From Lapillicoccus sp. (lineage in GTDB: Bacteria; Actinomycetota; Actinomycetes; Actinomycetales; Dermatophilaceae), in contig NZ_JBKJPP010000126.1 in assembly GCF_046595215.1 (NCBI RefSeq), forward strand, positions 7,355 to 71,354: a DNA stretch of 64,000 bases, given 5' to 3'. This document shows, piece after piece, positions 1 to 64,000 of this stretch (position 1 is its first letter; every line of letters starts with the position of its first letter). The notes beneath the pieces are model-generated. The model ran no database searches and had not been told where the DNA came from. It saw only the letters and a list, made by a program, of their open reading frames with translations. Both the position numbers and the translations under genes were made by a program.

Positions 1-126
1 GCGGACCTCATCTGGTCGACGAACGCCGTCGAGTACTACCTCCTCCTCGAGCGTCGTGGCAGGACGGCCGAGGACTACGGACGGCTCCTGACCGAGCTCT
101 GGAGCCGAACCCTGCTCGCGCCGTGA
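1..126 (+). CDS. 3' end of a probable TetR/AcrR-family regulator (partial, runs off window start)
   Basis: Frame 1 reads ADLIWSTNAVEYYLLLERRGRTAEDYGRLLTELWSRTLLAP*, resembling the C-terminal helices of actinobacterial TetR proteins; not in the ORF track. Confidence 0.55.
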   Translation, partial: ADLIWSTNAVEYYLLLERRGRTAEDYGRLLTELWSRTLLAP

Positions 127-206
127 GCACCCGGCATACCGGAGTGGCGGCCTGCGCCCCCGAAAGCATGTGACGCGGGGCCCTTCCTTTGGGAGGGTTG
201 GGCCTC

Positions 207-1952
207 GTGGGTCACCTCGACGTCAACACCGTCTCGTTCTCGCTGCCCGACGGGCGGCCACTGCTCAATGACGTGTCGCTGCGGGTCGGTGAGGGGGCGA
301 AGGTTGCGCTCATCGGGCCGAACGGCACCGGCAAGACCACGCTGGCCCGGATCATCGCCGGCGACCTCGCGGCGCACGAGGGGGCCATCACCCGCAGCGG
401 GGGGCTCGCCGTGATGCGCCAGTTCATCGGAAAGGTCCGTGACGACTCGACCGTGCGCGACCTGCTGCTGACGGTGGCCCCCCCGAAGATCCGCGCCGCA
501 TCGGCGGAGATCGAGCGCGCCGAGCTGGCGATGATGGAGCGCGACACCGAGCGGGACCAGCTCGACTACGCCCAGGCACTCGTCGACTGGGGAGACGCCG
601 GCGGCTACGAGGCCGAGACGTTGTGGGACGTGTGCAGCACGAGCGCGCTGGGGGTGGCTTTCGAGCAGGCCCAGTGGCGCAAGGTCACCACCCTCTCCGG
701 TGGGGAGCAGAAGCGGCTATTGCTCGAGGCGCTGCTGCGCGGGACCGAGGAGGTGCTGCTGCTCGACGAGCCCGACAACTACCTGGACGTCCCCGCGAAA
801 CGCTGGCTCGAGGACCAGCTCATCGGCTCGCCAAAGACGGTGCTCTTCGTCAGCCACGACCGCGAGCTGCTCCACCGGGTCGCCACGCGCGTCGCGACGC
901 TCGAGCCCGGCGCGGCCGGGTCGACGCTCTGGGTCCATCCGGGACGCTTCGCGACGTATCAGCAGGCCCGGGTCGAGCGCTTCGCCCGGCTGGAGGAGAT
1001 GCGCAGACGCTGGGACGAGGACCACGCCAAGCTCAAGGCGCTGGTCATCATGTATCGACAGAAGGCGGCCTACAACTCCGACATGGCCACCCGGCTGCAG
1101 GCTGCCGAGACGCGGTTGCGCCGGTTCGTCGAGGTCGGGCCCCCGGAGGCGCTGCCGATGCAGCAGAACGTCACGATGCGGCTGCAGGGGGGCCGCACCG
1201 CCAAGCGGGCGGTGATCTGCGAACGGCTCGAGCTCGGTGTCGGGACCGCGGGGATCCCGTCAGTTGCCGTTGCGGCGGCAGGGAAGCCGGTGGCGCCCGG
1301 GGCGCTGATGAAGCCGTTCGACCTCGAGATCTGGTACGGCGAGCGGGTGGCCGTGCTCGGCTCGAACGGCTCCGGCAAGTCCCACTTCCTGCGGCTGCTC
1401 GCAGCCGGGGGGTCCGACCCCGAGCCCGAGCACCGACCCGTCGGCGACGTCGTCCCCACGACCGTGTCCCACACCGGTCGTGCGCGGCTCGGGTCGCGCG
1501 TCCGGCCGGGGTGGTTCGCCCAGACGCACGAGCACCCGTCGCTGATGGGGCGCACCCTGCTCGAGATCCTCCACCGCGGCGACGAGCACCGGGCGGGCAG
1601 GCCCCGCGAGGAGGCGGCGCGGGCGCTCGATCGCTACGAGCTGGCGCGGGCGTCCGAGCAGACCTTCGAGTTGCTCTCCGGAGGGCAGCAGGCCAGGTTC
1701 CAGATCCTGCTCCTGGAGCTGTCCGGGGCCACTCTGCTGCTGCTCGACGAACCCACCGACAATCTCGACCTCGACTCCGCGGAGGCGCTCGAGGAGGGGC
1801 TCGCGGCGTTCGACGGGACCGTCGTCGCCGTCACCCACGACCGGTGGTTCGCCCGGGGTTTCGACCGCTTCCTCGTCTTCGGCGCCGACGGCCGGGTCTA
1901 CGAGGCTCCCGCACCCGTCTGGGACGAGGGGCGGGTGACCCGTCCTCGCTGA
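207..1952 (+). CDS. ABC-F family ATPase (two NBDs, no TM domain)
   Basis: GPNGTGKT and GSNGSGKS Walker A, LSGGEQ/LSGGQQ signatures, LLLDEP Walker B twice; GTG at 207 follows GGAGG at 192-196. Confidence 0.9.
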   Translation: MGHLDVNTVSFSLPDGRPLLNDVSLRVGEGAKVALIGPNGTGKTTLARIIAGDLAAHEGAITRSGGLAVMRQFIGKVRDDSTVRDLLLTVAPPKIRAASAEIERAELAMMERDTERDQLDYAQALVDWGDAGGYEAETLWDVCSTSALGVAFEQAQWRKVTTLSGGEQKRLLLEALLRGTEEVLLLDEPDNYLDVPAKRWLEDQLIGSPKTVLFVSHDRELLHRVATRVATLEPGAAGSTLWVHPGRFATYQQARVERFARLEEMRRRWDEDHAKLKALVIMYRQKAAYNSDMATRLQAAETRLRRFVEVGPPEALPMQQNVTMRLQGGRTAKRAVICERLELGVGTAGIPSVAVAAAGKPVAPGALMKPFDLEIWYGERVAVLGSNGSGKSHFLRLLAAGGSDPEPEHRPVGDVVPTTVSHTGRARLGSRVRPGWFAQTHEHPSLMGRTLLEILHRGDEHRAGRPREEAARALDRYELARASEQTFELLSGGQQARFQILLLELSGATLLLLDEPTDNLDLDSAEALEEGLAAFDGTVVAVTHDRWFARGFDRFLVFGADGRVYEAPAPVWDEGRVTRPR

Positions 1953-2013
1953 GAGCGTGTTCTCCGTGCAGCCGCGGGGGTGAACAGCGAAACTCACTCA
2001 CAGTCTGCTCTAT

Positions 2014-2027
2014 ATTGTCAGGACATT
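2014..2027. promoter_or_regulatory. Imperfect palindrome ATTGTCAGGACATT, candidate GntR-type operator upstream of the ABC operon
   Basis: TGTC-N2-GACA dyad in an AT-rich patch ~75 bp before the binding-protein start; single instance. Confidence 0.35.
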
Positions 2028-2099
2028 CTTCCCTACGATGGGACCGTCAAGGCGTGTCCGCGAGGAAGCCGGGCCGCACCACCCAAAGGGGAGTCAACG

Positions 2100-3527
2100 A
2101 TGACTGCAGTGCAACGCCGGGGACGCATCCTGTGGCGGGTCGTCCCTGCCGCCTCGATCCTGCTCGTGGGGGCCCTCGTGGCCGCGTGCGACAGTGGGTC
2201 CAAGGGAACGGCCAGCCCGAGCCAGAATGTGGACGCAAAGAACGTCGACCTGACGATCAGCTCGAACGCCATCAACGGGGGGAAGAACTCCGCCGAGGCG
2301 CAGTGGTTCACCACCTTCGTCATCCCGAAGTTCACCGAGGCACAGAAGGCCAAGGGCGTCACGGTCAACGTGAAGTTCCAGCCGTCAGGCGTCGACGACG
2401 AGCAGTACAAGGCCAAGATGGCCCTCGACCTCAAGAGCAGGGCGGGCGCGGACATCATGGCTCTCGACGGCATCTGGGTCGGTGAGTTCGCCGACGCGGG
2501 CTACCTCCAGCCCCTGGAGAAGGTCGTCGGCCCCTCGGTCCCGTCCTGGGAAGGGTGGGCGCAGATACCCCAGGCGGTGCAGTCCGAAGTCGCCTACAAC
2601 GACAAGCTGTACGGCATCCCGGCCGGCACCGATGGGCGCATCCTCTACTTCAACAAGAAGCTCTTCGCCCAAGCGGGTCTGCCGGCCGACTGGCAGCCGA
2701 AGAGCTGGCAGGACATCCTCGACGCCGGCGCCAAGCTCAAGACCGTCCCGGGTGTGACGCCCATCCAGATCAACGCCGGCACGGCGATGGGTGAGGCGAC
2801 CTCGATGCAGGGCGCGCTGCCACTTCTCGTGGGCACCGGAGCGGAGATCTACAAGGACGGCAAGTGGCAGGGCAACACGCAGAACATCCGCGACGTCCTT
2901 GGCTTCTACAAGGGGCTCATCGACGGCGGGCTCATGGACAAGGGCTTCCAGCAGGCGGCCAAGGGGCGCGACGAGTCGTTCGCCGCCTTTGCGGCGGGCA
3001 AGGTCGGGATCCTCGGGGAGGGTGACTACTTCTGGCGCTCGGTCGTCAACCCCAACAAGGGCGCCGCCCCGATGGCCAGCCGGGACACCGATGTCGGCTA
3101 TGCGCTCATCCCAGCGAAGCAGCCCCAGGCCGGGACCCGCGGACAGGACTACGTCTCCATGTCAGGTGGCTCCGGATACTTCCTGAATCCGAACACCAAG
3201 TTTCCCCAGCAGGCCTGGGACCTGTTGACGTTCATCGGCTCCCCGGATGCGGTCAAGGCCCTGCTCGGTGACTCGCCGCGCATCACGCCGCGCAAGGACG
3301 TCAACTCGGAGGTCCTCGCCAAGGACCCGCTGCTGTCGTTCATCTCCCAGAAGGTGCTGCCACTGACGGCCTACCGGCCCGGCCTCGCGATCTATCCGCA
3401 GGTCTCGCAGGCGCTCCAGCAGGCCACCGCTGACATCGTCTCGGGCAAGTCCGTCGACGAGGCGGCGGCGGCCTACCAGGCGGCGGTCGAGAAGGTCGCC
3501 GGCGCCGACAAGGTCGCCAGGTCGTGA
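2100..3527 (+). CDS. CUT1 ABC transporter substrate-binding lipoprotein
   Basis: Signal peptide with lipobox LVAAC; ADIMALDGIWVGEFADAGYLQPL and LYFNKKLFAQAGL motifs of SBP family 1; ATG 2100 after GGGGAG. Confidence 0.9.
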   Translation: MTAVQRRGRILWRVVPAASILLVGALVAACDSGSKGTASPSQNVDAKNVDLTISSNAINGGKNSAEAQWFTTFVIPKFTEAQKAKGVTVNVKFQPSGVDDEQYKAKMALDLKSRAGADIMALDGIWVGEFADAGYLQPLEKVVGPSVPSWEGWAQIPQAVQSEVAYNDKLYGIPAGTDGRILYFNKKLFAQAGLPADWQPKSWQDILDAGAKLKTVPGVTPIQINAGTAMGEATSMQGALPLLVGTGAEIYKDGKWQGNTQNIRDVLGFYKGLIDGGLMDKGFQQAAKGRDESFAAFAAGKVGILGEGDYFWRSVVNPNKGAAPMASRDTDVGYALIPAKQPQAGTRGQDYVSMSGGSGYFLNPNTKFPQQAWDLLTFIGSPDAVKALLGDSPRITPRKDVNSEVLAKDPLLSFISQKVLPLTAYRPGLAIYPQVSQALQQATADIVSGKSVDEAAAAYQAAVEKVAGADKVARS

Positions 3528-3552
3528 CGCGCTCCTCCACCGCGCACCCGGT

Positions 3553-3570
3553 GCGCCGCTCGAGCGGCGC
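3553..3570. repeat. Perfect 18-bp palindrome GCGCCGCTCGAGCGGCGC after the SBP gene
   Basis: Seen directly; position typical of mRNA-stabilising hairpins between SBP and permease genes. Confidence 0.6.
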
Positions 3571-3578
3571 TCGCCGCA

Positions 3579-3634
3579 GCGGCTCCGCATGAGCGGCTCC
3601 GCATGAGCGGCTTCACGTGAGCGGCGCCGGATGA
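3579..3634 (+). repeat. Four tandem 14-bp units ending in RTGA; the last contains the permease start codon
   Basis: GCGGCTCCGCATGA x2, GCGGCTTCACGTGA, GCGGCGCCGGATGA. Confidence 0.85.
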
Positions 3635-4560
3635 CGGCTGCTGCGGGGACGTCCGACGCGGCTGGCCTCGGACGGCCCCGGGCGCTCGCGTTCATCACCC
3701 CGGCCTTCCTCCTCATCGGGGCGTTCCTCGTCTTTCCGGCGCTGTGGACGATCTACCTCGGGATCACCGACTTCCGGCTGACCGGGGTGGCGGCCGCCGA
3801 CCCGAAGATCGTCGGCCTCGCGAACTACACCGAGGCACTGGGCGATCCGGCGTTCCGCCGGTCGCTGATGTTGACGCTGCTCTTCGTCTTCGGGTCGGCG
3901 ATCATCGGGCAGACGACGATGGGCTTCCTCATCGCGTCGTCGATGCGGTCGGTCCCCAAGGTCGTCAAGACCGTGGTGGAGACGCTCGTGCTCCTTGCGT
4001 GGATCCTGCCGAGCTCGATCGTCGCGTTTCTCTGGGTGGCGTTCCTCAACCGTGACGGCGGCACCCTGAGCACCCTGCTCAACACGCCCGACACGGCATG
4101 GCTGCTCGAGCACCCGATGCTGTCGATCATCGTCTTCAACACGTGGCGCGGCACGGCCTTCTCGATGCTCCTCTTCTCGGCGGCTCTCGGCGCGGTCCCG
4201 CCGTCACAGCTCGAGACCGCGCGGCTTGCGGGAGCCGGTGCGTGGCAGCAGTTCCGGGACGTCGTCTTCCCGCACATCCGTGGTCACGTCCTGACGAACA
4301 CCCTGCTCATCAGCCTCTGGACGTTCAACGACTTCTCGCCCTACCTGCTGACCGCAGGTGGCCCCAACCATGCCTCGGAGACCCTGCCCGTCTTCATCTA
4401 CCAGCGGGCGCTCTACGGGGGCGAGCTCGGCTACGGGTCGGCGATCTCGTTCATCATGCTGCTCATCAACCTCGTCATCGCGCTGTTCTACATCCGCCTG
4501 CTCCGCGACCGGCGCGGTCAGCGGACACCGGTCGCGCCCGCAGCGGAGTCCTCGCCATGA
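3631..4560 (+). CDS. Sugar ABC transporter permease 1
   Basis: Multiple TM segments; EAA-like LETARLAGAGAWQQFRDVVFP. Confidence 0.9.
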   Translation: MTAAAGTSDAAGLGRPRALAFITPAFLLIGAFLVFPALWTIYLGITDFRLTGVAAADPKIVGLANYTEALGDPAFRRSLMLTLLFVFGSAIIGQTTMGFLIASSMRSVPKVVKTVVETLVLLAWILPSSIVAFLWVAFLNRDGGTLSTLLNTPDTAWLLEHPMLSIIVFNTWRGTAFSMLLFSAALGAVPPSQLETARLAGAGAWQQFRDVVFPHIRGHVLTNTLLISLWTFNDFSPYLLTAGGPNHASETLPVFIYQRALYGGELGYGSAISFIMLLINLVIALFYIRLLRDRRGQRTPVAPAAESSP

Positions 4561-5378
4561 CGCCGGCAGCGATGGTGCGACGGATCCTCTTCTACGCCCT
4601 GCTCGCGGTCGTCGCGACGTTCTTCGCGCTGCCGCTGCTCTGGTTGGTGCTCGCGCCCTTCGACGCGCACCCGTCGCTCACCGTGAAGCTTCCGCAGTTC
4701 ACGCTCGACAACTTCCGCCAGCTCGGCGAGAACCCCTATGCCCTCTCGTCACTGAAGAACTCGGTCCTCATCTCCGGGGGGGCGATGGTGCTCGTCACCG
4801 CCCTGTCGGCACTGGCGGCATACGCCCTGTCCCGCGTGCGGGTGCCGGGCCGCAACCTGATCCTCTACAGCCTGCTGCTGCTCTCCTCGATCGTCACGGG
4901 GACCGCCGCGATGGTCCCGATCTTCCTGCTGATGTTCCAGCTGGGGTTGATCGACGACCGATCCGGTGTCACGCTCGTCCTCACCGGTGGGCTCCTGCCG
5001 GCGGCGATCTTCATCCTCAAGGACTTCATGGACGCGACGCCGGCGTCCTACGAGGAGAGCGCGCGGGTCTTCGGTGCGAGTCCGCTGCAGGTGCTGCGCC
5101 ACGTGGTGCTGCCGATCGCGAGGCCGGGTCTCGCGACGATCGCGGTCTGGGCGCTCGTCAACGCGTGGGGCGACTTCCTGATGGCCTACATCCTCCTTCG
5201 CGACCCGGAGAAGATGCCTGCCGGTGTGCTGATGTACACCTTCTACAACGAGGGTGGCCAAGCGAATCTCTCGTTGATCTCGGCCTTCTCGCTCGTCTAC
5301 GCGCTACCGGTGGTGGCGCTCTACCTCTTCGTCAACCGCCGCTATGGTTTCCGCTTCCATGGAGGGATCAAGAGCTGA
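4557..5378 (+). CDS. Sugar ABC transporter permease 2
   Basis: YEESARVFGASPLQVLRHVVLP EAA motif; ATGA overlap with upstream permease. Confidence 0.9.
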   Translation: MTPAAMVRRILFYALLAVVATFFALPLLWLVLAPFDAHPSLTVKLPQFTLDNFRQLGENPYALSSLKNSVLISGGAMVLVTALSALAAYALSRVRVPGRNLILYSLLLLSSIVTGTAAMVPIFLLMFQLGLIDDRSGVTLVLTGGLLPAAIFILKDFMDATPASYEESARVFGASPLQVLRHVVLPIARPGLATIAVWALVNAWGDFLMAYILLRDPEKMPAGVLMYTFYNEGGQANLSLISAFSLVYALPVVALYLFVNRRYGFRFHGGIKS

Positions 5379-6424
5379 TGGCCAGCATCGAACTCGTGGG
5401 TCTGTCCAAGGTCTACGACGGAGGGGTCGCCGCCGTCGACGACCTGAGCCTCACCATCGCCGACGGGGAGTTCTTCGCCCTCCTCGGCCCCTCCGGTTGC
5501 GGCAAGACCACCCTCCTGCGCACCATCGCCGGTCTCGAGGACGCGACCGCGGGCCGGCTGCTGCTCGGCGGGAAGGACGTCACGAAGCTGTCACCGGGCA
5601 AGCGCGACGTGGCGATGGTCTTCCAGGACTATGCCCTGTTCCCCCACATGGACGTCACCGACAACATCTCCTACCCCCTGCGGATCCAGAAGATGCCCCG
5701 GGAGGACCGCCGCGCGAAGGCCGCGTTGACGGGGGCCGGGCTGGGGCTGTCGACGCTGATGGACCGTCGCCCGGGGCAGCTCTCGGGGGGGCAGCAGCAG
5801 CGCGTGGCGCTCGCCCGGGCCATTGCCTACCAGCCGTCGGTGTTCCTCTTCGACGAGCCGCTGTCCAACCTGGATGCGCGGCTGCGCCTGGAGGCCCGCA
5901 CCTTCCTCAAGCGCCTGCAGCACGAGCTCAGGGTGACCACGGTGTTCGTCACCCACGACCAGTCCGAGGCCCTCGCGATGGCCGACACCATCGCGGTCAT
6001 GGAGGCGGGACACATCCGCCAGCTGGGGACCCCGTCCGAGGTCTTCCACCGGCCGGCCAACGTCTTCGTCGCGAACTTCATCGGGTCGACCCCGATGAAC
6101 CTCGTCCCGGGATCGCTGTTCGGGTCCGAGGTGCCTGAGGGGGACGAGGTCCTCGTCGGCTTCCGGCCGGAGTACACCCGCCTCGGCGGCGGTGGCCGCT
6201 ACGCGCTGTCCGGGACCGTGACCATCGTGGAGAATCTCGGCGCGACGATGCTCGTGTCGGCACAGTGTGGTGAGCAGTCGGTCCAGGCGTTGGTGCCCGA
6301 TGGGGACGAGCCTCCGGTGGGCACGGAGGTGACGGTCAGCCCGCACGACCGTCGCGTCCTGCACTATCGGGCGAGCGACGGTGAGCTGCTGACGTCGTCG
6401 CCGGCGCACCTGCAGGACCGATGA
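5378..6424 (+). CDS. MalK/MsiK-like ABC ATPase with C-terminal TOBE region
   Basis: GPSGCGKT, LSGGQQQRVALARA, FLFDEPLSNLD, VFVTHDQSEA; TGATG coupling. Confidence 0.92.
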   Translation: MASIELVGLSKVYDGGVAAVDDLSLTIADGEFFALLGPSGCGKTTLLRTIAGLEDATAGRLLLGGKDVTKLSPGKRDVAMVFQDYALFPHMDVTDNISYPLRIQKMPREDRRAKAALTGAGLGLSTLMDRRPGQLSGGQQQRVALARAIAYQPSVFLFDEPLSNLDARLRLEARTFLKRLQHELRVTTVFVTHDQSEALAMADTIAVMEAGHIRQLGTPSEVFHRPANVFVANFIGSTPMNLVPGSLFGSEVPEGDEVLVGFRPEYTRLGGGGRYALSGTVTIVENLGATMLVSAQCGEQSVQALVPDGDEPPVGTEVTVSPHDRRVLHYRASDGELLTSSPAHLQDR

Positions 6425-7644
6425 CGCTGTTCGAGCAGAGCGGCACCTGGCGGCCGGTGGACCGGGCGGCGCAGCAGGTGCAGACGCTGTCGTTCGAGAT
6501 GCCGGAAGGCGTGACGGCGTTCCGGGTGGGCCTGGAGTTCGACAGGTCCGGGGGCGGCGTGCTCGACCTCGGTTGTGATGGTCCGCACGGGTGGGTCGGG
6601 TGGTCCGGCGGCGAGCGGTCGTCCGTCGTGATCAGCGAGGAGTGGTCCACACCGGGCTATCTGCCGACTGCGGTGTCGGCGGCGGAGTGGCACGTCGTGG
6701 TCGGCCTTCACGAGGTGCCGGCTGCGGGGGTCGACTACCGGGTCGTCGTCAGCAGGGCCACCGCCGCCGACGTCGCCGCCGAACGGCGGGCTCAACCCGC
6801 AGCCCCCCCGGTGCCGGAGCGCCCCCCGGGCCGCGACCTGCCCGCCGTGGACGGGATGCGGTGGCTTGCTGCGGACTTCCACGCCCACACCCTCCACTCC
6901 GATGGCGCCCTCAGCATCGACGAGCTCGCCGCGCTCGCGGTGTCACGCGGTCTCGACGTCCTGGCGGTGACCGACCACAACACGACGAGCCACCATGCCC
7001 ACCTGGCTCAGGTGGGCGAGCGCTACGGCATCACCTTGGTCCCCGGGCAGGAGGTGACCACGGATCGGGGCCACGCGAACGCGTTCGGTGACATCGGCTT
7101 CGTGGACTTCCGTCGACCGGGCAGGCAGTGGCAGCGCGACGTCGCGGAGCGGGGCGGCATCCTCTCGGTGAACCACCCGCTCGGCGGCGACAGCTGCTGG
7201 CGGATGGAGCTCGACCAGCCCACCGCGGTGGCCGAGATCTGGCACTCGTCGTGGCACGCCCTGCCGGTGCTCCGGAACTGGGGCGGGCCGCTCGCGTGGT
7301 GGCTGTCATGGGGAAAGGACACGGTGCCCATCGGTGGCAGCGACTTCCACCGCGAGGGCAGCGACGCCCTCCCGGGTTCGCCGACGACGTGGGTGCTCTG
7401 CGAGGGGCAGGACGTCCTGGGTGGCGTCGCGGCGGGACGCACTGCCGTCGGGGTCGACCCGCAGGGGCCGGTCCTGCTGCGGGTCGGGGACGAGCTCATG
7501 GCGCTGGGCGCAGACGGTGCCCTGTTGTCGACCTTCGAGGAGGGTCGGCGCCGGATCGTCGGCGACCGGGTCGTCCTGCCCGCCGCTGCGGGTCCGTGGT
7601 GGCTCGAGGATGACCACCGGTGCGTGCTCGCACTCTGCCTCTGA
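6421..7644 (+). CDS. PHP-fold (CehA/McbA-like) metallohydrolase with N-terminal beta domain
   Basis: DFHAHTLHSDG, VTDHN, GQEVTTDRGHAN, VNHP and GGSDFH metal-binding motifs. Confidence 0.8.
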   Translation: MTLFEQSGTWRPVDRAAQQVQTLSFEMPEGVTAFRVGLEFDRSGGGVLDLGCDGPHGWVGWSGGERSSVVISEEWSTPGYLPTAVSAAEWHVVVGLHEVPAAGVDYRVVVSRATAADVAAERRAQPAAPPVPERPPGRDLPAVDGMRWLAADFHAHTLHSDGALSIDELAALAVSRGLDVLAVTDHNTTSHHAHLAQVGERYGITLVPGQEVTTDRGHANAFGDIGFVDFRRPGRQWQRDVAERGGILSVNHPLGGDSCWRMELDQPTAVAEIWHSSWHALPVLRNWGGPLAWWLSWGKDTVPIGGSDFHREGSDALPGSPTTWVLCEGQDVLGGVAAGRTAVGVDPQGPVLLRVGDELMALGADGALLSTFEEGRRRIVGDRVVLPAAAGPWWLEDDHRCVLALCL

Positions 7645-7694
7645 GGCAGCCCAACGCGTGCTCAGCCTGCCGGTTCTCTCCCGCGCACGGTGGA

Positions 7695-8567
7695 TCACCA
7701 GCGGGGGCGCAGCAGACGGAACCGGACCCGCTCCCCGGGCCGGGACTGGGCGAGGGCGTCGGTGTCCTCGTCGAGCACCACGGCAATGACGGGGTAACCG
7801 CCCGTGGTGGGGTGGTCGGCCGAGAAGACCAGGGGCTGGCCGGACGCGGGCACCTGGACGCCCCCCCTGACGACCCCTTCGCTCGGCAGCTCACCGGGGC
7901 GTCGGCGATCGAGGCTCGGGCCGGCGAGGCGCACGCCCACCCGGTCGCTGTCGGCCGTGACCGTCCATGAGGAGCCGGTGAGGGTCGCCATCGCCCCGGG
8001 CGTGAACCAGTCGTCGCGCGGACCCGCCACGGCCCGCAGCACAAGGGCGCTCACCCGCGGCCCTTCCGGGCCGAGGGCGTCCACGCCGACGGGGACCGTT
8101 CCGGGGGCAGGCCCGACCTCCAACCGGGTTCCCACCTCCAGCGGTGGTGGCCCCAGTCCCGTCGTCGGGTCGCTGCTGGCGCTCCCGAAGAGGCGTTCGA
8201 CGACGAGACCACCGCCGAGGGCGAGGTAGGTGCGCAGGCCGCTGGACGGCATACCGACTGCCAGGCGGTCGCCGGCACCCAGGTCGAAGGGAGCGCAGAG
8301 CGGCGCAGCAGCACCGTTGACGCTCAACGGTGTCGGCGCCCCGGCGACAGAGACCGTGACGGGACCCCCGGCGCGCAGCACCAGCCCCCCGAGCAGGATC
8401 TCGACGGCGGCGGCCCCCTCGTCGTTGCCGACGAGCCGGTTGGCCAGGCGAAGGGCCCGCCGGTCCGCCGCCCCGCTGGTCGTCACACCCAAGGCGGCGT
8501 GGCCGGGCCGGCCGAGGTCCTGGATGGTCGCCAGCGGGCCGACGACCTCGACCACGAGCGACGTCAC
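7695..8567 (-). CDS. pxpC: 5-oxoprolinase subunit C
   Basis: TIQDLGRPG, GAADRRALRLANRLVGN, SDRVGVRL, DHPTTGGYPVIAVV; GTG overlaps pxpB stop. Confidence 0.88.
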   Translation of the reverse strand: MTSLVVEVVGPLATIQDLGRPGHAALGVTTSGAADRRALRLANRLVGNDEGAAAVEILLGGLVLRAGGPVTVSVAGAPTPLSVNGAAAPLCAPFDLGAGDRLAVGMPSSGLRTYLALGGGLVVERLFGSASSDPTTGLGPPPLEVGTRLEVGPAPGTVPVGVDALGPEGPRVSALVLRAVAGPRDDWFTPGAMATLTGSSWTVTADSDRVGVRLAGPSLDRRRPGELPSEGVVRGGVQVPASGQPLVFSADHPTTGGYPVIAVVLDEDTDALAQSRPGERVRFRLLRPRW

Positions 8568-9187
8568 CCTGACACCTCGACGAACTGGATGCGGCGTCCT
8601 GGCAGGAGCAGTGCCGGCGGCTCCCGTGCACCGTCCCACATCACCTCGTCGGTGTGGCCGATGAGCTGCCAGCCCCCGGGGGACGGTCGCGGATAGACCC
8701 CGGTGAACGGGCCGGCCAGTCCGACGGAGCCGGGAGGGATCCGGGTCCTCGGCGAGTCGCGGCGCGGCACGTCGAGGCCGCCGTCGTCGCCGACAAGATA
8801 GCCGAAACCCGGTGCAAATCCAGAGAACTCGACGGTCCAGAGCTGCCCCGTATGCCGGGTGACCACCTCTGCGGGATGGATCCCGAGGTGGCGGGCGACG
8901 TCGGGGAGGTCGGGGCCGTCGTAGCGCACGGCGAGCCGCAGGGACGGGGCGTCGGGCGCGGCGCTCGCGTCGTCGACGTCCCTGAGGTCAAGGGCCCGAA
9001 GCCGGGCCGCGACGCCCTGCAGGTCGTCGGGGGACGCGACCTTCACGAGGACGGTCCGCGCTGCGGGGACGTGGTCGACGACGCCGACCAGGGGAGTCCG
9101 ACGCAGGACGGTGTCGAGGCGGCGGCGTCCGGCAGCGTCGTCGAGCTCGACGAGGATGGCGACGTCGCCACAGGGCAGGAGCCTCAC
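8564..9187 (-). CDS. pxpB: 5-oxoprolinase subunit B
   Basis: [34 protein letters not shown]. Confidence 0.88.
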
Positions 9188-9954
9188 GCGGTGAAGGCGG
9201 CGAGCTCCACGCCGGCCGCCTCGAGGGCACGCCGGACGGCCCCCGCCATGGCCACGGCCCCGGGAGAGTCTCCGTGCACGCAGATGGACCCGGCCCGGAA
9301 CGCGATCTCGGTGCCGTCGACGGCGCTCAGACGACCCTCGGTGACGAGGCGGACGACCCGGGCGGCCACCACGGCGGGGTCGTGGAGGACGGCGCCCGGC
9401 TCCCGGCGCGACACGAGGGTGCCCTCGGCGGTATAGGCCCGGTCGGCGAAGGCTTCGGCGATGGTGCGGAGTCCGCGGCGTCCGGCCACCTCGAGCAGGA
9501 CCGAGCCGGGGAGGCCGAGCAGACGGAGGTCGCTGGGATGGTCGGCCACGGCGGCCACCACCGCCTCGGCCTGGTCACGGTGGTGGACCACGGCGTTGTA
9601 GAGCGCGCCGTGGGGCTTGACGTAGGTGACGGCGCCGCTGAGGGATCGGGCGATGCCGTCGAGAGCGCCGATCTGGTAGAGCACGTCGGCGTAGAGGGCG
9701 TCCGGCTCGATGTCGATGAACCGCCGTCCGAAGCCGGCCAGGTCGCGGTAGCCCACCTGGGCCCCGATGGCCACGCCGCGCTCGACCGCGCCCCGACAGG
9801 TCGTGACGAGGGTCGCGGGGTCGCCCGCGTGGAAGCCGCACGCGATGTTGGCCGAGGTGACGAGACCGAGCAGACCGGCGTCGTCCCCCAGGGTCCAGCG
9901 CCCGAACGACTCACCCATGTCGGCGTTGAGATCCACCTGCTGCGGAGGGGGCAT
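9184..9954 (-). CDS. pxpA: 5-oxoprolinase subunit A (LamB/YcsF family)
   Basis: [52 protein letters not shown]. Confidence 0.92.
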
Positions 9955-9962
9955 GTCCCTAG

Positions 9963-9975
9963 ATTGTTCAACAAC
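9963..9975. promoter_or_regulatory. Candidate GntR operator ATTGTTCAACAAC in the pxpA/gntR divergent region
   Basis: 12/13 match to the reverse complement of the box at 10816. Confidence 0.7.
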
Positions 9976-10033
9976 ACTCCGTCTGTCAAGATGTGCGACG
10001 GGATCAGTCCCGTTCCCCTGGGCCAGACACCCT

Positions 10034-10759
10034 GTGGCAGATCTCGAGAGGGACGCGATGGCCAGGCTCGCGGCGGACGCCGTCGTCGACACGCTCCGTG
10101 CGTCGATCCTCGGGGGGCGCCTGGGGCCGGGGGACCGGCTCGACGAGACCATCCTGGTCGGGCGGCTGGACGTCAGCCGCAACACCCTGCGCGAGGCCTT
10201 CCGGGTGCTGGCCCACGAGCACCTCGTGGAGCACCTGCCCAACCGTGGGGTGTTCGTGCGCCGGTTGACCGTCAAGGAGGCCCAAGACGCCTACCGGACC
10301 CGCCGCCTCCTCGAGTGCGGGGCATTGAGGGAGGCCGCACTGCGCCAAGCCGTTGCGCCGTCACTCGACTCCGCGCAGAGTCAGGTGTTCGAGATGGACT
10401 GGCAGCGCTCGGTCTCTGCGATCCGGGCGGCCGTGGATGCGGGGGTCAGGGCTGCAGCGGACGCTTCCTGGGAGGCGTTGGGGACGGCGAACGGTGAGTT
10501 CCACCTCGCCCTGGCGACCCTGGCCGACAACGACGTCATCGATCGCACCCTCCGCAGTCTCCTGACCGAGATGCGGCTGCTCTTCCTCGTCGCCGACGAG
10601 GCGCGTGACGTGCACGAGCGCTATCTCGAGGACAACGTCCACGTCGCCTCCCTCGTCGAGGCGGGCGAGCTGGTCCGGGCCTCGATCGTGCTGGAGGAGT
10701 ATCTCCTGCGCGCGGAGCAGCACCTCGTCGGGCGCTATGCGGAACAGCTGAAGGGCTGA
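10034..10759 (+). CDS. GntR (FadR/FCD-type) transcriptional regulator
   Basis: [30 protein letters not shown] w[20 protein letters not shown]; start may be ATG 10058. Confidence 0.88.
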
Positions 10760-10815
10760 GAGGTGGACGGGAGTTGTCCACGATGTGACCCAGGTCATCC
10801 GAGGCTCTTGCAGGG

Positions 10816-10828
10816 ATTGTTGAACAAT
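10816..10828. promoter_or_regulatory. Candidate GntR operator ATTGTTGAACAAT upstream of DUF969
   Basis: Dyad ATTGTT-G-AACAAT; near-identical copy at 9963. Confidence 0.7.
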
Positions 10829-10888
10829 GTCTAGAGTGCACAGCGGCGCATTCCCGCGCCGCCCGCCCCAACAGCGAGGTGTGCACGC

Positions 10889-11596
10889 ATGTGGGTCCTG
10901 CTTGCGGTGGCCGTCGTGGTCGTCGGCTTTGCCCTGAAGCTCAACTCGATGCTCGTCGTGACGCTCGCCGGGATCGTCGCCGGGCTGATCGCTGGCCTCA
11001 CCCCCGTCAAGATCATCGAGGCCTTCGGCACCGGCTTCGCGGGGAGCCGGTCGGTCACTGTCTTCATCGTCGTCCTGCCCGTCATCGGCCTGATCGAGCG
11101 CTACGGTCTGCAGCACCAGGCCCGCACCCTCATCGGCAAGCTGCGGGGCCTGACGACCGGCCGTCTGCTCGCGACCTACCTCTTCATCCGGCAGGCCTCT
11201 GCTGCCCTCGGACTGACCGCGATCGGGGGGCCCGCCCAGGCGGTGCGTCCGATCGTGGCGCCGATGTCGGAGGCCGCCGCCGAGCGGGTGCACGGCCCGC
11301 TGTCGCTCCGGATGCGGGAGAAGGTCCGCTCCTACGCCGCGTCGGCGGACACCGTCGGGCTGTTCTTCGGGGAGGACATCTTCGTGGCCATCGGCTCCAT
11401 CCTGCTCATCACCGGATTCGTCGACACCACCTACGGACTGAAGCTCGATGCGCTCCAGATCGCGCTGTGGGCCATCCCCACGGCCATCTGCGCGTTGCTG
11501 ATCCACGGCGGGCGGATGCTGCGCCTGGACCGGCAGCTGGCCGTGATGGCCAAGGAACCCCGCACCGAGTCCATGACGGCGGGTGAGCCCCGATGA
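10889..11596 (+). CDS. DUF969-like membrane protein (putative 5-oxoproline transporter subunit)
   Basis: Hydrophobic; IGLIERYGL, VRPIVAPMSEAA, GLFFGEDIFVAIGSILLI, ALWAIPTAI recognised from the family. Confidence 0.75.
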   Translation: MWVLLAVAVVVVGFALKLNSMLVVTLAGIVAGLIAGLTPVKIIEAFGTGFAGSRSVTVFIVVLPVIGLIERYGLQHQARTLIGKLRGLTTGRLLATYLFIRQASAALGLTAIGGPAQAVRPIVAPMSEAAAERVHGPLSLRMREKVRSYAASADTVGLFFGEDIFVAIGSILLITGFVDTTYGLKLDALQIALWAIPTAICALLIHGGRMLRLDRQLAVMAKEPRTESMTAGEPR

Positions 11597-12567
11597 TCAA
11601 GGTCGAATGGTTCTACTGGGTCTGTGCCGCGATCTTTCTCGTCGTGGCCGTCATCCGCCTCACCGACCGTAGCGACCGCAAGCGCTACGGCAGCGCGGCG
11701 TTCTGGGCCGTCCTGGCCTTCGCCTTCGTCTACGGCACGCTGGTCGTCGCCAAGACGGGCAGCGCCCTCGTCGAGGGCGTCGCAGTCCTGGCCCTCGCAG
11801 CGTTGGCCGGTCTCGGTTTTCCGGGCAAGGGCCGCGACGACACCACCTCCGCCGAGGAACGGGTCACCCTGGCCGAGCGATACGGCAACACGCTCTTCGT
11901 CCCCGCCCTGCTCATCCCCGTCATCGCCGTGATCTTCGGGGCCGCCCTGGCCACGGTCACGGTCGGCCAGGGCCTGCTCCTCGAGAAGGGTTCGGCGACG
12001 ATCATCGGGCTCGGGGTGGCAGCGATCATCGCCCTCGTCGTCGGCATGCTGCTCTTCCACGTCAGGAGCCCCGTGGTTGCGTTCCGTGAGGGTGACCGCC
12101 TCCTCGGCCACATCGGCTGGGCGGCGATCCTGCCGCAGTTCCTCGCCACCCTCGGGCTGCTGTTCAACCAGGCCGGCGTCGGCAAGGCCGTGGGCGACGT
12201 CACGAACTCGGTCCTGCCCCGAGGGGTGCTCTTCCTCGCCGTCGTCGTCTACTGCCTGGGCATGGCCCTGTTCACGATCATCATGGGCAACGCCTTCGCG
12301 GCCTTCCCGGTGATGACGGCAGCGGTCGGCTGGCCGATCCTCGTCCAGCAGTTCAACGGCAACCCGCCGGCCGTCTTCGCGATCGGCATGCTTGCGGGCT
12401 TCTGCGGCACGCTCGTCACGCCGATGGCCGCCAACTTCAACCTCGTTCCTGCGGCGCTGCTCGAGCTCAAGGACCAGTACGGCCCGATCAAGGCCCAGAT
12501 CCCGACGGCGGCCCCGCTGTGGGTCGCCAACGTCCTGATCATGTTCTTCTTCGCTTTCCCCCGCTGA
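11593..12567 (+). CDS. DUF979-like membrane protein
   Basis: LPQFLATLGLLF, GMALFTIIMGNAFAAFPVMTAAVG, GFCGTLVTPMAANFNLVPAALLEL; ATGA overlap. Confidence 0.75.
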   Translation: MIKVEWFYWVCAAIFLVVAVIRLTDRSDRKRYGSAAFWAVLAFAFVYGTLVVAKTGSALVEGVAVLALAALAGLGFPGKGRDDTTSAEERVTLAERYGNTLFVPALLIPVIAVIFGAALATVTVGQGLLLEKGSATIIGLGVAAIIALVVGMLLFHVRSPVVAFREGDRLLGHIGWAAILPQFLATLGLLFNQAGVGKAVGDVTNSVLPRGVLFLAVVVYCLGMALFTIIMGNAFAAFPVMTAAVGWPILVQQFNGNPPAVFAIGMLAGFCGTLVTPMAANFNLVPAALLELKDQYGPIKAQIPTAAPLWVANVLIMFFFAFPR

Positions 12568-12579
12568 AGGTGACACCCC

Positions 12580-13614
12580 ATGACCGATCGCACCCCACAG
12601 ACCTGGCGCACGGCATACGCGCGGCGTTGGGGGCAGACCATCCCGGCGGTGCTCGCGACCTCCTATCCCTATGCGGCGCAACATGTCTCGCAAGGGCCTG
12701 ACGATGTCGACGTCACCCCCGAGCGGCTCCACCCGGCCTTCCACGGGTGTCTCGACTGGCACTCCTCGGCGCACATGCAGTGGTCGGCGATCCGGCTGCT
12801 GACCCTCGCGCCCGACGACCTCGGCGCGGAGGTGCGGGCGGGCCTCGTGGCGGTCCTCGACGAACGGCTGACGCTGGAGAACTGCCGGGTCGAGGCGGAC
12901 TACCTGAGGGCGACCCCCCGCTACGAGCGGCCCTACGGGTGGGGCTGGGCGGCCCTGCTCGCCCTCGCCGCCCGCGACTGCCCGCTGCGTGAGGCGAGCG
13001 GCTGGGCGGTCGCCACCCGGCCGTTGTTCGACGCCGTCGCGGATCTGGTCGTCGACTGGCTGCCCAGGCTCGCCTATCCGGTCAGGCACGGTGAGCACTC
13101 CAACCTCGCCTTCGGGCTGGCCCTCGTGCACGAGGCGGCTCGCGGCCTCGGTCGCGACGACGTGGTCGCCGTCATCGCGGACCACGCCCGGCGCTGGTTC
13201 GGGTCCGACCGCGACTACCCCTCGCGGTGGGAGCCCAGCGGCAGCGACTTCCTCTCGCCCGCGCTCTGCGAGGCTGACCTCATGCGCCGCGTCCTGCCAG
13301 CCGGGGAGTATGCCGGGTGGCTGTCCGGTTTCCTTCCCCACCTCGCTGCCGAGGGGGACCCGCTGCTCGAGGTGCCGCAGGTCCTCGACCGCACCGATGG
13401 CAAGGCGGTGCACCTCTTCGGACTGGCGCTGTCGCGTGCCTGGCAGCTCCGGGGCCTGACGCCGTTCATGGGCGAGGCGGCCGCGGCGAGAGTTGCCGAA
13501 GCCTCGCGACGCCAGGTCGAGGAGGTCGAGCGAGAGATCATCGAGGGGGACTTCATGTCGACCCACTGGCTGGTCTCGTTCGCGCTCCTGGCCGTCACGG
13601 CCGAAGAGCGCTGA
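12580..13614 (+). CDS. DUF2891-like protein of unknown function
   Basis: HPAFHGCLDWHSSAH, ERPYGWGW, GEHSNLAF, EPSGSDFLSPAL, HLFGLALSRAW, HWLVSFA. Confidence 0.7.
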   Translation: MTDRTPQTWRTAYARRWGQTIPAVLATSYPYAAQHVSQGPDDVDVTPERLHPAFHGCLDWHSSAHMQWSAIRLLTLAPDDLGAEVRAGLVAVLDERLTLENCRVEADYLRATPRYERPYGWGWAALLALAARDCPLREASGWAVATRPLFDAVADLVVDWLPRLAYPVRHGEHSNLAFGLALVHEAARGLGRDDVVAVIADHARRWFGSDRDYPSRWEPSGSDFLSPALCEADLMRRVLPAGEYAGWLSGFLPHLAAEGDPLLEVPQVLDRTDGKAVHLFGLALSRAWQLRGLTPFMGEAAAARVAEASRRQVEEVEREIIEGDFMSTHWLVSFALLAVTAEER

Positions 13615-13721
13615 TCACTGGTCGAGGCCCACGTCTCTGCCTGTCTGACCGACCGTCGCCCCCCATGCCAACCCGGCGGACTCTGACCAACCCGGCGGAC
13701 CCGGTCCGGGCCCCAGCATGG

Positions 13722-14999
13722 TCACCCGGCGGCGGGCGCGCAGGACGCACGTGACGCGCGCTCCTGTCCCCAGGCCGGCAGGTAGAAGAGGGCGCCGAGC
13801 ATGCTGATGCCGCCGATGACGCTCATGGCGACACCCGTCGAGGTGCGGCCCGCGAGCAGGCCGCCCATGGTCGCGGTGACGCTGAAGGACAGGAACCCGA
13901 TCATGGAGTTCATCGACAGCACCGTGCTGCGGTTGCGGGCCGTCGCCTCCTGGTGGAGCAGGGCGCTGTGCATCGGTCCCGCGGATCCGTGGAGCGAGTA
14001 GGTCACGAGGTAGGCCGCGACGAGCGCGACGGGTCCGGCCACAACGCCCATAACGAGGGCGCCCAGCCCGTTCAGGACCCGAGCGAGGACGGCGGTCGGG
14101 ACGACCCCGAGGCGTCCGCTCAGCATGCCGGACAGGGCCGCGCCCAGCGCGAAGACGCCCCAGCCGGCCGCCGCCACGGGACCCATGAGGGCACCTGCCC
14201 GGACCTGGTTCCCGAGCAGCTCGGACAGCCGGATCGGGGTGAAGGTCTCGAAGACGACCATCGCCGCGGACCAGAAGAGCTCGACGGCCATCAGGCCGGC
14301 CAGCACCCGGTTGTGCCGCAGCAGACCGAGGCCGTCGCGGATGACGACCGGTGTCTCTCGGACGGATGCGAGCGCGCGACGCGCGCTGGCCGTGTCGACC
14401 CCGGCCCGCGGTTCCGTGAGCAGGACGAGGACGGCAACGAGGTGGACCACACTCAGGGCGATGTAGGCGATGCCTGGCAGGAGGAACGCGCTCCGGCTCG
14501 TGAGCGGATGCCACCAGAACAGCACCCCAGAGACGAGCGCGCCGACGGCCATGGCGATCCCCAGGAGCATCCCCTGCGCGGACAGGTCGGCGTCGACGTC
14601 CGCACCGGGGTCGCGCACATGGACGGTGTCAACAAACCAGGCCTCGAGCGGCCCGGAGTCGAGCGCCCGGAAGACGCCGGTGAGGACGGCGGCGAGGGCG
14701 AACTGCCACCACGCAGACGCGGTGGAGAAGACGAGACCCGCCATGACGCTGACGACGGCCGAGGCGACATAGACGGGGCGTCGTCCGAAGGCGTCGGCGA
14801 ACCCGCTCGTCGGCAGCTCGAGGGCGAACACGGTGATCCCGACGAGCGCTGCGGCGCTGAGTGTCTGGGCCACCGTCAGTCCGCGCTCCAACGGCCAGAG
14901 CGTCGTGATCCCGACGATGAGCCCGACGGGAAACCACCGGGTGAAGGTCAGGGTGAGGAGGACCCGCCGGGCTGCGGCCCGGGACAGGTGCGAGCTCAT
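13722..14999 (-). CDS. MFS transporter
   Basis: About 12 TM segments; ELPTSGFADAFGRR motif A; RSTVLSMNS. Confidence 0.85.
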   Translation of the reverse strand: MSSHLSRAAARRVLLTLTFTRWFPVGLIVGITTLWPLERGLTVAQTLSAAALVGITVFALELPTSGFADAFGRRPVYVASAVVSVMAGLVFSTASAWWQFALAAVLTGVFRALDSGPLEAWFVDTVHVRDPGADVDADLSAQGMLLGIAMAVGALVSGVLFWWHPLTSRSAFLLPGIAYIALSVVHLVAVLVLLTEPRAGVDTASARRALASVRETPVVIRDGLGLLRHNRVLAGLMAVELFWSAAMVVFETFTPIRLSELLGNQVRAGALMGPVAAAGWGVFALGAALSGMLSGRLGVVPTAVLARVLNGLGALVMGVVAGPVALVAAYLVTYSLHGSAGPMHSALLHQEATARNRSTVLSMNSMIGFLSFSVTATMGGLLAGRTSTGVAMSVIGGISMLGALFYLPAWGQERASRASCAPAAG

Positions 15000-15586
15000 C
15001 GCCCCGGTGTCTTGTCGAGATCGACGGGGTAGGCGTAGGTGTAGACAGCGACCCGCTTGGCGCGGGGGTTGCCCTGGCCGACGCGCCGGTACTTCTGGAG
15101 GACGGCCTCGAGCTCGGCGCGCAGGGCCACGAGCTGCTCCTGGGTCACGAGCGCGACGTTGTCGTTGAGGCCGAGGTGGTCGGCCCAGTCGCCCGGCCAG
15201 GTCGCCGACACGTCGAGCCACTGCTCGGCACGGGTCGCGAAGTGGCGCACGTAGTCGCGCTCCAACCAGTTCAGCGCGGTCGACGCGTCCTCGTCATCGG
15301 CGAAGTCGCTCGCCATCCAGGAGTGCTGCTCGCTCGCCGCGCGCCAGAGCCGCTCCTTGCCCTTGCCGCCCTCTGTGTCGACGACGAGGCCCACCGACTC
15401 GAGCTTGCGCAGGTGGTAGCTCGTCGCGCCGGAGTTCGTCCCGAGGAGGCTGGCCAGCTCGGTCGCGGATGCGGGCCCGACCCGGCGCAGCTGTGACAGC
15501 AGCCGGGACCGGAGCGGGTGAGCGAGGACCTTGACGGCCTCGGAGCTGAGGCGAACGCTGCTCTGGGGGAGTGATGTGGGAGCCAT
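14996..15586 (-). CDS. ArsR/HTH_20-type transcriptional regulator
   Basis: KVLAHPLRSRLL, ASATELASLLGTNSGATSYHLRKL, GKERLW; overlaps MFS start. Confidence 0.85.
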   Translation of the reverse strand: MAPTSLPQSSVRLSSEAVKVLAHPLRSRLLSQLRRVGPASATELASLLGTNSGATSYHLRKLESVGLVVDTEGGKGKERLWRAASEQHSWMASDFADDEDASTALNWLERDYVRHFATRAEQWLDVSATWPGDWADHLGLNDNVALVTQEQLVALRAELEAVLQKYRRVGQGNPRAKRVAVYTYAYPVDLDKTPGR

Positions 15587-15589
15587 GTG

Positions 15590-15632
15590 TGCACAATAGT
15601 GTTGCACATTCTGTTTGCACAACAAATTTGCA
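15590..15632. promoter_or_regulatory. Two TGCACAA-N6-TGCA boxes immediately upstream of the ArsR start
   Basis: TGCACAATAGTGTTGCA (15590-15606) and TGCACAACAAATTTGCA (15616-15632). Confidence 0.6.
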
Positions 15633-15694
15633 GATAGCCTTTGCGAGGGCATCCGGGCAGGTCAGGGGGCGTTGAGCCCCCCGACGGCCATGAG

Positions 15695-15724
15695 TTGGCC
15701 CCGACGTGGGCTTCTCCGTAGACT
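15695..15724 (+). promoter_or_regulatory. Probable sigma-70-type promoter of rplM-rpsI
   Basis: TTGGCC-N18-TAGACT followed by a ~110-nt leader. Confidence 0.5.
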
Positions 15725-15840
15725 GACTAACTGTTGTGCCACCCCGACGGCTCCCTTCCGGAGCACACGGTGGCCCGCTCAGGCGGGGCCCACGGCATAC
15801 GACCTCCACGAGTTCCACCGAGAACGAAAGCTGGACCACT

Positions 15841-16284
15841 GTGCGCACGTACACCCCCAAGCCCGGCGAGGTCACTCGCTCGTGGCACGTGATCGACGCG
15901 ACGGACGTCGTGCTCGGCCGGCTCGCCAGCCAGACCGCCATCCTGTTGCGGGGCAAGCACAAGCCGACCTTCGCCCCCCATGTCGACACCGGTGACTTCG
16001 TCATCATCATCAACGCCGACAAGGTGGCGCTGACCGGCGCCAAGCTCGAGCAGAAGAAGGCCTACAGCCACTCCGGCTTCCCGGGCGGTCTGAAGTCGAC
16101 GAGCTATACCGAGCTCCTGCAGAAGAACCCGGCCAAGGCGGTCGAGAAGGCCGTGCGCGGCATGCTCCCCAAGAACTCCATCGCCCGCGAGCAGCTCTCG
16201 AAGCTCAAGGTCTACGCCGGCGACAAGCACCCCCACGAGGCCCAGAAGCCCGTGCCCTTCGAGCTGACCCAGGTCGCGCAGTAA
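15841..16284 (+). CDS. rplM: 50S ribosomal protein L13
   Basis: [52 protein letters not shown]. Confidence 0.98.
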
Positions 16285-16326
16285 GTCCGCCCCGCGGACC
16301 TGTGCAGAACACGACAAGGAACCACT

Positions 16327-16845
16327 GTGGCTGAGAACGAGATCAACGAGTCCGGCGCCGTCGACACCATCGGCGACGACGAGCCCGAGCTGACCGAATA
16401 CACTTCCGAGTCCGAGGGCCCGGTCGGCGCCGAAGCGGCCCCGCGGCCGACCGCGTCCGCTCCTGGCGCCGCCACCGGGCGCCGCAAGCAGGCCATCGCC
16501 CGCGTGCGGATCGTCCCCGGCACCGGCGACTGGACGATCAACGGTCGGACCCTCGAGTCCTACTTCCCCAACAAGGTGCACCAGCAGATCGTCAACGAGC
16601 CGCTGGCCCTCCTCGAGCTCGTCGGCGCCTATGACGTACTCGTGCGCGTGCACGGTGGCGGTCCGTCCGGCCAGGCCGGCGCCGTCCGGCTGGGCATCGC
16701 CCGCTCGCTCAACGGGATCGACGAGGAGCTCAACCGTCCGGCGCTGAAGAAGGCAGGCTTCCTCAAGCGCGACTCCCGCGTCCCGGAGCGCAAGAAGGCC
16801 GGCCTCAAGAAGGCCCGCAAGGCTCCGCAGTACAGCAAGCGCTGA
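16327..16845 (+). CDS. rpsI: 30S ribosomal protein S9 with acidic N-terminal extension
   Basis: [49 protein letters not shown]. Confidence 0.98.
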
Positions 16846-16860
16846 CCAGGGTCCACATCG

Positions 16861-16892
16861 AGGGCGGCCAGGGGATGTCTCCTGGCCGCCCT
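16861..16892 (+). terminator. Stem-loop after rpsI
   Basis: AGGGCGGCCAGG / CCTGGCCGCCCT perfect 12-bp stem. Confidence 0.7.
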
Positions 16893-16993
16893 TGGCGTGT
16901 CTGGTAGTAGGTTCGATCGTCGGCATGCCGGGTGCTCACCTCCCCCCGTCGGGGGAGTGCACCTTGGCGGCCGGCCCTCTCGAAAGGCACCAC

Positions 16994-18340
16994 GTGGCTC
17001 GACTCTTCGGCACGGACGGCGTCCGCGGCCTCGCGAACAAGGACATCACGGCAGAGCTCGCCCTCGACCTCTCGGTCGCGGCGGCGCACGTCCTGGGGGA
17101 GATCGGGGCCTTCCGGGGGCACCGGCCGGTCGCCGTGGTCGGGACCGACGGACGGGCCTCCGGCGAGTTCCTCTCCGCCGCCGTCATCGCGGGGCTCGCC
17201 TCGGCCGGGGTCGACGTGCTCGACGCCGGCGTCCTCCCGACCCCGGCCATCGCCTTCCTCACCGCGGACACCGGTGCCGACCTGGCGGTCATGCTCTCGG
17301 CCTCGCACAACCCCATGCCCGACAACGGGATCAAGTTCTTCGCCCGCGGCGGGCACAAGCTGCCGGACGACGTCGAGGACTCGATCGAGGAGCGGATGGG
17401 CGAACGGTGGAGCCGGCCCACCGGTGCCGGAGTCGGCCGGGTCCGCCGTCTCGAGGCGGGCCACGACCGCTACGTCGCCCACTTGCTCTCGATCCTCCCG
17501 CACCGCCTCGACGGCCTCTCCGTGGTCATCGACGCTGCCCACGGGGCCGCCTCGCGGGTCTCCCCGGACGCGTTCCGGCAGGCTGGCGCGACGGTCATCG
17601 TCATCGGCGCCGACCCGGACGGCCTCAACATCAACGACGGCTACGGTTCGACCCACCTGGAGAAGCTCGCCGCAGCGGTCATCGAGGTGGGCGCCGACCT
17701 GGGTGTCGCCCACGACGGTGACGCCGACCGGTGCCTGGCGGTCGACGCCACCGGACGGGTCGTCGACGGCGACCAGATCATGTCCGTCCTCGCGCTGGCG
17801 ATGCGCGAGCAGGGGCGCCTTGCCGACGACACCCTCGTCGCGACGGTGATGAGCAACCTCGGGATGATCCAGGCGATGGCGCGCGAGGGCATCACCGTGC
17901 GACAGACCGGGGTGGGCGACCGCTACGTGCTGGAGGACATGAAGGCCGGGGGCTACTCCCTCGGGGGCGAGCAGTCGGGGCACGTGATCTTCCTCGAGCA
18001 CGGGACCACCGGCGACGGCGTGCTCACCGGCCTCATGCTCGCCTCCCGCGTCGCCCAGACGGGACGCACCCTGGCCGACCTGGCTGCGGTGATGACCCGG
18101 CTGCCGCAGGTCCTCGTCAACGTCCCGGACGTGGACAAGGCGGCGGTGGACTCCCACCCGGGGGTCCAGGCCGACGTCGCCTCGGCCAGTGCCGAGCTCG
18201 AGGGCACGGGCCGGGTCCTGCTGCGCAAGTCCGGCACGGAACCCCTCGTGCGGGTGATGGTCGAGGCCGCCGACGAGGCGCAGGCCCATGCCGTCGCCGA
18301 ACGGCTGGCCGCATCGGTGCGCACCCACCTCTCCCGCTGA
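16994..18340 (+). CDS. glmM: Phosphoglucosamine mutase
   Basis: [47 protein letters not shown]. Confidence 0.96.
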
Positions 18341-18358
18341 GGGCGCCCGCCGCGTCGT

Positions 18359-18510
18359 TCCACGTGTTGCGGCGGCGGCCACCTCACCTCCACGTGTTGC
18401 GGCGGCGGCCGCGCCCGAGGCCCTGCTGACGCGTCGGAAGCGGCGCAAGCCGCAAACGGTGGGCGGGAGGTGGGCCGTTAGGGGGCCGGAGGTGGGCGGG
18501 AGGCGGGCCG
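18359..18510. repeat. Two pairs of intergenic direct repeats (REP-like)
   Basis: TCCACGTGTTGCGGCGGCGGCC at 18359 and 18389; GGTGGGCGGGAGGYGGGCCG at 18458 and 18491. Confidence 0.75.
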
Positions 18511-18577
18511 GTGGAGCCGTGGCGGCGCGGCATACGATGTCAGGCGTCCGACGCTCCTGCCCCCGAGAGGCCAGTGC

Positions 18578-19924
18578 ATGAAGCTCGCCATGCTGGGGGG
18601 AGGAGGCTTCCGGACCCCTTTGGTGTATGCCGCGCTGCTCGCGGACCGCGCCGGGGGCGTCACCGAGGTGGTCCTCCAGGACCCCGACCGCACCCACCTC
18701 GACGCGATCGGTCACGTCCTCGACCAGACCAGCGCGGGGGTGCTCGACGCGCCGAGGGTGTCGGTGACCACGGAGCTCGACCAGGCTCTCGAGGGAGCCG
18801 ACTTCGTGTTCTCGGCCGTGCGGGTCGGCGGTCTCGAGGCCCGGGTGGCCGACGAACGCGTGGCCCTCGACCTCGGTCTGCTGGGACAGGAGACCACCGG
18901 CCCGGGGGGAATCGCCTATGGCCTGCGGACGATCCCGGTCGCGATCCACATCGCCGAGCGGGTCCGGGCTGTGGCGCCGCAGGCATGGGTCATCAACTTC
19001 ACCAACCCCGCGGGGATGATCACCGAGGCGATGCAGATCGTGCTCGGGGACCGCGCGGTCGGCATCTGTGACACGCCGATCACCATGGCCAAGAGGGTTG
19101 CTCGCCTCCTCGGGCTCGGCAACGACCCGGTCGAGATGGACTACGTGGGCCTCAACCACCTCGGCTGGCTGCGGGGTCTGCGGCACGAGGGCGTCGATGT
19201 GCTGCCTCGGCTGCTCGGCGACGATGCCCTGCTCGGGGCGACCGAGGAGGGCCAGCTCTTCGGTCTCGACTGGCTGCGGACGCTCGGGTCGGTGCCCAAC
19301 GAATACCTCTACTACTACTACTTCGCCCGGGAGGCCGTCGCCGCAATCCGCTCCGGGGGGCCGACCCGGGGCGAGTTCCTGCAAGAGCAGCAGGGGCGCT
19401 TCTACGACGCCGTGTCAGCGGAGCCCGGGCGGGCCCGCGAGCTCTGGGTCGCGACCCGACAGGAGCGCGAGGAGACCTACATGGCGGCCGAGCACGCGGG
19501 CCGGCCCCGCGGCGGCGAGGAGGGGGTGGCGGACGTCGGCGGCTACGAGGGGGTGGCGCTGGCGCTGATGCGGGCCATCGCCCGCGACGAGCCGGCGTCG
19601 ATGATCCTCAATGTCCGCAACGGATCCACCGTCGTTGGGCTGCCCGAGGACGCCGTCGTCGAGGTGCCGGTGACCGTGGACGCGTCGGGGCCGGTGGCCT
19701 CGGCGGTGAGCCCACCCGATCTGCACCAACGGGGCCTCATGGAGCAGGTGAAGGCCGTCGACCGGTTGACGATCGAGGCCGCCACGACGGGGTCGGTCAC
19801 CGCCGCGGAGAAGGCGTTCGGCCTGCACCCCCTGGTCGACTCGGCAGCGGTCGCGAGACAGCTGGTGGCCGCCTACCGAGAGCGGATCCCCGAGGTCGAC
19901 GCGGTCTTGTCTGACCTGCGCTGA
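18578..19924 (+). CDS. GH4 NAD+/Mn2+-dependent glycosidase (6-phospho-beta-glucosidase-like)
   Basis: LGGGGFRTP, AVRVGG, GQETTGPGG, INFTNPAG, GICDTP, YVGLNHLGW, PNEYLYYYY. Confidence 0.88.
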   Translation: MKLAMLGGGGFRTPLVYAALLADRAGGVTEVVLQDPDRTHLDAIGHVLDQTSAGVLDAPRVSVTTELDQALEGADFVFSAVRVGGLEARVADERVALDLGLLGQETTGPGGIAYGLRTIPVAIHIAERVRAVAPQAWVINFTNPAGMITEAMQIVLGDRAVGICDTPITMAKRVARLLGLGNDPVEMDYVGLNHLGWLRGLRHEGVDVLPRLLGDDALLGATEEGQLFGLDWLRTLGSVPNEYLYYYYFAREAVAAIRSGGPTRGEFLQEQQGRFYDAVSAEPGRARELWVATRQEREETYMAAEHAGRPRGGEEGVADVGGYEGVALALMRAIARDEPASMILNVRNGSTVVGLPEDAVVEVPVTVDASGPVASAVSPPDLHQRGLMEQVKAVDRLTIEAATTGSVTAAEKAFGLHPLVDSAAVARQLVAAYRERIPEVDAVLSDLR

Positions 19925-19951
19925 CCGGGCGGCATTGAACCCGGCGCAAGC

Positions 19952-20455
19952 TCAGACGAGCCGGTCGATCAGGCCGGTGTCGACGTCGTAGAGGAAGCCG
20001 CCGATGGCGACGGCGTCGGGGATGAGGGGGTGACTGCGGACCTTTGCGACGTCCTCGTGCAGCGCGGCAACCTGGTCGTCGACGACGTGGAAGGCCTGCC
20101 AGGACACGTCCTGACCGGCGGACTCACCCACAGCCGCACGCAGCTCCTCCGCGGTGTTGCTGGCCATTGCGCACCGGGTGTGCGGGATGATGACGATCCG
20201 CTCGACGCCGAGCAGGTGGACGCCGAGGACGAGGGCCTCGAGCGCAGCCTCGGTGACGCGGCCGCCCGGGTTGCGAAAGATCTTGGCGTCGCCCGGCGTC
20301 AGCCCGAGCATGCCCAGCGGGTCGATGCGCGAGTCCATGCAGGTGACGACGGCGACGCCTGCGTGGGCCACCCCATCGAACCCGCTCAGCGCGAACGTCG
20401 ACGCAAACTTCGCGTTGGCCGCCACGAGGTCGCCGAACGCCCCTTCGCTGGTCAC
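19952..20455 (-). CDS. Beta-class carbonic anhydrase
   Basis: VVTCMDSRID, FRNPGGRV, PHTRCAM zinc ligands, GFLYDVDTG. Confidence 0.88.
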   Translation of the reverse strand: MTSEGAFGDLVAANAKFASTFALSGFDGVAHAGVAVVTCMDSRIDPLGMLGLTPGDAKIFRNPGGRVTEAALEALVLGVHLLGVERIVIIPHTRCAMASNTAEELRAAVGESAGQDVSWQAFHVVDDQVAALHEDVAKVRSHPLIPDAVAIGGFLYDVDTGLIDRLV

Positions 20456-20869
20456 CGTCCCGCACGCTTGGCGATGGTCGTCGGCGGTGTGGTCACCGTG
20501 GCGAAGCTGTACTCGGTCACGCGGCCTGTCCTTCGCGATGGACGGTCCCGGTCGGGTTGTCCCGAACCAGAGGGATTGTCTAGCGCCTTCCGGCGCCATT
20601 CCACAGCGTAGGGCTCAACCGTCGAACCACCGCGAGGGGCCTGAGGCCGAACGTCACAAGTCGGCAACGAGGAGGAGGGCTGTAGCGCAGACGGTGCCCA
20701 GTGGTGTTGCATGGCGTCTGAGACACGAGGAGGTGGCCCCGAGGTTAACGAGGACATCATCGAGGGGCCAGGACCGGCGAGGGGCCGGGGCGGGCCCCTT
20801 GCCGTGGCCGGAGATGCCGGTCAGCACCGCACTTGCCCGCACGATCACCCTCCAAGGAGGACCACCTTC

Positions 20870-22207
20870 ATGATCACTCGCAGGACAACACTGACCGGGC
20901 TCGTGGCCGTGGCCGTTGCCGGTCTCGCCTCGGGCTGTCTCTCATCGCCCTCCTCGAACTCCGGGTCCGGCTCGGGCGCCACCGGGAACGCCAGCGCCAA
21001 GAGCAAGGTCTCCATCATCTTCGGCTTCGGTGGCGACCAGACCCAGGGCTTCAAGGACTCCCTCGACCCCTGGGCGAAGGCCAATGGCATCACTATCGAC
21101 TACCAGCAGTCCGACTCGTTCGACACCATCATCCGCACCAAGCTGGCTGGCAACACGCTCCCCGACATCGCCCTCTTCCCGCAGCCCGGGCTGCTGAAGG
21201 ACATCCAGAAGACGAGCAACGGCAAGATGCAGGACCTCACCAGCGTCCTCGACATGGGCAAGCTCAAGGGCAGCATCGTCCCCGGCTTCCTCGAGGCCGC
21301 CCAGGTCGACGGGAAGCAGTACGGCGTCCCGGTCTCGATGAACGTCAAGAGCCTGCTCTTCTACAACAAGAACACCTTCACCCAGAAGGGATACACGCAA
21401 CCGAAAACCCTGGACGAGCTGAAGACGCTCGCCGCCAAGATCAAGGCCGACGGCACCACGCCGTTCTGCGTGGGCATGGAGTCCGGCAACGCGACGGGCT
21501 GGGTGGGGACCGACTGGATCGAGGAGCTGGTGCTCAAGCAGCTCGGCCCCGAGAAGTACGACCAGTGGGTCAACCACACCCTGAAGTTCGACTCCCCGGA
21601 GATCAAGAGCGTCTTCAAGACCTTCAACGACCTCGTCCTGGCCGAAGGTCAGACCTACGGGGGCAGCAAGGCCATCGTGTCGACGAAGTTCGGCACCGCA
21701 GCCAACCCACTCTTCGACAACCCGGCGAAGTGCTACCTGCACAAGCAGGGCAACTTCCTCACCCAGAAGGGCTTCCTGACGGACGCCATCCAGACCAAGA
21801 TCGACGACAACGTCGGGGTCTACCCCTTCCCCAAGGACAAGTTCGACACCGTCGAGGGCGGCGGTGACATGGCGACGATGTTCACGGCCAACGACACCAA
21901 CGTCACCAAGGTGATGAAGTACATCACCGAGGACCCGACCTTCGGGCAGGCGTGGGCGGGTCCGGCGGACCGCGGGTTCCTGTCGCCGCACAAGGACTTC
22001 GACGTGTCGAAGTATGGGACGAAGCTCACCCAGAGCATCGCCCAGATCGCCTACACCTCGTCCGGAGTCCGGTTCGACGGCTCGGACGCCATGCCCGGCG
22101 CCGTAGGGGCGGGGTCATTCTGGAAGGGCATGGTGGCCTACACGTCCGGACAGCAGGACGTGGACGCGACAGTGAAGGCCATCGACGACAGCTGGCCAGC
22201 CTCCTGA
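20870..22207 (+). CDS. Sugar (alpha-glucoside-like) ABC transporter binding lipoprotein
   Basis: Lipobox LASGC; PDIALFPQPGLL, GWVGTDWIEELVL, RFDGSDAMPGAVGAGSFWKGM. Confidence 0.88.
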   Translation: MITRRTTLTGLVAVAVAGLASGCLSSPSSNSGSGSGATGNASAKSKVSIIFGFGGDQTQGFKDSLDPWAKANGITIDYQQSDSFDTIIRTKLAGNTLPDIALFPQPGLLKDIQKTSNGKMQDLTSVLDMGKLKGSIVPGFLEAAQVDGKQYGVPVSMNVKSLLFYNKNTFTQKGYTQPKTLDELKTLAAKIKADGTTPFCVGMESGNATGWVGTDWIEELVLKQLGPEKYDQWVNHTLKFDSPEIKSVFKTFNDLVLAEGQTYGGSKAIVSTKFGTAANPLFDNPAKCYLHKQGNFLTQKGFLTDAIQTKIDDNVGVYPFPKDKFDTVEGGGDMATMFTANDTNVTKVMKYITEDPTFGQAWAGPADRGFLSPHKDFDVSKYGTKLTQSIAQIAYTSSGVRFDGSDAMPGAVGAGSFWKGMVAYTSGQQDVDATVKAIDDSWPAS

Positions 22208-22230
22208 GGCCTCGCACGACTCGATCCGTC

Positions 22231-22278
22231 CTCGCAGCGGCCGGCCGACCACCTGAGCGTCTGGTCGGCCGCTGCGAG
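22231..22278. repeat. Long imperfect hairpin between binding-protein and permease genes
   Basis: TCGCAGCGGCC..GACCA / TGGTCGGCCGCTGCGA inverted arms. Confidence 0.55.
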
Positions 22279-22300
22279 AGTCAAGAAGGAGGGTGTGTAG

Positions 22301-23290
22301 ATGGACATGATCATCAAGCTGGTCAACGCACTGCTGGCCGTCATCGCAGGGGTCGGCGGCGCGCTGATCCTCTACTGGTTCCTCAACAAGGTCGTCGAGC
22401 GGCTGCCAAACCGGACCGAGGACAAGGTCAAGCCCTTCGTCTTCATCGGTCCGGCCGTCCTCCTCGTCTCGCTGTTCCTGCTCTATCCCGCGATCCGGAC
22501 GATCCTCCTCAGCCTGGCGAACGCGCAGTCAACGGCGTTCGTGGGGCTGGCCAACTACTCCAAGCTCCTCGGTAATGGCGAGTTCCGCGGGGTCCTGTTC
22601 AACACCTTGCTCTGGATGATCATCGTCCCCACGGCGGCGGTCGCCGTGGGCCTCCTCATCGCGGTGCTGTCGGACCGGATGAACCCGCGCGGCGAGAAGC
22701 TGGCCAAGACGCTCATCTTCATGCCAATGGCCATCAGCCTCGTGGGGGCATCGGCGATCTGGTCGGTCATCTACCAGGCGGCTCCCAAGGGCAGTGAGCA
22801 GCCCGGGCTCCTCAACGCCATCGTCACGGCCTTCGGCGGGGACCCGCAGGCCTGGCTGCAGTTCAACACCGCGCGCATCAACAGCCTCCTGCTCATGGTC
22901 ATCCTGATCTGGCTGCAGACCGGGTTCGCCATGGTGCTGCTGTCGGCTGCGATCAAGTCCGTCCCGGAGGACACCATCGAGGCGGGCCGCATCGACGGTG
23001 CCAGCGAGGTGGCGATCTTCTTCCGGATCGTCGTGCCCCAGATCTGGCCCACGGTGATCACCGTCTTCGTCACCGTGTTGTTGGGGACGATGAAGGTCTT
23101 CGACATCGTCAACGTCATGACGAACGGCAGCTTCAACACCGACGTCATCGCGAACCGGTTCTACACGGAGCTCTTCACCAACGGCAATGCGGGGAATGCC
23201 GCAGCGATCGTCGTCATCCTCATGATCGCGATCATCCCGTTCATGGTCTACCAGGTCAGACAGTTCCGGAAGCAGGAGGCCGAACGATGA
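22301..23290 (+). CDS. Sugar ABC permease 1
   Basis: FMPMAISLVGAS, TIEAGRIDGASEVAIFFRIVVP. Confidence 0.9.
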   Translation: MDMIIKLVNALLAVIAGVGGALILYWFLNKVVERLPNRTEDKVKPFVFIGPAVLLVSLFLLYPAIRTILLSLANAQSTAFVGLANYSKLLGNGEFRGVLFNTLLWMIIVPTAAVAVGLLIAVLSDRMNPRGEKLAKTLIFMPMAISLVGASAIWSVIYQAAPKGSEQPGLLNAIVTAFGGDPQAWLQFNTARINSLLLMVILIWLQTGFAMVLLSAAIKSVPEDTIEAGRIDGASEVAIFFRIVVPQIWPTVITVFVTVLLGTMKVFDIVNVMTNGSFNTDVIANRFYTELFTNGNAGNAAAIVVILMIAIIPFMVYQVRQFRKQEAER

Positions 23291-24210
23291 GCATCGCCGA
23301 ACCCACCGTCGCCAAGACGCCGCGCGTCAAGCGGTTCGCCAAGGAGAGCACCAACTCCGAGGGCAACCGCAAGGTCAGCCCACTGATCACGGTGGTCATG
23401 GTGATCATCTGCCTGGCGTGGCTGCTGCCCACCTTCGGGCTCTTCGTCACGTCGTTCCGGCCGCTCGAGGCGATCAACTCCAGCGGCTGGTGGAAGGCGT
23501 TCGCCAACCCGCTCTCAGCGACCACCTGGACCTTCGACAACTACTCCCAGGTGATCAGCCAGGGCCAGACGCCGATGAACATCTCGTTCGTCAACAGCCT
23601 CGTCGTGGCAGTCCCCGCGACGATCATCCCCATCATGATCGCGGCCTTCGCAGCCTATGCGTTCACCTTCATGGAGTTCCCGTTCCGCGACACGATCTTT
23701 GTCATCTTCGTCGCCCTCCTCGTCGTGCCGAACCAGGTGGCCCTCGTGCCGCTCCTGCAGCTCTACGGCTCGCTCGGACTCAACGGGACATTTCCTGCAG
23801 TGTGGCTGGCCCACGCCGGGTTCGGGATGCCGCTCGCGGTCTACATCCTGCGCAACTACATGGCGGGTCTGCCGCGGGCCATCATCGAGTCGGCGAAGAT
23901 CGACGGCGCCAGCCACTTCACGACGTTCTGGCGGCTCATCGTCCCCATGTCGGTCCCCGCGCTGGCGTCCTTCGCGATCTTCCAGTTCCTCTGGGTGTGG
24001 AACGACCTTCTCATCGCGCTGATCTTCCTCGGTCAGGGCGAGAACATGGTGTTGACGGTCAATGTCAAGGGGCTGCTCGGTCAGCAGGGGCAGGGGGCAA
24101 ACCTCCTCACGGCGGGCGCCTTCATCAGCATGATCGTCCCCATCCTGGTGTTCCTCGCACTGCAGCGGTTCTTCGTCCGGGGCATGACCTCGGGCGCCGT
24201 CAAAGGCTGA
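23287..24210 (+). CDS. Sugar ABC permease 2
   Basis: IIESAKIDGASHFTTFWRLIVP, FQFLWVWNDLL, FVRGMTSGAVKG. Confidence 0.9.
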   Translation: MSIAEPTVAKTPRVKRFAKESTNSEGNRKVSPLITVVMVIICLAWLLPTFGLFVTSFRPLEAINSSGWWKAFANPLSATTWTFDNYSQVISQGQTPMNISFVNSLVVAVPATIIPIMIAAFAAYAFTFMEFPFRDTIFVIFVALLVVPNQVALVPLLQLYGSLGLNGTFPAVWLAHAGFGMPLAVYILRNYMAGLPRAIIESAKIDGASHFTTFWRLIVPMSVPALASFAIFQFLWVWNDLLIALIFLGQGENMVLTVNVKGLLGQQGQGANLLTAGAFISMIVPILVFLALQRFFVRGMTSGAVKG

Positions 24211-24251
24211 CCTGCCAGGTGGGCGCTGCCGGACGGGCACGCGCACGCAAA

Positions 24252-24294
24252 GCGCGGCGACCCTCCCACCGACCCGGTGGGAGGGTCGCCGCGC
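24252..24294. terminator. Probable bidirectional terminator between convergent genes
   Basis: Perfect 19-bp stem GCGCGGCGACCCTCCCACC, 5-nt loop. Confidence 0.8.
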
Positions 24295-24309
24295 CGTGCC
24301 GCCGAGGCG

Positions 24310-25224
24310 TCAGAGCTCGGCGAGGGACGGTGCGTAGGCGCCGGCCCGTCCGACGGTCAGGCCGCTGCAGGCGAGCCCGCGCTCGATCGCGGACCGGACA
24401 TCCGCCAGGGTCGCCTCGCGAAGGCGTCGACGGGCCTGAGGTCCGCCGAGCAGACCATCGCTCAACAAGCCGGAGACCAGGCCCGCCATGAACGAGTCAC
24501 CGGCTCCGACCGTGTCGACGACCGACGTCGCGACCGTGGGGGCCGAGGCGACCTCACCGGCGTGCTCCACCCGGAAGACCACGCCGTCAGCGCCCCGGGT
24601 GACCACGGTCAACGCCGGGCCCAGCCGCCCCCAGTGGCGCAGGACCTCGTGGACGGGCATCCCGGCATACAGGGCCTCGAGGTCTTCGTCGCTGGCCTTG
24701 ACCACGTCGCAGAGGGCGATGACCTCCTCGATCCGCACCCGGGCGAGGTCGAGGTCACCCATGATGGCGGTGCGCACGTTGGGGTCGTAGCTGACCGTCG
24801 CGCCCGGGCGGGCCGCCGTGAGCGTCTCGACGACGGCGGTGCCGCCGGGCTCGAGGACCGCGGCGATGGACCCCGTGTGGACGTGCCCCGTGCCGACGGG
24901 GACGGGGACGCGGCGCAGGTCCCACATGAGGTCGAACGTGTATGCCGCGGCGCCGGCCGGGTCCAGCTCGGCGAGGGCGGTCGAGGTGTGGTCTGCGGTG
25001 GTGCTGCCCGCAAGGACGTGCACGCCCCCCGATGCGAGGTGGGCGGTGATGCGGTGGCCGCGCTCGTCGTCGCCGTAGCGGGTGGCGAAGTCGACCGACT
25101 GCCCGAGCCGGGCCAGGCCCAGGGCGACGTTGAGGGGGCTGCCGCCGACGAACTCGGTCGTGGAGCCGTCCGGGCGCCGGACGATGTCGACGAGTGCCTC
25201 GCCGATGACGAGGGTGCGGTCCAT
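24310..25224 (-). CDS. PfkB-family carbohydrate kinase (fructokinase-like)
   Basis: GEALVDIV, GGSPLNVALGLARLG, SYDPNVR, DVVKASDED, VDTVGAGDSF. Confidence 0.9.
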   Translation of the reverse strand: MDRTLVIGEALVDIVRRPDGSTTEFVGGSPLNVALGLARLGQSVDFATRYGDDERGHRITAHLASGGVHVLAGSTTADHTSTALAELDPAGAAAYTFDLMWDLRRVPVPVGTGHVHTGSIAAVLEPGGTAVVETLTAARPGATVSYDPNVRTAIMGDLDLARVRIEEVIALCDVVKASDEDLEALYAGMPVHEVLRHWGRLGPALTVVTRGADGVVFRVEHAGEVASAPTVATSVVDTVGAGDSFMAGLVSGLLSDGLLGGPQARRRLREATLADVRSAIERGLACSGLTVGRAGAYAPSLAEL

Positions 25225-25229
25225 CGGGG

Positions 25230-26231
25230 TCACCCGGCTGCAGGGTGCACGAAGTCGAGGTGGCTGTAGGCCGCCAGCTTGTGGAACTGGTGCTGGGCCT
25301 CGATGAGCCGGATCGTGCCGCTGCGCGAGCGCATGACCAACGACTCTGTCGTCGCCGTCTCCGAGCCGTAGCGCACGCCCCGGAGCAGCTGGCCGTCGGT
25401 GATCCCCGTCGCGACGAAGTAGCACTCACCCCGGACCAGGTCGTCGGTCGACAGGACGGCGTCGAGGTCGTGGCCCGCATCGAGGGCCTTCTGCCGCTCG
25501 TCGTCGTCGGTGGGACAGAGCCGGCCCTGGATGACGCCGCCCATGCACTTGATCGCGCACGCGGCGATGATGCCCTCGGGCGTCCCGCCGATGCCGAGAA
25601 GCAGGTCCACGCCGGTGTCGGGTCGGGCCGCCATCACCGCGCCCGCGACGTCGCCGTCGGAGATGTAGAACAGCCGCGCCCCGGAGGCCCGGATCTGCTC
25701 GGCGAGACGCTCGTGGCGGGGCCGGTCGAGCATGACCACCGTGACGTCGGAGGGCTGCTCCCGCTTGGCCTTGGCGATCCGCCGGATGTTCTCAGCGACG
25801 GGCAGCCGGATGTCGACGACGTCCGCGGCGTCGGGGCCGGTGGCCAGCTTGTCCATGTAGAACACCGCACTGGGGTCATACATGGTGCCGCGCTCGGCGA
25901 CGGCCATCACCGAGACCGCGTTGCTCATGCCCTTGGCCGTCAGCGTCGTCCCGTCGACGGGGTCAACGGCGACGTCGACCTCGAGCCCGGTGCCGTCGCC
26001 GACCTTCTCGCCGTTGAAGAGCATGGGGGCGTTGTCCTTCTCGCCCTCCCCGATGACCACGGTGCCGTCCATGCTGATGCTCGAGATGAGGTGACGCATG
26101 GCCTCGACGGCGGCGCCGTCGGCGCTGTTCTTGTCACCGCGTCCCACCCATCGACCGGCGGCCATCGCGGCCGCCTCCGTGACGCGCACGAGCTCGAGTG
26201 CAAGGTTGCGATCCGGCTTGGTCGGGTTCAT
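25230..26231 (-). CDS. glpX: Fructose-1,6-bisphosphatase class II
   Basis: [55 protein letters not shown]. Confidence 0.95.
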
Positions 26232-26355
26232 CGGCGAACATGTCCTCCACGTGGGGCGGCAAGGCTTCGGCTCGCTCACTCTATGGGGGAGCCCTGAGCG
26301 ACCAGATCGGGTGGCCGGGTTTGGCGCGGCGACGGTGCTGAGGGACGATGGGCGG

Positions 26356-26967
26356 GTGAGTACGACGAGCACGCCCGCCCCGCAGCCGGTCGACCCGGCT
26401 GGTCCCGAGGGCTCGACGTCCCCGCGCAAGAGCGCCTACTCCATGGGCTCGATGCCGAACATGCTCCGTTCCCTGCTGGTGATCCTCGGGCTCGTCGGGG
26501 TCCTGATCGCCATCGTCCCCCGGGTCAGCAGCGTCGAGCAACCTGCCGTCGACGCCGCCTCGGTCGTCGCGGATGCCGCTCGCCAGTCTGGACTGCCGTT
26601 CGAGGCCCCGGTCGGGCTGCCCTCGGGGTGGAAGGCCACGAGCGCGCGCTACGACACGAACACCGACCAGCTCCTGACCTGGCAGGGCGGGTGGACGACG
26701 CCCCGGGGCGGCTACGTCGCGATCCGCCAGACGAAGACGGCGAGCCCGAACTGGCTGCGGGTCGCGACAACGAACGGCCAGTCCCAGGGCACGGTCGAGG
26801 CGTCGGGCCGCACCTGGCAGAAGCTCTACGACGCGGAGCACGACCGGACCAGCCTGGTCACCCAGCCGAGCCAGCCGGGGACGGGCGTTGTCACGGTCGT
26901 GACGGCTACGGCCGGACTGGACGAGGTGTTGCTGTTCACCAACTCCCTCAAGCCCGCTCAGCCCTGA
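26356..26967 (+). CDS. DUF4245-like membrane-anchored protein
   Basis: One TM segment then [22 protein letters not shown]; usual divergent neighbour of glpX in actinobacteria. Confidence 0.7.
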
Positions 26968-26974
26968 GGCCCGC

Positions 26975-27235
26975 TCAGCCCTGAGCCGACTCGCGCTCTG
27001 CCGCCGGCGCCTCGGTGATCTGCCGCTGGGCGCCGTCGAGCCACGCGGTGCAGTGCTCGGCGAGCGCCTCGCCCCGCCGCCACAGCCGCATGCTCTCCTC
27101 GAGCGGGACCTGCCCGCCCTCGAGCCGGGACACGATCGAGGTCAGCTCGTCTCGGGCATCCTCGTAGGACAGCCCGGCCACGTCGGGGAACTCCGCTGAC
27201 GCCTCGGCGGCCTCCCCCGTGTTCTCGTCGCTCAT
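26975..27235 (-). CDS. xseB: Exodeoxyribonuclease VII small subunit
   Basis: LSYEDARDELTSIVSRLEGGQVPLEESMRLWRRGEALAEHC. Confidence 0.92.
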   Translation of the reverse strand: MSDENTGEAAEASAEFPDVAGLSYEDARDELTSIVSRLEGGQVPLEESMRLWRRGEALAEHCTAWLDGAQRQITEAPAAERESAQG

Positions 27236-27254
27236 CCGTGCACCCTCTCCCTGA

Positions 27255-28523
27255 TCATCTCGGCGCACCAGCGTAGGGCGCCGTCGTCTCGCTGCCGCGG
27301 CCGACCGTCCGGACCCCGAAGTCGCCGCGGGCCACCCGCACCCTCAACAGGTCGTCGGGGGAGAGGTCGGCCTGATCCATGACGATCCGCCCGTCGGGGT
27401 GCTGCACCACGGCATACCCGCGTTCGAGGGTCGACTGGGGCGACAGGGCGCGGACCTGGCTCGCGAGGTGGCCGACCTGGTCGCTCGCGCGGTGCAGCCG
27501 GGCGAGGAGCCGCTCGCTGGCTCGTCCGCGCAGGGCGGTGACCTGTTCCTGGTGGCGTCGGACCAGGGCGGTGGGGTCGGCCATGACCGGCCGGGACCGC
27601 TGGGCGGCCACCAGCTGCCGCTCGTGGCCGATCCGGTGACGGAGCGCGTGGCGGGCCCGGCCGGCGAGCTGCTCGAGACGGTGGTGCTCCTCGGCGGCGT
27701 CGGGGACGACGCGCTTGCCCGCGTCGGTAGGAGTCGAGGCGCGCCAGTCCGCGACGTGGTCGAGCAGGGGGGTGTCGATGTCGTGGCCGATCGCGCTGAT
27801 GATCGGGGTGACGGCGTTCGCGACGGCCCGCAGGAGGGCCTCGTTGGAGAACGGGAGGAGCTCCTCGGCGGCGCCTCCACCGCGGGCGATGATGATGACG
27901 TCGACGGACCGGTCGGCGTCGAGCTCGCGCAGGGCCTCGCTCACCTCGGTGACGGTGTTGGCGCCCTGCACCGCAACCTCACGGACCGCGAACTGCACCG
28001 AGGGCCAACGCCGTCGGGCGTTCTCGACGACGTCCTTCTCGGCGGCGCTCGCCCGGCCGGTGATGAGGCCGACCGTGCGGGGGATGAAGGGCAGCGCTCG
28101 CTTGCGGTCGTCGTCGAAGAGCCCCTCGGCGGCCAGCCGCTGCTTGAGGATCTCGATCCGGGCGAGGAGGTCACCGACCCCCACGGGGCGGATCTGGCGG
28201 GCGTCGAGCGACAGGGTGCCGCGCTTGGTCCAGAACGACGGCTTGGCCTGCAGGACGACGCGAGCGCCCTCGACCATCGGGGTCCCCATGGCTGCGAGGG
28301 CGTGCACGGAGATGCTCACCGACAGCGACATGTCGACGTCCGGGTCGCGCAGGACGAGGTATGCGGTGTTGGCCCGCTTGTTGATCTGGACGACCTGGCC
28401 CTCGACCCACAGGGCCGACATCTTGTCGACGTAGTCGGCGATCTTCATGCTGAGCACCCGGACCGGCCAGGCCTGCTCGGCCGACGTGTCGGCGGCCTTC
28501 TCGGGCAGGGGGGCGGTGCTCAC
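27255..28523 (-). CDS. xseA: Exodeoxyribonuclease VII large subunit
   Basis: LWVEGQV, LAAEGLFD, IIIARGGG, SAIGHDID, ASTPTDA, LSPQSTLERGYA. Confidence 0.95.
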   Translation of the reverse strand: MSTAPLPEKAADTSAEQAWPVRVLSMKIADYVDKMSALWVEGQVVQINKRANTAYLVLRDPDVDMSLSVSISVHALAAMGTPMVEGARVVLQAKPSFWTKRGTLSLDARQIRPVGVGDLLARIEILKQRLAAEGLFDDDRKRALPFIPRTVGLITGRASAAEKDVVENARRRWPSVQFAVREVAVQGANTVTEVSEALRELDADRSVDVIIIARGGGAAEELLPFSNEALLRAVANAVTPIISAIGHDIDTPLLDHVADWRASTPTDAGKRVVPDAAEEHHRLEQLAGRARHALRHRIGHERQLVAAQRSRPVMADPTALVRRHQEQVTALRGRASERLLARLHRASDQVGHLASQVRALSPQSTLERGYAVVQHPDGRIVMDQADLSPDDLLRVRVARGDFGVRTVGRGSETTAPYAGAPR

Positions 28524-28580
28524 GGCTCGAGTATGCCGTCCCATCCCGACAGTGGCCCCGGCGTCGGCCCGGCGTCGGCG

Positions 28581-29225
28581 TCAGTCCCGGGACGCGGCCT
28601 CGCGCTCCTGCGTGGTGTAGGCCCGCATCGCCGCGGCCGGGTCGAGTGACCGGGCCCGGCGCAGGTCGCTGACCTTCGCCGAGCTCGCAGCCAGCACCTG
28701 CTCGACGTTGCCGCGCCCGTAGGTGACGGCGTGCTCCCCCCTCACACCGAGGGCGTGACCGACCTCGATGGCGTCCTGGTCGGCGCCCATGTAGAGGAAC
28801 TGCCAGGCGTAGGAGGTGCTCTGCTGCTCCACCAGGGCCTTGACGGCCCGGTGGGTCCACTCGCGGCTGGCGTTCTCCAGGCCGTCGGTCATGATCGCCA
28901 CGACGACGCTGCCCGGCCGCTCGTCCTCCGGGAGCGCGGCCAGGGCGGCGCCCGCCTCGGTGATCATCCGCCCCATGGCGTCGAGCAACGCCGTGCTCCC
29001 GCGCGGTTGCAGGCGCAACGGTCCGACATCGGCCACGGGCGTGTCGGCGAAGACGATCTCGTAGTGCTCGTCGAACTGGGCCAGCGTCACGCGGCACTCG
29101 CCGACTGCCGACCGCTGCTCCTCGATGAAGGCGGCGAACCCGCCCTCGGTGTCAGTCTTGATCGACTGCATCGACCCGCTGCGGTCGAGCAGGAAGAAGA
29201 GATGGGTCAGGTCGTGACGTGACAT
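28581..29225 (-). CDS. Stand-alone vWA (MIDAS) domain protein
   Basis: FLLDRSGSM (DxSxS), RGSTALLDAMG, IMTDGLENAS, FLYMGADQDA. Confidence 0.85.
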   Translation of the reverse strand: MSRHDLTHLFFLLDRSGSMQSIKTDTEGGFAAFIEEQRSAVGECRVTLAQFDEHYEIVFADTPVADVGPLRLQPRGSTALLDAMGRMITEAGAALAALPEDERPGSVVVAIMTDGLENASREWTHRAVKALVEQQSTSYAWQFLYMGADQDAIEVGHALGVRGEHAVTYGRGNVEQVLAASSAKVSDLRRARSLDPAAAMRAYTTQEREAASRD

Positions 29226-29235
29226 GGTCGTCCTC

Positions 29236-29613
29236 TCAGGTGGTGCGGCGCGGCTTGAACCGCAGCGGCTCGCTCGCCGCCCCGGTCCTGGCCGTGCCGC
29301 TCTCGTGGTCGTACCGGGCGCGTTGCACGCCCGCTGCGGTGACCCGACCGTCTTCGTTGGCATAGGCCCCCAGGGCGAGGGTCCGGGCCAGTCGGGGACC
29401 GACGGCGTTCTCCGACAGTCCGGCGCCCGCCCCGGCCGAGCGCAGTGACGCCCTGCCCGTCAGGACGGCCTGCGCCATCGACTCGTCGATGAGCCGGGTC
29501 AGTCGGTCGGCAGCCGCGCGCAGGTGCGGCAGGGCGCTCGCCGGCTCGACGCCGGAGGCGGCGTCGAGGTCGGCGTGGATCGCCCGGAGCTGGTTGTCCT
29601 CAGTGCTCGACAT
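29236..29613 (-). CDS. Small helical protein with a probable HTH
   Basis: 125 aa, 10 bp from the vWA gene; ASLRSAGAGAGLSENAVGPRL resembles an HTH; leaderless-type TATGCT 6 nt before ATG. Confidence 0.6.
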   Translation of the reverse strand: MSSTEDNQLRAIHADLDAASGVEPASALPHLRAAADRLTRLIDESMAQAVLTGRASLRSAGAGAGLSENAVGPRLARTLALGAYANEDGRVTAAGVQRARYDHESGTARTGAASEPLRFKPRRTT

Positions 29614-29626
29614 CGCTCGAGCATAC

Positions 29627-29656
29627 CGCAGAAAGTGCGGTTACGCAGAAAGTGCG
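29627..29656. promoter_or_regulatory. Tandem CGCAGAAAGTGCG boxes (17-bp period) just upstream of the -10 of the HTH-vWA operon
   Basis: Exact 13-bp copies at 29627 and 29644, each a CGCA-N5-TGCG dyad. Confidence 0.7.
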
Positions 29657-29717
29657 ACGGGAGGCCCAGCATACGGGGGGATGAGGTGGCCCGTCTGGGC
29701 GCACGTACGATGAGGGC

Positions 29718-30749
29718 ATGTCCCAGTCGTCCGAGGTCCAGCACAAGCGCGTGCTCCTGGCCGCCCCGCGCGGCTACTGCGCCGGCGTCGACCGGGCCGT
29801 CATCACCGTGGAGAAGGCGCTCGAGCTCTACGGCCCGCCGGTCTACGTGCGCAAGGAGATCGTCCACAACAGGCACGTCGTGACGACCCTGCAGAAGCGC
29901 GGGGCGATCTTCGTCGAGGAGACCGACGAGGTGCCCGAGGGAGCCACCGTGGTCTTCAGCGCCCACGGGGTCGCACCGGTCGTCCACGAGGAGGCAAGGG
30001 CACGCAGCCTGAAGACCATCGACGCGACCTGCCCCTTGGTGACGAAGGTCCACCGCGAGGCGGTCCGCTTCGCTGACGACGACTTCGACATCCTCCTCAT
30101 CGGCCATGAGGGTCACGAGGAGGTCGTCGGCACCTCGGGTGAGGCACCCGAGCACATCACCATCGTCGACAACCCGGACGATGTCGCCAACGTCGAGGTC
30201 CGCAACCCGGAGAAGGTCGTCTGGCTCTCCCAGACGACGCTGTCGGTGGACGAGACGATGGAGACGGTGCGCCGACTGCGGGAGAAGTTCCCGCTGTTGC
30301 AGGACCCGCCGAGCGACGACATCTGTTATGCCACCCAGAACCGCCAGCTCGCCGTCAAGCAGATGGCCCAGGACTGCGACCTGATGATCGTCGTCGGGTC
30401 GCGCAACTCCTCGAACTCGGTGCGGCTCGTCGAGGTGGCCGTCGAGCACGGCGCTCGCGCGGGACACCTCGTCGACTACGCCGACGAGATCGACGAGGCC
30501 TGGCTCGAGGGGGTCGCCACCGTGGGGGTGACCTCGGGAGCAAGCGTGCCCGAGCTGCTGGTGAGGGACGTCCTCGCCTTCCTCGCCGAGCGGGGTTACG
30601 CCGACGTCGACACCGTCGTGGCGGCCGAGGAGTCGCTCCTCTTCAGCCTGCCCACCGAGCTGCGCCGTGACCTCAAGGCCCGTTCCGGGCAGGAGCCCGC
30701 CGAGCTCACGCACGATCCGTCGGGCCGGGCTGCCGAGTCCCTGCACTAG
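29718..30749 (+). CDS. ispH: 4-hydroxy-3-methylbut-2-enyl diphosphate reductase
   Basis: [59 protein letters not shown]. Confidence 0.97.
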
Positions 30750-30766
30750 CGCGAGCCCGAGCCGGA

Positions 30767-31200
30767 TCAGCCCGCGGCCAGAGGCGGTAGCCGAGGGCGA
30801 CCAGTCCGTCGACGACCAGTCCGTCGACGACCAGCAGGGCCGTCCACCACCTCGCGGTGTCGAGGAACTCCCCGGTGCGCGAGGAATCCCCGACGGCAAC
30901 CACCGCGAGCAGCATGAGGCCCACCCCGACCCCGTATGCCGTGAGGTGGCGCAGCCAGGCCCGGCTGTCGTATGCCGCGCGGCCGGCTCCGTGTCTCGGC
31001 TTCGGCGTCGGAGCTGGGCCGCCGGCAAACCGGTGCGCGAACCGCACGTCGGCCCGGCCGAGGAGGTGGTGCCCGAACCCCACCGAGCAGCCCAGGTAGA
31101 CGCCGGCGAGGGTGTGCGCCACGGTGGGCCGTGCCGCCGCCGCGCAGGTCGAGGACCGTCGCAGTGAGCAGCACGAGGTCCACCAGCGAGGGCGCGGTGC
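30767..31200 (-). pseudogene. 5'-truncated, frameshifted membrane-protein gene
   Basis: SLVDLVLLTATVLDLRGGGTA in one frame continues as TVAHTLAGVYLGCSVGFGH..LWPR in another (extra C at 31126-31128); no N-terminal TM segment or start; 15-bp tandem duplication at 30799-30828. Confidence 0.65.
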
Positions 31201-31345
31201 CCGTGCGCCCGGTCGACGAGCTCCACGGTCTGCTCGACGGGCTCTCGCTGCATCTCGCCCTCTATCCGGGGAGACGAGCACGGCCAGAGTCCGTGCGGCG
31301 CTGCGCAGCCACCTCGAGAGGGTTGCGGCCGAGACCGCCCCCTGA
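31196..31345 (+). pseudogene. C-terminal remnant of a TetR (BetI-C-like) regulator with a frameshift
   Basis: DELHGLLDGLSLHLALYPG then, after restoring one G in the run 31268-31271, ETSTARVRAALRSHLERVAAETAP*; HTH absent. Confidence 0.6.
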
Positions 31346-31393
31346 GCGGTCGACCCGTCCGCTTCACAATGTGAGCAACATCAACTAGAAGTC

Positions 31394-31458
31394 TTGACAG
31401 GGGGGACCCAGCCCAGCACCCTGTTGCACAGGAAGAAGCCCACTGCGCAATGAGCAAC
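31394..31458 (+). promoter_or_regulatory. betB operon promoter with two 17-bp boxes at 19-bp period
   Basis: TTGACA(31394)-N17-CACCCT; boxes GTTGCACAGGAAGAAGC (31423) and ACTGCGCAATGAGCAAC (31442). Confidence 0.7.
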
Positions 31459-31498
31459 AACTGTCATTGCCGCTACCGTTCCTCCGAAGGGTGACGAC

Positions 31499-32968
31499 GT
31501 GGCGGAGCTCTACCTCGACGGCGAGTGGCAGGACCCCGTGGCCGGTGGCCGGCGGGAGATCCGTTGCCCCGCCGACGGCTCACTCGTTGCCACGCTCTCC
31601 GAGGGGACCCGGGCCGACACCGAGCGGGCGATCAGCGCTGCGCGACGTGCCTTCGACAACGGTCCCTGGCCGCGGACGCCCGAACGCGAGCGCGGCGCAC
31701 TGCTGACCCGGGCGGCCGACCTGATGGTCCGGGACACGGCGGAGTACGCCCGGGCGGAGGCGCTCGACACCGGCAAGCGGCTCGTCGAGGCCGAGCTCGA
31801 CATCGACGACGTGGTGCGTTGTCTCCGCCACTACGCCGGGATCGCCGGCACCGACGCCGGACGGGTCATCGACACCGGGGTCGCCGACGCCATCAGCGCG
31901 GTGGTGCACGAGCCGGTCGGGGTCTGCGGCCTCATCACCCCGTGGAACTACCCCCTGTTGCAGGTGTCCTGGAAGGTCGCCCCGGCCCTCGTGGCCGGCA
32001 ACACCTTCATCCTCAAGCCGAGCGAGCTCACCCCGTCGACGGCCGTCCTGCTCATGCGCACGCTCGCGGAGGCGGGGCTCCCCCCGGGGGTCGCCAACCT
32101 CGTGCTCGGCACCGGCGCCGAGGTCGGCGCACCGTTGTCCGAGCACCCGGACGTCGACCTGGTGTCCTTCACCGGCGGCCTCGAGACCGGGCGCCAGATC
32201 ATGGCGAGCGCGGCCCGGACCATCAAGAAGGTCGCCCTCGAGCTGGGGGGCAAGAACCCCAACATCATCTTTGCCGACGCGGACTTCGACGCGGCCGTGG
32301 ACCACGCCCTCACCGCGGTCTTCCTCCACTCCGGCCAGGTCTGCTCGGCCGGGGCCCGGCTGGTCGTCCAGGAGGAGCTGCACGACCGCTTCGTCGACGA
32401 GGTCGTGCGCCGCGCGAAGGGGATCCGGCTCGGTGGCCCCTTCGACGAGCAGGCCGAGACCGGGACGTTGATCTCCCGGGCCCACCTGGACAAGGTCGCG
32501 GCATACGTCGAGGGTGGTCTGGCCGAGGGCGCTGTGCTGCGCTGCGGCGGGACGAGGGACACGGAGGGCGACCTCGCGAAGGGCTTCTTCTACCGACCGA
32601 CCGTGCTCGACGACTGCCTCACGACGATGCGGGTCGTGCAGGAGGAGTCCTTCGGGCCGGTCCTCACGGTCGAGCGCTTCACCGACGAGGCGGACGCGGT
32701 CCGGATCGCCAACGACACCACCTTCGGCCTGGCCGGCGCGGTGTGGACCCAGGACGGCGGCAAGGCCCAGCGGGTGGCCGCGCTGCTGCGCCACGGGACG
32801 ATCTGGATCAACGACTACCACCCCTACGTGCCGCAGGCCGAGTGGGGCGGGTTCAAGCAGTCGGGCGTGGGCCGGGAGCTCGGGCAGGCCGGGCTGCAGG
32901 AGTACCGCGAGACCAAGCACATCTGGCAGAACGTGCGGCCTCGAGCCGAGCACTGGTTCCACGCATGA
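31499..32968 (+). CDS. betB: Betaine aldehyde dehydrogenase (ALDH family)
   Basis: [33 protein letters not shown]; betaine cluster context supports substrate. Confidence 0.82.
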
Positions 32969-34056
32969 GCACCGACACGGGCGTCGCGCCCGCGACCGAA
33001 GGAGATCGGGCCATGGCCGTGCACGCGACACCGGCGGTGGAGCCGGTCATCTCGGTCCGCAACCTCTGGAAGGTCTTCGGCGAGAAGGCGGACGGCGTGC
33101 CCGGGTCGACGGAGCTGTCCTCCCTCTCGCGCAAGGAGCTCAAGGAGGCGACCGGATGCGTCGCCGCGGTGTGCGACCTGAGCTTTGACGTCGCGCCCGG
33201 CGAGGTGTTCGTCGTCATGGGGCTCTCGGGGTCCGGCAAGTCGACGCTGGTCCGTTGTCTCACGCGGCTGATCGAGCCGACCGCGGGGGAGGTCGTCTTC
33301 CAGGGCGAGGACATCCTGAACTGCAACGAGAAGGCCCTGCGCGACCTGCGCCGGCAACGGATCTCGATGGTGTTCCAGCACTTCGGGCTGCTGCCTCACC
33401 GTCGCGTCGTCGACAACGTCGCCTACGGCCTCGAGATCCGCGGCACCGCCAAGGCCGAGCGGCTCAGGCGCGCCGCCGAGGTGATCGACCTCGTCGGGCT
33501 GACGGGATACGAGCACTCCTTCCCCGACCAGCTGTCCGGGGGGATGCAGCAGCGGGTCGGCCTGGCCCGCGCGCTCGCCGGGGACCCGGACGTCCTGCTC
33601 TTCGACGAGCCGTTCTCCGCGCTCGACCCGCTCATCCGGCGCGACATGCAGAACGAGGTCATCCGGCTGCACCACGAGGTCGGCAAGACGATGGTCTTCA
33701 TCACGCACGATCTCTCCGAGGCGCTGAAGCTGGGCGACCGGATCCTCATCATGCGCGACGGCCGCCTGGTCCAGATCGGGACCGGCGCCGAGCTGGTCGG
33801 GGCCCCCGCGGACGACTACGTGCGCGACTTCGTGCGTGAGGTGCCCCGCTCCCACGTCCTGACGCTGCGGTGGATCATGCGTCCGGTCGCCGACGGTGAC
33901 GACCTCGAGGGCCCGGAGTTCGGCCCGGACGTCATCGTGCGTGACGCCGTGCGAGCGGTGCTCGAGGCCGAACGCCCGATCAAGGTGGTCGCGGACGGCC
34001 GCCTGCTGGGCGTCGTCGGCAACGCCGAGATCCTCGCCGTGGTCGCCGGGTCATGA
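32965..34056 (+). CDS. Glycine betaine/choline ABC ATPase (ProV/OpuAA-like)
   Basis: [62 protein letters not shown]. Confidence 0.9.
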
Positions 34057-36038
34057 CCACGGTCACGGCTGTCCGGGCCGGCATCCGGGTGAGCCGGGGT
34101 GTGCTCATCGCGGCGATCCTCGCCGTGTGGGTGGTGGGGTATGCCGTGCTCCGGGGTCGCGACACCCTCGCCCTGGCGACGTCGGACGTCACCGGACTGC
34201 ACACCCGGCTCAACGACCTCAACGACTCCGTGGGCGCCAACCGCAACACCAACCCGCTGTTCCTCTACTTCTTCAACGAGATCCGGCTGGTGATCGACCA
34301 GCTCACGACCTTCATCTCGGGGCTCGTGGCGCAGCCGGCGTTCGGTCGGCCCGTCCCGCTCATCGGGTGGCTCGGCGTGATCGCGCTGCTCGGCTTCGGT
34401 GCCTGGGCCCTGGGCAACCTCAAGGTCGCCGCGCTGACCGTCGCCGGCTTCACCTTCATGGGCCTGCAGGGGCTGTGGCGCGAGAGCATGGACACCTTCT
34501 CGCTCACCCTGGCAGCGGTCCTCGTGGCGCTGCTGCTCGGTCTCCCCATCGGGATCTGGGCCGGGTTGTCCGACCGGGTCAACCGGCTCGTCACCCCCGT
34601 GCTGGACTTCATGCAGACGATGCCGACCTTCGTCTACCTGGCGCCGCTCACCCTCGTCTTCCTGATCGGACCGGCGTCGGCCGTCATCGCGACCCTGATC
34701 TACGCCGCGCCCCCGGTGATCAGGATCACCGCACACGGCATCCGGCAGGTGCCCGGGGAGACCCTCGAGGCCGCGGGCTCCCTCGGCGCCACCCGCCTGC
34801 AGATGCTGCGCAACGTCATGCTGCCGATGGCCAAGCGCACCATCGTCATCGGCATCAACCAGACGATCATGGCGGCCCTGTCGATGGTCACCATCGCCGC
34901 CCTCATCGACGCGCCCGGGCTGGGCCAGGTCGTGCTGCGCTCGCTGCAGTCCCTCGACGTGGGACGCGCGTTCAACGCGGGACTGTCGATCGTCGTCATG
35001 GCCATCGTCTTCGACCGGGTCACCACTGCCGCCAGCGTCAGGGTGGAGACCGCCCGGCGCAGTGGCGGCACGCGCGCGGCCAGGGCGCGACGGATGGGCC
35101 TCATCGCGGGCGGCCTCGTGACGGCCGTCTGCGTCTACCTCGCCTACACCTTTGTCTGGGCGGCGGAGTTCCCGGCGGACGTCAACCTGGGTGCCCCGAT
35201 CGCCCAGCTCGCGACGACGGTGACGAACTGGGTGCAGCTGAACCTGAGCGGGGTCACCAACGGCTTCAAGGACGTCACCACCAACGGGTTGCTCAACCCG
35301 CTGCAGAGCCTGCTGACCGAGTCCCCCTGGTGGCTCGTGAGCGCTGCGCTCATCGCCCTGGCCGCGGTGGCCGGGCGCGCCCGCGCCGCCCTGACGACCG
35401 CGGTGTGCCTGGCCCTGCTCATCGCCACGGGGCTGTGGTCGGACGCCATGGCGACCTTGGCCGCCACGCTGCTCGCGACGGTCCTCGTCATGGCGCTGGG
35501 CCTGGTCGTCGGCGTGTGGATGGGGCGCAGCCCGCGGGTCGACCGGGTGATCCGGCCGGTGCTCGACGCCGCCCAGACGATGCCGTCGTTCGTCTACCTC
35601 GTCCCGTTCGTGGCGCTCTTCGCCGCCAGCCGGTTCACGGGGATCGCGGCCGCGGTGGTCTATGCCTCACCGGTGGCGATCAAGATCATCGCCGACGGGA
35701 TCGCCGCCGTGTCACCGACGACCATCGAGGCCGCCACCGCAGCCGGGTCCACCGCGTGGCAGATCATCACCAAGGTCCAGCTGCCGATGTCCCTGCGGAC
35801 CCTCACGCTGGCCACCAACCAGGGACTCATCTACGTCCTGTCGATGGTCGTGGTCGGCGGGCTCGTCGGAGGGGGGGCGCTCGGCTACGACGTCGTGGCC
35901 GGCTTCCGCCAGAACGCCCTCTTCGGCAAGGGTCTCGCCGCCGGACTGGCGATCGTGCTCCTCGGGATCATGCTCGACCGGGTGACCCAGGCGGTGGCCC
36001 GGCGAGCCGACGCGCGGACCCACCACGGGCGCCTGTGA
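34053..36038 (+). CDS. Betaine ABC permease with two fused ProW-like domains
   Basis: [27 protein letters not shown] and [27 protein letters not shown]. Confidence 0.88.
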
Positions 36039-36098
36039 GCGCTCATCCGCCGCCCTGGCGCAGCCGGCCCCGAGACCCCCCGAACCCACCCCCGTCAT

Positions 36099-36125
36099 CC
36101 GACCGAACCGACCGAACCGACCGAA
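36099..36125 (+). repeat. (CCGACCGAA)x3 just before the SBP ribosome-binding site
   Basis: Seen directly. Confidence 0.8.
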
Positions 36126-36138
36126 AGGGCACCACACC

Positions 36139-37128
36139 ATGAGACTCTCCAGGAACGGCAACAGCTCTCGACCCGTGACCGCACTCGTCGCGGCAGGCGT
36201 GGCCGTTGCGCTGGCCGCCTGCAGCGGTGCCAAGGTGGGCGAGACCGCCGCGGCTCCCGCATCCGGGGGTCCGTCCGGGGCCACCTGCGGCACGTTCAAC
36301 CTGGCGGTCAACGCCTGGGTCGGCTATGAGGCCAACGCGGCCGTGATCGCCTACGTGGCGCAGAACAAGCTGGGCTGCAAGGTCGTCAAGAAGAACCTCG
36401 ACGAGCAGGTGTCGTGGCAGGGCTTCGGCACGGGTGAGGTCGACGCCATCCTCGAGAACTGGGGACACGAGGACCTGGCGAAGAAGTACATCACCGAGCA
36501 GAAGGTGGCCCAGGATGCCGGACCGAGCGGCAACATCGGCGCGATCGGCTGGTACGTCACGCCGTCCCTGGCGGCCCAGTACCCCGACATCACGGACCAC
36601 AACAACCTCAACAAGTACGCGTCGCTCTTCAAGACCTCCGAGTCCGGTGACCAGGGCCAGCTCCTCGACGGTGACCCCGGCTTCGTCACCAACGACGCCG
36701 CCCTGGTGAAGAACCTCAACCTCAACTACAAGGTGGTCTACTCCGGTTCGGAGGCGGCGCTGATCACCAGCTTCCGCCAGGCCGAGCAGACCAAGAAGCC
36801 GATGATCGGCTACTTCTACTCGCCGCAGTGGTTCCTCTCCGAGGTGCCGCTGGTCAAGGTCAAGCTCCCGGCCTACACCGCGGGGTGCGACGCGGACGCG
36901 GCCAAGGTGGCCTGCGACTACCCGGACTACACCCTCAACAAGGTCGTCTCGACGAAGTTCGCGACGTCCGGCAGCCCGGCATACGCGCTGGTCAAGAAGT
37001 TCACCTGGACCAACGAGGACCAGAACCTCGTCGCGAAGTACATCGCCCAGGACAAGATGTCCGACGAGGACGCTGCCAAGAAGTGGGTGGAGGCCAACCC
37101 TGCCAAGGTCGCGGCCTGGTTGTCCTGA
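36139..37128 (+). CDS. Betaine ABC binding lipoprotein (ProX/OpuAC-like)
   Basis: Lipobox LAAC; AWVGYEA, DAILENWG, IGWYV, GYFYSPQW aromatic-cage residues. Confidence 0.88.
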   Translation: MRLSRNGNSSRPVTALVAAGVAVALAACSGAKVGETAAAPASGGPSGATCGTFNLAVNAWVGYEANAAVIAYVAQNKLGCKVVKKNLDEQVSWQGFGTGEVDAILENWGHEDLAKKYITEQKVAQDAGPSGNIGAIGWYVTPSLAAQYPDITDHNNLNKYASLFKTSESGDQGQLLDGDPGFVTNDAALVKNLNLNYKVVYSGSEAALITSFRQAEQTKKPMIGYFYSPQWFLSEVPLVKVKLPAYTAGCDADAAKVACDYPDYTLNKVVSTKFATSGSPAYALVKKFTWTNEDQNLVAKYIAQDKMSDEDAAKKWVEANPAKVAAWLS

Positions 37129-37157
37129 CCCGTGCGTGGCAGACGGTCCGGCAGGCC

Positions 37158-37223
37158 TTGACAGGGGCGGGGCGATCCTCCACGATCGTTGCGTAGAACG
37201 CATGATGTTGCGCCAGATGAGAC
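37158..37223 (+). promoter_or_regulatory. dmg-sox operon promoter with two boxes at 19-bp period
   Basis: TTGACA(37158)-N17-CACGAT; GTTGCGTAGAACGCATG (37188) and GTTGCGCCAGATGAGAC (37207). Confidence 0.7.
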
Positions 37224-37236
37224 GTTGGAGGTTGGT

Positions 37237-39675
37237 ATGCCGGGTCCGCGCGTGGTCATCATCGGTGCCGGCGTGGTGGGTGCGGCGCTCGTCGACGAGC
37301 TGACCCTTCGCGGGTGGGACGACGTGACCATCCTCGAGCAGGGCGAGCTGCCCGCGCCCGGAGGCTCGACCAGCCACGCCCCGGGCCTCGTCTTCCAGGC
37401 CAGCGCGTCCAAGACGATGACCGAGCTGGCGCGCTACACCGTCGAGAAGCTCTGCAGCCTCGAGGTCGACGGGCAGCCGTGCTTCCTGCAGGTCGGTGGG
37501 CTCGAGGTCGCGACCACCCCCGAGCGGGTCGCGGAGCTGCACCGCAGGGCCGGCTGGCTGAGCGCGTGGGGCGTCGAGTCCCAGCTGCTCGACGCCGCCG
37601 AGACCGCCGCGAAGTACCCGCTGCTCGATCCCGCGGTCGTTCTCGGCGGGCTGTTCACCCCGACCGACGGCATCGCCAAGGCCGTCCGCGCCGTGGACGC
37701 GCAGACGCGGCGCGCGGCCGAGCGGGGCGCGACGGTCCTGGACCGGCACGAGGTCCTCGACATCACCGTCGTCGACGGCGCCGTTATCGGCGTCGTCACC
37801 GACCACGGCGACTTCCCCGCTGACGTCGTCGTCTGCTGCGCCGGCATCTGGGGCCCCGTCATTGCCGCCAAGGTGGGGATGACGCTGCCCCTCACCCCGC
37901 TCGGGCACCAGCTCGCCTGGACCTCGGCCGTGCCCGCGCTCGCCGGCCGCGACCGGGAGGCGGTCCTGCCGATCCTGCGCCACCAGGACCAGGACCTGTA
38001 CTACCGCGAGCGGTTCGACGCCCTCGGCGTCGGCTACTACGGCCACCGTCCGATGCCGATCCGGGCGCAGGACATCGCCCGCACGAACGAGTGCGCGGGC
38101 ATGCCCTCGGTGATGGAGTTCACCGAGGAGGACTTCGAGCAGGCCTGGGCCCAGACCCAGGTCCTGCTCCCCTCGACCCGCGACGCCAAGGTGGAGGAGG
38201 GCATCAACGGCCTCTTCTCCTTCACGACCGACAACATGCCGCTCATCGGGCAGTCGCCGCAGGTCTCGGGATTCTGGGTCGCCGAGGCCGTGTGGGTCAC
38301 CCACTCGGCCGGGGTCGGCCGGGCGGTCGCCGAGCTGCTGGTGGACGGGCACTGCTCGAGCTTCGACCTGCACGAGTGCGACGTGAACCGGTTCGAGGCC
38401 CACCAGCTCTCACCCGACTACGTCCTCACCCGGGACTGCCAGAACTTCGTCGAGGTCTACGACATCCTCCACCCGCTGGAGCCGGCCGAGAGCCTGCGGC
38501 CGCTGCGCACCAGCCCGTTCCACCACCGCCAGCAGGAGCTCGGGGCCGTCTTCCTCGAGGCGTCCGGATGGGAGCGACCCCAGTGGTACGAGGCAAATGC
38601 GGGGCTCGTCGAAGGTCGCGACATCGCCACGCCGGACGGCTGGGCGGCGCAGCACTGGTCGCCGATCGTCGCCGCCGAGGCCCAGGTCACCCGCGAGGCG
38701 GTCGCCCTCTACGACATGACCGCCCTGAAGCGGATCGAGGTCACCGGACGCCACGCCGCGGCATACCTCAACTCGCTCGTCACCGGCAACGTCGACACGT
38801 CGGTCGGGTCCGTGACCTACTGCCTCCTGCTCGACGTCGACGGCGGGATCCGCAGTGACGTCACCGTCGCCCGTCTCGCGGCGGACCGCTTCCAGGTCGG
38901 CGCGAACGGCAACCTCGATCTCGACTGGTTCACCCGCCACCTTCCCGAGGCCGGCACCGTCCAGGTCCGCGACGCCACCCCGGGCACCTGCTGCATCGGC
39001 CTGTGGGGCCCTCGCGCCCGGGACGTCATCGCGCCCCTCACCGGGACCGACTTCAGCCACGAGGCGCTGAAGTACTTCCGCTCGACACCGGCCTTCATCG
39101 GCACCGTGCCCGTGACGGCGATGCGCCTGTCCTACGTCGGTGAGCTCGGTTGGGAGCTCTACACCAGCGCTGACCAGGGCGAGCGGCTGTGGGACCTGAT
39201 CTGGGAGGCGGGGCAGCAGCATGGGGTCATCGCCGCCGGCCGCGGAGCCTTCTCGAGCCTGCGGCTGGAGAAGGGCTACCGCTCCTTCGGCGCCGACATG
39301 ACCTTCGAGCACGAGCCCTACCAGGCCGGGCTCGGCTTCGCCGTGAAGCTCGACAAGGGCGACTTCATCGGGCGGGAGGCGCTGCTCGCCCGCAGGGACG
39401 CGAGCACGTCCGTGCTGACGTGCCTGACCCTCCCGGAGCCCGGCTCCCTCGTCATGGGCAAGGAGCCGGTCTACGCCGGCGACGCCTGCGTCGGCTACGT
39501 CACGAGCGCGGGCTACGGGTACACCATCGGCACGGGCATCGCGTATGCGTGGCTGCCGAGCGCGCTGTCCACGGCGGGCACCCATGTGCAGATCGGATAC
39601 TTCGACCAGCGGATCGACGCCGTCGTCACGGCTGAGCCCCTGTTCGACCCCGGCATGACCAGGCTGCGCAGCTGA
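37237..39675 (+). CDS. Dimethylglycine oxidase/dehydrogenase (FAD domain + GcvT folate domain)
   Basis: [16 protein letters not shown] flavinylation motif, [33 protein letters not shown]; ATG 37237 after GGAGG. Confidence 0.85.
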
Positions 39676-40940
39676 TGGCTGCGGACACAAAGGCAGCCAA
39701 CACCACGCCGCCTCGCCCGGCGGACGACGGCAACACCCCCGAGCACCCGGCCTTCCTCTGGCGCAACACCGAGCCCAAGAAGCACTATGACGCCATCATC
39801 ATCGGCGGCGGCGGTCACGGCCTGGCCACGGCCTACTACCTCGCCAGGAACCACGGCATCACGAACGTCGCGGTCCTGGAGAAGGGCTGGCTCGCCGGCG
39901 GCAACATGGCCCGGAACACCACCATCATCCGCAGCAACTACCTCTGGGACGAGAGCGCCGGGATCTACGAGCACTCGCTCAAGCTGTGGGAGACCCTCGA
40001 GGAGGACCTCGACTATCCCATCCTCTTCAGCCAGCGCGGTGTGCTCAACCTGGCGCACTCCCTGCAGGACGTGCGGGACAGCGTCCGCCGGGTGAACGCC
40101 AACAGGCTCAACGGGATCGACGCCGAGTGGGTGGACGCGCGCCAGGTCAAGGAGCTCTGCCCGATCGTCAACATCTCCCAGGACGTGCGCTACCCGGTGC
40201 TCGGCGCGACCTACCAGCCCCGGGCCGGCATCGCGAAGCACGACTACGTCGCGTGGGGCTATGCCCGCGCCGCGGACGCGATGGGCGTCGACCTGATCCA
40301 GGACTGTGAGGTCACCGGCATCGACACCTCAGGGGGCCGCGTCACCGGCGTCCAGACCACCAGGGGCCGCATCCGGGGCGACACGGTGGCGCTGTGCGCG
40401 GCGGGCCACACCTCGGTGCTGGCCAAGATGGTCGACCTGGAGCTGCCGCTCCAGAGCCATCCGCTGCAGGCGCTGGTGTCGGAGCTCCTGGAGCCCGTGC
40501 ACCCCACCGTGGTGATGTCCAACGCCGTCCACGTCTACGTCTCGCAGGCCCACAAGGGCGAGCTCGTCATGGGAGCGGGCATCGACGCCTACAACGGCTA
40601 TGGCCAACGGGGTGCCTTCCACATCATCGAACGTCAGATGGCGGCGGCCCTGGAGCTGTTCCCCGTCTTCGCCCGGGCCCACCTGCTGCGGACCTGGGCC
40701 GGCATCGTCGACACGACACCAGACGCCTCCCCGATCGTCGGCCTCACGGACGTCGAGGGCCTCTACGTCAACTGCGGGTGGGGCACCGGGGGGTTCAAGG
40801 CCACCCCGGGCGTCGGGTGGTGTCTTGCCGACACCCTCGCCCACGGCAAGCCCCACGAGCTGATCGAGGCCTTCACCTTCCAGCGGTTCACGACCGGGGC
40901 GCTCGTCGACGAGCACGGCGCCGCCGCCGTGGCGCACTGA
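39675..40940 (+). CDS. soxB: Sarcosine oxidase beta subunit
   Basis: [62 protein letters not shown]. Confidence 0.95.
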
Positions 40941-40999
40941 TCACCAGGCACAGACCAGACCAAACCACAGACCGCAGAGCGCAGACCTGGAGTGAGTCG

Positions 41000-41278
41000 A
41001 TGCAGCTGATCCCGTGCCCCTGGTGTGGGCCCCGCGACGAGGTGGAGTACCACTACGGAGGCCAGGCCCACGTGCCCTATCCCGAGGACCCGCAGGCCCT
41101 GGACGACGAGGAGTGGGCTCGCTACGTCTTCTTCCGCGACAACCCCAAGGGCGCCTTCGCCGAACGCTGGTGCCACTCGGCCGGGTGCCGTCGCTGGTTC
41201 AACGCGGTGCGGGACACCTCGACCCACCAGCTGCTGGCGATCTATCGCGTCGGCGACCCGAAGCCGGTCATCACGTGA
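41000..41278 (+). CDS. soxD: Sarcosine oxidase delta subunit
   Basis: MQLIPCPWCGPRDEVEYHYGG, ERWCHSAGCRRWFNAVRDT. Confidence 0.93.
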   Translation: MQLIPCPWCGPRDEVEYHYGGQAHVPYPEDPQALDDEEWARYVFFRDNPKGAFAERWCHSAGCRRWFNAVRDTSTHQLLAIYRVGDPKPVIT

Positions 41279-44136
41279 GCACCCCGATGCGCACGGCTGC
41301 AGGGGGCCGGGTCGAGCGTGACGTCGAGCTGTCCTTCACCTTCGACGGGGTGACCCACACCGGGCACCAGGGGGACACGCTGGCCTCGGCCCTGCTCGCC
41401 AACGGGGTGCACGAGGTGTCGAGCAGCATCCGTCACGGTCGCCCGCGCGGGATCATGGCGGCCGGCGCCGAGGACCCCAATGCGTTGGTGCAGATGGAGG
41501 TTCCCTTCCCGGAGCCAATGCTCACGGCCACGACCATCGAGCTCTTCGACGGCCTCGTCGCCCGCGGTCTCCCCGGCAGGGGCCGGCTGGCCACCGAGCC
41601 GGACCCGGCCCGCTACGACGCGATGCACGCGCACTGCGACGTCCTCGTGGTCGGTGCCGGACCGGCCGGGCTGGCGGCTGCCCTCGTCGCCGCCCGCTCC
41701 GGCTCCCGAGTGGTGCTGCTGGACGACCAGCCCGAAGCGGGCGGCTCCCTCCTCGGCAGCGTCGACCTCATCGACGGACGTCCCGCGCTGGAGTGGGTCG
41801 CGCTGGCGCTGGCGGAGCTGGCCAGCCTCCCCGAGGTCCGCGTCCTGAGGCGGACCACCGCGTTCGGCTTCTATGACGACGGCTTCGTCCTGGCGATCGA
41901 GCGACGCACCGACCACCTGGGCCTCAGGGCCCCGGACCACGTTTCACGCCAACGGATCTGGCGGCTGCGTGCCCGCGAGGTCGTGCTGGCCACCGGGGCC
42001 CACGAGCGTCCGGTCGTGTTCACGGACAACGACCGCCCCGGCATCATGCTCGCCGGCAGCGCCCGCACCTACCTGCACCGCTTCGGCGTCCTCGTCGGAG
42101 AGCGCGCCGTGGTCTTCACCACCAACGACAGCGCCTACGGCGCCGCCGTGGAGCTGTCCGACGCGGGTGTGGAGGTGGCGGCCGTCGTCGACGCCCGACC
42201 CGTCGCGCCCACCCACTGGGTCCAGCAGTGCGAGCGGCGTGGCATCGAGGTGCGCGAGGGGCACGTGGTCACCGGCACGAGCGGCAACAGACGGGTCAGC
42301 CGGGCCCATGTCGCGCGCATGGTCGACGGCGCCCTCGGACCACGGACGGGGCTCGGCTGTGACGTGCTGCTCGTCTCCGGCGGGTGGAACCCGGCGGTCC
42401 ACCTCTACAGCCAGGCCCGGGGACGACTGACCTACGATGACGCCATCGGCGCGTTCCTGCCCGGAGCGCAGGTCAGGGGAGTCGGTGTCGCGGGCGCCGC
42501 AGCAGGGCGGTTCAGCCTGGGGGAGTGCCTGGCCGACGGCGCCGACGCGGGCTCGCGGGCCCTGGCGGCCCTGGGGCTCGACACGCCGCAGTCGGGCACC
42601 GTCCACGAGACCGAGTCGGTCCCGCTCGAGGCGTCGCTGACCCTGTGGTCCGTGCCGGACCCGTCCGAGGTCGACCGGGGGGCGCGGCAGTTCGTCGACC
42701 TGCAGCGCGACGCCACGGTGGCCGACATCCTGCGCGCCACCAGCGCCGGGCTGCGCTCGGTGGAGCACGTGAAGCGCTACACCACCATCGGCACCGCCCA
42801 CGACCAGGGCAAGACCTCGGGGATCATCACGTCCGGGATCGTCGCGGACCGCCTCGGGGTCGAGATCGGCGACCTGGGCACGACGACGTTCCGTCCGCCC
42901 TACACGCCGGTCTCGTTCGTGGCGCTCGCCGGCCGTGACCGGGGGCACCTGCACGACCCGGAGCGGGTCACCCCCCTGCACCGCTCGCACGAGGACGCGG
43001 GGGCCCTGTTCGAGGACGTCGGGCAGTGGAAGCGGCCGTGGTTCTTCCCGCTGACCGGAGAGGACCAAGAGACGGCCGTGCTGCGCGAGTGCGCAGCCGC
43101 CCGGCAGGGGGTGGCGATGATGGATGCCTCGACGCTGGGCAAGATCGAGGCGTCCGGCTCCGGTGCCGCAGAGTTCCTCGACCTCGTCTACACCAACCTC
43201 ATGAGCAGCCTCAAGGTGGGCTCGGTGCGCTACGGCGTGATGTGTGGGGTGGACGGGATGGCCATCGACGACGGCACCGTCATGCGTCTCTCCGCGGACC
43301 GGTTCGTGCTCACGACGACGACCGGCAACGCGGCCACCGTCCTCGACTGGATGGAGGAGTGGCTGCAGACCGAGTGGCCCCACCTCGCCGTCCGGCTCAC
43401 CAGCGTCACCGAGCAGTGGGCCACCGTGGCCCTCGTCGGGCCCCGGTCACGCGAGGTCCTGTCCCGGGTGGCGCCCGACCTGGCCGTCGAGAACGACGCG
43501 TTCCCGTTCATGACCTGGCGCGACGCGGTGGTGGCCGGGCTGGCGGCCCGCGTCTGCCGGATCAGCTTCTCGGGCGAGCTCGCCTTCGAGATCAACGTCA
43601 GCGGCTGGGACGCCGTGAGTCTCTGGGAGGCCCTGCACGTGGCGGGGTCGGACTTCGGCATCACCCCGTATGGCACGCAGGCCATGCACGTGCTGCGAGC
43701 GGAGAAGGGCTACCCGATCATCGGGCAGGACACCGACGGCACGGTGACCCCCCACGATCTCGGCATGGCATGGGTCGTCTCGAAGAAGAAGGCCGACTTC
43801 ATCGGCAAGCGCTCCTTCGCCCGCGCCGACAACAACCGGCCCGACCGCAAGCACCTCGTCGGCCTGCTGCCCGTCCAGCGGGACGTGCTGCTGCCCGAGG
43901 GGTCGCAGCTGATCCAGACCGCCGAGCTGCCGGAGCCCCCCGTCCCGATGCTCGGCCACGTGACCTCCAGCTATCGCAGCGTTGCCCTCGAGGGGACCTT
44001 CGCGCTGGCCCTGGTCAAGGGGGGACGCGACCGGATCGGTGACACCCTCTACGTGCCGATGGGCGAGCAGGTGGTGGCCGTGACGGTCGCCGAACCCGTG
44101 CTCTACGACCCCGAGGGGACCCGCCGTGACGGCTGA
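41275..44136 (+). CDS. soxA: Sarcosine oxidase alpha subunit
   Basis: GDTLASALLANG, VGAGPAGLAAA, KRYTTIGTAHDQGK, ISFSGELAFE, LRAEKGY. Confidence 0.95.
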   Translation: MSTPMRTAAGGRVERDVELSFTFDGVTHTGHQGDTLASALLANGVHEVSSSIRHGRPRGIMAAGAEDPNALVQMEVPFPEPMLTATTIELFDGLVARGLPGRGRLATEPDPARYDAMHAHCDVLVVGAGPAGLAAALVAARSGSRVVLLDDQPEAGGSLLGSVDLIDGRPALEWVALALAELASLPEVRVLRRTTAFGFYDDGFVLAIERRTDHLGLRAPDHVSRQRIWRLRAREVVLATGAHERPVVFTDNDRPGIMLAGSARTYLHRFGVLVGERAVVFTTNDSAYGAAVELSDAGVEVAAVVDARPVAPTHWVQQCERRGIEVREGHVVTGTSGNRRVSRAHVARMVDGALGPRTGLGCDVLLVSGGWNPAVHLYSQARGRLTYDDAIGAFLPGAQVRGVGVAGAAAGRFSLGECLADGADAGSRALAALGLDTPQSGTVHETESVPLEASLTLWSVPDPSEVDRGARQFVDLQRDATVADILRATSAGLRSVEHVKRYTTIGTAHDQGKTSGIITSGIVADRLGVEIGDLGTTTFRPPYTPVSFVALAGRDRGHLHDPERVTPLHRSHEDAGALFEDVGQWKRPWFFPLTGEDQETAVLRECAAARQGVAMMDASTLGKIEASGSGAAEFLDLVYTNLMSSLKVGSVRYGVMCGVDGMAIDDGTVMRLSADRFVLTTTTGNAATVLDWMEEWLQTEWPHLAVRLTSVTEQWATVALVGPRSREVLSRVAPDLAVENDAFPFMTWRDAVVAGLAARVCRISFSGELAFEINVSGWDAVSLWEALHVAGSDFGITPYGTQAMHVLRAEKGYPIIGQDTDGTVTPHDLGMAWVVSKKKADFIGKRSFARADNNRPDRKHLVGLLPVQRDVLLPEGSQLIQTAELPEPPVPMLGHVTSSYRSVALEGTFALALVKGGRDRIGDTLYVPMGEQVVAVTVAEPVLYDPEGTRRDG

Positions 44137-44743
44137 CACGAGGCGGCGGAGCCCGCTCGGGCACCGGGCCGCCGAGCTGGCCGCGAACCCGACCGGCGTG
44201 GGACTGCGTGAGGTGCCGTTCCTCACCCAGCTCGACCTGCGCGTTGACCCGGTCGGGCCCGCCGCCGGCGCCGTGGCGCAGCTCCTCGGGGCTCCCCTCC
44301 CGACGGAGCCGAACACCGCCGTCCGCTCGGGCGAGCTGACGACGATGTGGCTGGGACCGGACGAGTTCCTCGTGGTCGCCCCCGCCGATCCCACGGATGT
44401 GCGCGCCACGGGCTTCGCGACAGCTCTCGGGACCGACCTGCTCCACGCGGTCGAGGGCGAGAACGGCGCCGTCGTGGACGTCTCGGCGCACCGGACCACC
44501 ATCGAGCTGTCCGGGGACCGGGTCCTCGACGTCCTCGCCAAGGGCTGCTCGCTGGACCTGCACCCGAGCGTCTTCACCGTCGGTCGGTGCGAGCAGGTCC
44601 TCCTGGGCCTGGCCCCGGTGCTGCTGCTCGCCCGCGGTGGCGAGCGCCCGGCATACCTCCTGCTCGTGCGGTCCTCGTTCGCGACCTACGTCGCCGACTG
44701 GCTGCTCGACGCGAGCCTGGAGTATGCCGGGAGCGACGACTGA
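44126..44743 (+). CDS. soxG: Sarcosine oxidase gamma subunit
   Basis: LREVPFLTQLDLR, WLGPDEFLV, LAKGCSLDLHP, VRSSFATYVADWL. Confidence 0.92.
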   Translation: MTADTRRRSPLGHRAAELAANPTGVGLREVPFLTQLDLRVDPVGPAAGAVAQLLGAPLPTEPNTAVRSGELTTMWLGPDEFLVVAPADPTDVRATGFATALGTDLLHAVEGENGAVVDVSAHRTTIELSGDRVLDVLAKGCSLDLHPSVFTVGRCEQVLLGLAPVLLLARGGERPAYLLLVRSSFATYVADWLLDASLEYAGSDD

Positions 44744-44756
44744 GCGACGCCGCCCC

Positions 44757-46463
44757 TCAGGTGGTGCTCGGGGCCTGCCGCTGGTGGCGGTAGAACTCGA
44801 CCTCGGCCGGGGGCAGCGGGGTCCTGCCGAGGATGAGGTCGGCGGCCTTCTCGGCCACCATCATCACGGGGGCGTAGATGTTGCCGTTCGTGACGTAGGG
44901 CATCACCGAGGCGTCGACGACCTTGAGGTTCTCCAGCCCGTGCACGCCCATCGTCAGTGGGTCGACGACGGACATCTCGTCGAGCCCCATCTTGAGGGTG
45001 CACGAGGGGTGCAGCGCGGTCTCGCCGTCCTTGCGCACCCAGTCCAGGATCTGCTCGTCGGTCTCGACCTCGGGACCGGGGGAGACCTCGCCGGCGTTGA
45101 ACGGCTCGAAGGCCGGCTGGTTGAGGATGTGCCTGGCCACCCGCACCGACTCGACCCACTCCCGGCGGTCCTGGTCGGTGGAGAGGTAGTTGAAGCGCAG
45201 GAACGGGTGCTCCAGCGGGTCGTTGCTGCGGATCTTCACCGAGCCGATGGCGTCGGAGTACATCGGCCCGACGTGCACCTGATATCCCTCGCCGCCCTCG
45301 GGAGCGGACCCGTCGTAACGCACGGCGATCGGGAGGAAGTGGAACATGAGGTTGGGGTAGGTGACGTCCTCGTTGGAGCGCACGAACGCCCCACCCTCGA
45401 AGTGGTTCGTCGCGCCGGGACCGCGGCGCAGGAAGAGCCAGTTGGCCCCGATCCACGGCTTGTAGACGTGCTTGAGGTACTTCTGCATCGTCACCTTCTG
45501 CCTGCAGGCGTACTGGATGTAGACCTCGAGGTGGTCCTGCAGGTTCTCCCCGACACCGGGTAGGTCGTGCACCACGTCGATCCCGAGCGCCGTCAGCTCG
45601 CCCGCGTTGCCCACGCCCGACAGCTGGAGCAGCTGGGGGGAGTTGATCGCGCCGCCGCACAGCACCACGGTCCCGGCGCGGACCTGCTGGGTCGTGCCCC
45701 GGCGGCCGAGACCGCCGCGGCGGCTGCGGCGGTACTCCACGCCCACGGCGGCCTTACCCTCGAAGAGGATCTTCGTCGCCATGGCCCCGGTGAGCACGGT
45801 GAGGTTGGGACGGCCCATCACCGGGTGGAGATAGGCCCGGGCGGCCGAGAGCCGGCGGCCGCGTCGGATGTTGCGGTCGAAGGCGGCAAAGCCCTCCTGC
45901 CGGTAGCCGTTGACGTCGTCGGTGCGGGCATAGCCGGCCTGCTCCCCGGCCCGGAAGAACGCCCGGAACAACGGGTTCGTCGCGGGACCGCGCTCAAGTG
46001 CCAACGGGCCGTCGTGCCCGCGGAAGACGTCGTCCGCGTCGGAGGCGAGGCAGCTCTCCATCCGGTTGAAGTAGGGCAGGCAGTGGGCGTAGTCCCACGT
46101 CTGCATCCCCGGGTCGGCGGCCCAGCGCTCGTAGTCGAGCGGGTTGCCGCGCTGGAAGATCATCCCGTTGATGCTGCTCGACCCGCCCAGGACCTTGCCG
46201 CGGGCGTGATAGATCCGCCGGCCGTTCAGGTGGGGCTCGGGCTCGGAGCGGTACCTCCAGTCGTAGAACCGGCTGCCGATGGGGAAGGGCAGCGCCGCCG
46301 GCATGTGGATGAACACGTCCCAGAGGGAGTCGTTGCGGCCGGCTTCGAGGACGAGCACCGAGTGGGCCGGGTCCGCGGACAGCCGGTTCGCGAGGGCGCA
46401 CCCGGCCGAGCCGCCGCCGACGATGACGAAGTCGTATGCCGTGGCCATCGGGGGCGAGGTCAT
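44757..46463 (-). CDS. betA: Choline dehydrogenase (GMC oxidoreductase)
   Basis: [56 protein letters not shown]. Confidence 0.92.
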
Positions 46464-46530
46464 GGGCTTCCTCCACACAGTCGGGCGCCGGGTGCGGGGC
46501 AGCACCCCCGGGGCACCAGTCTAGGGCGTC

Positions 46531-46602
46531 GTCCCAGATTGCGCACCAGGTCGCACGATCCGCAACAGAGCTCCGGATTGCTACAGTTGCGTCATGAGCA
46601 AC
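46531..46602. promoter_or_regulatory. betA/iclR divergent region with operator boxes
   Basis: Near-perfect dyad GTTGCGTCATGAGCAAC (46586-46602) covers the iclR ATG; minus-strand pair GTTGCGGATCGTGCGAC (46566 down) and GGTGCGCAATCTGGGAC (46547 down), 19 bp apart. Confidence 0.7.
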
Positions 46603-47400
46603 AACCCGCCGAAGGCGCCGAGATCCGCAAAGACCGCGGACTCCGGCGGGGGCGTCCAGTCGGTCGACCGGGCCGTGAGCGTCCTGGAGATCCTGGCCCG
46701 GCGCGGCGGCGCCGGCGTCAGTGAGGTGGCGGCGGACATCGGTGTGCACAAGTCGACCGCCTTCCGCCTCCTGGGAGCCCTCGAGGCGCGTGGGCTGGTC
46801 GAGCAGAACCAGGAACGCGGCAAGTACCACCTGGGGTTCGGCATCCTGCGGCTGGCCAGCGCCATCCCGGGCCGCCTCGACCTCGTCCGGCAGGCCCGAC
46901 CCGTCCTCGACGAGCTGGCGGCCGACTTCGACGAGACCGTCAACCTCGCGGTCATCCGCTCGCACTACGTCGTGAACGTCGACCAGGCCCAGGGTTTCGC
47001 GGCCGTGGCGGCCCAGAACTGGCTGGGCCAGCTGACGCCGCTGCACGCCACCTCGAGCGGGAAGGTGCTGCTGGCCCACCTCGAACGCCACGAGCGGGAC
47101 GCCCTGCTGGACGCGGCCGGCACCGAGCGCTTCACCGAGCACACCATCACCGACCGCACCGAGCTCGCGTCCGCGCTGGACCGCGCGCTCACCGACGGCC
47201 TCGCCACGACGGTCGAGGAGTACGAGGCGGGGCTGAACGCCATGGCGGTGCCGGTCTGCGACCACACGGGCACGGTGGTGGGAGCGATCAGCGTGTCCGG
47301 TCCGGCCTACCGTCTCGACGAGGCCCGGATGAAGGACCTCGCGCAGCGGCTCATCGACGGCGGTCGGCAGATCAGCGACCGGATGGGCCACCTCACCTGA
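46594..47400 (+). CDS. IclR-family transcriptional regulator
   Basis: VQSVDRAVSVLEIL, GVHKSTAFRLL, PLHATSSGKVLLA, AISVSGPAYRL. Confidence 0.93.
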   Translation: MSNNPPKAPRSAKTADSGGGVQSVDRAVSVLEILARRGGAGVSEVAADIGVHKSTAFRLLGALEARGLVEQNQERGKYHLGFGILRLASAIPGRLDLVRQARPVLDELAADFDETVNLAVIRSHYVVNVDQAQGFAAVAAQNWLGQLTPLHATSSGKVLLAHLERHERDALLDAAGTERFTEHTITDRTELASALDRALTDGLATTVEEYEAGLNAMAVPVCDHTGTVVGAISVSGPAYRLDEARMKDLAQRLIDGGRQISDRMGHLT

Positions 47401-47570
47401 GCGAACGGCCCACGTCGCGGGCGGTCTCATGCTCTTCCCGCCATGGCCTGGACGGGGCATGTCGGCCCGTCCCGGTTGGGGAACAGGGACGAGACCGGTC
47501 ACCACGCTATCGACCTCTCCCGGAGTGAAACGAGACCAAAGTCCCCACTCCGCACGGACGGACATACCTC

Positions 47571-48719
47571 TCAGGGGCGTGGCGTCGAGCGGACGGCGTC
47601 CCCACCGACCTGCTGGTGCACCCAGTCGTGGAACTTGGCGATGTGGTGCTCACTCGGCACGAGCACGCCGCCGTCGCGGTAGAGGCGCGAACTCATCGAC
47701 GGCTGGCACCGCTCGCAGGCGTCGAAGTCCTGCTGGTTGACCCGGTCGAAGAGCTGGACCGATGCCGTGAGGTCGACGCCGCTCTCGACGACCCCGGGCA
47801 GGAAGAGCCAGTCGCACTCGACGACGGTGCGGTCCGGCGCCAGGGGATACATGCGGTGGAAGATGACGTGGTCAGGGACGAGGTTGATGAAGACCTGCGG
47901 CTTGACCGTGACCGCGAAGTAGCGTCGGTCCTGCCCGTCATCGACCGTCGGGATCGCCTCGACGCCGGGGGAGCCGTCGATGGTGAAGCCCTGGATGTCC
48001 TCACCGAACTGCGCCCCGTGACCCACGAAGTACTGCGCCGCGTAGCCGTCCGCGAACTCGGGCAGGACCTCGGTCAGCTCGGGGTGGATGGTGGCGCAGT
48101 GGTAGCACTCCATGAAGTTCTCGACGATGAGCTTCCAGTTCGCCCCGACGTCGTAGCTGATCCGGCGGCCGACCCGCAGGTCCTCGACGCCGTAGCGCTC
48201 GAGGGCGCCGAGGTCGCCGAGCCGCTCGACGACCTCCTGCAGGACGGTCGACTCGAACGACGGCGGGTCGCTGGCCAGGCACACCCACACGTAGCCGAGC
48301 CACTCCCGCACGGCGATCGGCGCCAGGCCGTACTGGACCCGGTCGATGTCGGGCATCTTGGTGAGGTTCGGGGCGGCGATGAGCTTGCCGTCGAAGTCGT
48401 AGGTCCACGCGTGGTACGGGCACTGGAACGAGCGCTGGGCCTGCCCCGACTCCTCCGTGCACAGCCGGGCGCCCCGGTGCCGACAGACGTTGAAGTAGGC
48501 CCTCGGCTCGCCTCCGCGGTTGCGCGTCAGCAGCACGCTCTCGCGCCCGACGGTCACCGTCCTGAAGGACCCGGGGCCGGTCAGCTCGCTGGCACGGGCC
48601 GCACAGAACCACATCTTCTCGAAGATGTGCTCCTGCTCGGCCGCGAAGAACCCCGCGTCGGTGTAGTCCCTGCCGGGCAGGGTGGGGATGAGGCTCGCGG
48701 GCGTTTCGATGAGGGTCAC
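47571..48719 (-). CDS. Rieske non-haem iron oxygenase alpha subunit, glycine betaine demethylase (GbcA/BmoA)-like
   Basis: NVCRHRG..CPYHAW Rieske motif, NWKLIVENFMECYHCATIHPEL, QQDFDACE; substrate inferred from context. Confidence 0.8.
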   Translation of the reverse strand: MTLIETPASLIPTLPGRDYTDAGFFAAEQEHIFEKMWFCAARASELTGPGSFRTVTVGRESVLLTRNRGGEPRAYFNVCRHRGARLCTEESGQAQRSFQCPYHAWTYDFDGKLIAAPNLTKMPDIDRVQYGLAPIAVREWLGYVWVCLASDPPSFESTVLQEVVERLGDLGALERYGVEDLRVGRRISYDVGANWKLIVENFMECYHCATIHPELTEVLPEFADGYAAQYFVGHGAQFGEDIQGFTIDGSPGVEAIPTVDDGQDRRYFAVTVKPQVFINLVPDHVIFHRMYPLAPDRTVVECDWLFLPGVVESGVDLTASVQLFDRVNQQDFDACERCQPSMSSRLYRDGGVLVPSEHHIAKFHDWVHQQVGGDAVRSTPRP

Positions 48720-49951
48720 GGACGCTCCTGGGAGGGGGACGACAGCTGCGGGTGGGTGACGACGGGACGCTGCAGAGCAGGTATGCCGGGCAGCTGGCGC
48801 CGCCACCGGCTGAACTGGCGCACCTGGTTCACGCCGAGGACGGCGACGAGCTCGCCCTCGGTGCGGTAGGTCGCGAGGAAGCTGCGCTCGGCGGGGTCGC
48901 CGATCTCGATCGTGACCGCCTCGGAGCCTTGAGCCGACCCGGCGAACTGGATGCAGGCGTCGTACTGGTCGGACCAGAAGTAGGGCGGGCGGGTGCTGGC
49001 GCCCGTGCTGCTTCCGGAGAGCAGGCTTGCCACCGCGACCTTGGGTCGCTCCAGCGCCTCGGTCCAGTGCTCCACGCGACGGCGGCGGCCCGATGCGCCC
49101 TCGAGCCACGCCGCGCAGTCGCCGACCGCGACGATGCCGGGCCGGTTGGTCAGGCCGCCGGCGTCGCAGAGGATGCCGTCGCCGAGCTCGAGGCCGGAGC
49201 CCTCGAGCCACTCGATGTTGGGCACTGCGCCGATCCCGATGAGGACGACGTCGGCAGGCAGCAGCCGACCGTCGGCGAGCTCCACGCCGTCGACCCGGCC
49301 GGTGCCAGTGAGCCGGCGCACCCCGGCCCCGCAGACCAGGGTGACGCCGTGGTCGGTGTGCAGCTGCGCGACCACCGACCCCATCTCGACGCCGAGGGGG
49401 CCGGAGAGCGGGGTGGGCATGGCCTCGACGACGGTGACCTCGAGGCCGAGTGACCGCGCGGTGGACGCCGTCTCGGCCCCGATGAACCCGGCGCCGACGA
49501 CGACCAGTCGCCGTCCGGGGAGCAGCTCCTGTCGCAGGGCGAGGGCGTCGTCGAGGCTGCGGAGGGTGTGCACGCCGGCCAGGCCGGTCGCGTCGGCCAC
49601 GCCGGCCGCGTCGGGGAGGGTCCTCGCACGGGCACCAGTCGCGACGACGATGCCGTCCGCTGTGAGCTCGGACCCGTCGGAGAGGGTCAGCGTGCGGGTG
49701 CCCGCGTCGAGGCTGGTGGCCCGCAGCCCGAGCAGCCACCGCGCGTCGAGGTCGTCGTCCTCGTCCTCGAGCGCCAGGTCGGCGACGTCCACACGGCCGG
49801 CGAGGAAGGCCTTGGACAACGGTGGCCGGTCATAGGGGCGGTGGGGCTCGTCACCGACGAGGACCAGCTCACCGGCGAACCCCTGGGCGCGCAGGGCGCG
49901 CGCCGCCGAGAGGCCGGCCAAGGAGGCGCCGACGACGACGACGCGCTGCAT
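48716..49951 (-). CDS. Ferredoxin-NAD(P)+ reductase (FAD-dependent)
   Basis: VVGASLAG, YDRPPLSK, VGAGFIGAE, AVGDCA, PYFWSDQY. Confidence 0.9.
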   Translation of the reverse strand: MQRVVVVGASLAGLSAARALRAQGFAGELVLVGDEPHRPYDRPPLSKAFLAGRVDVADLALEDEDDDLDARWLLGLRATSLDAGTRTLTLSDGSELTADGIVVATGARARTLPDAAGVADATGLAGVHTLRSLDDALALRQELLPGRRLVVVGAGFIGAETASTARSLGLEVTVVEAMPTPLSGPLGVEMGSVVAQLHTDHGVTLVCGAGVRRLTGTGRVDGVELADGRLLPADVVLIGIGAVPNIEWLEGSGLELGDGILCDAGGLTNRPGIVAVGDCAAWLEGASGRRRRVEHWTEALERPKVAVASLLSGSSTGASTRPPYFWSDQYDACIQFAGSAQGSEAVTIEIGDPAERSFLATYRTEGELVAVLGVNQVRQFSRWRRQLPGIPALQRPVVTHPQLSSPSQERP

Positions 49952-50334
49952 CAGCGGGGGCCTGCGCCGCGGGGGACGATCGCCTGGGCCCGACCCGTCG
50001 CCGCCAGGCCCGGCGGCAGGTTGGGCTCCTCGGTGGACAGCTCGACATAGATCTGGTCGCCGTCGACGACGACCCGGTGAGTGCGCACCGCACGCTTGGC
50101 TGGAGGGGCGTCCACCCGCCCGGTGCGCAGGTCGAACCTCGACGCGTGCAGGGGGCACTCGACCGCGCACCCCTCGAGCCAGCCGTCGGCCAGCGATGCG
50201 TCCTGGTGGGTGCAGGTGTCGTCGATGGCGAACAGCTCGCCCTCCTCGGTGTGGAACACGGCGATGGGAGGCGTGATGACGACCCGGAGCGCAGCACCGG
50301 GCAACAGTGCCGCAAGGGGGCAGACCAACAACAT
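49951..50334 (-). CDS. Rieske-type [2Fe-2S] ferredoxin
   Basis: DTCTHQDASLADG, VECPLHASRFDLRTG; ATG 50334 after GAGGTG. Confidence 0.9.
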   Translation of the reverse strand: MLLVCPLAALLPGAALRVVITPPIAVFHTEEGELFAIDDTCTHQDASLADGWLEGCAVECPLHASRFDLRTGRVDAPPAKRAVRTHRVVVDGDQIYVELSTEEPNLPPGLAATGRAQAIVPRGAGPR

Positions 50335-50349
50335 CTCAGGGATCACCTC

Positions 50350-50415
50350 GGTGCATATGACACAACTAGGAGCGCACTACGCAACAGGATCGGCCATGGC
50401 GGAGGGAGGTGTCAA
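50350..50415 (-). promoter_or_regulatory. Rieske operon promoter with two boxes at 19-bp period
   Basis: Minus strand: TTGACA (50415-50410), GTTGCGTAGTGCGCTCC (from 50385), GTTGTGTCATATGCACC (from 50366). Confidence 0.7.
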
Positions 50416-50492
50416 GCGGACGCGTCACCCGTCTCGCGCTCGCGGCGGTGTCGGTGGCGGCCGGTGTCGGTCCCCGGTGCCACGGTGGGCCC

Positions 50493-51686
50493 ATGGACCT
50501 CCTCATCGGGCTCGGCGGACTGGCTCTCGGCGTCATGCTGGCCACGCTCATCCTGCACTCGCGGTATGCCGTGCCGCTCGCCACCGCGACGGCGGAGCGC
50601 GACTTCCTGCGCGAGCGCGTCGTCGACCTCGAGGCCACGGTGAGTGCCGACTCGGAGACGGCCCAGATGATCGCGCCGCTGCGCTCGAGCCTCGAGCGGG
50701 TCGAGAGGCAGGTCCACGACCTCGAGCGGGAGCGGGTGGCCCAGTTCTCGACGGTGGCCGCCGAGCTGACCCGGGTGCGGTCCTCGACTGCCGAGCTGCG
50801 CTCCCAGACCGCGTCCCTGGTGGGGTCGCTCAACGCGTCCACGGTGCGGGGATCATGGGGTGAGGTGCAGCTGAGCCGGGTGCTCGAGCACTCGGGGATG
50901 CTCTCGCGGTGCGACTTTGACGAGCAGGTGAGCGCGACGACCGCCGACGGGGGCACCGTGCGGCCCGACGTCGTGGTCCACCTCCCCGGTGGCAAGGACC
51001 TCGTCATCGACGCCAAGGTCCCGATGACCGCCTTCCTCCGCGCGCAGGCGGACGGGCTGACCACCCAGGAGCGCGGCGACCAGCTGGTGGCCCATGCCAA
51101 AGCCCTGCGGTCGCACGTCGACGCCCTGGCGGCCAAGGCCTACTGGAGCGCGCTGCCGCTGACCCCCGAGATGGTGGTCTGCTTCGTTCCGGGCGACGCG
51201 ATCCTCACCGCGGCCCTGGCCCACGACCCAGACCTGCACGAGCACGCGATGCGCCGGCGCGTCGTCCTCGCCTCGCCGGCCACGCTCCTGGCGCTGCTCC
51301 GCACGGTCGCGTTCACCTGGCAGCAGGAGGCGCTCGCGAGCAACGCCCGCGAGCTGCTCGAGGTGGGCCGCGAGCTCTACGAACGCCTCAGCGGGCTCGG
51401 GCAGCATGCCAGCCGGATGGGGTCAGCGCTGCAGCGCTCGGTCGAGGCCTACAATGGCTTCATCGGCTCCCTCGAAGCCCGGGTGCTGGTCACCGCCCGC
51501 CGGATGCACGAGCTCGGGGTCGTCGAGCGCCCGCTCGAGCCGCTCCACCCCGTGACGACGCCCAGCAGGCCCCTGACCGCGGTGGAGCTGCTCGAGGCCC
51601 TGGAGCCCGAGGTGGCGCGCCCTGAGCTCGATCTGGAGTCAACAGCCGACGAGCCGGCCACCCTGCGAGCCGAGCGTCAGGCCTGA
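50493..51686 (+). CDS. rmuC: DNA recombination protein RmuC
   Basis: N-terminal TM, coiled coil, RGSWGEVQL, RPDVVVHLP, IDAKVP, FVPGDA, SPATLLALLR. Confidence 0.9.
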   Translation: MDLLIGLGGLALGVMLATLILHSRYAVPLATATAERDFLRERVVDLEATVSADSETAQMIAPLRSSLERVERQVHDLERERVAQFSTVAAELTRVRSSTAELRSQTASLVGSLNASTVRGSWGEVQLSRVLEHSGMLSRCDFDEQVSATTADGGTVRPDVVVHLPGGKDLVIDAKVPMTAFLRAQADGLTTQERGDQLVAHAKALRSHVDALAAKAYWSALPLTPEMVVCFVPGDAILTAALAHDPDLHEHAMRRRVVLASPATLLALLRTVAFTWQQEALASNARELLEVGRELYERLSGLGQHASRMGSALQRSVEAYNGFIGSLEARVLVTARRMHELGVVERPLEPLHPVTTPSRPLTAVELLEALEPEVARPELDLESTADEPATLRAERQA

Positions 51687-51716
51687 ACGAGCGCTGCTTC
51701 GGACAGTCGAGCCCTC

Positions 51717-51800
51717 TTGACCCGCCCCAGCCACTCCGCCACTCTGGTGCACACCACCCACTGTGTTGTGTCATACGCACCGTGTTGTGTCATACGCACC
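51717..51800 (+). promoter_or_regulatory. purU promoter with three boxes at 19-bp period, two forming a perfect tandem duplication
   Basis: TTGACC(51717)-N17-CACTCT; boxes at 51746, 51765, 51784; GTGTTGTGTCATACGCACC x2 (51763-51800). Confidence 0.75.
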
Positions 51801-51811
51801 AAGGAGACGGC

Positions 51812-52678
51812 ATGGCCCCGCGCCCGGCTTCTGGCCAGGAGTTCATCCTGACGCTGTCCTGCCCGGACACCCCCGGCCTCGTCTACGCCGTGAGCAGCTT
51901 CCTTGTCCAGCAGTCCGCCAACATCCGGCAGAGCCAGCAGTTCGACGACCCGCTGACCAGCCGGTTCTTCATGCGGGTGCAGTTCAGCCTCTCCGGCGGG
52001 GACCACGAGCGCCTGGGCGAGGCCTTCGCCCGGGTCGCCGACGCGTTCCAGATGGAGTGGCAGCTCGACGACGCCGCGACGCCCACCCGGGTGCTGCTGC
52101 TGGTCTCCCGGTTCGGCCACTGCCTCAACGACCTGCTCTTCCGGGCCAGCATCGGCGCCCTCAACGTCGAGGTCGCGGGCGTCATGTCCAACCACCGCGA
52201 CTTCGAGGCCCTGACCGAGGCCCACGGCGTGCCGTTCCACCACGTGCCCGTGACGGCGGAGACCAAGGGCGAGTCCGAACGCCGTCTCCTCGAGCTGGTC
52301 GACGTGCTGTCCGTTGACCTCGTCGTCCTCGCGCGCTACATGCAGGTGCTGTCCAACGACCTCTGTCACAAGCTCGAGGGTCGGGCGATCAACATCCACC
52401 ACTCGTTCCTGCCGAGCTTCAAGGGCGCCAAGCCGTACCACCAGGCCCACGCCCGTGGCGTCAAGCTGATCGGGGCGACGGCACACTACGTGACGCCGGA
52501 CCTCGACGAGGGCCCGATCATCGAGCAGGACGTGGCCCGGTGCGAGCACTCCCTCTCCCCCGACGAGATGGTCGCTGCCGGGCGCGACGTCGAGGTCCAG
52601 GTCCTGGCCCGCGCACTGACCTGGCACACCGAGCGACGCGTGCTGCTCGACAACAACAGGACCATCATCTTCCGCTGA
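51812..52678 (+). CDS. purU: Formyltetrahydrofolate deformylase
   Basis: ACT domain LSCPDTPG, HCLNDLL, VLARYMQVLS, INIHHSFLPSFKGAKPYHQA, LDEGPIIEQD. Confidence 0.96.
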   Translation: MAPRPASGQEFILTLSCPDTPGLVYAVSSFLVQQSANIRQSQQFDDPLTSRFFMRVQFSLSGGDHERLGEAFARVADAFQMEWQLDDAATPTRVLLLVSRFGHCLNDLLFRASIGALNVEVAGVMSNHRDFEALTEAHGVPFHHVPVTAETKGESERRLLELVDVLSVDLVVLARYMQVLSNDLCHKLEGRAINIHHSFLPSFKGAKPYHQAHARGVKLIGATAHYVTPDLDEGPIIEQDVARCEHSLSPDEMVAAGRDVEVQVLARALTWHTERRVLLDNNRTIIFR

Positions 52679-52771
52679 GACCGGGCCCTGAGACGGCTCC
52701 TGAGCGGCCGCTGAGGCCGCCCTCGGGCCCGTGGCGACGATCGGTCCCGAGCCTCTGGTAGACCTTCCGTC

Positions 52772-53620
52772 ATGACCTCCGAGTTCGATCTGGCCATGGA
52801 CCTGGCGCCCCGGACGGCGGGCGCAGGCTGCGCGTCATTCACCGGCCGCTTCACGCACGAGTGGATGATCGGCAACGCCGTCAACGGCGGTGTCGTCATG
52901 TCGCTGGCCACGACGGCCCTGCAGCGCCAGCTCGCCGGATCAGGCGGCCACCAGGACCTGCTCGCCTTCAGCGGCTACTTCCTCACCCCGTCGGCCCCGG
53001 GAGAGGTCGTCGTCGAGACCACAGTGCTGCGCAGCGGGCGCACCCTCTCGACCGGCCAGATGTCGGTGAGCCAGACGGGACCCGACGCCCAGCCCGTCGA
53101 ACGGTTGCGTGCGCTCGCCAGCTTCGGCGATCTCGACGCGTCCGCCGAGGTCCTGCGGTCGGCCGCACCGCCCCTGATGGCTCCGCCGGAGCAGTGCCTC
53201 GCCACCGAGCAGCTGCCCCCGTCGTTCCTCAACGCCACGTCCCTGCTCGAGCGTCTCGACCTGCGCATCGACCCGGCTACGGCCGGCTGGGCCAGCGGGA
53301 AGCCGTCGGGCAAGGGCGAGATGCGCGGCTGGCTCCGGCTGAGGGATGGGCGCGCGCCCGACCCGACCGTGCTCCTCTTCGCCCTCGACGCCCTGCCACC
53401 GGTGGCATTCGACCTCGGCATCCTCGGGTGGGCACCCACCCTCGAGTTCACCGGGCACGTGCGGGGCCGGCCTGCGTCGGGGTGGCTCCAGGTGGCGCTC
53501 ACGAGCGAGAACCTCACCCGGGGTCTGATGGAGGAGGACGCCCGGATCTGGGACAGCACCGGTCGGCTCGTCGCACAGTCACGGCAGCTCTGCGGCGTCC
53601 GGATCCCCGCCACCTCATAG
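52772..53620 (+). CDS. Double hot-dog (TesB-like) acyl-CoA thioesterase family protein
   Basis: WMIGNAVNGG, RSGRTLS, LDALPP, GWAPTLEFT, EEDARIWDSTGRLVAQSRQL. Confidence 0.82.
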   Translation: MTSEFDLAMDLAPRTAGAGCASFTGRFTHEWMIGNAVNGGVVMSLATTALQRQLAGSGGHQDLLAFSGYFLTPSAPGEVVVETTVLRSGRTLSTGQMSVSQTGPDAQPVERLRALASFGDLDASAEVLRSAAPPLMAPPEQCLATEQLPPSFLNATSLLERLDLRIDPATAGWASGKPSGKGEMRGWLRLRDGRAPDPTVLLFALDALPPVAFDLGILGWAPTLEFTGHVRGRPASGWLQVALTSENLTRGLMEEDARIWDSTGRLVAQSRQLCGVRIPATS

Positions 53621-53729
53621 CCGCCCGGCGGACCTCATTGCGAGTGAGGGGACCAAGGACCCGGGGACCTTCTCCCGCAGTGCCTAGGGTGGGCTCGACA
53701 CGAGGATCCGTGAGCGGGAGGACATCGTC

Positions 53730-53984
53730 ATGACGAGGCAGCGCTGGGCCGACCTGACGGGCCCTCGACGGGGCGTGCTCATTGCGGCCACCGTGGCCCA
53801 GGTGGGTCTCCAGGGAGCGACCCTCTGGGACCTGCACCGGCGCCCCGCCGACTTCGTCCGCGGTCCCAAGGCGATGTGGGCGGCCCTGTCATTCGTCAAC
53901 TTCGCGGGTCCGTTGGCCTACGCCGTCCTCGGTCGACAGGGTGATCCCGCGTGCATCGAGCCGATCCTCTACGACCTCTCCTGA
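53730..53984 (+). CDS. Small membrane protein, PLD N-terminal-like
   Basis: LWDLHRRP..VRGPKAMWAALSFVNFAGPLAYAVLGR. Confidence 0.7.
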   Translation: MTRQRWADLTGPRRGVLIAATVAQVGLQGATLWDLHRRPADFVRGPKAMWAALSFVNFAGPLAYAVLGRQGDPACIEPILYDLS

Positions 53985-54075
53985 CCCGGTGGCGGCCCGG
54001 CAGCGGTCCCCCGGCAGCCCGGCATACCCCGTCGTGGTCGGCCACTGCGGTGATCGCAACTAGGATCTTGGACCC

Positions 54076-55161
54076 GTGGCCCTCAGCATCGGAATCGTCG
54101 GACTGCCCAACGTCGGCAAGTCCACCCTCTTCAACGCCCTGACCAAGAACAATGTCCTCGCGGCGAACTATCCGTTCGCGACGATCGAGCCCAACATCGG
54201 GGTCGTCGCGCTGCCGGACAGCCGGCTCGCGACGCTCTCCGAGATCTTCGCCAGCGAGAAGATCCTCCCGGCGACGGTGTCATTCGTCGACATCGCGGGG
54301 ATCGTCCGCGGCGCGTCGGTGGGGGAGGGGCTCGGCAACAAGTTCCTCGCCACGATCCGCGAGGCCGACGCGATCTGCCAGGTGATCCGGGCCTTCGAGG
54401 ACGACGACGTCGTGCACGTCGATGGCAAGGTCTCGCCGGAGAGCGACATCGAGACGATCAACACCGAGCTGTGCCTGGCTGATCTGCAGACCCTCGAAAG
54501 GGCGATCCCAAGGCTGGAGAAGGACGCTCGCGTCCAGAAGGACAAGAAGGCCGCCCTCGACAATGCCCTGGCCGCGCAGCAGGTCCTCGAGGCCGGCGAC
54601 ACCCTGTATGCCGCGGGCGCGGCGGCAGGTGTCGATCTGGACCAGGCGCGCGGGCTGGGCCTGCTGACGACCAAGCCCTTCATCTACGTCTTCAACCTCG
54701 ACGAGGACCAGCTGACCGACGCGGCCCTCAAGACCCGGTTGACCGAGCTCGTGGCCCCCGCCGACTGTGTCTTCCTGGACGCCAAGCTCGAGATGGACCT
54801 CGCCGAGCTCGACGCCGACGAGGCGCTCGAGCTGCTCCAGTCGGTCGGCGCGGAGGAGTCGGGGATGGACCAGCTGGCCCGGGTCGGGTTCCACACCCTG
54901 GGGCTGCAGACCTACCTCACCGCCGGGCCCAAGGAGACGCGCGCCTGGACGATCGGCAAGGGGTGGACCGCGCCGATGGCGGCGGGTGTCATCCACACCG
55001 ACTTCCAGCGCGGCTTCATCAAGGCCGAGGTCGTCTCGTTCGACGACCTGGTCGCAGCCGGGTCGATGAGCGCGGCGAAGGCGGCCGGCAGGGTGCGCAT
55101 CGAGGGCAAGGACTATGTGATGTCCGACGGCGACGTGGTCGAATTCCGCTTCAACGTGTGA
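54076..55161 (+). CDS. ychF: Obg-family ATPase YchF
   Basis: GIVGLPNVGKSTLFNALT, NYPFATIEPN, VDIAGIV, GLGNKFL, IHTDFQRGFIKAE, DGDVVEFRFNV. Confidence 0.97.
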   Translation: MALSIGIVGLPNVGKSTLFNALTKNNVLAANYPFATIEPNIGVVALPDSRLATLSEIFASEKILPATVSFVDIAGIVRGASVGEGLGNKFLATIREADAICQVIRAFEDDDVVHVDGKVSPESDIETINTELCLADLQTLERAIPRLEKDARVQKDKKAALDNALAAQQVLEAGDTLYAAGAAAGVDLDQARGLGLLTTKPFIYVFNLDEDQLTDAALKTRLTELVAPADCVFLDAKLEMDLAELDADEALELLQSVGAEESGMDQLARVGFHTLGLQTYLTAGPKETRAWTIGKGWTAPMAAGVIHTDFQRGFIKAEVVSFDDLVAAGSMSAAKAAGRVRIEGKDYVMSDGDVVEFRFNV

Positions 55162-55402
55162 CGTGGGCGTGTGCCCGCAGGTCAAAGACCTGTGGTTCGT
55201 GGGGTGGCGCGGTATTGGCTCGCCGTTTCGAACATCAGACAGGCGGTCGCCTCCCGTGTTCGGTCCTCCGCGTTCGGTGATCAGGTGTTGAGGCAAAGTA
55301 GTGCCGAAGGTGGCAGAGCCCCGGCAGAGTGACGGCGTTGGATGCAGCCGATGAACTGTGGCTGGCGAACGGAGGGTGCCGCCAGCTCGGGGACACCGAA
55401 AA

Positions 55403-55425
55403 GCCCGGCCCCACCGGGGCCGGGC
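55403..55425 (-). terminator. Intrinsic terminator oriented for a minus-strand transcript
   Basis: 10-bp stem GCCCGGCCCC/GGGGCCGGGC with AAAA at 55399-55402 (U-tract on minus strand). Confidence 0.65.
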
Positions 55426-55661
55426 GCTGTGACGGTTAACGTACCTCAACGGGCCAGCCGTCCAAGTTTTCGATGCACCCTTTGACGTGGGGCTGCGATC
55501 CAACTTTCCCACTCGTCAACAAGGAGGCGGATCCCTTTGGCCTGATACCGGCCCAAAGGGACCATGTGGCATGGCCCGAACGGTTGACCCGTTCGCCTGC
55601 GCGTCGGCCGTCGACGGACCTATGGTCAGGGTTCCCCGAGCCGAGATCTGTCAGGTCCACC

Positions 55662-56672
55662 ATGCCGCCGCCCACCCGCCGCACCACGGTCATCACCGCC
55701 CTGGTGGCCGTGGTCGTGATCGGTCTTCCCATGGGCAGCTGGGCGACCACCCGGATCCACCAAGAGCCGGCTCCCTCTCGCACCAGCGCCTCCTCGCCGC
55801 CACCGCCCACGGCCCCATTGCCTACGGCCCCATCACCCTCAGCCTCCGGGGCGGCCCTCGCGGCGCTGGCCCTACTCGAGGTCAAGGGCCGGGCGCCCCG
55901 GACCGGATACACCCGTGACGCCTTCGGGCAGGCCTGGCTCGACGTCGATCGCAACGGCTGCGACACCCGCAACGACGTCCTGCGGCGTGACCTCGTCGAC
56001 CTCATCCTCAAGGCAGGCACCAACGGGTGCCTCGTCCTCCGCGGGACGCTCCATGACCCCTACACCGGCGCCACCATCGCGTTCCTGCGCGGCCCGACGA
56101 GCTCGACGGCCGTCCAGATCGACCACGTGGTCGCGCTCGCCGACGCCTGGCAGAAGGGCGCTCAGCAGTGGACGCCCCAACAGCGCGCCGCCTTCGCCAA
56201 CGACCCTCTCAACCTCCTCGCCGTCGACGGCCCGGCCAACCTGCGCAAGGGCGACGGTGACGCGGCGACCTGGCTGCCGCCCGCCACGGCATACCGGTGC
56301 TCGTATGCCGCACGGCAGGTGGCCGTGAAGGCCACTCACCGGCTGTGGGTCACTGCGCCCGAGCGCGACGCTTTGGCGCGCCTGCTCGGCAGCTGCCCGG
56401 GGGAGCCGCTGCCGACCGCAGGGGCGTTCGTCCTCGGCGGTGGCTCCGAGGCGGCGGTCGACCCGCCGGCAGCGTCGGGTCCGACGACGACCTCGGCGCC
56501 GCCATCGAGCGCTCCAGTGCCCCTGATGCCCAAGCCGGCCAGTGGCGACGACCCCCGGTTCGCCACCTGCAGGGCCGCGAAGGCAGGGGGTTTCGGTCCG
56601 TATCGGCAGGGCAGCGACCCGGAGTACGGCTGGTACCGGGACGCCGACCGCGACGGCATCGTGTGCGAGTAG
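55662..56672 (+). CDS. Exported HNH-type (DUF1524-like) nuclease with C-terminal Excalibur Ca-binding domain
   Basis: N-terminal TM; NGCDTRNDVL, QIDHVVAL, FANDPLNLLAV; FATCRAAKAGG..YGWYRDADRDGIVCE. Confidence 0.82.
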   Translation: MPPPTRRTTVITALVAVVVIGLPMGSWATTRIHQEPAPSRTSASSPPPPTAPLPTAPSPSASGAALAALALLEVKGRAPRTGYTRDAFGQAWLDVDRNGCDTRNDVLRRDLVDLILKAGTNGCLVLRGTLHDPYTGATIAFLRGPTSSTAVQIDHVVALADAWQKGAQQWTPQQRAAFANDPLNLLAVDGPANLRKGDGDAATWLPPATAYRCSYAARQVAVKATHRLWVTAPERDALARLLGSCPGEPLPTAGAFVLGGGSEAAVDPPAASGPTTTSAPPSSAPVPLMPKPASGDDPRFATCRAAKAGGFGPYRQGSDPEYGWYRDADRDGIVCE

Positions 56673-56761
56673 GTCCGGACCACACTGCTGCGCAGGAAAT
56701 CGGTGCTAGAACGGCGGGGACACGGGCTCTTCGTTGCCCACATCCCCCGAAGGAGCGCGAG

Positions 56762-57820
56762 ATGAGCGGTTCCGACTTCAGCTGCAGCATGGTCAGCACG
56801 CCCCGTCTGGCCATGAACGTCTGGACATCCGGCCCCGACGACGGGCGGCCCGTCCTGCTCGTCCACGGCAACCTGGTCACCGGTGGCTTCTGGAGGTACG
56901 TTGCCGAGCTGCTCCCCGACGACGTCCGCGTCATTGCTCCGGACCTGCGGGGCTTCGGCCGCACCGAGGCCAAGCCGATCGACTCGACCAGAGGTCTCGG
57001 CGACATGGTCGACGACGTGCACGGGCTCCTCCAGGTCCTCGGCCTCACGAGGCGCGAGGACCTCGTCGCCTCGGGATGGTCGATGGGCGGCGGAGTCCTC
57101 GAGCAGTACGTCCTGGACCACCCGGGAGACCTCGCGAGCATCGTCCTCGTCGCGCCGCTGTCGCCGTACGGCTTCGGCGGGACGAAAGGTCCTGACGGCG
57201 AGGCGTGTTCGGACGACTTCGCCGGGACCGGCGGGGGAGGCGCGGCGCCGGCGTTCGTCCAGCGACTCCGCGACAAGGACACGTCGGCCGACGACCCGAG
57301 CAGCAGCCCGCGCGTCATCCTCCGGACCTTCTTCGGGGCCGGCGCCAACGTGGCGAACGTCGACGAGGACTTCCTCGTCGACGAGTTCCTGCGGACCGTC
57401 GTCGGCGACGACTTCTACCCCGGCACGACGACGAGCTCGGCGAACTGGCCGAGCATCGCCCCGGGCGACCGTGGAGTTCTCAATGCCATGTCTCCCAAGC
57501 ATTTCGATGCCTCGGGCATCGTCGACGTCGATGACAAACCAGCGATCACCTGGCTCCGTGCGGGCAAGGACCAGGTGATCTCCGACACGTCGATGTTCGA
57601 CTTCGGCACCCTCGGCAGGCTCGGCGCCGTGCCCGGCTGGCCGGGCGACGACGTCCTGCCGCCGCAACCGATGAACGTCCAGATCCGCGCGGTGCTCGAC
57701 CGGTATGCCGCGAACGGAGGAACAGTGTGCGAGGTCGGCCTCGAGGACATCGCCCACGGCATCCCGCTCGAGGCTCCGCAGGCTGTTGCCGACGCGATCG
57801 TGGCGCAGCTGGGTCGCTGA
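56762..57820 (+). CDS. Alpha/beta hydrolase
   Basis: [21 protein letters not shown] nucleophile elbow, terminal His in IAHG. Confidence 0.85.
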
Positions 57821-57848
57821 CCCGGCTGACCCGGCTGACCCGGCTGAC
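57816..57848 (+). repeat. (GCTGACCCG)x3.7 starting at the hydrolase stop codon
   Basis: Seen directly. Confidence 0.8.
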
Positions 57849-57893
57849 GGGACAAGCGTCTCACCACGTGGCCCACCGCCTAGCATGGGCGAG

Positions 57894-58958
57894 GTGTCTC
57901 AGGAGCCCGTCACCCCCCCAACCCTCGTCGGCCGCTCGTTCGTGCGGGAGCTCGACTTCACCCCACAGGAGTGGCGCCACCTCGTCGACCTCACGCGCGA
58001 GCTCAAGACGGCCCGGCGTGAGCGGCGCGAGGAGCAGCACCTCGTGGGGCGCACCATCGCGCTGATCTTCGAGAAGACCTCGACGCGCACCCGCTGCGCG
58101 TTCGAGGTGGCCGCCTATGACCAGGGTGCCCATGTCACCTACCTCGAGCCGACCGGCAGCCAGATCGGGCACAAGGAGTCGATCAAGGACACGGCGCGGG
58201 TGCTCGGCCGGTTCTATGACGGGATCGAGTACCGCGGTGACGCGCACTCCACCGTCGAGACCCTGGCGCAGTATGCCGGGGTGCCGGTCTTCAACGGCCT
58301 CACCGACGACTGGCACCCGACCCAGGCCCTCTGCGACGCCGTGACGATGCTCGAGCACTCGCCGAAGCCGGCCGCGGAGATCTCCTACGCCTACGTCGGC
58401 GACGCGCGCTTCAACATGGGCAACTCACTGCTCGCGCTCGGCGCACTGATGGGGATGGACGTGCGCATCGTGGCACCCCGGCCACTCTGGCCGCGCGAGG
58501 ACGTGGTCGCCGCCGCACAGGAGGTGGCGGCCGTCACAGGTGCGCGGCTCACGGTCACCGACGACCTCGCGAGCGGGGTGGCGGGCGTCGACTTCGTGCA
58601 CACCGACGTGTGGGTCTCGATGGGCGAGCCCAAGGAGGTCTGGGCGGCGCGGATCGCGCAGCTGCTGCCCTATCAGGTCAACGCCGCTCTCCTCGCCCTG
58701 ACCGGGAACCCCGATGTGAAGTTCATGCACTGCCTCCCGGCCTACCACGACCTCGGGACCCAGATCGGGCGCGACGTGCACGCGGCACACGGTCTGGCGG
58801 CCCTCGAGGTCACCGACGAGGTCTTCGAGTCGGCCGCGTCGATCGTCTTCGACCAGGCCGAGAACCGGATGCACACCATCAAGGCCGTGCTCGTGGCGAC
58901 CCTGGCGGGCTCGGGCTCCGGCTCTGGGCCGGGGGAGACGCGGCGCGCCGACGACTGA
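57894..58958 (+). CDS. argF: Ornithine carbamoyltransferase
   Basis: [42 protein letters not shown]; start may be ATG 57885. Confidence 0.93.
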
Positions 58959-59874
58959 TCCGCCCCCACGCGGCGCGCTGGATCAGCAGCGTGACGACGC
59001 CCGAGATCGTCATGCCGGCGATGTTGACGAGCAGCTGCAGGCCTGAGCCCTGGATCTCCTGCGGCACCCACACGGCCAGGGCCAGCGCGAGGTTGCCCGC
59101 TGCGGGGACGGTCGTGACGGAGATGAAGACACCGACCAGGGCCGAGGACTTGCCCGTCGTCATCGACAGGACACCCGCCATACCCGCGAGCAGCGCGACG
59201 ACGAACGACCAGCGGTCGGGGTGCCAGATGAACCCGGTCATCGGGCGGTCCTGCGCCACCATCTCCGTGGTGACCCAGCCGGCCGCACGGGCCACGACTG
59301 CCAGCAGCCCGACGACGAGGATGGACAGGGCAAAGGTCCACACCAGGACGAACGCCGAGCGCCTGACGATCTCCCAGCGGCGCAGCACGATCCCGATGCA
59401 GATCGCCGCCACGAGGCTGAACTCCGGCCCGACGACCATCGCACCGATGACGAGGACCACGGAGTCGGTGACGACCGCGATCGACGCGAGCGCGACCGCG
59501 AGGCAGAGGAACACGTGGAAGGAGATGGACGGCCTGGCCGCCTCCCAGGCCTGCTCCTCGACGACGTGCCAGATGACGCCGTCGTCCGGGCTGCCGGGCG
59601 CGGCCCGCTCCGCCGCGCGGGCGGCCCGGGAGGGCGCGGCGTCGAGCTGACTGACGCTGATGGCACCGCGCTCGCCGATGCCGATGTCGGCGAGCGAAGA
59701 GAGCACCTCGGCCGCGCCCTCCCGGGCCACGTCGGCGAAGATCGCGTGCCCCTGCGGCTCGACCGCACCATCGCGGATGATGACGAGGTTGCAGACCCGG
59801 GGGTCCCCCCGCAGCAGGCGCTCGGTCACCTCGGTGAGGTCCGGTGGGACGGCGAGGCGCAGGGTGACGAGCAC
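58879..59874 (-). CDS. DUF389-like membrane protein
   Basis: [34 protein letters not shown]. Confidence 0.8.
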
Positions 59875-59971
59875 GGGACGACGCTACCCGGGCCGCGCCC
59901 CGGCTGGAGTGAGGTGCGGGTGCGGCGCGGGTTGGCGAACGCGTGGGAGGCGGGGGTGGACCGTCCCGATG

Positions 59972-60691
59972 TCAGAGGGCGAGGCCGACGAGGGATCCGA
60001 TGCCGTAGGTGACGGCCATCGCCAGCGTCCCACCGATGACGTTGCGTGCCACCTGCCGGCCCGGGCCCATCCCGCCGAGGCGCGCGCTGATCACGCCGGT
60101 GAGGACCAGCGCGAAGATGACGGCGGCGCCGATGACCGGCACGTGCCAGTTGGGCGAGGAGATCAGGACGGCGAGCAGCGGCAGCAGGGCGCCGACGAAG
60201 AACGCCAGCGCCGATGCACCTGCCGCGTGCCACGGGCTGGTGAGGTTGTCCGGGTCGATCTGCAGCTCGACCTCCGCGTGCGCGCCCAGGGCGTCGTGCG
60301 CGGTGAGCTGCACGGCGACCTGGTGGGCCAGATCGGCGTCGAGGCCCTTGCCCGCGTAGATCGAGGTGAGCTCGCTCAGCTCCTCGTCGGGGGTCTCGGC
60401 CAGCTCGCGGCGCTCCTTCTCCAACAGGGCCTTCTCGGTGTCGCGCTGGGTGCTGACGGAGACGTACTCACCGACGCCCATGCTCAGGGCCCCCGCGACG
60501 AGCGCCGCGATGCCGGCGGTGAGGATCGGGGCCCGGGCGGTCGTGGCGCCCGCGACCCCGACGATGACGCCGGCCGTCGAGACGATGCCGTCATTGGCTC
60601 CGAGCACCGCGGCGCGCAGCCAGTTGAGCCGGGTGGTCGAGCCGCCATGGGGTTCGTCGTGGCTGGTCATCACGGTCCTCTCGATGGTCAT
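59972..60691 (-). CDS. VIT1/CCC1-family Fe/Mn transporter
   Basis: LNWLRAAVLGANDGIVS, AGALSMGVGEYVS, VTYGIGSLVG. Confidence 0.9.
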   Translation of the reverse strand: MTIERTVMTSHDEPHGGSTTRLNWLRAAVLGANDGIVSTAGVIVGVAGATTARAPILTAGIAALVAGALSMGVGEYVSVSTQRDTEKALLEKERRELAETPDEELSELTSIYAGKGLDADLAHQVAVQLTAHDALGAHAEVELQIDPDNLTSPWHAAGASALAFFVGALLPLLAVLISSPNWHVPVIGAAVIFALVLTGVISARLGGMGPGRQVARNVIGGTLAMAVTYGIGSLVGLAL

Positions 60692-61008
60692 GACGGGGTC
60701 TCGCTCTCGTGGAGGGCGCCGGTGCGCCGGGCGGTGTCGGCAATGCGGTGGGCGAGCTCGATGTCGAGCTGGGTCAGCCCGCCGGCGGAGTGCGTCGAGA
60801 GCGACCACCGGGTGGTGGTCCACCGCATGTCGATGTCGGGGTGATGCTGCATCTGCTCCGCGACGTCGGCCACGTCGCTGACGAGGGCGATCGCCGCGGG
60901 GAAGTCTGGTGACGTGTAGGCCGTGACCAGGCTCTCGCCCTCCTGGTGCCAGCCCTCGAGGTCGGCCACCTGGCGGGTGAGCTCCTCGGATGTGAGTAAA
61001 CGTGACAT
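60688..61008 (-). CDS. Pterin-4a-carbinolamine dehydratase family protein
   Basis: AEQMQHHPDIDMRW, LSTHSAGGLTQLDIELA. Confidence 0.88.
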   Translation of the reverse strand: MSRLLTSEELTRQVADLEGWHQEGESLVTAYTSPDFPAAIALVSDVADVAEQMQHHPDIDMRWTTTRWSLSTHSAGGLTQLDIELAHRIADTARRTGALHESETPS

Positions 61009-61112
61009 GTTCCAATTCTCACCCGGCCCGGCCAACCTGTCATCCAAGGAAAGGCTTACCAAAGGGCAACCGAAGTGGGGGCCCGCCACCCGGCGTCTGG
61101 GAGGCTCGGGCC

Positions 61113-61541
61113 ATGCCCGATGCCCATCCGACCCTCGTCGTCGGGGTCGCGCTCGTCGACGACCTGGGCCGCCCGACCCGCCTGCTCGGCGCGCGTCGGA
61201 CCGCACCGGCGGAGCTGGCCGGCGGGTGGGAGCTGCCCGGTGGCAAGGTGGACCCCGGTGAGGAGACCCTCGACGCGCTCCACCGCGAGGCCCGGGAAGA
61301 GCTCGGGGTCGGCATCGAGGTCGGCGTCCACCTGGTGGGTCCGCACGCCGACGGCACCTGGCCGCTCGGCACCGACTACCGGATGCACGTCTGGCTCGCC
61401 GCGGTCAGCGACGGCGTCCCCCAGCCGCTGGAGGACCACGACGAGCTGCGCTGGCTCACCGCGGGAGACCTGTATGCCGTGCCCTGGCTCCCGGCGGACC
61501 TCCCCATCGTCCGGGCCGTGGGGGACCGGCTCGCCGACTGA
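61113..61541 (+). CDS. Nudix (MutT-like) hydrolase
   Basis: WELPGGKVDPGEETLDALHREAREELG Nudix box, HDELRW, WLPADLP. Confidence 0.9.
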   Translation: MPDAHPTLVVGVALVDDLGRPTRLLGARRTAPAELAGGWELPGGKVDPGEETLDALHREAREELGVGIEVGVHLVGPHADGTWPLGTDYRMHVWLAAVSDGVPQPLEDHDELRWLTAGDLYAVPWLPADLPIVRAVGDRLAD

Positions 61542-61625
61542 CCCCCAAGGTGACCCGGACACGAGGCCGGACGCCCGCACGCCCCCGGGGGATGGTCAGC
61601 GGCTGCCGGAAATCCTGAGAGAATC

Positions 61626-63542
61626 GTGACCATGCCTGTCAAGACCCGCGACGACATCCGGAATGTCGCCATCATCGCCCACGTCGACCACGGAAAGACG
61701 ACCCTGGTCGACAAGATGCTCTGGCAGTCAGGTGCCTTCGGGGAGCACCAGCACGTCGACGAGCGGGCGATGGACTCCGGTGACCTCGAGCGCGAGAAGG
61801 GCATCACCATCCTCGCGAAGAACACTGCCGTGCACTACACCGGCAAGGCGGCCCTCGACATGGGCCTGGCCGACGGCGTGACGATCAACATCATCGACAC
61901 CCCCGGCCACGCTGACTTCGGGGGCGAGGTCGAGCGCGGCCTGTCCATGGTCGACGGCGTCGTCCTGCTCGTCGACGCGTCCGAGGGGCCTCTCCCCCAG
62001 ACCCGCTTCGTCCTGCGCAAGGCGCTCGCCGCCAAGATGCCCGTCATCCTCTGCATCAACAAGGTGGACCGTCCCGACTCGCGCATCGCCGAGGTCGTCG
62101 ACGAGGCCTATGAGCTCTTCCTCGACCTCGACGCGACCGCGGAGCAGATCGACTTCCCCATCGTCTACGCCTCGGCACGGGCCGGCCGGGCCTCGCTCGA
62201 GCGGCCCGAGAACGGCGTCATGCCCGAGGGCGAGGACCTCGAGACCCTCTTCGCGACGATCCTGGGCACCATCCCGGCGCCGTCCTACGACGAGGACGCC
62301 CCGCTGCAGGCCCACGTGACGAACCTCGACTCGTCGAACTTCCTTGGTCGCCTCGCGCTCCTGCGCGTCCGCAACGGCACGATCTCCAAGGGCCAGCAGG
62401 TCATGTGGTGCCGCCACGACGGCTCGCAGCAGCGGGTCAAGATCACCGAGCTGCTGATGACCGAGGCCCTCGAGCGCAAGCCGGCCGACAGTGCGGGCCC
62501 CGGCGACATCATCGCCGTCGCAGGCATCCCCGAGATCACCATCGGTGAGACCCTCGCCGACGCCGAGAACCCCATTCCGCTCCCGTTGATCACCGTCGAC
62601 GAGCCGGCCATCTCGATGACCTTCGGCACGAACAGCAGCCCCATGGTCGGCCGGGTGCGCGGCTCGAAGGTGACCGCCCGCATGGTCAAGGACCGCCTCG
62701 ACAAGGAGCTGGTCGGCAACGTCTCGCTGCGCATCCTGCCCACCGAGCGCCCCGACACCTGGGAGGTGCAGGGCCGCGGTGAGCTGGCCCTGGCGATCCT
62801 CGTCGAGCAGATGCGCCGGGAGGGCTACGAGCTGACGGTCGGCAAGCCCCAGGTGGTCACCCGCGAGGTCGACGGCAAGATCCATGAGCCTGTCGAGCGG
62901 CTGACCATCGACACCCCCGAGGAGTTCCTCGGCGCGATCACCCAGATCCTCGCCGCCCGCAAGGGCCGGATGGAGCAGATGACCAACCACGGCACTGGCT
63001 GGATCCGGATGGAGTTCCTCGTGCCCTCGCGCGGCCTCATCGGCTTCCGCACCGAGTTCCTCACCGAGACCCGCGGTACCGGCATCGCCCACCACGTCTT
63101 CGAGGGCTACGAGCCGTGGTACGGCGCCATCACGACCCGGACCAGCGGCTCCCTCGTGTCCGACCGCACCGGGGTGGTCACCGCCTACGCGATGGTCAAC
63201 CTCCAGGAGCGCGGCGCGCTCTTCACCGAGCCGACGACGGAGGTCTACGAGGGCATGATCGTCGGCGAGAACTCGCGCGCCGACGACATGGACGTCAACA
63301 TCACCAAGGAGAAGAAGCTCACCAACGTGCGGGCCTCGTCCTCCGACAACTTCGAGAAGATCGTGCCGCCGCGCAAGCTGAGCCTCGAGCAGTCGCTCGA
63401 GTTCTGCCGCGAGGACGAGTGCGTCGAGGTCACTCCCGACGCCGTCCGGATCCGCAAGGTCGTCCTCGACGGGAGCGACCGGGCTCGGACCGCATCCCGT
63501 GCCCGGTCGGCCGTGAAGTCCGAGGCCGCCGCCAGCTCCTGA
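61626..63542 (+). CDS. typA: Translational GTPase TypA/BipA
   Basis: [58 protein letters not shown]. Confidence 0.97.
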
Positions 63543-63637
63543 CGCGAGACGTCCACGGCGGCGGGCTCCCGGCATACTGGCTCCCGGCACAGTGCGGTCT
63601 CGCCGCCGCGGAGACGACCCGAAGGAGCCCAGGTGTG

Positions 63638-64000
63638 GTGACGATGGTCTCGCGCCGGGGGCGACGAGTGGCCCTGGCAGCAGCGGTGGTCACGCTGCTG
63701 CTCGCGGCCTGCACGACCAGGCAGGCGCCGACCGACAGCCCCGGGAGCGCGCGGGGCGGCACGCTGGGCGTGCTGCTCGACAGCCCCGTCGCGCACTGGG
63801 ACCCCCAACGGATGGACGCCGGTCCGGAGAGCCAGTTCGCCGTCCGGACCTTCCTGCGCACCCTGACGACCCAGGCGCCGGCGGGGGTCGGCTTCTCGCC
63901 CGGACTCGTCGCCGACCTCGCGACGAACACCGGCACCGAGACCGACGGCGGCAAGACGTGGAAGTTCACCATCGTCGACGACGCGAAGTGGCAGGACGGC
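63638..64000 (+). CDS. Peptide ABC transporter binding lipoprotein (family 5), partial
   Basis: AAGGAG RBS, lipobox LAAC, HWDPQR, LVADLAT, GGKTWKFTI..KWQDG; open to window end. Confidence 0.8.
   Translation, partial: MTMVSRRGRRVALAAAVVTLLLAACTTRQAPTDSPGSARGGTLGVLLDSPVAHWDPQRMDAGPESQFAVRTFLRTLTTQAPAGVGFSPGLVADLATNTGTETDGGKTWKFTIVDDAKWQDG

What the first reader, a model, noticed from the sequence alone, without database searches (positions are those of the whole stretch)
132..63577. Octamer CGGCATAC/GTATGCCG iterated about every 2 kb across the window
Hand count gives 33 exact copies. Plus strand (15): 132, 4816, 8247, 12611, 15793, 18528, 24663, 27410, 32499, 36977, 38759, 44649, 54020, 56287, 63570. 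Minus strand (18): 8850, 13308, 18625, 24940, 28531, 30934, 30970, 34139, 37235, 44722, 46434, 48781, 50564, 54606, 56303, 57703, 58271, 61472. A single-base model at ~71% GC expects about 2. Copies lie in genes and intergenic DNA, in housekeeping and accessory genes, and in different frames (GCA-TAC, TAT-GCC, ATG-CCG, CGG-CAT), several using codons that look uncommon here. The motif is non-palindromic and not strand-polarised, unlike KOPS or Chi within one replichore. It recalls HIP1 or DNA-uptake sequences, or the target of a methyltransferase or nucleoid protein. I cannot name a described system for it; function is inference.
Basis: partly seen in the sequence, partly recalled or inferred. 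Interest (0 to 1): 0.85.

Follow-up and report, generated by a model that had tools for sequence, protein, structure and literature searches.

The report
Strand-alternating hyperabundant octamer in actinobacteria
The eight-letter DNA word CGGCATAC is written about every 2 kb into this actinobacterium's genes, against its own codon preferences, and into more than half the genera of its family. Copies pointing the same way avoid each other over about 1.5 kb, which suggests an undescribed genome-wide 'self' signal read one strand or one direction at a time.

Summary
All 33 copies sit at the stated coordinates, against 0.8 expected. The whole genome (3.94 Mb) holds 2033 copies, 994 on one strand and 1039 on the other.

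Under four codon-aware shuffles, CGGCATAC is the single most over-represented octamer of all 65,536, at 5-24 fold. Where the protein allows it, rare codons are chosen to spell the word: TAT-GCC 709 against TAC-GCC 100, and GCA-TAC 504 against GCC-TAC 189.

The word is enriched in 117 of 201 sampled family genomes (Dermatophilaceae/Intrasporangiaceae), in 36 of 67 genera, at up to 1.5 copies per kb. It is absent from the other families of the order and from genomic islands.

The new finding is that neighbouring copies alternate in orientation: 69% overall and 82-86% below 500 bp. Same-orientation copies exclude each other out to about 1.5 kb, while opposite-orientation copies do not. No other frequent octamer behaves this way. 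The exclusion recurs across the family.

I tested and rejected these explanations:
- a codon artefact;
- replichore polarity of the KOPS or Chi type;
- RecBCD;
- PilT pili;
- three DNA methyltransferase families;
- REP or MITE elements.

ComEA/ComEC, Tad pilus genes and an AdnAB-like nuclease are present but do not discriminate. The best reading is a signal linked to recombination or DNA uptake and read in an orientation-specific way. The reader protein is unknown. I found no published description.

The parts
132..139 (+). copy, intergenic (between my gene calls ending at 123 and starting at 189)
4816..4823 (+). copy, outside my gene calls (lies inside the long ORF 4358-6424 +)
8247..8254 (+). 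copy in gene 7698-8639(-), read GGT-ATG-CCG (G-M-P)
8850..8857 (-). copy, outside my gene calls
12611..12618 (+). copy in gene 12580-13611(+), read ACG-GCA-TAC (T-A-Y; rare GCA)
13308..13315 (-). copy in gene 12580-13611(+), read GAG-TAT-GCC-G (E-Y-A; rare TAT)
15793..15800 (+). copy in gene 15736-16281(+), read CGG-CAT-ACG (R-H-T)
18528..18535 (+). copy, intergenic after glmM; 97 bp from the inverted copy at 18625
18625..18632 (-). copy in the glycosidase gene 18578-19921(+), read GTG-TAT-GCC-G
24663..24670 (+). copy in gene 24313-25233(-), read CTG-TAT-GCC-G
24940..24947 (-). copy in gene 24313-25233(-), read GCG-GCA-TAC
27410..27417 (+). copy in xseA 27258-28544(-), read GGG-TAT-GCC-G
28531..28538 (-). 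copy in xseA, read CGG-CAT-ACT (R-H-T)
30934..30941 (-). copy in my gene call 30709-31281(-), read ACG-GCA-TAC
30970..30977 (-). copy, read GCG-GCA-TAC. It lies 36 bp from 30934 in the same orientation, one of only two same-orientation pairs under 1 kb in the window.
32499..32506 (+). copy in gene 31499-32965(+), read GCG-GCA-TAC
34139..34146 (-). copy in gene 34053-36035(+), read GGG-TAT-GCC-G
36977..36984 (+). copy in gene 36139-37125(+), read CCG-GCA-TAC
37235..37242 (-). copy in gene 37189-39672(+), read GGT-ATG-CCG
38759..38766 (+). copy in gene 37189-39672(+), read GCG-GCA-TAC
44649..44656 (+). copy in gene 44126-44740(+), read CCG-GCA-TAC; 73 bp from the inverted copy at 44722
44722..44729 (-). 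copy in gene 44126-44740(+), read GAG-TAT-GCC-G
46434..46441 (-). copy in gene 44760-46505(-), read ACG-GCA-TAC
48781..48788 (-). copy in gene 48719-50170(-), read CCC-GGC-ATA-CCT (rare ATA)
50564..50571 (-). copy in rmuC 50409-51683(+), read CGG-TAT-GCC-G
54020..54027 (+). copy, intergenic upstream of ychF
54606..54613 (-). copy in ychF 54076-55158(+), read CTG-TAT-GCC-G. The same word sits at the orthologous place in locus L005.
56287..56294 (+). copy in gene 55473-56669(+), read ACG-GCA-TAC; first arm of an inverted pair with an 8-nt spacer
56303..56310 (-). copy, read TCG-TAT-GCC-G; second arm of the inverted pair, which lies inside a gene and is not a terminator
57703..57710 (-). copy overlapping the ATG start (57705) of gene 57705-58955(+): GT-ATG-CCG
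58271..58278 (-). copy in gene 57705-58955(+), read CAG-TAT-GCC-G; conserved in L005 and L006
61472..61479 (-). copy in gene 61002-61538(+), read CTG-TAT-GCC-G. It is conserved at the orthologous place in L004, L006, L008, L010, L015 (Knoellia) and L039.
63570..63577 (+). copy, intergenic after typA

Best explanation
C-[A/C/G]-CGGCATAC is a family-specific signal at the DNA level, spread across the genome. It is not a by-product of coding. It is maintained by a sequence-specific process that operates over kilobase-scale tracts and reads the word in only one orientation or on one strand.

The mechanism I think most likely is a molecular drive linked to DNA exchange, of the kind proposed for DNA uptake sequences. 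DNA from relatives enters the cell; a Tad-type pilus, ComEA and ComEC are encoded here. It is then handled as single strands or by a directional motor. A strand or fragment carrying one correctly oriented copy is preferentially taken up, preserved or recombined, so alleles that spell the word replace those that do not.

One copy per strand fragment of about 1-3 kb is enough. A second same-orientation copy nearby therefore gains nothing and decays towards preferred codons. Copies on the other strand serve the other strand and are unaffected.

Shown:
- abundance of the word;
- recruitment of synonymous sites;
- same-orientation exclusion;
- the family distribution;
- absence from islands;
- decay of the word in a lineage that lost it.

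Inferred:
- that DNA exchange or recombination is the process involved;
- that the word is recognised on a single strand;
For: 1. Abundance. The genome holds 2033 copies, and CGGCATAC is the top octamer under four codon-aware nulls.

2. Synonymous-site recruitment. In the G|Y-A|G context, TAT-GCC occurs 709 times against TAC-GCC 100, although TAT is only 14% of Tyr codons genome-wide. After nCG, GCA-TAC occurs 504 times against GCC-TAC 189, although GCA is 6.5% of Ala codons. The dipeptides themselves are barely enriched (YA 1.13, AY 1.04). Of 3959 synonymously permissive sites, 40% are occupied.

3. Orientation-specific interference.
- Of 1839 neighbouring pairs, 69% are opposite in orientation (p 5e-61), rising to 82-86% below 500 bp.
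- Same-orientation pairs occur at 0.14-0.3 of expectation below 500 bp and return to about 1 beyond 1.5 kb. Opposite pairs occur at 1.0-1.8 of expectation.
- Occupancy of permissive sites rises from 14-17% to 52-57% with distance from the nearest same-orientation copy. It does not rise with distance from opposite-orientation copies.
- Same-orientation gaps have a mean of 3.2 kb and CV 0.74, and are depleted both below 1 kb and above 8 kb.
- Among 256 octamers with at least 1200 copies, only this one alternates: 81% opposite against 31-54% for the rest.
- The effect recurs in another genus (G134, 67% opposite, p 6e-11).
- Direct pairs within 400 nt occur at 0.17-0.87 of the Poisson expectation, median 0.40, in 33 family genomes. 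I calculated these by hand.

4. No replichore polarity. Chi-square is 31.7 on 76 df across contigs. Summed over 117 genomes, the strand totals are 120,732 against 120,796.

5. Absence from islands. The word is missing from islands carrying transposases and accessory catabolic genes, and from a motif-free second dnaK-clpB locus.

6. Lineage dynamics. Of 67 genera, 36 are rich. One species in this very genus has 19 copies. At 49 orthologous sites that species has 0 copies, and the commonest words there are the preferred-codon forms GTACGCCG and CGGCGTAC. Between two rich genera, 10 sites are shared against 24 and 25 private ones.

7. Machinery. ComEC is present in 80 of 80 genomes, and comEA-comEC lie at C145:21362-24888. 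Tad T2SSF genes are present. Transformation that depends on Flp/Tad pili is known in Micrococcus luteus, of the same phylum (PMC4322843).
Against: - No reader was identified.
- ComEC and the Tad genes are equally present in motif-poor genomes, so the machinery does not track the motif.
- PilT-type pili are absent from the family.
- Uptake in Haemophilus and Neisseria does not depend on orientation (PMC1939737). The orientation-specific spacing seen here is therefore not a known property of uptake sequences, and my model needs an extra assumption that recognition is strand-specific.
- I know of no report of natural transformation in this family.
- A directional-tract version of the model predicts a difference between convergent and divergent opposite pairs. 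None is seen in this genome.
- GTAC and CGTACG are depleted in step with the motif. My model does not explain this.
Confidence: 0.35

Rival explanations
1. The word is a Chi-like regulatory sequence for the AdnAB-type helicase-nuclease. The enzyme, moving in from a DNA end, recognises the word on one strand in one direction only and switches from degradation to RecA loading. Two-ended breaks and incoming linear DNA need one orientation on each side, so each orientation is spaced independently. DNA that carries the word survives and recombines better, which drives its spread.
For: - Orientation-specific, kb-scale interference with independent behaviour of the two orientations is what a directional reader predicts.
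- The word is enriched in the core genome and absent from islands.
- It has the length of a Chi site (8 nt) and a per-orientation density of about 1 per 3-4 kb.
- Two adjacent long ORFs, each with a C-terminal PD-(D/E)XK nuclease domain, resemble AdnA and AdnB (C36).
Against: - There is no replication-related orientation bias, which every characterised Chi shows (established knowledge for E. coli, B. subtilis and L. lactis).
- RecC is absent from this genome and unrelated to the motif across the family: present in 31 of 117 rich genomes against 28 of 62 poor ones.
- No Chi is known for AdnAB, which has been called a putative Chi-independent machine (PMC5314763).
- AdnAB is expected to be near-universal in Actinobacteria. 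Loss of the motif in about 25 genera would therefore need changes of specificity, yet I found no replacement word in two motif-poor genomes.
Confidence: 0.2
2. The word is the product of a context-specific mutation or repair bias, analogous to very-short-patch repair, and has no function of its own. An enzyme would convert near-cognate words, above all the codon-preferred GTACGCCG/CGGCGTAC, into GTATGCCG/CGGCATAC. The same activity might deplete GTAC.
For: - The motif is one transition away from GTACGCCG, a naturally common word in high-GC relatives: 85-860 per Mb in G038, G015, Kribbella and Nocardioides, against 54 per Mb here.
- That neighbour is depleted to 0.43 of the codon-aware expectation.
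- GTAC and CGTACG stand at 0.44 and 0.26 of the codon-aware expectation here.
- Across 80 family genomes the GTAC/CATG ratio falls with motif density: median 0.42 in rich genomes against 1.09 in poor ones, rho -0.60, p 3e-9.
Against: - A local patch process cannot explain why occupancy depends on a same-orientation copy up to 1.5 kb away but not on an opposite-orientation copy.
- GTAT and ATAC outside the motif are not raised.
- GCA-TAC sites (504) far outnumber any plausible pool of GCG-TAC precursors, since GCC-TAC is the normal form.
- No C5 or N4/N6 methyltransferase of three main families is present to seed such repair.
- Several non-transition neighbours are depleted too.
Confidence: 0.1
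3. The word is a strand mark for a chromosomal transaction other than gene transfer. One example would be a strand-specific nicking or loading site used for repair or strand discrimination. Another would be a binding site of an abundant chromosome-organising protein. Selection would keep one copy per strand within reach of every position.
For: - Each orientation is quasi-regularly spaced, with a deficit of both short and very long gaps.
- The two strands are in perfect balance.
- The word occurs throughout core genes regardless of transcription direction: 868 against 718 on the coding strand.
Against: - Selection on any single site would be extremely weak. Yet sites override codon preference at 40-57% of permissive positions.
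- About 25 genera, and one species of this genus, live without the word.
- Islands and a second dnaK-clpB locus function without it.
- A duplex-binding organiser would not distinguish orientations.
Confidence: 0.1
4. The enrichment is a by-product of amino-acid, codon or dipeptide usage, or the word is part of a longer mobile repeat.
For: Two reading frames dominate, x-Y-A and x-A-Y. Related GC-rich words containing TAC are common in relatives for codon reasons.
Against: - CGGCATAC is the top octamer under all four codon-aware nulls.
- It uses rare codons.
- Its density is the same in uncalled and intergenic DNA, which hold 20% of copies in 18% of the genome.
- The flanks carry information only at positions -2 and -1.
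- There are no clusters of more than 3 copies in 400 bp.
- It is absent from sister families with the same GC content and codon usage.
Confidence: 0.01

Closest known systems
DNA uptake sequences: DUS of Neisseriaceae (GCCGTCTGAA and dialects, read by the minor pilin ComP) and USS of Pasteurellaceae (AAGTGCGGT core)
   Same: - A short asymmetric word at about 1 per 1-2 kb, in equal numbers on both strands and with no replichore polarity.
- It is written into genes in a few favoured frames at little cost to proteins, and is also intergenic.
- It is rarer in recently acquired DNA.
- It is specific to a lineage, with differences in the flanks between genera.
- Its spacing is more even than random.
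- Some copies form close inverted pairs.
(PMC1939737.)
   Different: - It occurs in a Gram-positive phylum with no PilT-type pilus.
- The competence genes ComEC and Tad do not co-vary with the word.
- Uptake of USS and DUS is orientation-independent. Here same-orientation copies exclude each other over about 1.5 kb while opposite ones do not.
- No uptake bias has been shown.
- The heptamer ATGCCGT shared with the 12-mer DUS is probably coincidence, because the invariant CTG core of DUS is absent.
Chi sites of RecBCD and AddAB
   Same: It is an 8-nt asymmetric word that is the most over-represented octamer under codon-aware models and is enriched in the core genome. A Chi site is read by a directional machine from one side only, which would explain orientation-specific interference.
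   Different: There is no orientation bias relative to replication. RecC is absent from this genome and uncorrelated with the motif. No Chi is known for AdnAB. The density and fold-enrichment are higher than for E. coli Chi.
HIP1 (GCGATCGC) of cyanobacteria
   Same: It is an octamer conserved across a large clade, with strongly varying density among lineages and a quasi-periodic distribution. HIP1 has recently been linked by phylogenetic correlation to competence and pilus genes and proposed as an uptake signal (bioRxiv 10.64898/2026.06.24.733823).
   Different: HIP1 is a palindrome and is methylated by DmtA and DmtC. This word is asymmetric, and this genome has no member of the PF00145, PF01555 or PF02384 methyltransferase families.
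KOPS/SRS (FtsK/SpoIIIE guide octamers) and the TRS/clt repeats of Streptomyces TraB
   Same: These are 8-nt asymmetric words read by a directional DNA translocase.
   Different: KOPS and SRS are strongly polarised towards dif. This word is not. No clt-like cluster of copies exists.

Membership tests
DNA uptake sequence (DUS/USS) | Hyper-abundant short word on both strands in equal numbers, in genes and spacers | tested here: met
   The genome holds 2033 copies (994/1039). CGGCATAC is the top octamer under codon-aware nulls. Uncalled DNA holds 20% of copies in 18% of the genome.
DNA uptake sequence (DUS/USS) | Competence machinery is encoded (DNA channel, DNA receptor, pilus) | tested here: met
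   ComEC is present in 80 of 80 genomes. comEA-comEC lie at C145:21362-24888. Tad T2SSF genes are present, with 5 hits in this genome. PilT is absent. The machinery is also present in motif-poor genomes, so it does not discriminate.
DNA uptake sequence (DUS/USS) | Cells take up DNA carrying the word preferentially; a receptor binds it | not testable with these tools
   This needs uptake or transformation assays and binding studies.
DNA uptake sequence (DUS/USS) | The word acts irrespective of its orientation in the fragment | tested here: not met
   Same-orientation copies exclude each other (0.14-0.3 of expectation below 500 bp). Opposite-orientation copies do not. Orientation independence of USS is reported in PMC1939737.
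DNA uptake sequence (DUS/USS) | Rarer in recently acquired DNA | tested here: met
   The longest motif-free stretches are islands with transposases and accessory genes. Density falls in windows of low GC.
Chi site | A cognate RecBCD or AddAB-type helicase-nuclease is present | tested here: inconclusive
   RecC is absent from G000 and G016 and unrelated to the motif. An AdnAB-like pair is present on C36. No Chi is known for AdnAB.
Chi site | Orientation bias co-directional with replication | tested here: not met
   Per-contig plus/minus counts are under-dispersed (chi-square 31.7, 76 df). They show no correlation with GC skew or gene strand. Family strand totals are 120,732 against 120,796.
HIP1-type iterated palindrome | Palindromic word | tested here: not met
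   CGGCATAC and GTATGCCG are distinct words.
HIP1-type iterated palindrome | A cognate DNA methyltransferase is conserved with the word | tested here: not met
   PF01555, PF00145 and PF02384 give no hit at E<=1e-10 in G000 or G016. Elsewhere they are sporadic, with no link to the motif. Other methyltransferase families and methylation itself were not tested.
KOPS/SRS | Strong polarity switching at ori and dif | tested here: not met
REP/MITE/BIME repeats | A longer conserved unit with a hairpin, mostly extragenic | tested here: not met
   The flanks carry information only at positions -2 (C, 74%) and -1 (not T). About 80% of copies lie in genes. There are no clusters.

The most novel reading that the evidence does not exclude
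The word belongs to a so far undescribed kind of genome-wide system in Actinobacteria: a distributed, strand-specific signal where one copy per strand per tract is enough. It would be read by a machine that handles single strands or moves directionally, such as a sequence-specific step of ssDNA import or integration, a distributed initiation and termination site for single-strand transfer, or a Chi-like switch for AdnAB. It is gained and lost as a unit among genera, and its loss is followed by rapid erosion of thousands of sites. The co-varying depletion of GTAC and CGTACG would be part of the same self/non-self logic.
Probability: 0.3. Interest if true: 0.92.

Novelty: new variant of a known kind. 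Interest (0 to 1): 0.85.

Why it matters
Genome-saturating signal words (DUS, USS, HIP1, Chi) have been windows onto how bacteria recognise their own DNA during gene exchange and repair. In the searches I ran I found none described for Actinobacteria or for any Gram-positive phylum.

This word shapes thousands of synonymous sites in more than half the genera of a family that includes the main phosphate-removing bacteria of wastewater plants. It therefore biases codon usage, phylogenetic signal and metagenome binning.

If the word does govern uptake or recombination, adding it to constructs could make these hard-to-engineer bacteria transformable.

Tried and rejected
1. Codon or dipeptide artefact: rejected by four codon-aware shuffles and by rare-codon use.

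2. Replichore polarity of the KOPS or Chi type: rejected.

3. RecBCD as reader: RecC is absent here and uncorrelated with the motif.

4. PilT-type type IV pili: absent from the family.

5. ComEC and Tad as discriminating factors: both are present almost everywhere, so they are uninformative.

6. Methyltransferases PF01555, PF00145 and PF02384: absent from two motif-rich genomes and sporadic elsewhere. A regex screen for methyltransferase motifs found only an RsmD-like rRNA enzyme, though that screen is weak.

7. A longer repeat or a clt-like cluster: none found.

8. 'Dialects' in motif-poor genomes. G015 and G038 have no comparable octamer. The abundant GTAC-containing words of G015, Kribbella and Nocardioides do not alternate in orientation, so I read them as codon background.

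9. Close inverted pairs as terminators: the pair in the window lies inside a gene and no terminator was predicted there.

10. Orthologous conservation around typA: only a small sample, because synteny is poor.

Full report
**Observation**

Dinucleotide-preserving shuffles give 0.80 copies on average and at most 3. The window is C104:7355-71354 of a 3.94-Mb draft of 219 contigs at 70.7% G+C.

Genome-wide there are 2033 copies, 994 on one strand and 1039 on the other, or one per 1.94 kb. Each of the 24 one-mismatch variants is far rarer, at 8-694 copies. The flanks add information at only two positions: C at -2 (74%) and not-T at -1. This holds both in called genes and in uncalled DNA. The real word is therefore C-[A/C/G]-CGGCATAC.

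**Is it more than coding bias?**

I called genes from third-position G+C, which gave 3081 genes covering 82% of the genome. I then ran four nulls, with 30 shuffles each:
- synonymous codons shuffled within each gene;
- the same while keeping the following base, within a gene;
- the same while keeping the following base, genome-wide;
- codon order shuffled within each gene.

In every case CGGCATAC is the most over-represented of all 65,536 octamers. There are 1588 copies in called genes, against 67-294 expected (z 75-186). The runners-up are only its own shifted overlaps.

Two frames dominate: nnG-TAT-GCC-G (709 copies) and nCG-GCA-TAC (503). The other four frames hold 58-138 each. Uncalled DNA holds 20% of copies in 18% of the genome.

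Codon choice is bent to spell the word:
- In the G|Tyr-Ala|G context, TAT-GCC occurs 709 times and TAC-GCC 100 times, although TAT is only 14% of Tyr codons.
- After nCG, GCA-TAC occurs 504 times against GCC-TAC 189 and GCG-TAC 39, although GCA is 6.5% of Ala codons.

The dipeptides YA and AY are hardly enriched, at 1.13 and 1.04. Of 3959 positions where synonymous changes alone could spell the word, 1586 (40%) do so.

**A new property: orientation-specific exclusion**

Per-contig plus/minus counts are more balanced than a binomial expectation (chi-square 31.7 on 76 df). They are unrelated to GC skew or gene strand, so there is no replichore polarity.

The cause of this balance is that neighbouring copies alternate in orientation. 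Of 1839 adjacent pairs, 69% are opposite (p 5e-61). The fraction depends on distance:

| Distance between neighbours | Opposite orientation |
|---|---|
| below 500 bp | 82-86% |
| 0.5-1 kb | 76% |
| 1-2 kb | 64% |
| beyond 2 kb | about 57% |

Head-to-head and tail-to-tail pairs are equally frequent in every bin.

Pair correlations show that this is a repulsion between copies of the same orientation. Same-orientation pairs occur at these fractions of expectation:

| Distance | Same-orientation pairs, observed/expected |
|---|---|
| below 500 bp | 0.14-0.3 (0.7 in the 30-60 bp bin) |
| 0.5-1 kb | about 0.5 |
| 1-1.5 kb | 0.7 |
| beyond 1.5 kb | about 1.07 |

Opposite-orientation pairs stay at 1.0-1.8, against a long-range baseline of about 1.1-1.2. 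The exception is an excess of 2.7-2.9 fold below 30 bp, from hairpin-type pairs.

Occupancy of permissive sites tells the same story. It is 14-17% when another same-orientation copy lies within 500 bp, and 52-57% when the nearest is 1.5-5 kb away. Opposite-orientation neighbours show no such effect.

Same-orientation gaps have a mean of 3.17 kb and a CV of 0.74. They show a deficit both below 1 kb and above 8 kb.

As a control, I examined the 256 non-palindromic octamers with at least 1200 copies. Only this word alternates: 81% of neighbours within 1 kb are opposite, against 31-54% for all the others.

The effect is reproduced in 400 kb of a complete genome from another genus (G134). There, 390 copies show 67% opposite neighbours (p 6e-11), with a shorter exclusion range at the higher density.

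A pattern search for direct pairs within 400 nt covered 45 motif-rich genomes of 35 genera. Combined with the copy numbers, the observed/Poisson ratios I worked out by hand for 33 of them range from 0.17 to 0.87, with a median of 0.40 and none above 1.

In the window itself, 20 of 32 adjacent pairs are opposite. Of the ten pairs closer than 1 kb, eight are opposite.

**Distribution**

The TypA protein encoded in the window is 94% identical to that of Intrasporangium sp. and 92% identical to Terrabacter. The organism therefore belongs to the Dermatophilaceae in the GTDB sense, which includes the Intrasporangiaceae.

Within its genus, copy numbers range from 19 to 3728 per genome. Twelve other families of the order show no enrichment.

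Among 201 family genomes, 117 are rich (at least 100 per Mb, up to 1506 per Mb), 22 are intermediate and 62 are poor. Of 67 genera, 36 are rich. Summed over the rich genomes, the two strands hold 120,732 and 120,796 copies.

Named loci show the word in Tetrasphaera/Nostocoides, Knoellia, Flexivirga, Serinicoccus, Terrabacter and Lapillicoccus. It is not enriched in Janibacter, Phycicoccus endophyticus, Marihabitans, Agilicoccus, Dermatophilus, Nocardioides or Kribbella.

The flank differs between genera. G134 prefers CG-CGGCATAC, while this genome prefers CA-CGGCATAC.

**Gain, loss and islands**

The longest motif-free stretches are of three kinds:
- an island carrying transposase fragments and aromatic-catabolism genes (C2);
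- an island carrying a mutator-type transposase (C131), and a 19-kb contig of lower G+C carrying microcompartment and amine-catabolism genes (C24);
- a second dnaK-grpE-dnaJ-hspR-clpB locus (C29:1-20,901), which has 26 permissive sites and none occupied. The other dnaK/clpB locus, on C132, carries copies at the normal density.

Motif density rises with local G+C.

I compared orthologous sites between genomes. Against the motif-poor species of the same genus (G015), none of 49 sites of this genome is kept. The commonest orthologous words there are the preferred-codon forms GTACGCCG and CGGCGTAC. Against the rich genome of another genus (G134), 10 sites are shared, with 24 and 25 private to each genome.

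Several window sites (54606, 58271, 61472) are conserved at the orthologous place in relatives that are about 80% identical in DNA.

The word is thus actively maintained where the system exists, turns over, and erodes to preferred codons where it has been lost. Two motif-poor genomes show no replacement word. The abundant GTAC-containing words of G015, Kribbella and Nocardioides do not alternate, so I read them as codon background and not as dialects.

| Candidate | Result |
|---|---|
| RecC (PF04257) | absent from this genome and from G016; present in 31 of 117 rich and 28 of 62 poor genomes |
| PilT (TIGR01420) | absent from the family apart from two probable strays |
| ComEC (PF03772) | intact in 80 of 80 genomes; comEA-comEC at C145:21362-24888 |
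| Tad-type T2SSF genes | present in 79 of 80 genomes, 5 hits here |
| DNA methyltransferases PF01555, PF00145, PF02384 | no hit in G000 or G016; sporadic elsewhere, unrelated to the motif |
| PD-(D/E)XK nuclease domain (PF12705) | two adjacent long ORFs on C36, an AdnAB-like pair |

The machinery for Micrococcus-type transformation (Flp/Tad pilus with ComEA and ComEC; PMC4322843) and for end resection is therefore present. Nothing I tested tracks the motif.

**Interpretation**

The long-range, orientation-specific interference is the key constraint, and it does three things:
- It excludes purely local causes such as a codon effect or a short-patch mutation or repair bias.
- It argues against an orientation-blind duplex-binding protein.
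- It points to a reader that sees one strand or travels in one direction, and for which one copy per tract of about 1-3 kb is enough.

The enrichment reaches near saturation of free synonymous sites. The word is absent from acquired DNA. Whole lineages have lost it and their sites have eroded. Together these fit a drive tied to exchange of homologous DNA, as modelled for uptake sequences, better than they fit selection on each site.

I therefore favour a signal linked to DNA uptake or recombination and recognised in a strand-specific way (confidence about 0.35). A Chi-like switch for AdnAB is the main rival (about 0.2). It shares the directional logic, but it lacks the replication-linked skew of all known Chi sites. 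It also has no precedent for AdnAB (PMC5314763).

In known uptake systems the word works in either orientation (PMC1939737). The exclusion found here is therefore a real difference from DUS and USS, not a shared trait.

**An unexplained correlate**

GTAC stands at 0.44 and CGTACG at 0.26 of the codon-aware expectation in this genome. Across 80 family genomes, the SSGTACSS/SSCATGSS ratio has a median of 0.42 in rich genomes and 1.09 in poor ones (rho -0.60, p 3e-9; not corrected for phylogeny). Within the genus it is 0.32-0.36 in rich genomes against 2.57 in the poor one.

The motif is one transition from GTACGCCG. However, the GTAC deficit of about 4200 sites in called genes exceeds the number of motif copies. 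At G015's GTAC sites, this genome mostly has CTAC.

**Literature and earlier notes**

Full-text searches for the word, for the family names together with the word, and for uptake sequences or over-represented octamers in Actinobacteria found no description.

Earlier AI notes of this scan report the same word in at least eight other genomes of the family. Two of them mention alternation. I had found the alternation before reading those notes, and I measured it independently.

**Limits**

- The genome is a draft.
- My gene calls are crude, at 82% coverage.
- The family-wide exclusion ratios were calculated by hand from tool counts.
- Inverted pairs could not be counted family-wide.
- The correlations are not phylogenetically corrected.

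Noticed in passing
whole genome G000; 80 family genomes: GTAC and CGTACG are strongly depleted, at 0.44 and 0.26 of the codon-aware expectation. The depletion tracks motif density across the family: the SSGTACSS/SSCATGSS median is 0.42 in rich genomes against 1.09 in poor ones, and 0.32 against 2.57 within the genus. No methyltransferase of three main families is present in this genome.
   Followed up: partly
genome contig C29:1-20901 (outside the window): A second dnaK-grpE-dnaJ-hspR-clpB heat-shock locus has typical GC3 (0.94) and 26 permissive sites, but no motif copy. The other dnaK/clpB locus, on C132 (60-66% identical proteins), carries copies at normal density. The C29 locus is either a recent import from a motif-free lineage or an assembly chimera; estimated contamination is 3.2%.
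   Followed up: partly
genome contig C24 (19,152 bp, whole contig): This contig of lower G+C (66.4%) carries copper amine oxidase, microcompartment-shell-like and aldehyde dehydrogenase genes. It has 19 permissive sites and no motif copy, so it is likely acquired DNA or a stray contig.
   Followed up: no
window 18633-24662: This is the longest motif-free gap in the window (6 kb). It coincides with genes 20711-24207, which have low first-position G+C (0.56-0.57), and with the local G+C dip to 0.649. It looks like acquired transporter genes.
   Followed up: no
window 57703-57710: A copy overlaps the predicted ATG start of gene 57705-58955 (GT-ATG-CCG). The word is therefore tolerated even at a translation start.
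   Followed up: no
genome contig C145:26686-28170: A group II intron-type reverse transcriptase ORF lies about 1.8 kb from the comEA-comEC operon.
   Followed up: no
G042:C3:609947-609982 and G090:C45:6330-6469 (relatives): The word also occurs inside short tandem arrays. One has heptamer units (CGGCATA-CGGCATA-C...). The other is a 24-nt repeat containing the word. These are exceptions to the same-orientation exclusion.
   Followed up: no
motif with flank, GTATGCCGTG: The word shares the heptamer ATGCCGT with the 12-mer Neisseria DUS (ATGCCGTCTGAA). This is probably coincidence, since the invariant CTG core of DUS is absent.
   Followed up: no
G134 (another genus), 400 kb: Very close inverted pairs are asymmetric there. 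GTATGCCG...CGGCATAC occurs 28 times against 8 for the reverse order within 60 bp. In this genome the two orders are equal (21 against 23 within 30 bp).
   Followed up: no

Follow-up and report, generated by a model that had tools for sequence, protein, structure and literature searches.

An IclR-family regulator predicted to repress six promoters of a choline-to-glycine gene cluster in Lapillicoccus sp. through 17-bp palindromic boxes

The window analysed here, a stretch of 64,000 nucleotides from Lapillicoccus sp. (GCF_046595215.1, NZ_JBKJPP010000126.1:7355-71354), carries an imperfect 17-bp palindrome, GTTGCG-N5-CGCAAC, in 11 copies or boxes, which are spread over six promoters: those of betB-opuA, dmgdh-soxBDAG, betA, iclR, the Rieske operon and purU. 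We regard it as very probable, from the sequence, that these boxes are operators of the IclR-family protein encoded in the same cluster, and that this protein is a repressor of the five catabolic promoters and of its own gene. The genes concerned are as follows.

31499-37128, plus strand: betB (betaine-aldehyde dehydrogenase), a ProV-like ABC ATPase, a fused choline/betaine ABC permease and a substrate-binding protein (NCBIfam, Pfam)
37237-44743, plus strand: dimethylglycine dehydrogenase/oxidase (DAO and GcvT domains), then heterotetrameric sarcosine oxidase soxB, soxD, soxA, soxG (NCBIfam, Pfam)
41000-41278, plus strand: soxD
41287-44136, plus strand: soxA
44757-46505, minus strand: betA, choline dehydrogenase (TIGR01810, 813 bits, above cut-off)
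46594-47400, plus strand: iclR, 268-aa IclR-family regulator (HTH_IclR and IclR_C; Pfam, 59 and 148 bits)
47571-50346, minus strand: three-component Rieske system (Pfam)
47571-48722, minus strand: GbcA/Stc2/CntA-like oxygenase (Pfam)
48716-49954, minus strand: FAD reductase of the Rieske system (Pfam)
49951-50346, minus strand: Rieske ferredoxin (Pfam)
51812-52678, plus strand: purU, formyltetrahydrofolate deformylase (TIGR00655, 344 bits, above cut-off)

The only regulator gene of the cluster is iclR, which is also the only match in the genome at E <= 1e-40. Its product has a helix-turn-helix domain (PF09339, residues 23-72, 59.0 bits against a cut-off of 22) and a C-terminal effector-binding domain (PF01614, residues 94-261, 148.3 bits against a cut-off of 24), and its sequence relatives in the PDB include KdgR, TM-IclR, AllR and TtgV. 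The best NCBIfam match, aligned over the full length, is BhcR (NF045644), the IclR-type regulator of the beta-hydroxyaspartate cycle; since the score of 202 bits lies below the cut-off of 350, the protein is no BhcR equivalog, and its gene context differs as well.

The boxes were scored in bits with a weight matrix made from 39 sites, all from other genomes.

31423-31439, plus strand: betB operator box 1, GTTGCACAGGAAGAAGC, 9.0 bits; good left half-site, degenerate right half
31442-31458, plus strand: betB operator box 2, ACTGCGCAATGAGCAAC, 14.1 bits
37188-37204, plus strand: dmgdh operator box 1, GTTGCGTAGAACGCATG, 15.0 bits
37207-37223, plus strand: dmgdh operator box 2, GTTGCGCCAGATGAGAC, 13.5 bits
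46531-46547, minus strand: betA operator box 2, GGTGCGCAATCTGGGAC, 8.8 bits; in a 19-bp pair
46550-46566, minus strand: betA operator box 1, GTTGCGGATCGTGCGAC, 13.0 bits
46586-46602, no strand assigned: iclR box, GTTGCGTCATGAGCAAC, 23.0 bits; centred on the iclR ATG
50350-50366, minus strand: Rieske operator box 2, GTTGTGTCATATGCACC, 18.9 bits
50369-50385, minus strand: Rieske operator box 1, GTTGCGTAGTGCGCTCC, 16.1 bits
51746-51762, plus strand: weak purU box, GGTGCACACCACCCACT, 2.4 bits; left half-site only, at the canonical place after the -10
51765-51781 and 51784-51800 (span 51765-51800), plus strand: two identical purU boxes, GTTGTGTCATACGCACC, 19.5 bits each

All the boxes located by the first-pass annotation were recovered at its coordinates, but their description changes. 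It had read them as GTTG-initiated units with a direction, and they are imperfect palindromes; the box at 31442 starts with ACTGC. Across genomes the consensus is GTTGCGTAnTACGCAAC / GTTGCGTAATACGCAAC, 17 bp with GTT and AAC at its ends, and the right half is degenerate in several boxes of the window (31423, 46531, 51746). The proposed purU triplet reduces to a strong pair, an exact 19-bp tandem duplication (Tandem Repeats Finder: period 19, 2.2 copies), the box at 51746 being marginal as a full third member. A candidate third dmgdh box at 37226 was rejected at -39 bits. A generic repeat finder run on the five promoter regions missed the boxes, whose degeneracy defeats seed extension.

The boxes are specific to the cluster. 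When the matrix was scanned over the 3.94-Mb genome, a search that had been proposed with the initial observation, the four best matches were those at iclR (the highest of all, on the dyad already singled out over the start codon), purU (two boxes) and the Rieske operon, all of them in the cluster, and 10 of the 24 top matches fell inside a 20-kb span where 0.12 were expected (P = 2.5e-17). Pairs of boxes 19 bp apart occur exactly five times genome-wide, at the five catabolic promoters; at spacings of 15-18 or 20-25 bp the genome has 0-6 pairs, none of them in the cluster. Eight outside matches considered as further regulon members (C42:19208, C172:4764, C127:2091, C89:18424, C187:23598, C131:18365, C37:9233 and C21:5023) were rejected: they lie in or beside long ORFs or transposase-like genes and have no partner at 19 bp. 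The regulon thus appears restricted to the cluster.

The promoter elements read from the sequence place the boxes consistently.

31394-31399, plus strand: betB -35, TTGACA, 23 nt ahead of box 1
31417-31422, plus strand: betB -10-like CACCCT, ending where box 1 starts
37158-37163, plus strand: dmgdh-sox -35, TTGACA
37181-37186, plus strand: dmgdh-sox -10, CACGAT, after a 17-nt spacer; the box starts at 37188
46582-46587, plus strand: iclR -10, TACAGT, its last two bases being box positions 1-2
50410-50415, minus strand: Rieske -35, TTGACA, 24 nt ahead of box 1
51717-51722, plus strand: purU -35, TTGACC
51740-51745, plus strand: purU -10, CACTCT

As first proposed, a TTGAC(A/C) -35 (31394, 37158, 50415 on the minus strand, and 51717) and a weak -10 precede the boxes; box 1 lies 23-24 nt from the -35 and starts 0-1 nt past the -10. 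The betA promoter has a weak -35-like ATGACG, overlapped by the iclR box. In a consensus promoter scan of 31000-38000, the interval with the betB and dmgdh promoters, weak -10 hexamers kept any promoter from being called; the start sites, and with them the repressor position of the boxes after the -10, are inferred. Whereas five promoters had been counted at the outset, all of which do carry 19-bp pairs, iclR has its own promoter, the sixth of the regulon.

We propose that one IclR dimer would bind each palindrome. The 19-bp centre-to-centre spacing at the five catabolic promoters suggests that two dimers, probably as a tetramer, would bind jointly; it counts against this model that the spacing corresponds to about 1.8 helical turns, short of exactly two. 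Reaching from just past the -10 to about +30, a pair would lie over the transcription start and the beginning of the transcribed region, so that bound IclR may repress by blocking open-complex formation or promoter escape. At iclR, the single strong box at an apparent leaderless mRNA start would give autorepression; this box also covers part of the weak -35 of betA, which is divergent from iclR. The ligand that binds the C-terminal domain and frees the protein from DNA would be a metabolite of the pathway, at a guess glycine betaine or dimethylglycine, and release of the protein would turn on choline oxidation, betaine uptake, the demethylation of betaine, dimethylglycine and sarcosine, and purU together.

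The reverse sign of control, with IclR acting on some of these promoters as an activator or dual regulator like PobR and PcaU, is unlikely. The weak -10s and the empty promoter scan could mean that the promoters need help, and activators do occur in the family (Table 1 in PMC8222616). Against this, four promoters with a good TTGACA -35 have their boxes beyond the -10, out to about +30, a position from which no mechanism is known for an activator, and the box at the iclR start is consistent with autorepression.

The reading of one regulon under the cluster IclR also draws on the conservation of the motif. Inverted repeats were enumerated in 18 orthologous loci of other genomes (295 kb), and the counts were normalised by arm frequency because codon-periodic GC-rich arms dominate the raw counts. 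Among 3540 arm/spacer combinations, GTTGC-N7-GCAAC comes out on top, with 12 occurrences in 11 loci against 0.35 expected (P = 5e-15). Orthologues of IclR are found in 59 of the 401 genomes sampled from the class, next to betA, Rieske, dmgdh, sox or purU genes and accompanied by the same boxes; motif and orthologue occur together in at least 29 genera, through shuffled gene orders. In an independent set of 28 class-level loci outside the matrix, 24 have a box, at a density 46 times the background, and 23 of 26 neighbouring box pairs are exactly 19 bp apart. Among 61 relatives, the regulator is present in 10 of the 11 genomes with a dimethylglycine dehydrogenase and in none of the 50 without (P = 1.2e-10). 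A genome of the same genus (G005) has another gene order, purU<>betB-opuA-dmgdh and iclR<>betA-Rieske, and its betB, dmgdh and Rieske promoters retain TTGACA-N23/24-box-N2-box, the site orthologous to dmgdh box 1 being GTTGCGTACAACGCATG; the regions upstream of its purU and betA retain the 19-bp pair.

The start-codon box is conserved in its own right. Of 29 orthologous loci, 20 have a box whose centre falls on the iclR start codon, and nearly all of these 20 share a TAnnGT in the same position. In the window, TACAGT lies 6 nt ahead of the A of the ATG (46594-46596), so close that the iclR mRNA is probably leaderless. The orthologues of G045, of the Streptomyces locus L001 and of L123-125 have no box on their own start, and the relative G049 has a shifted half-site (GTTCCG).

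These observations bear on whether another transcription factor, an IclR paralogue or an unrelated HTH protein, reads the boxes while the cluster IclR is a bystander or regulates only itself. An extra GntR-like gene ahead of soxB in G005 would offer a candidate. However, the motif tracks the IclR orthologue through at least 29 genera despite rearrangements, sits on the regulator's start codon and is of the IclR family type, whereas neighbouring paralogous IclR genes have a different box, GTTCCAT-N3-ATGGAAC; a different reader is thus very improbable. The initial assignment of the cluster IclR as reader of one regulon is strongly supported by the same evidence and by the co-occurrence with dimethylglycine dehydrogenase. 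That the palindromes work as RNA, in 5'-UTR hairpins or attenuators, can practically be set aside: the boxes lie within predicted 5' UTRs, each could fold, and one terminator-like hairpin was scored (31438-31455, minus strand), but it is the arm sequence GTTGC/GCAAC rather than compensatory pairing that is conserved across unrelated promoters and genomes, the same box occupies a probably leaderless start, hence a place with no UTR, and a permissive Rfam scan of 29-54 kb matched no family, for which reason a riboswitch or leader RNA was rejected.

Binding by the cluster IclR, the preferred reading, agrees with the family at large. Suvorova and Gelfand 2021 (PMC8222616) described tandem sites with 18-22 nt between centres in 94 orthologous groups of IclR regulators, and 19 nt separates the centres at all five catabolic promoters here. 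The group-1 operator of the family is GKTYCRYW3-4RYGRAMC, with a GTT-11-AAC subtype, and published site centres peak at -3 to +1 (PMC8222616); the consensus GTTGCGTAATACGCAAC differs from that operator only at positions 4 and 14 (G/C for Y/R). In tetramer binding, the dimers are described on the same face of the DNA (PMC8222616). The first-pass annotation could cite no characterised IclR regulon of this tandem geometry; such tandem sites are a published, family-wide feature. Moreover, the regulator group, its motif and its 19-bp tandem layout were already present in that data set in 2021. The group, ROP_14880, has among its members SCAB_6901, SAV_6954, Sros_3853, Gobs_2890/2912, Arth_3712, RHA1_ro01811/01814 and MMAR_4423 (PMC8222616, Supplementary Tables 1-2); it shares with the window a predicted motif TGTTGCGCA-T-TGCGCAACA, tandem sites at 19 bp, and sites over the start codon of the regulator's gene, at -8 to -10. 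The HTH of the window protein, VQSVDRAVSVLEILA..GVSEVAADIGVHKSTAFRLLGALEARGLVEQ..GKYHLGF, compared by eye with VQSVDRAVSVLEILAAGVSEVAAEIDVHKSTAFRLLGALEARGLVEQTGKYRLGF of SCAB_6901, differs at about 3 of about 53 alignable positions; this string and the motif suggest that the window IclR belongs with ROP_14880. The window's genome is not among the site-table rows compared, and the PurU, SoxD, SoxG and GcvT rows of the COG table (Supplementary Table 3) may belong to this group (PMC8222616). For ROP_14880 the paper provides a site list in its supplement, with no effector, promoter geometry or experiment, and its main text is silent on betaine, sarcosine, choline and purU (PMC8222616). What stands of the supposed novelty is the link to the pathway: a full-text literature search found neither an experimental study nor a named function for this regulator, and no paper tying IclR to betaine, choline, dimethylglycine or sarcosine catabolism or to purU, the purU part being blurred by the ICLR conference acronym.

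Regulation of betaine and choline metabolism is known mainly from Proteobacteria (BetI, GbdR, SouR) and Bacillus (GbsR); BetI belongs to the TetR family, GbdR and SouR to the AraC family, and GbsR is MarR-like. These proteins and SoxR of Bacillus thuringiensis, a sigma-54 activator (PMC4941409), share with the window IclR their pathway genes (betA/betB, betaine demethylase, dimethylglycine and sarcosine oxidation) but are of unrelated families, with other operators and mostly another logic: GbdR, SouR and SoxR are activators, whereas the window IclR appears to be a repressor of the whole choline-to-glycine route and of purU.

Within the IclR fold, BlcR (AttJ) of Agrobacterium tumefaciens and TtgV of Pseudomonas putida each control one local operon, whereas six promoters are predicted for the window protein. 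Pan et al. 2011 reportedly found that the operator of BlcR consists of two inverted repeats, with 3 nt between them. Both resemble the regulator proposed here in repressing as a tetramer on an extended operator from which a small ligand releases them (BlcR: PMC6402643). Their effectors (gamma-hydroxybutyrate or succinic semialdehyde, and aromatic solvents, respectively) and regulons are unlike those of the window IclR.

In soil and water, glycine betaine and choline, together with the compounds formed by their demethylation, rank as major sources of carbon, nitrogen and one-carbon units. In many actinomycetes a different family of regulators appears to run the whole choline-to-glycine route, and purU, which disposes of C1 units, would be coupled to the demethylases through the shared switch. 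Taking the observations jointly, we lean, by a narrow preference, towards a fuller reading: in about 1 in 7 of the class genomes sampled, apparently including large, Streptomyces-sized ones, this IclR group would be the main switch controlling the breakdown of choline, glycine betaine, dimethylglycine and sarcosine; it would sense betaine or dimethylglycine directly, act as a tetramer on 19-bp-phased operators just past the -10, and repress itself through an operator in a leaderless start whose right arm forms the conserved Ser-Asn codons 2-3. If true, a regulator group that so far figures only as rows in a supplementary table would acquire both a function and a name, and would be the first IclR-type betaine/dimethylglycine sensor, usable as a biosensor. 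It would also exemplify an operator embedded in a putatively leaderless start codon. The general picture of how IclR proteins act is unchanged, and the prediction is precise: six promoters, eleven boxes, a fixed place past the -10 and a 19-bp phase.

The Rieske system is probably a glycine betaine demethylase, judging from its sequence. The oxygenase is GbcA-like and no equivalog: it scores 213.9 bits, over the N-terminal part alone, against NCBIfam GbcA (NF058607, cut-off 670), and its partners are the Rieske ferredoxin and the FAD reductase, not GbcB. By sequence, its nearest solved structures are the oxygenase chains of 3vca, 4qup, deposited as a monooxygenase/demethylase, and 6y8j, a carnitine monooxygenase.

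A complete island for choline-to-glycine catabolism occupies this 20-kb stretch of a 70% G+C actinobacterial genome, and carries the following genes:

31499-37128, plus strand: betB, then a ProV/ProW-type ABC transporter and its binding protein
37237-44743, plus strand: DAO-GcvT dimethylglycine (DMG) dehydrogenase/oxidase (dmgdh) and soxBDAG
44757-46505, minus strand: betA
46594-47400, plus strand: IclR-family regulator, 268 aa
47571-50346, minus strand: three-gene Rieske system
50409-51686, plus strand: rmuC
51812-52678, plus strand: purU

The Rieske system has three components (oxygenase, Rieske ferredoxin and FAD reductase) and lacks a beta subunit. The nearest NCBIfam model of the oxygenase is GbcA, at 214 bits, below the cut-off of 670, and the nearest solved structures by sequence are the oxygenase chains of 3vca, 4qup and 6y8j; the system is probably a betaine demethylase. 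The longest rmuC frame opens at GTG 50409, abutting the Rieske -35 hexamer (50410-50415), and rmuC therefore stands between purU and the other regulon genes. No gene with coding-like GC3 was found in the ~750-bp gap between ispH and betB (30750-31498), and a 138-amino-acid open reading frame in this gap (30972-31388) had no Pfam match. The IclR gene is the sole regulator gene within the island, and its product has no other match at E <= 1e-40 in the genome.

A single imperfect 17-bp palindrome, GTTGCG-N5-CGCAAC, best describes the repeated boxes. Their scores come from a symmetric weight matrix whose 39 training sites were all drawn from other genomes (consensus GTTGCGTAATACGCAAC, information 17.5 bits):

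46586: box on the iclR ATG, 23.0 bits
51765 and 51784: purU boxes, 19.5 and 19.5 bits
50350 and 50369: Rieske boxes, 18.9 and 16.1 bits
37188 and 37207: dmgdh boxes, 15.0 and 13.5 bits
31442 and 31423: betB boxes, 14.1 and 9.0 bits
46550 and 46531: betA boxes, 13.0 and 8.8 bits

The only other site of at least 8 bits in the 64-kb window is at 31435 (9.9 bits), where a box is read in an alternative, overlapping register. The boxes reported by the first-pass annotation were each found at their positions; the box at 31442 opens with ACTGC, not with the GTTG(C/T) it gave. The third purU box it had proposed, at 51746, is a left half-site only (2.4 bits), and 37226 is not a box. A box-like sequence with a right half only, TTCACAATGTGAGCAAC, precedes the betB -35, at 31363 (0.8 bits). 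At 51759-51800, GTGTTGTGTCATACGCACC is present in two copies, an exact 19-bp tandem duplication that constitutes the identical purU box pair and to which Tandem Repeats Finder assigns period 19 and 2.2 copies. The duplicated unit is one operator period, so slippage can alter the number of boxes while keeping their phase.

The proposal of a regulon sharing these boxes withstood a genome scan with the matrix from other genomes. The four best matches in the 3.94-Mb assembly all lie within the cluster, and the 20-kb span holds 10 of the 24 best genome matches against 0.12 expected (P = 2.5e-17). When pairs of boxes of at least 4 bits each were sought at fixed spacings, a spacing of 19 returned exactly five pairs genome-wide, which are the five catabolic promoters (betB, dmgdh, betA, Rieske and purU), whereas spacings of 15-18 and 20-25 returned 0-6 pairs genome-wide and none in the cluster. 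The best matches outside the cluster show no 19-bp pairing and lie inside or beside long open frames or near transposase-like genes; regulon targets beyond the cluster are not evident in this genome. Two related palindromes of 16-17 bits, GGTGCGCAAGATGAAAC and GTTTCATCAGACGCACC, occur on other contigs of the assembly (C127:2091-2107 and C187:23598-23614), the former within an open reading frame and the latter with no convincing surrounding gene call, and are probably chance occurrences or sites of another regulator.

A TTGACA or TTGACC hexamer lies 23-24 nt before box 1 at betB (31394), dmgdh (37158), the Rieske operon (50415, minus strand) and purU (51717), and the chance of such a placement at four of five promoters is ~1e-13. 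After a 17-18-nt spacer follow the NANNNT hexamers CACCCT, CACGAT, GATCCT and CACTCT, respectively, which end 0-1 nt ahead of box 1. They are weak, as the -10 elements had been described earlier, and a consensus promoter scan over 31000-38000, covering the betB and dmgdh promoters, called no promoter. If transcription starts 6-8 nt past the -10, box 1 would span approximately -6 to +11, and box 2 approximately +14 to +30. This arrangement over the inferred start sites is a repressor layout; that IclR instead acts there as an activator is much less likely.

The iclR ATG lies at the centre of the top-scoring box. The hexamer TACAGT lies directly 5' of the iclR start, with its final GT forming box positions 1-2 and a gap of six nucleotides to the A of the ATG. 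Of 29 orthologous loci, 20 likewise have a box with the start codon (ATG or GTG) at its centre, and TAnnGT precedes it in nearly all of these 20. This recurrent combination points to a putative leaderless and autorepressed iclR mRNA. Codons 2-3 of iclR (Ser-Asn) are AGC AAC, which is also the operator's right arm, and the box shares bases with ATGACG, the -35-like hexamer of the divergent betA promoter.

Orthologues of IclR (44-74% identity) repeatedly adjoin betA, Rieske genes, dmgdh, soxB/soxG, purU, betB or the ABC transporter, in a gene order that varies widely; of 401 genomes sampled across the class, 59 carry one (29 of 175 genera). Among 61 relatives, 11 have a DMG dehydrogenase, and 10 of these also have the orthologue, which is missing from all 50 relatives lacking the enzyme (Fisher P = 1.2e-10). 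DMG-dehydrogenase-like paralogue genes distant from any IclR have no boxes. Enumeration of inverted repeats without a prior motif (all 5-nt arms with spacers of 0-13, in loci of other genomes totalling 295 kb) ranked GTTGC-N7-GCAAC first of 3540 tests, with 12 occurrences in 11 loci where 0.35 occurrences were expected (P = 5e-15). The box was also sought in 28 further loci, sampled evenly across the class and contributing nothing to the matrix: 24 of them contained a box scoring 11 bits or more, the density was 0.58 boxes per kb compared with 0.013 per kb for the rest of this genome, and 23 of 26 box pairs less than 60 bp apart had a spacing of exactly 19 bp. The clearest case is a genome of the same genus (G005), whose cluster is rearranged into purU<>betB-opuA-dmgdh and iclR<>betA-Rieske: its betB, dmgdh and Rieske promoters read TTGACA-N23/24-box-N2-box, and the 19-bp box pair is retained upstream of purU and betA.

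The earlier suggestion that the cluster IclR probably reads the boxes as one regulon thus gains support from the orthologous loci, the co-occurrence and the box on its own start. We consider it very probable that IclR represses a local regulon of six promoters, the five catabolic ones and its own. Each palindrome would hold one IclR dimer, each 19-bp tandem would be occupied cooperatively by two dimers, and the single strong site on the iclR start would mediate autorepression. Since the genes most often found next to the orthologues are dmgdh, purU and those of the Rieske system, glycine betaine or dimethylglycine may be the inducer, which we offer as a tentative guess. Reading of the boxes by another regulator is much less likely, as is an RNA-level element, for which there was no Rfam match in 29-54 kb and against which stands conservation in arm sequence, not in pairing.

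A full-text literature search found no paper linking an IclR-type regulator to regulation of betaine, choline, DMG, sarcosine or purU. The general family rules seen at these boxes are already established (Suvorova and Gelfand, PMC8222616): a 17-bp group-1 motif, GKTYCRYW3-4RYGRAMC, with a GTT-11-AAC subtype; tandem sites with centres 18-22 nt apart, taken as tetramer binding, in 94 IclR orthologous groups; and site centres peaking at -3 to +1 from the gene start. Tetramer binding to DNA is known across the family generally (PMC8222616), and the known IclR repressor BlcR binds its own operator as a tetramer (PMC6402643). Among the entries of the supplementary tables of PMC8222616, the orthologous group ROP_14880 (members including SCAB_6901, SAV_6954, Sros_3853, Gobs_2890, Arth_3712, RHA1_ro01811/01814 and MMAR_4423; Supplementary Table 1) has an HTH string almost identical to that of our IclR, and the sites predicted for it match the pattern TGTTGCGCA-T-TGCGCAACA, like the boxes here, and similarly form 19-bp tandems and lie over the regulator's own start, as at SCAB_6901 (-10, aGTTGCaCtaTGaGCAACt). 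Rows for PurU, SoxD, SoxG, GcvT, GlyA and FolD figure in the COG table and may or may not belong to ROP_14880; betaine, sarcosine, choline and purU are all absent from the main text (PMC8222616). Motif and geometry were thus catalogued in silico with the function unnamed, and the cluster is, judged from its sequence, a clean new instance of this predicted, uncharacterised IclR regulog, useful and directly testable, if unsurprising to a specialist in bacterial regulons.

Variants were encountered among the relatives: in G045, the right arms are degenerate and its own iclR has no box, and G049 carries GTTCCG half-sites with the 19-bp phase kept. At L003:3530, L004:4288-4304 and L103:14904-14920, in orthologous loci of other genomes, GTTCCAT-N3-ATGGAAC occurs at genes for a second IclR paralogue (33-36% identity) beside the orthologue, which suggests that two IclR regulators with separate operators coexist in the same islands. 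In the G005 locus (L094, ~12980-13830), an extra minus-strand gene, absent from the window, lies between dmgdh and soxB, and soxB is preceded by a TTGACC promoter of its own, with ACTGGTATACTAATAGT after it. Short arrays of direct repeats were also observed beside iclR orthologues: about five copies of GGCGGCGGGTGGTCTGAACGGAT upstream of the gene (L002, ~3540-3700), and repeated CCCCGCTGATTGAGC units downstream of the Rieske oxygenase (L097, ~9440-9600).
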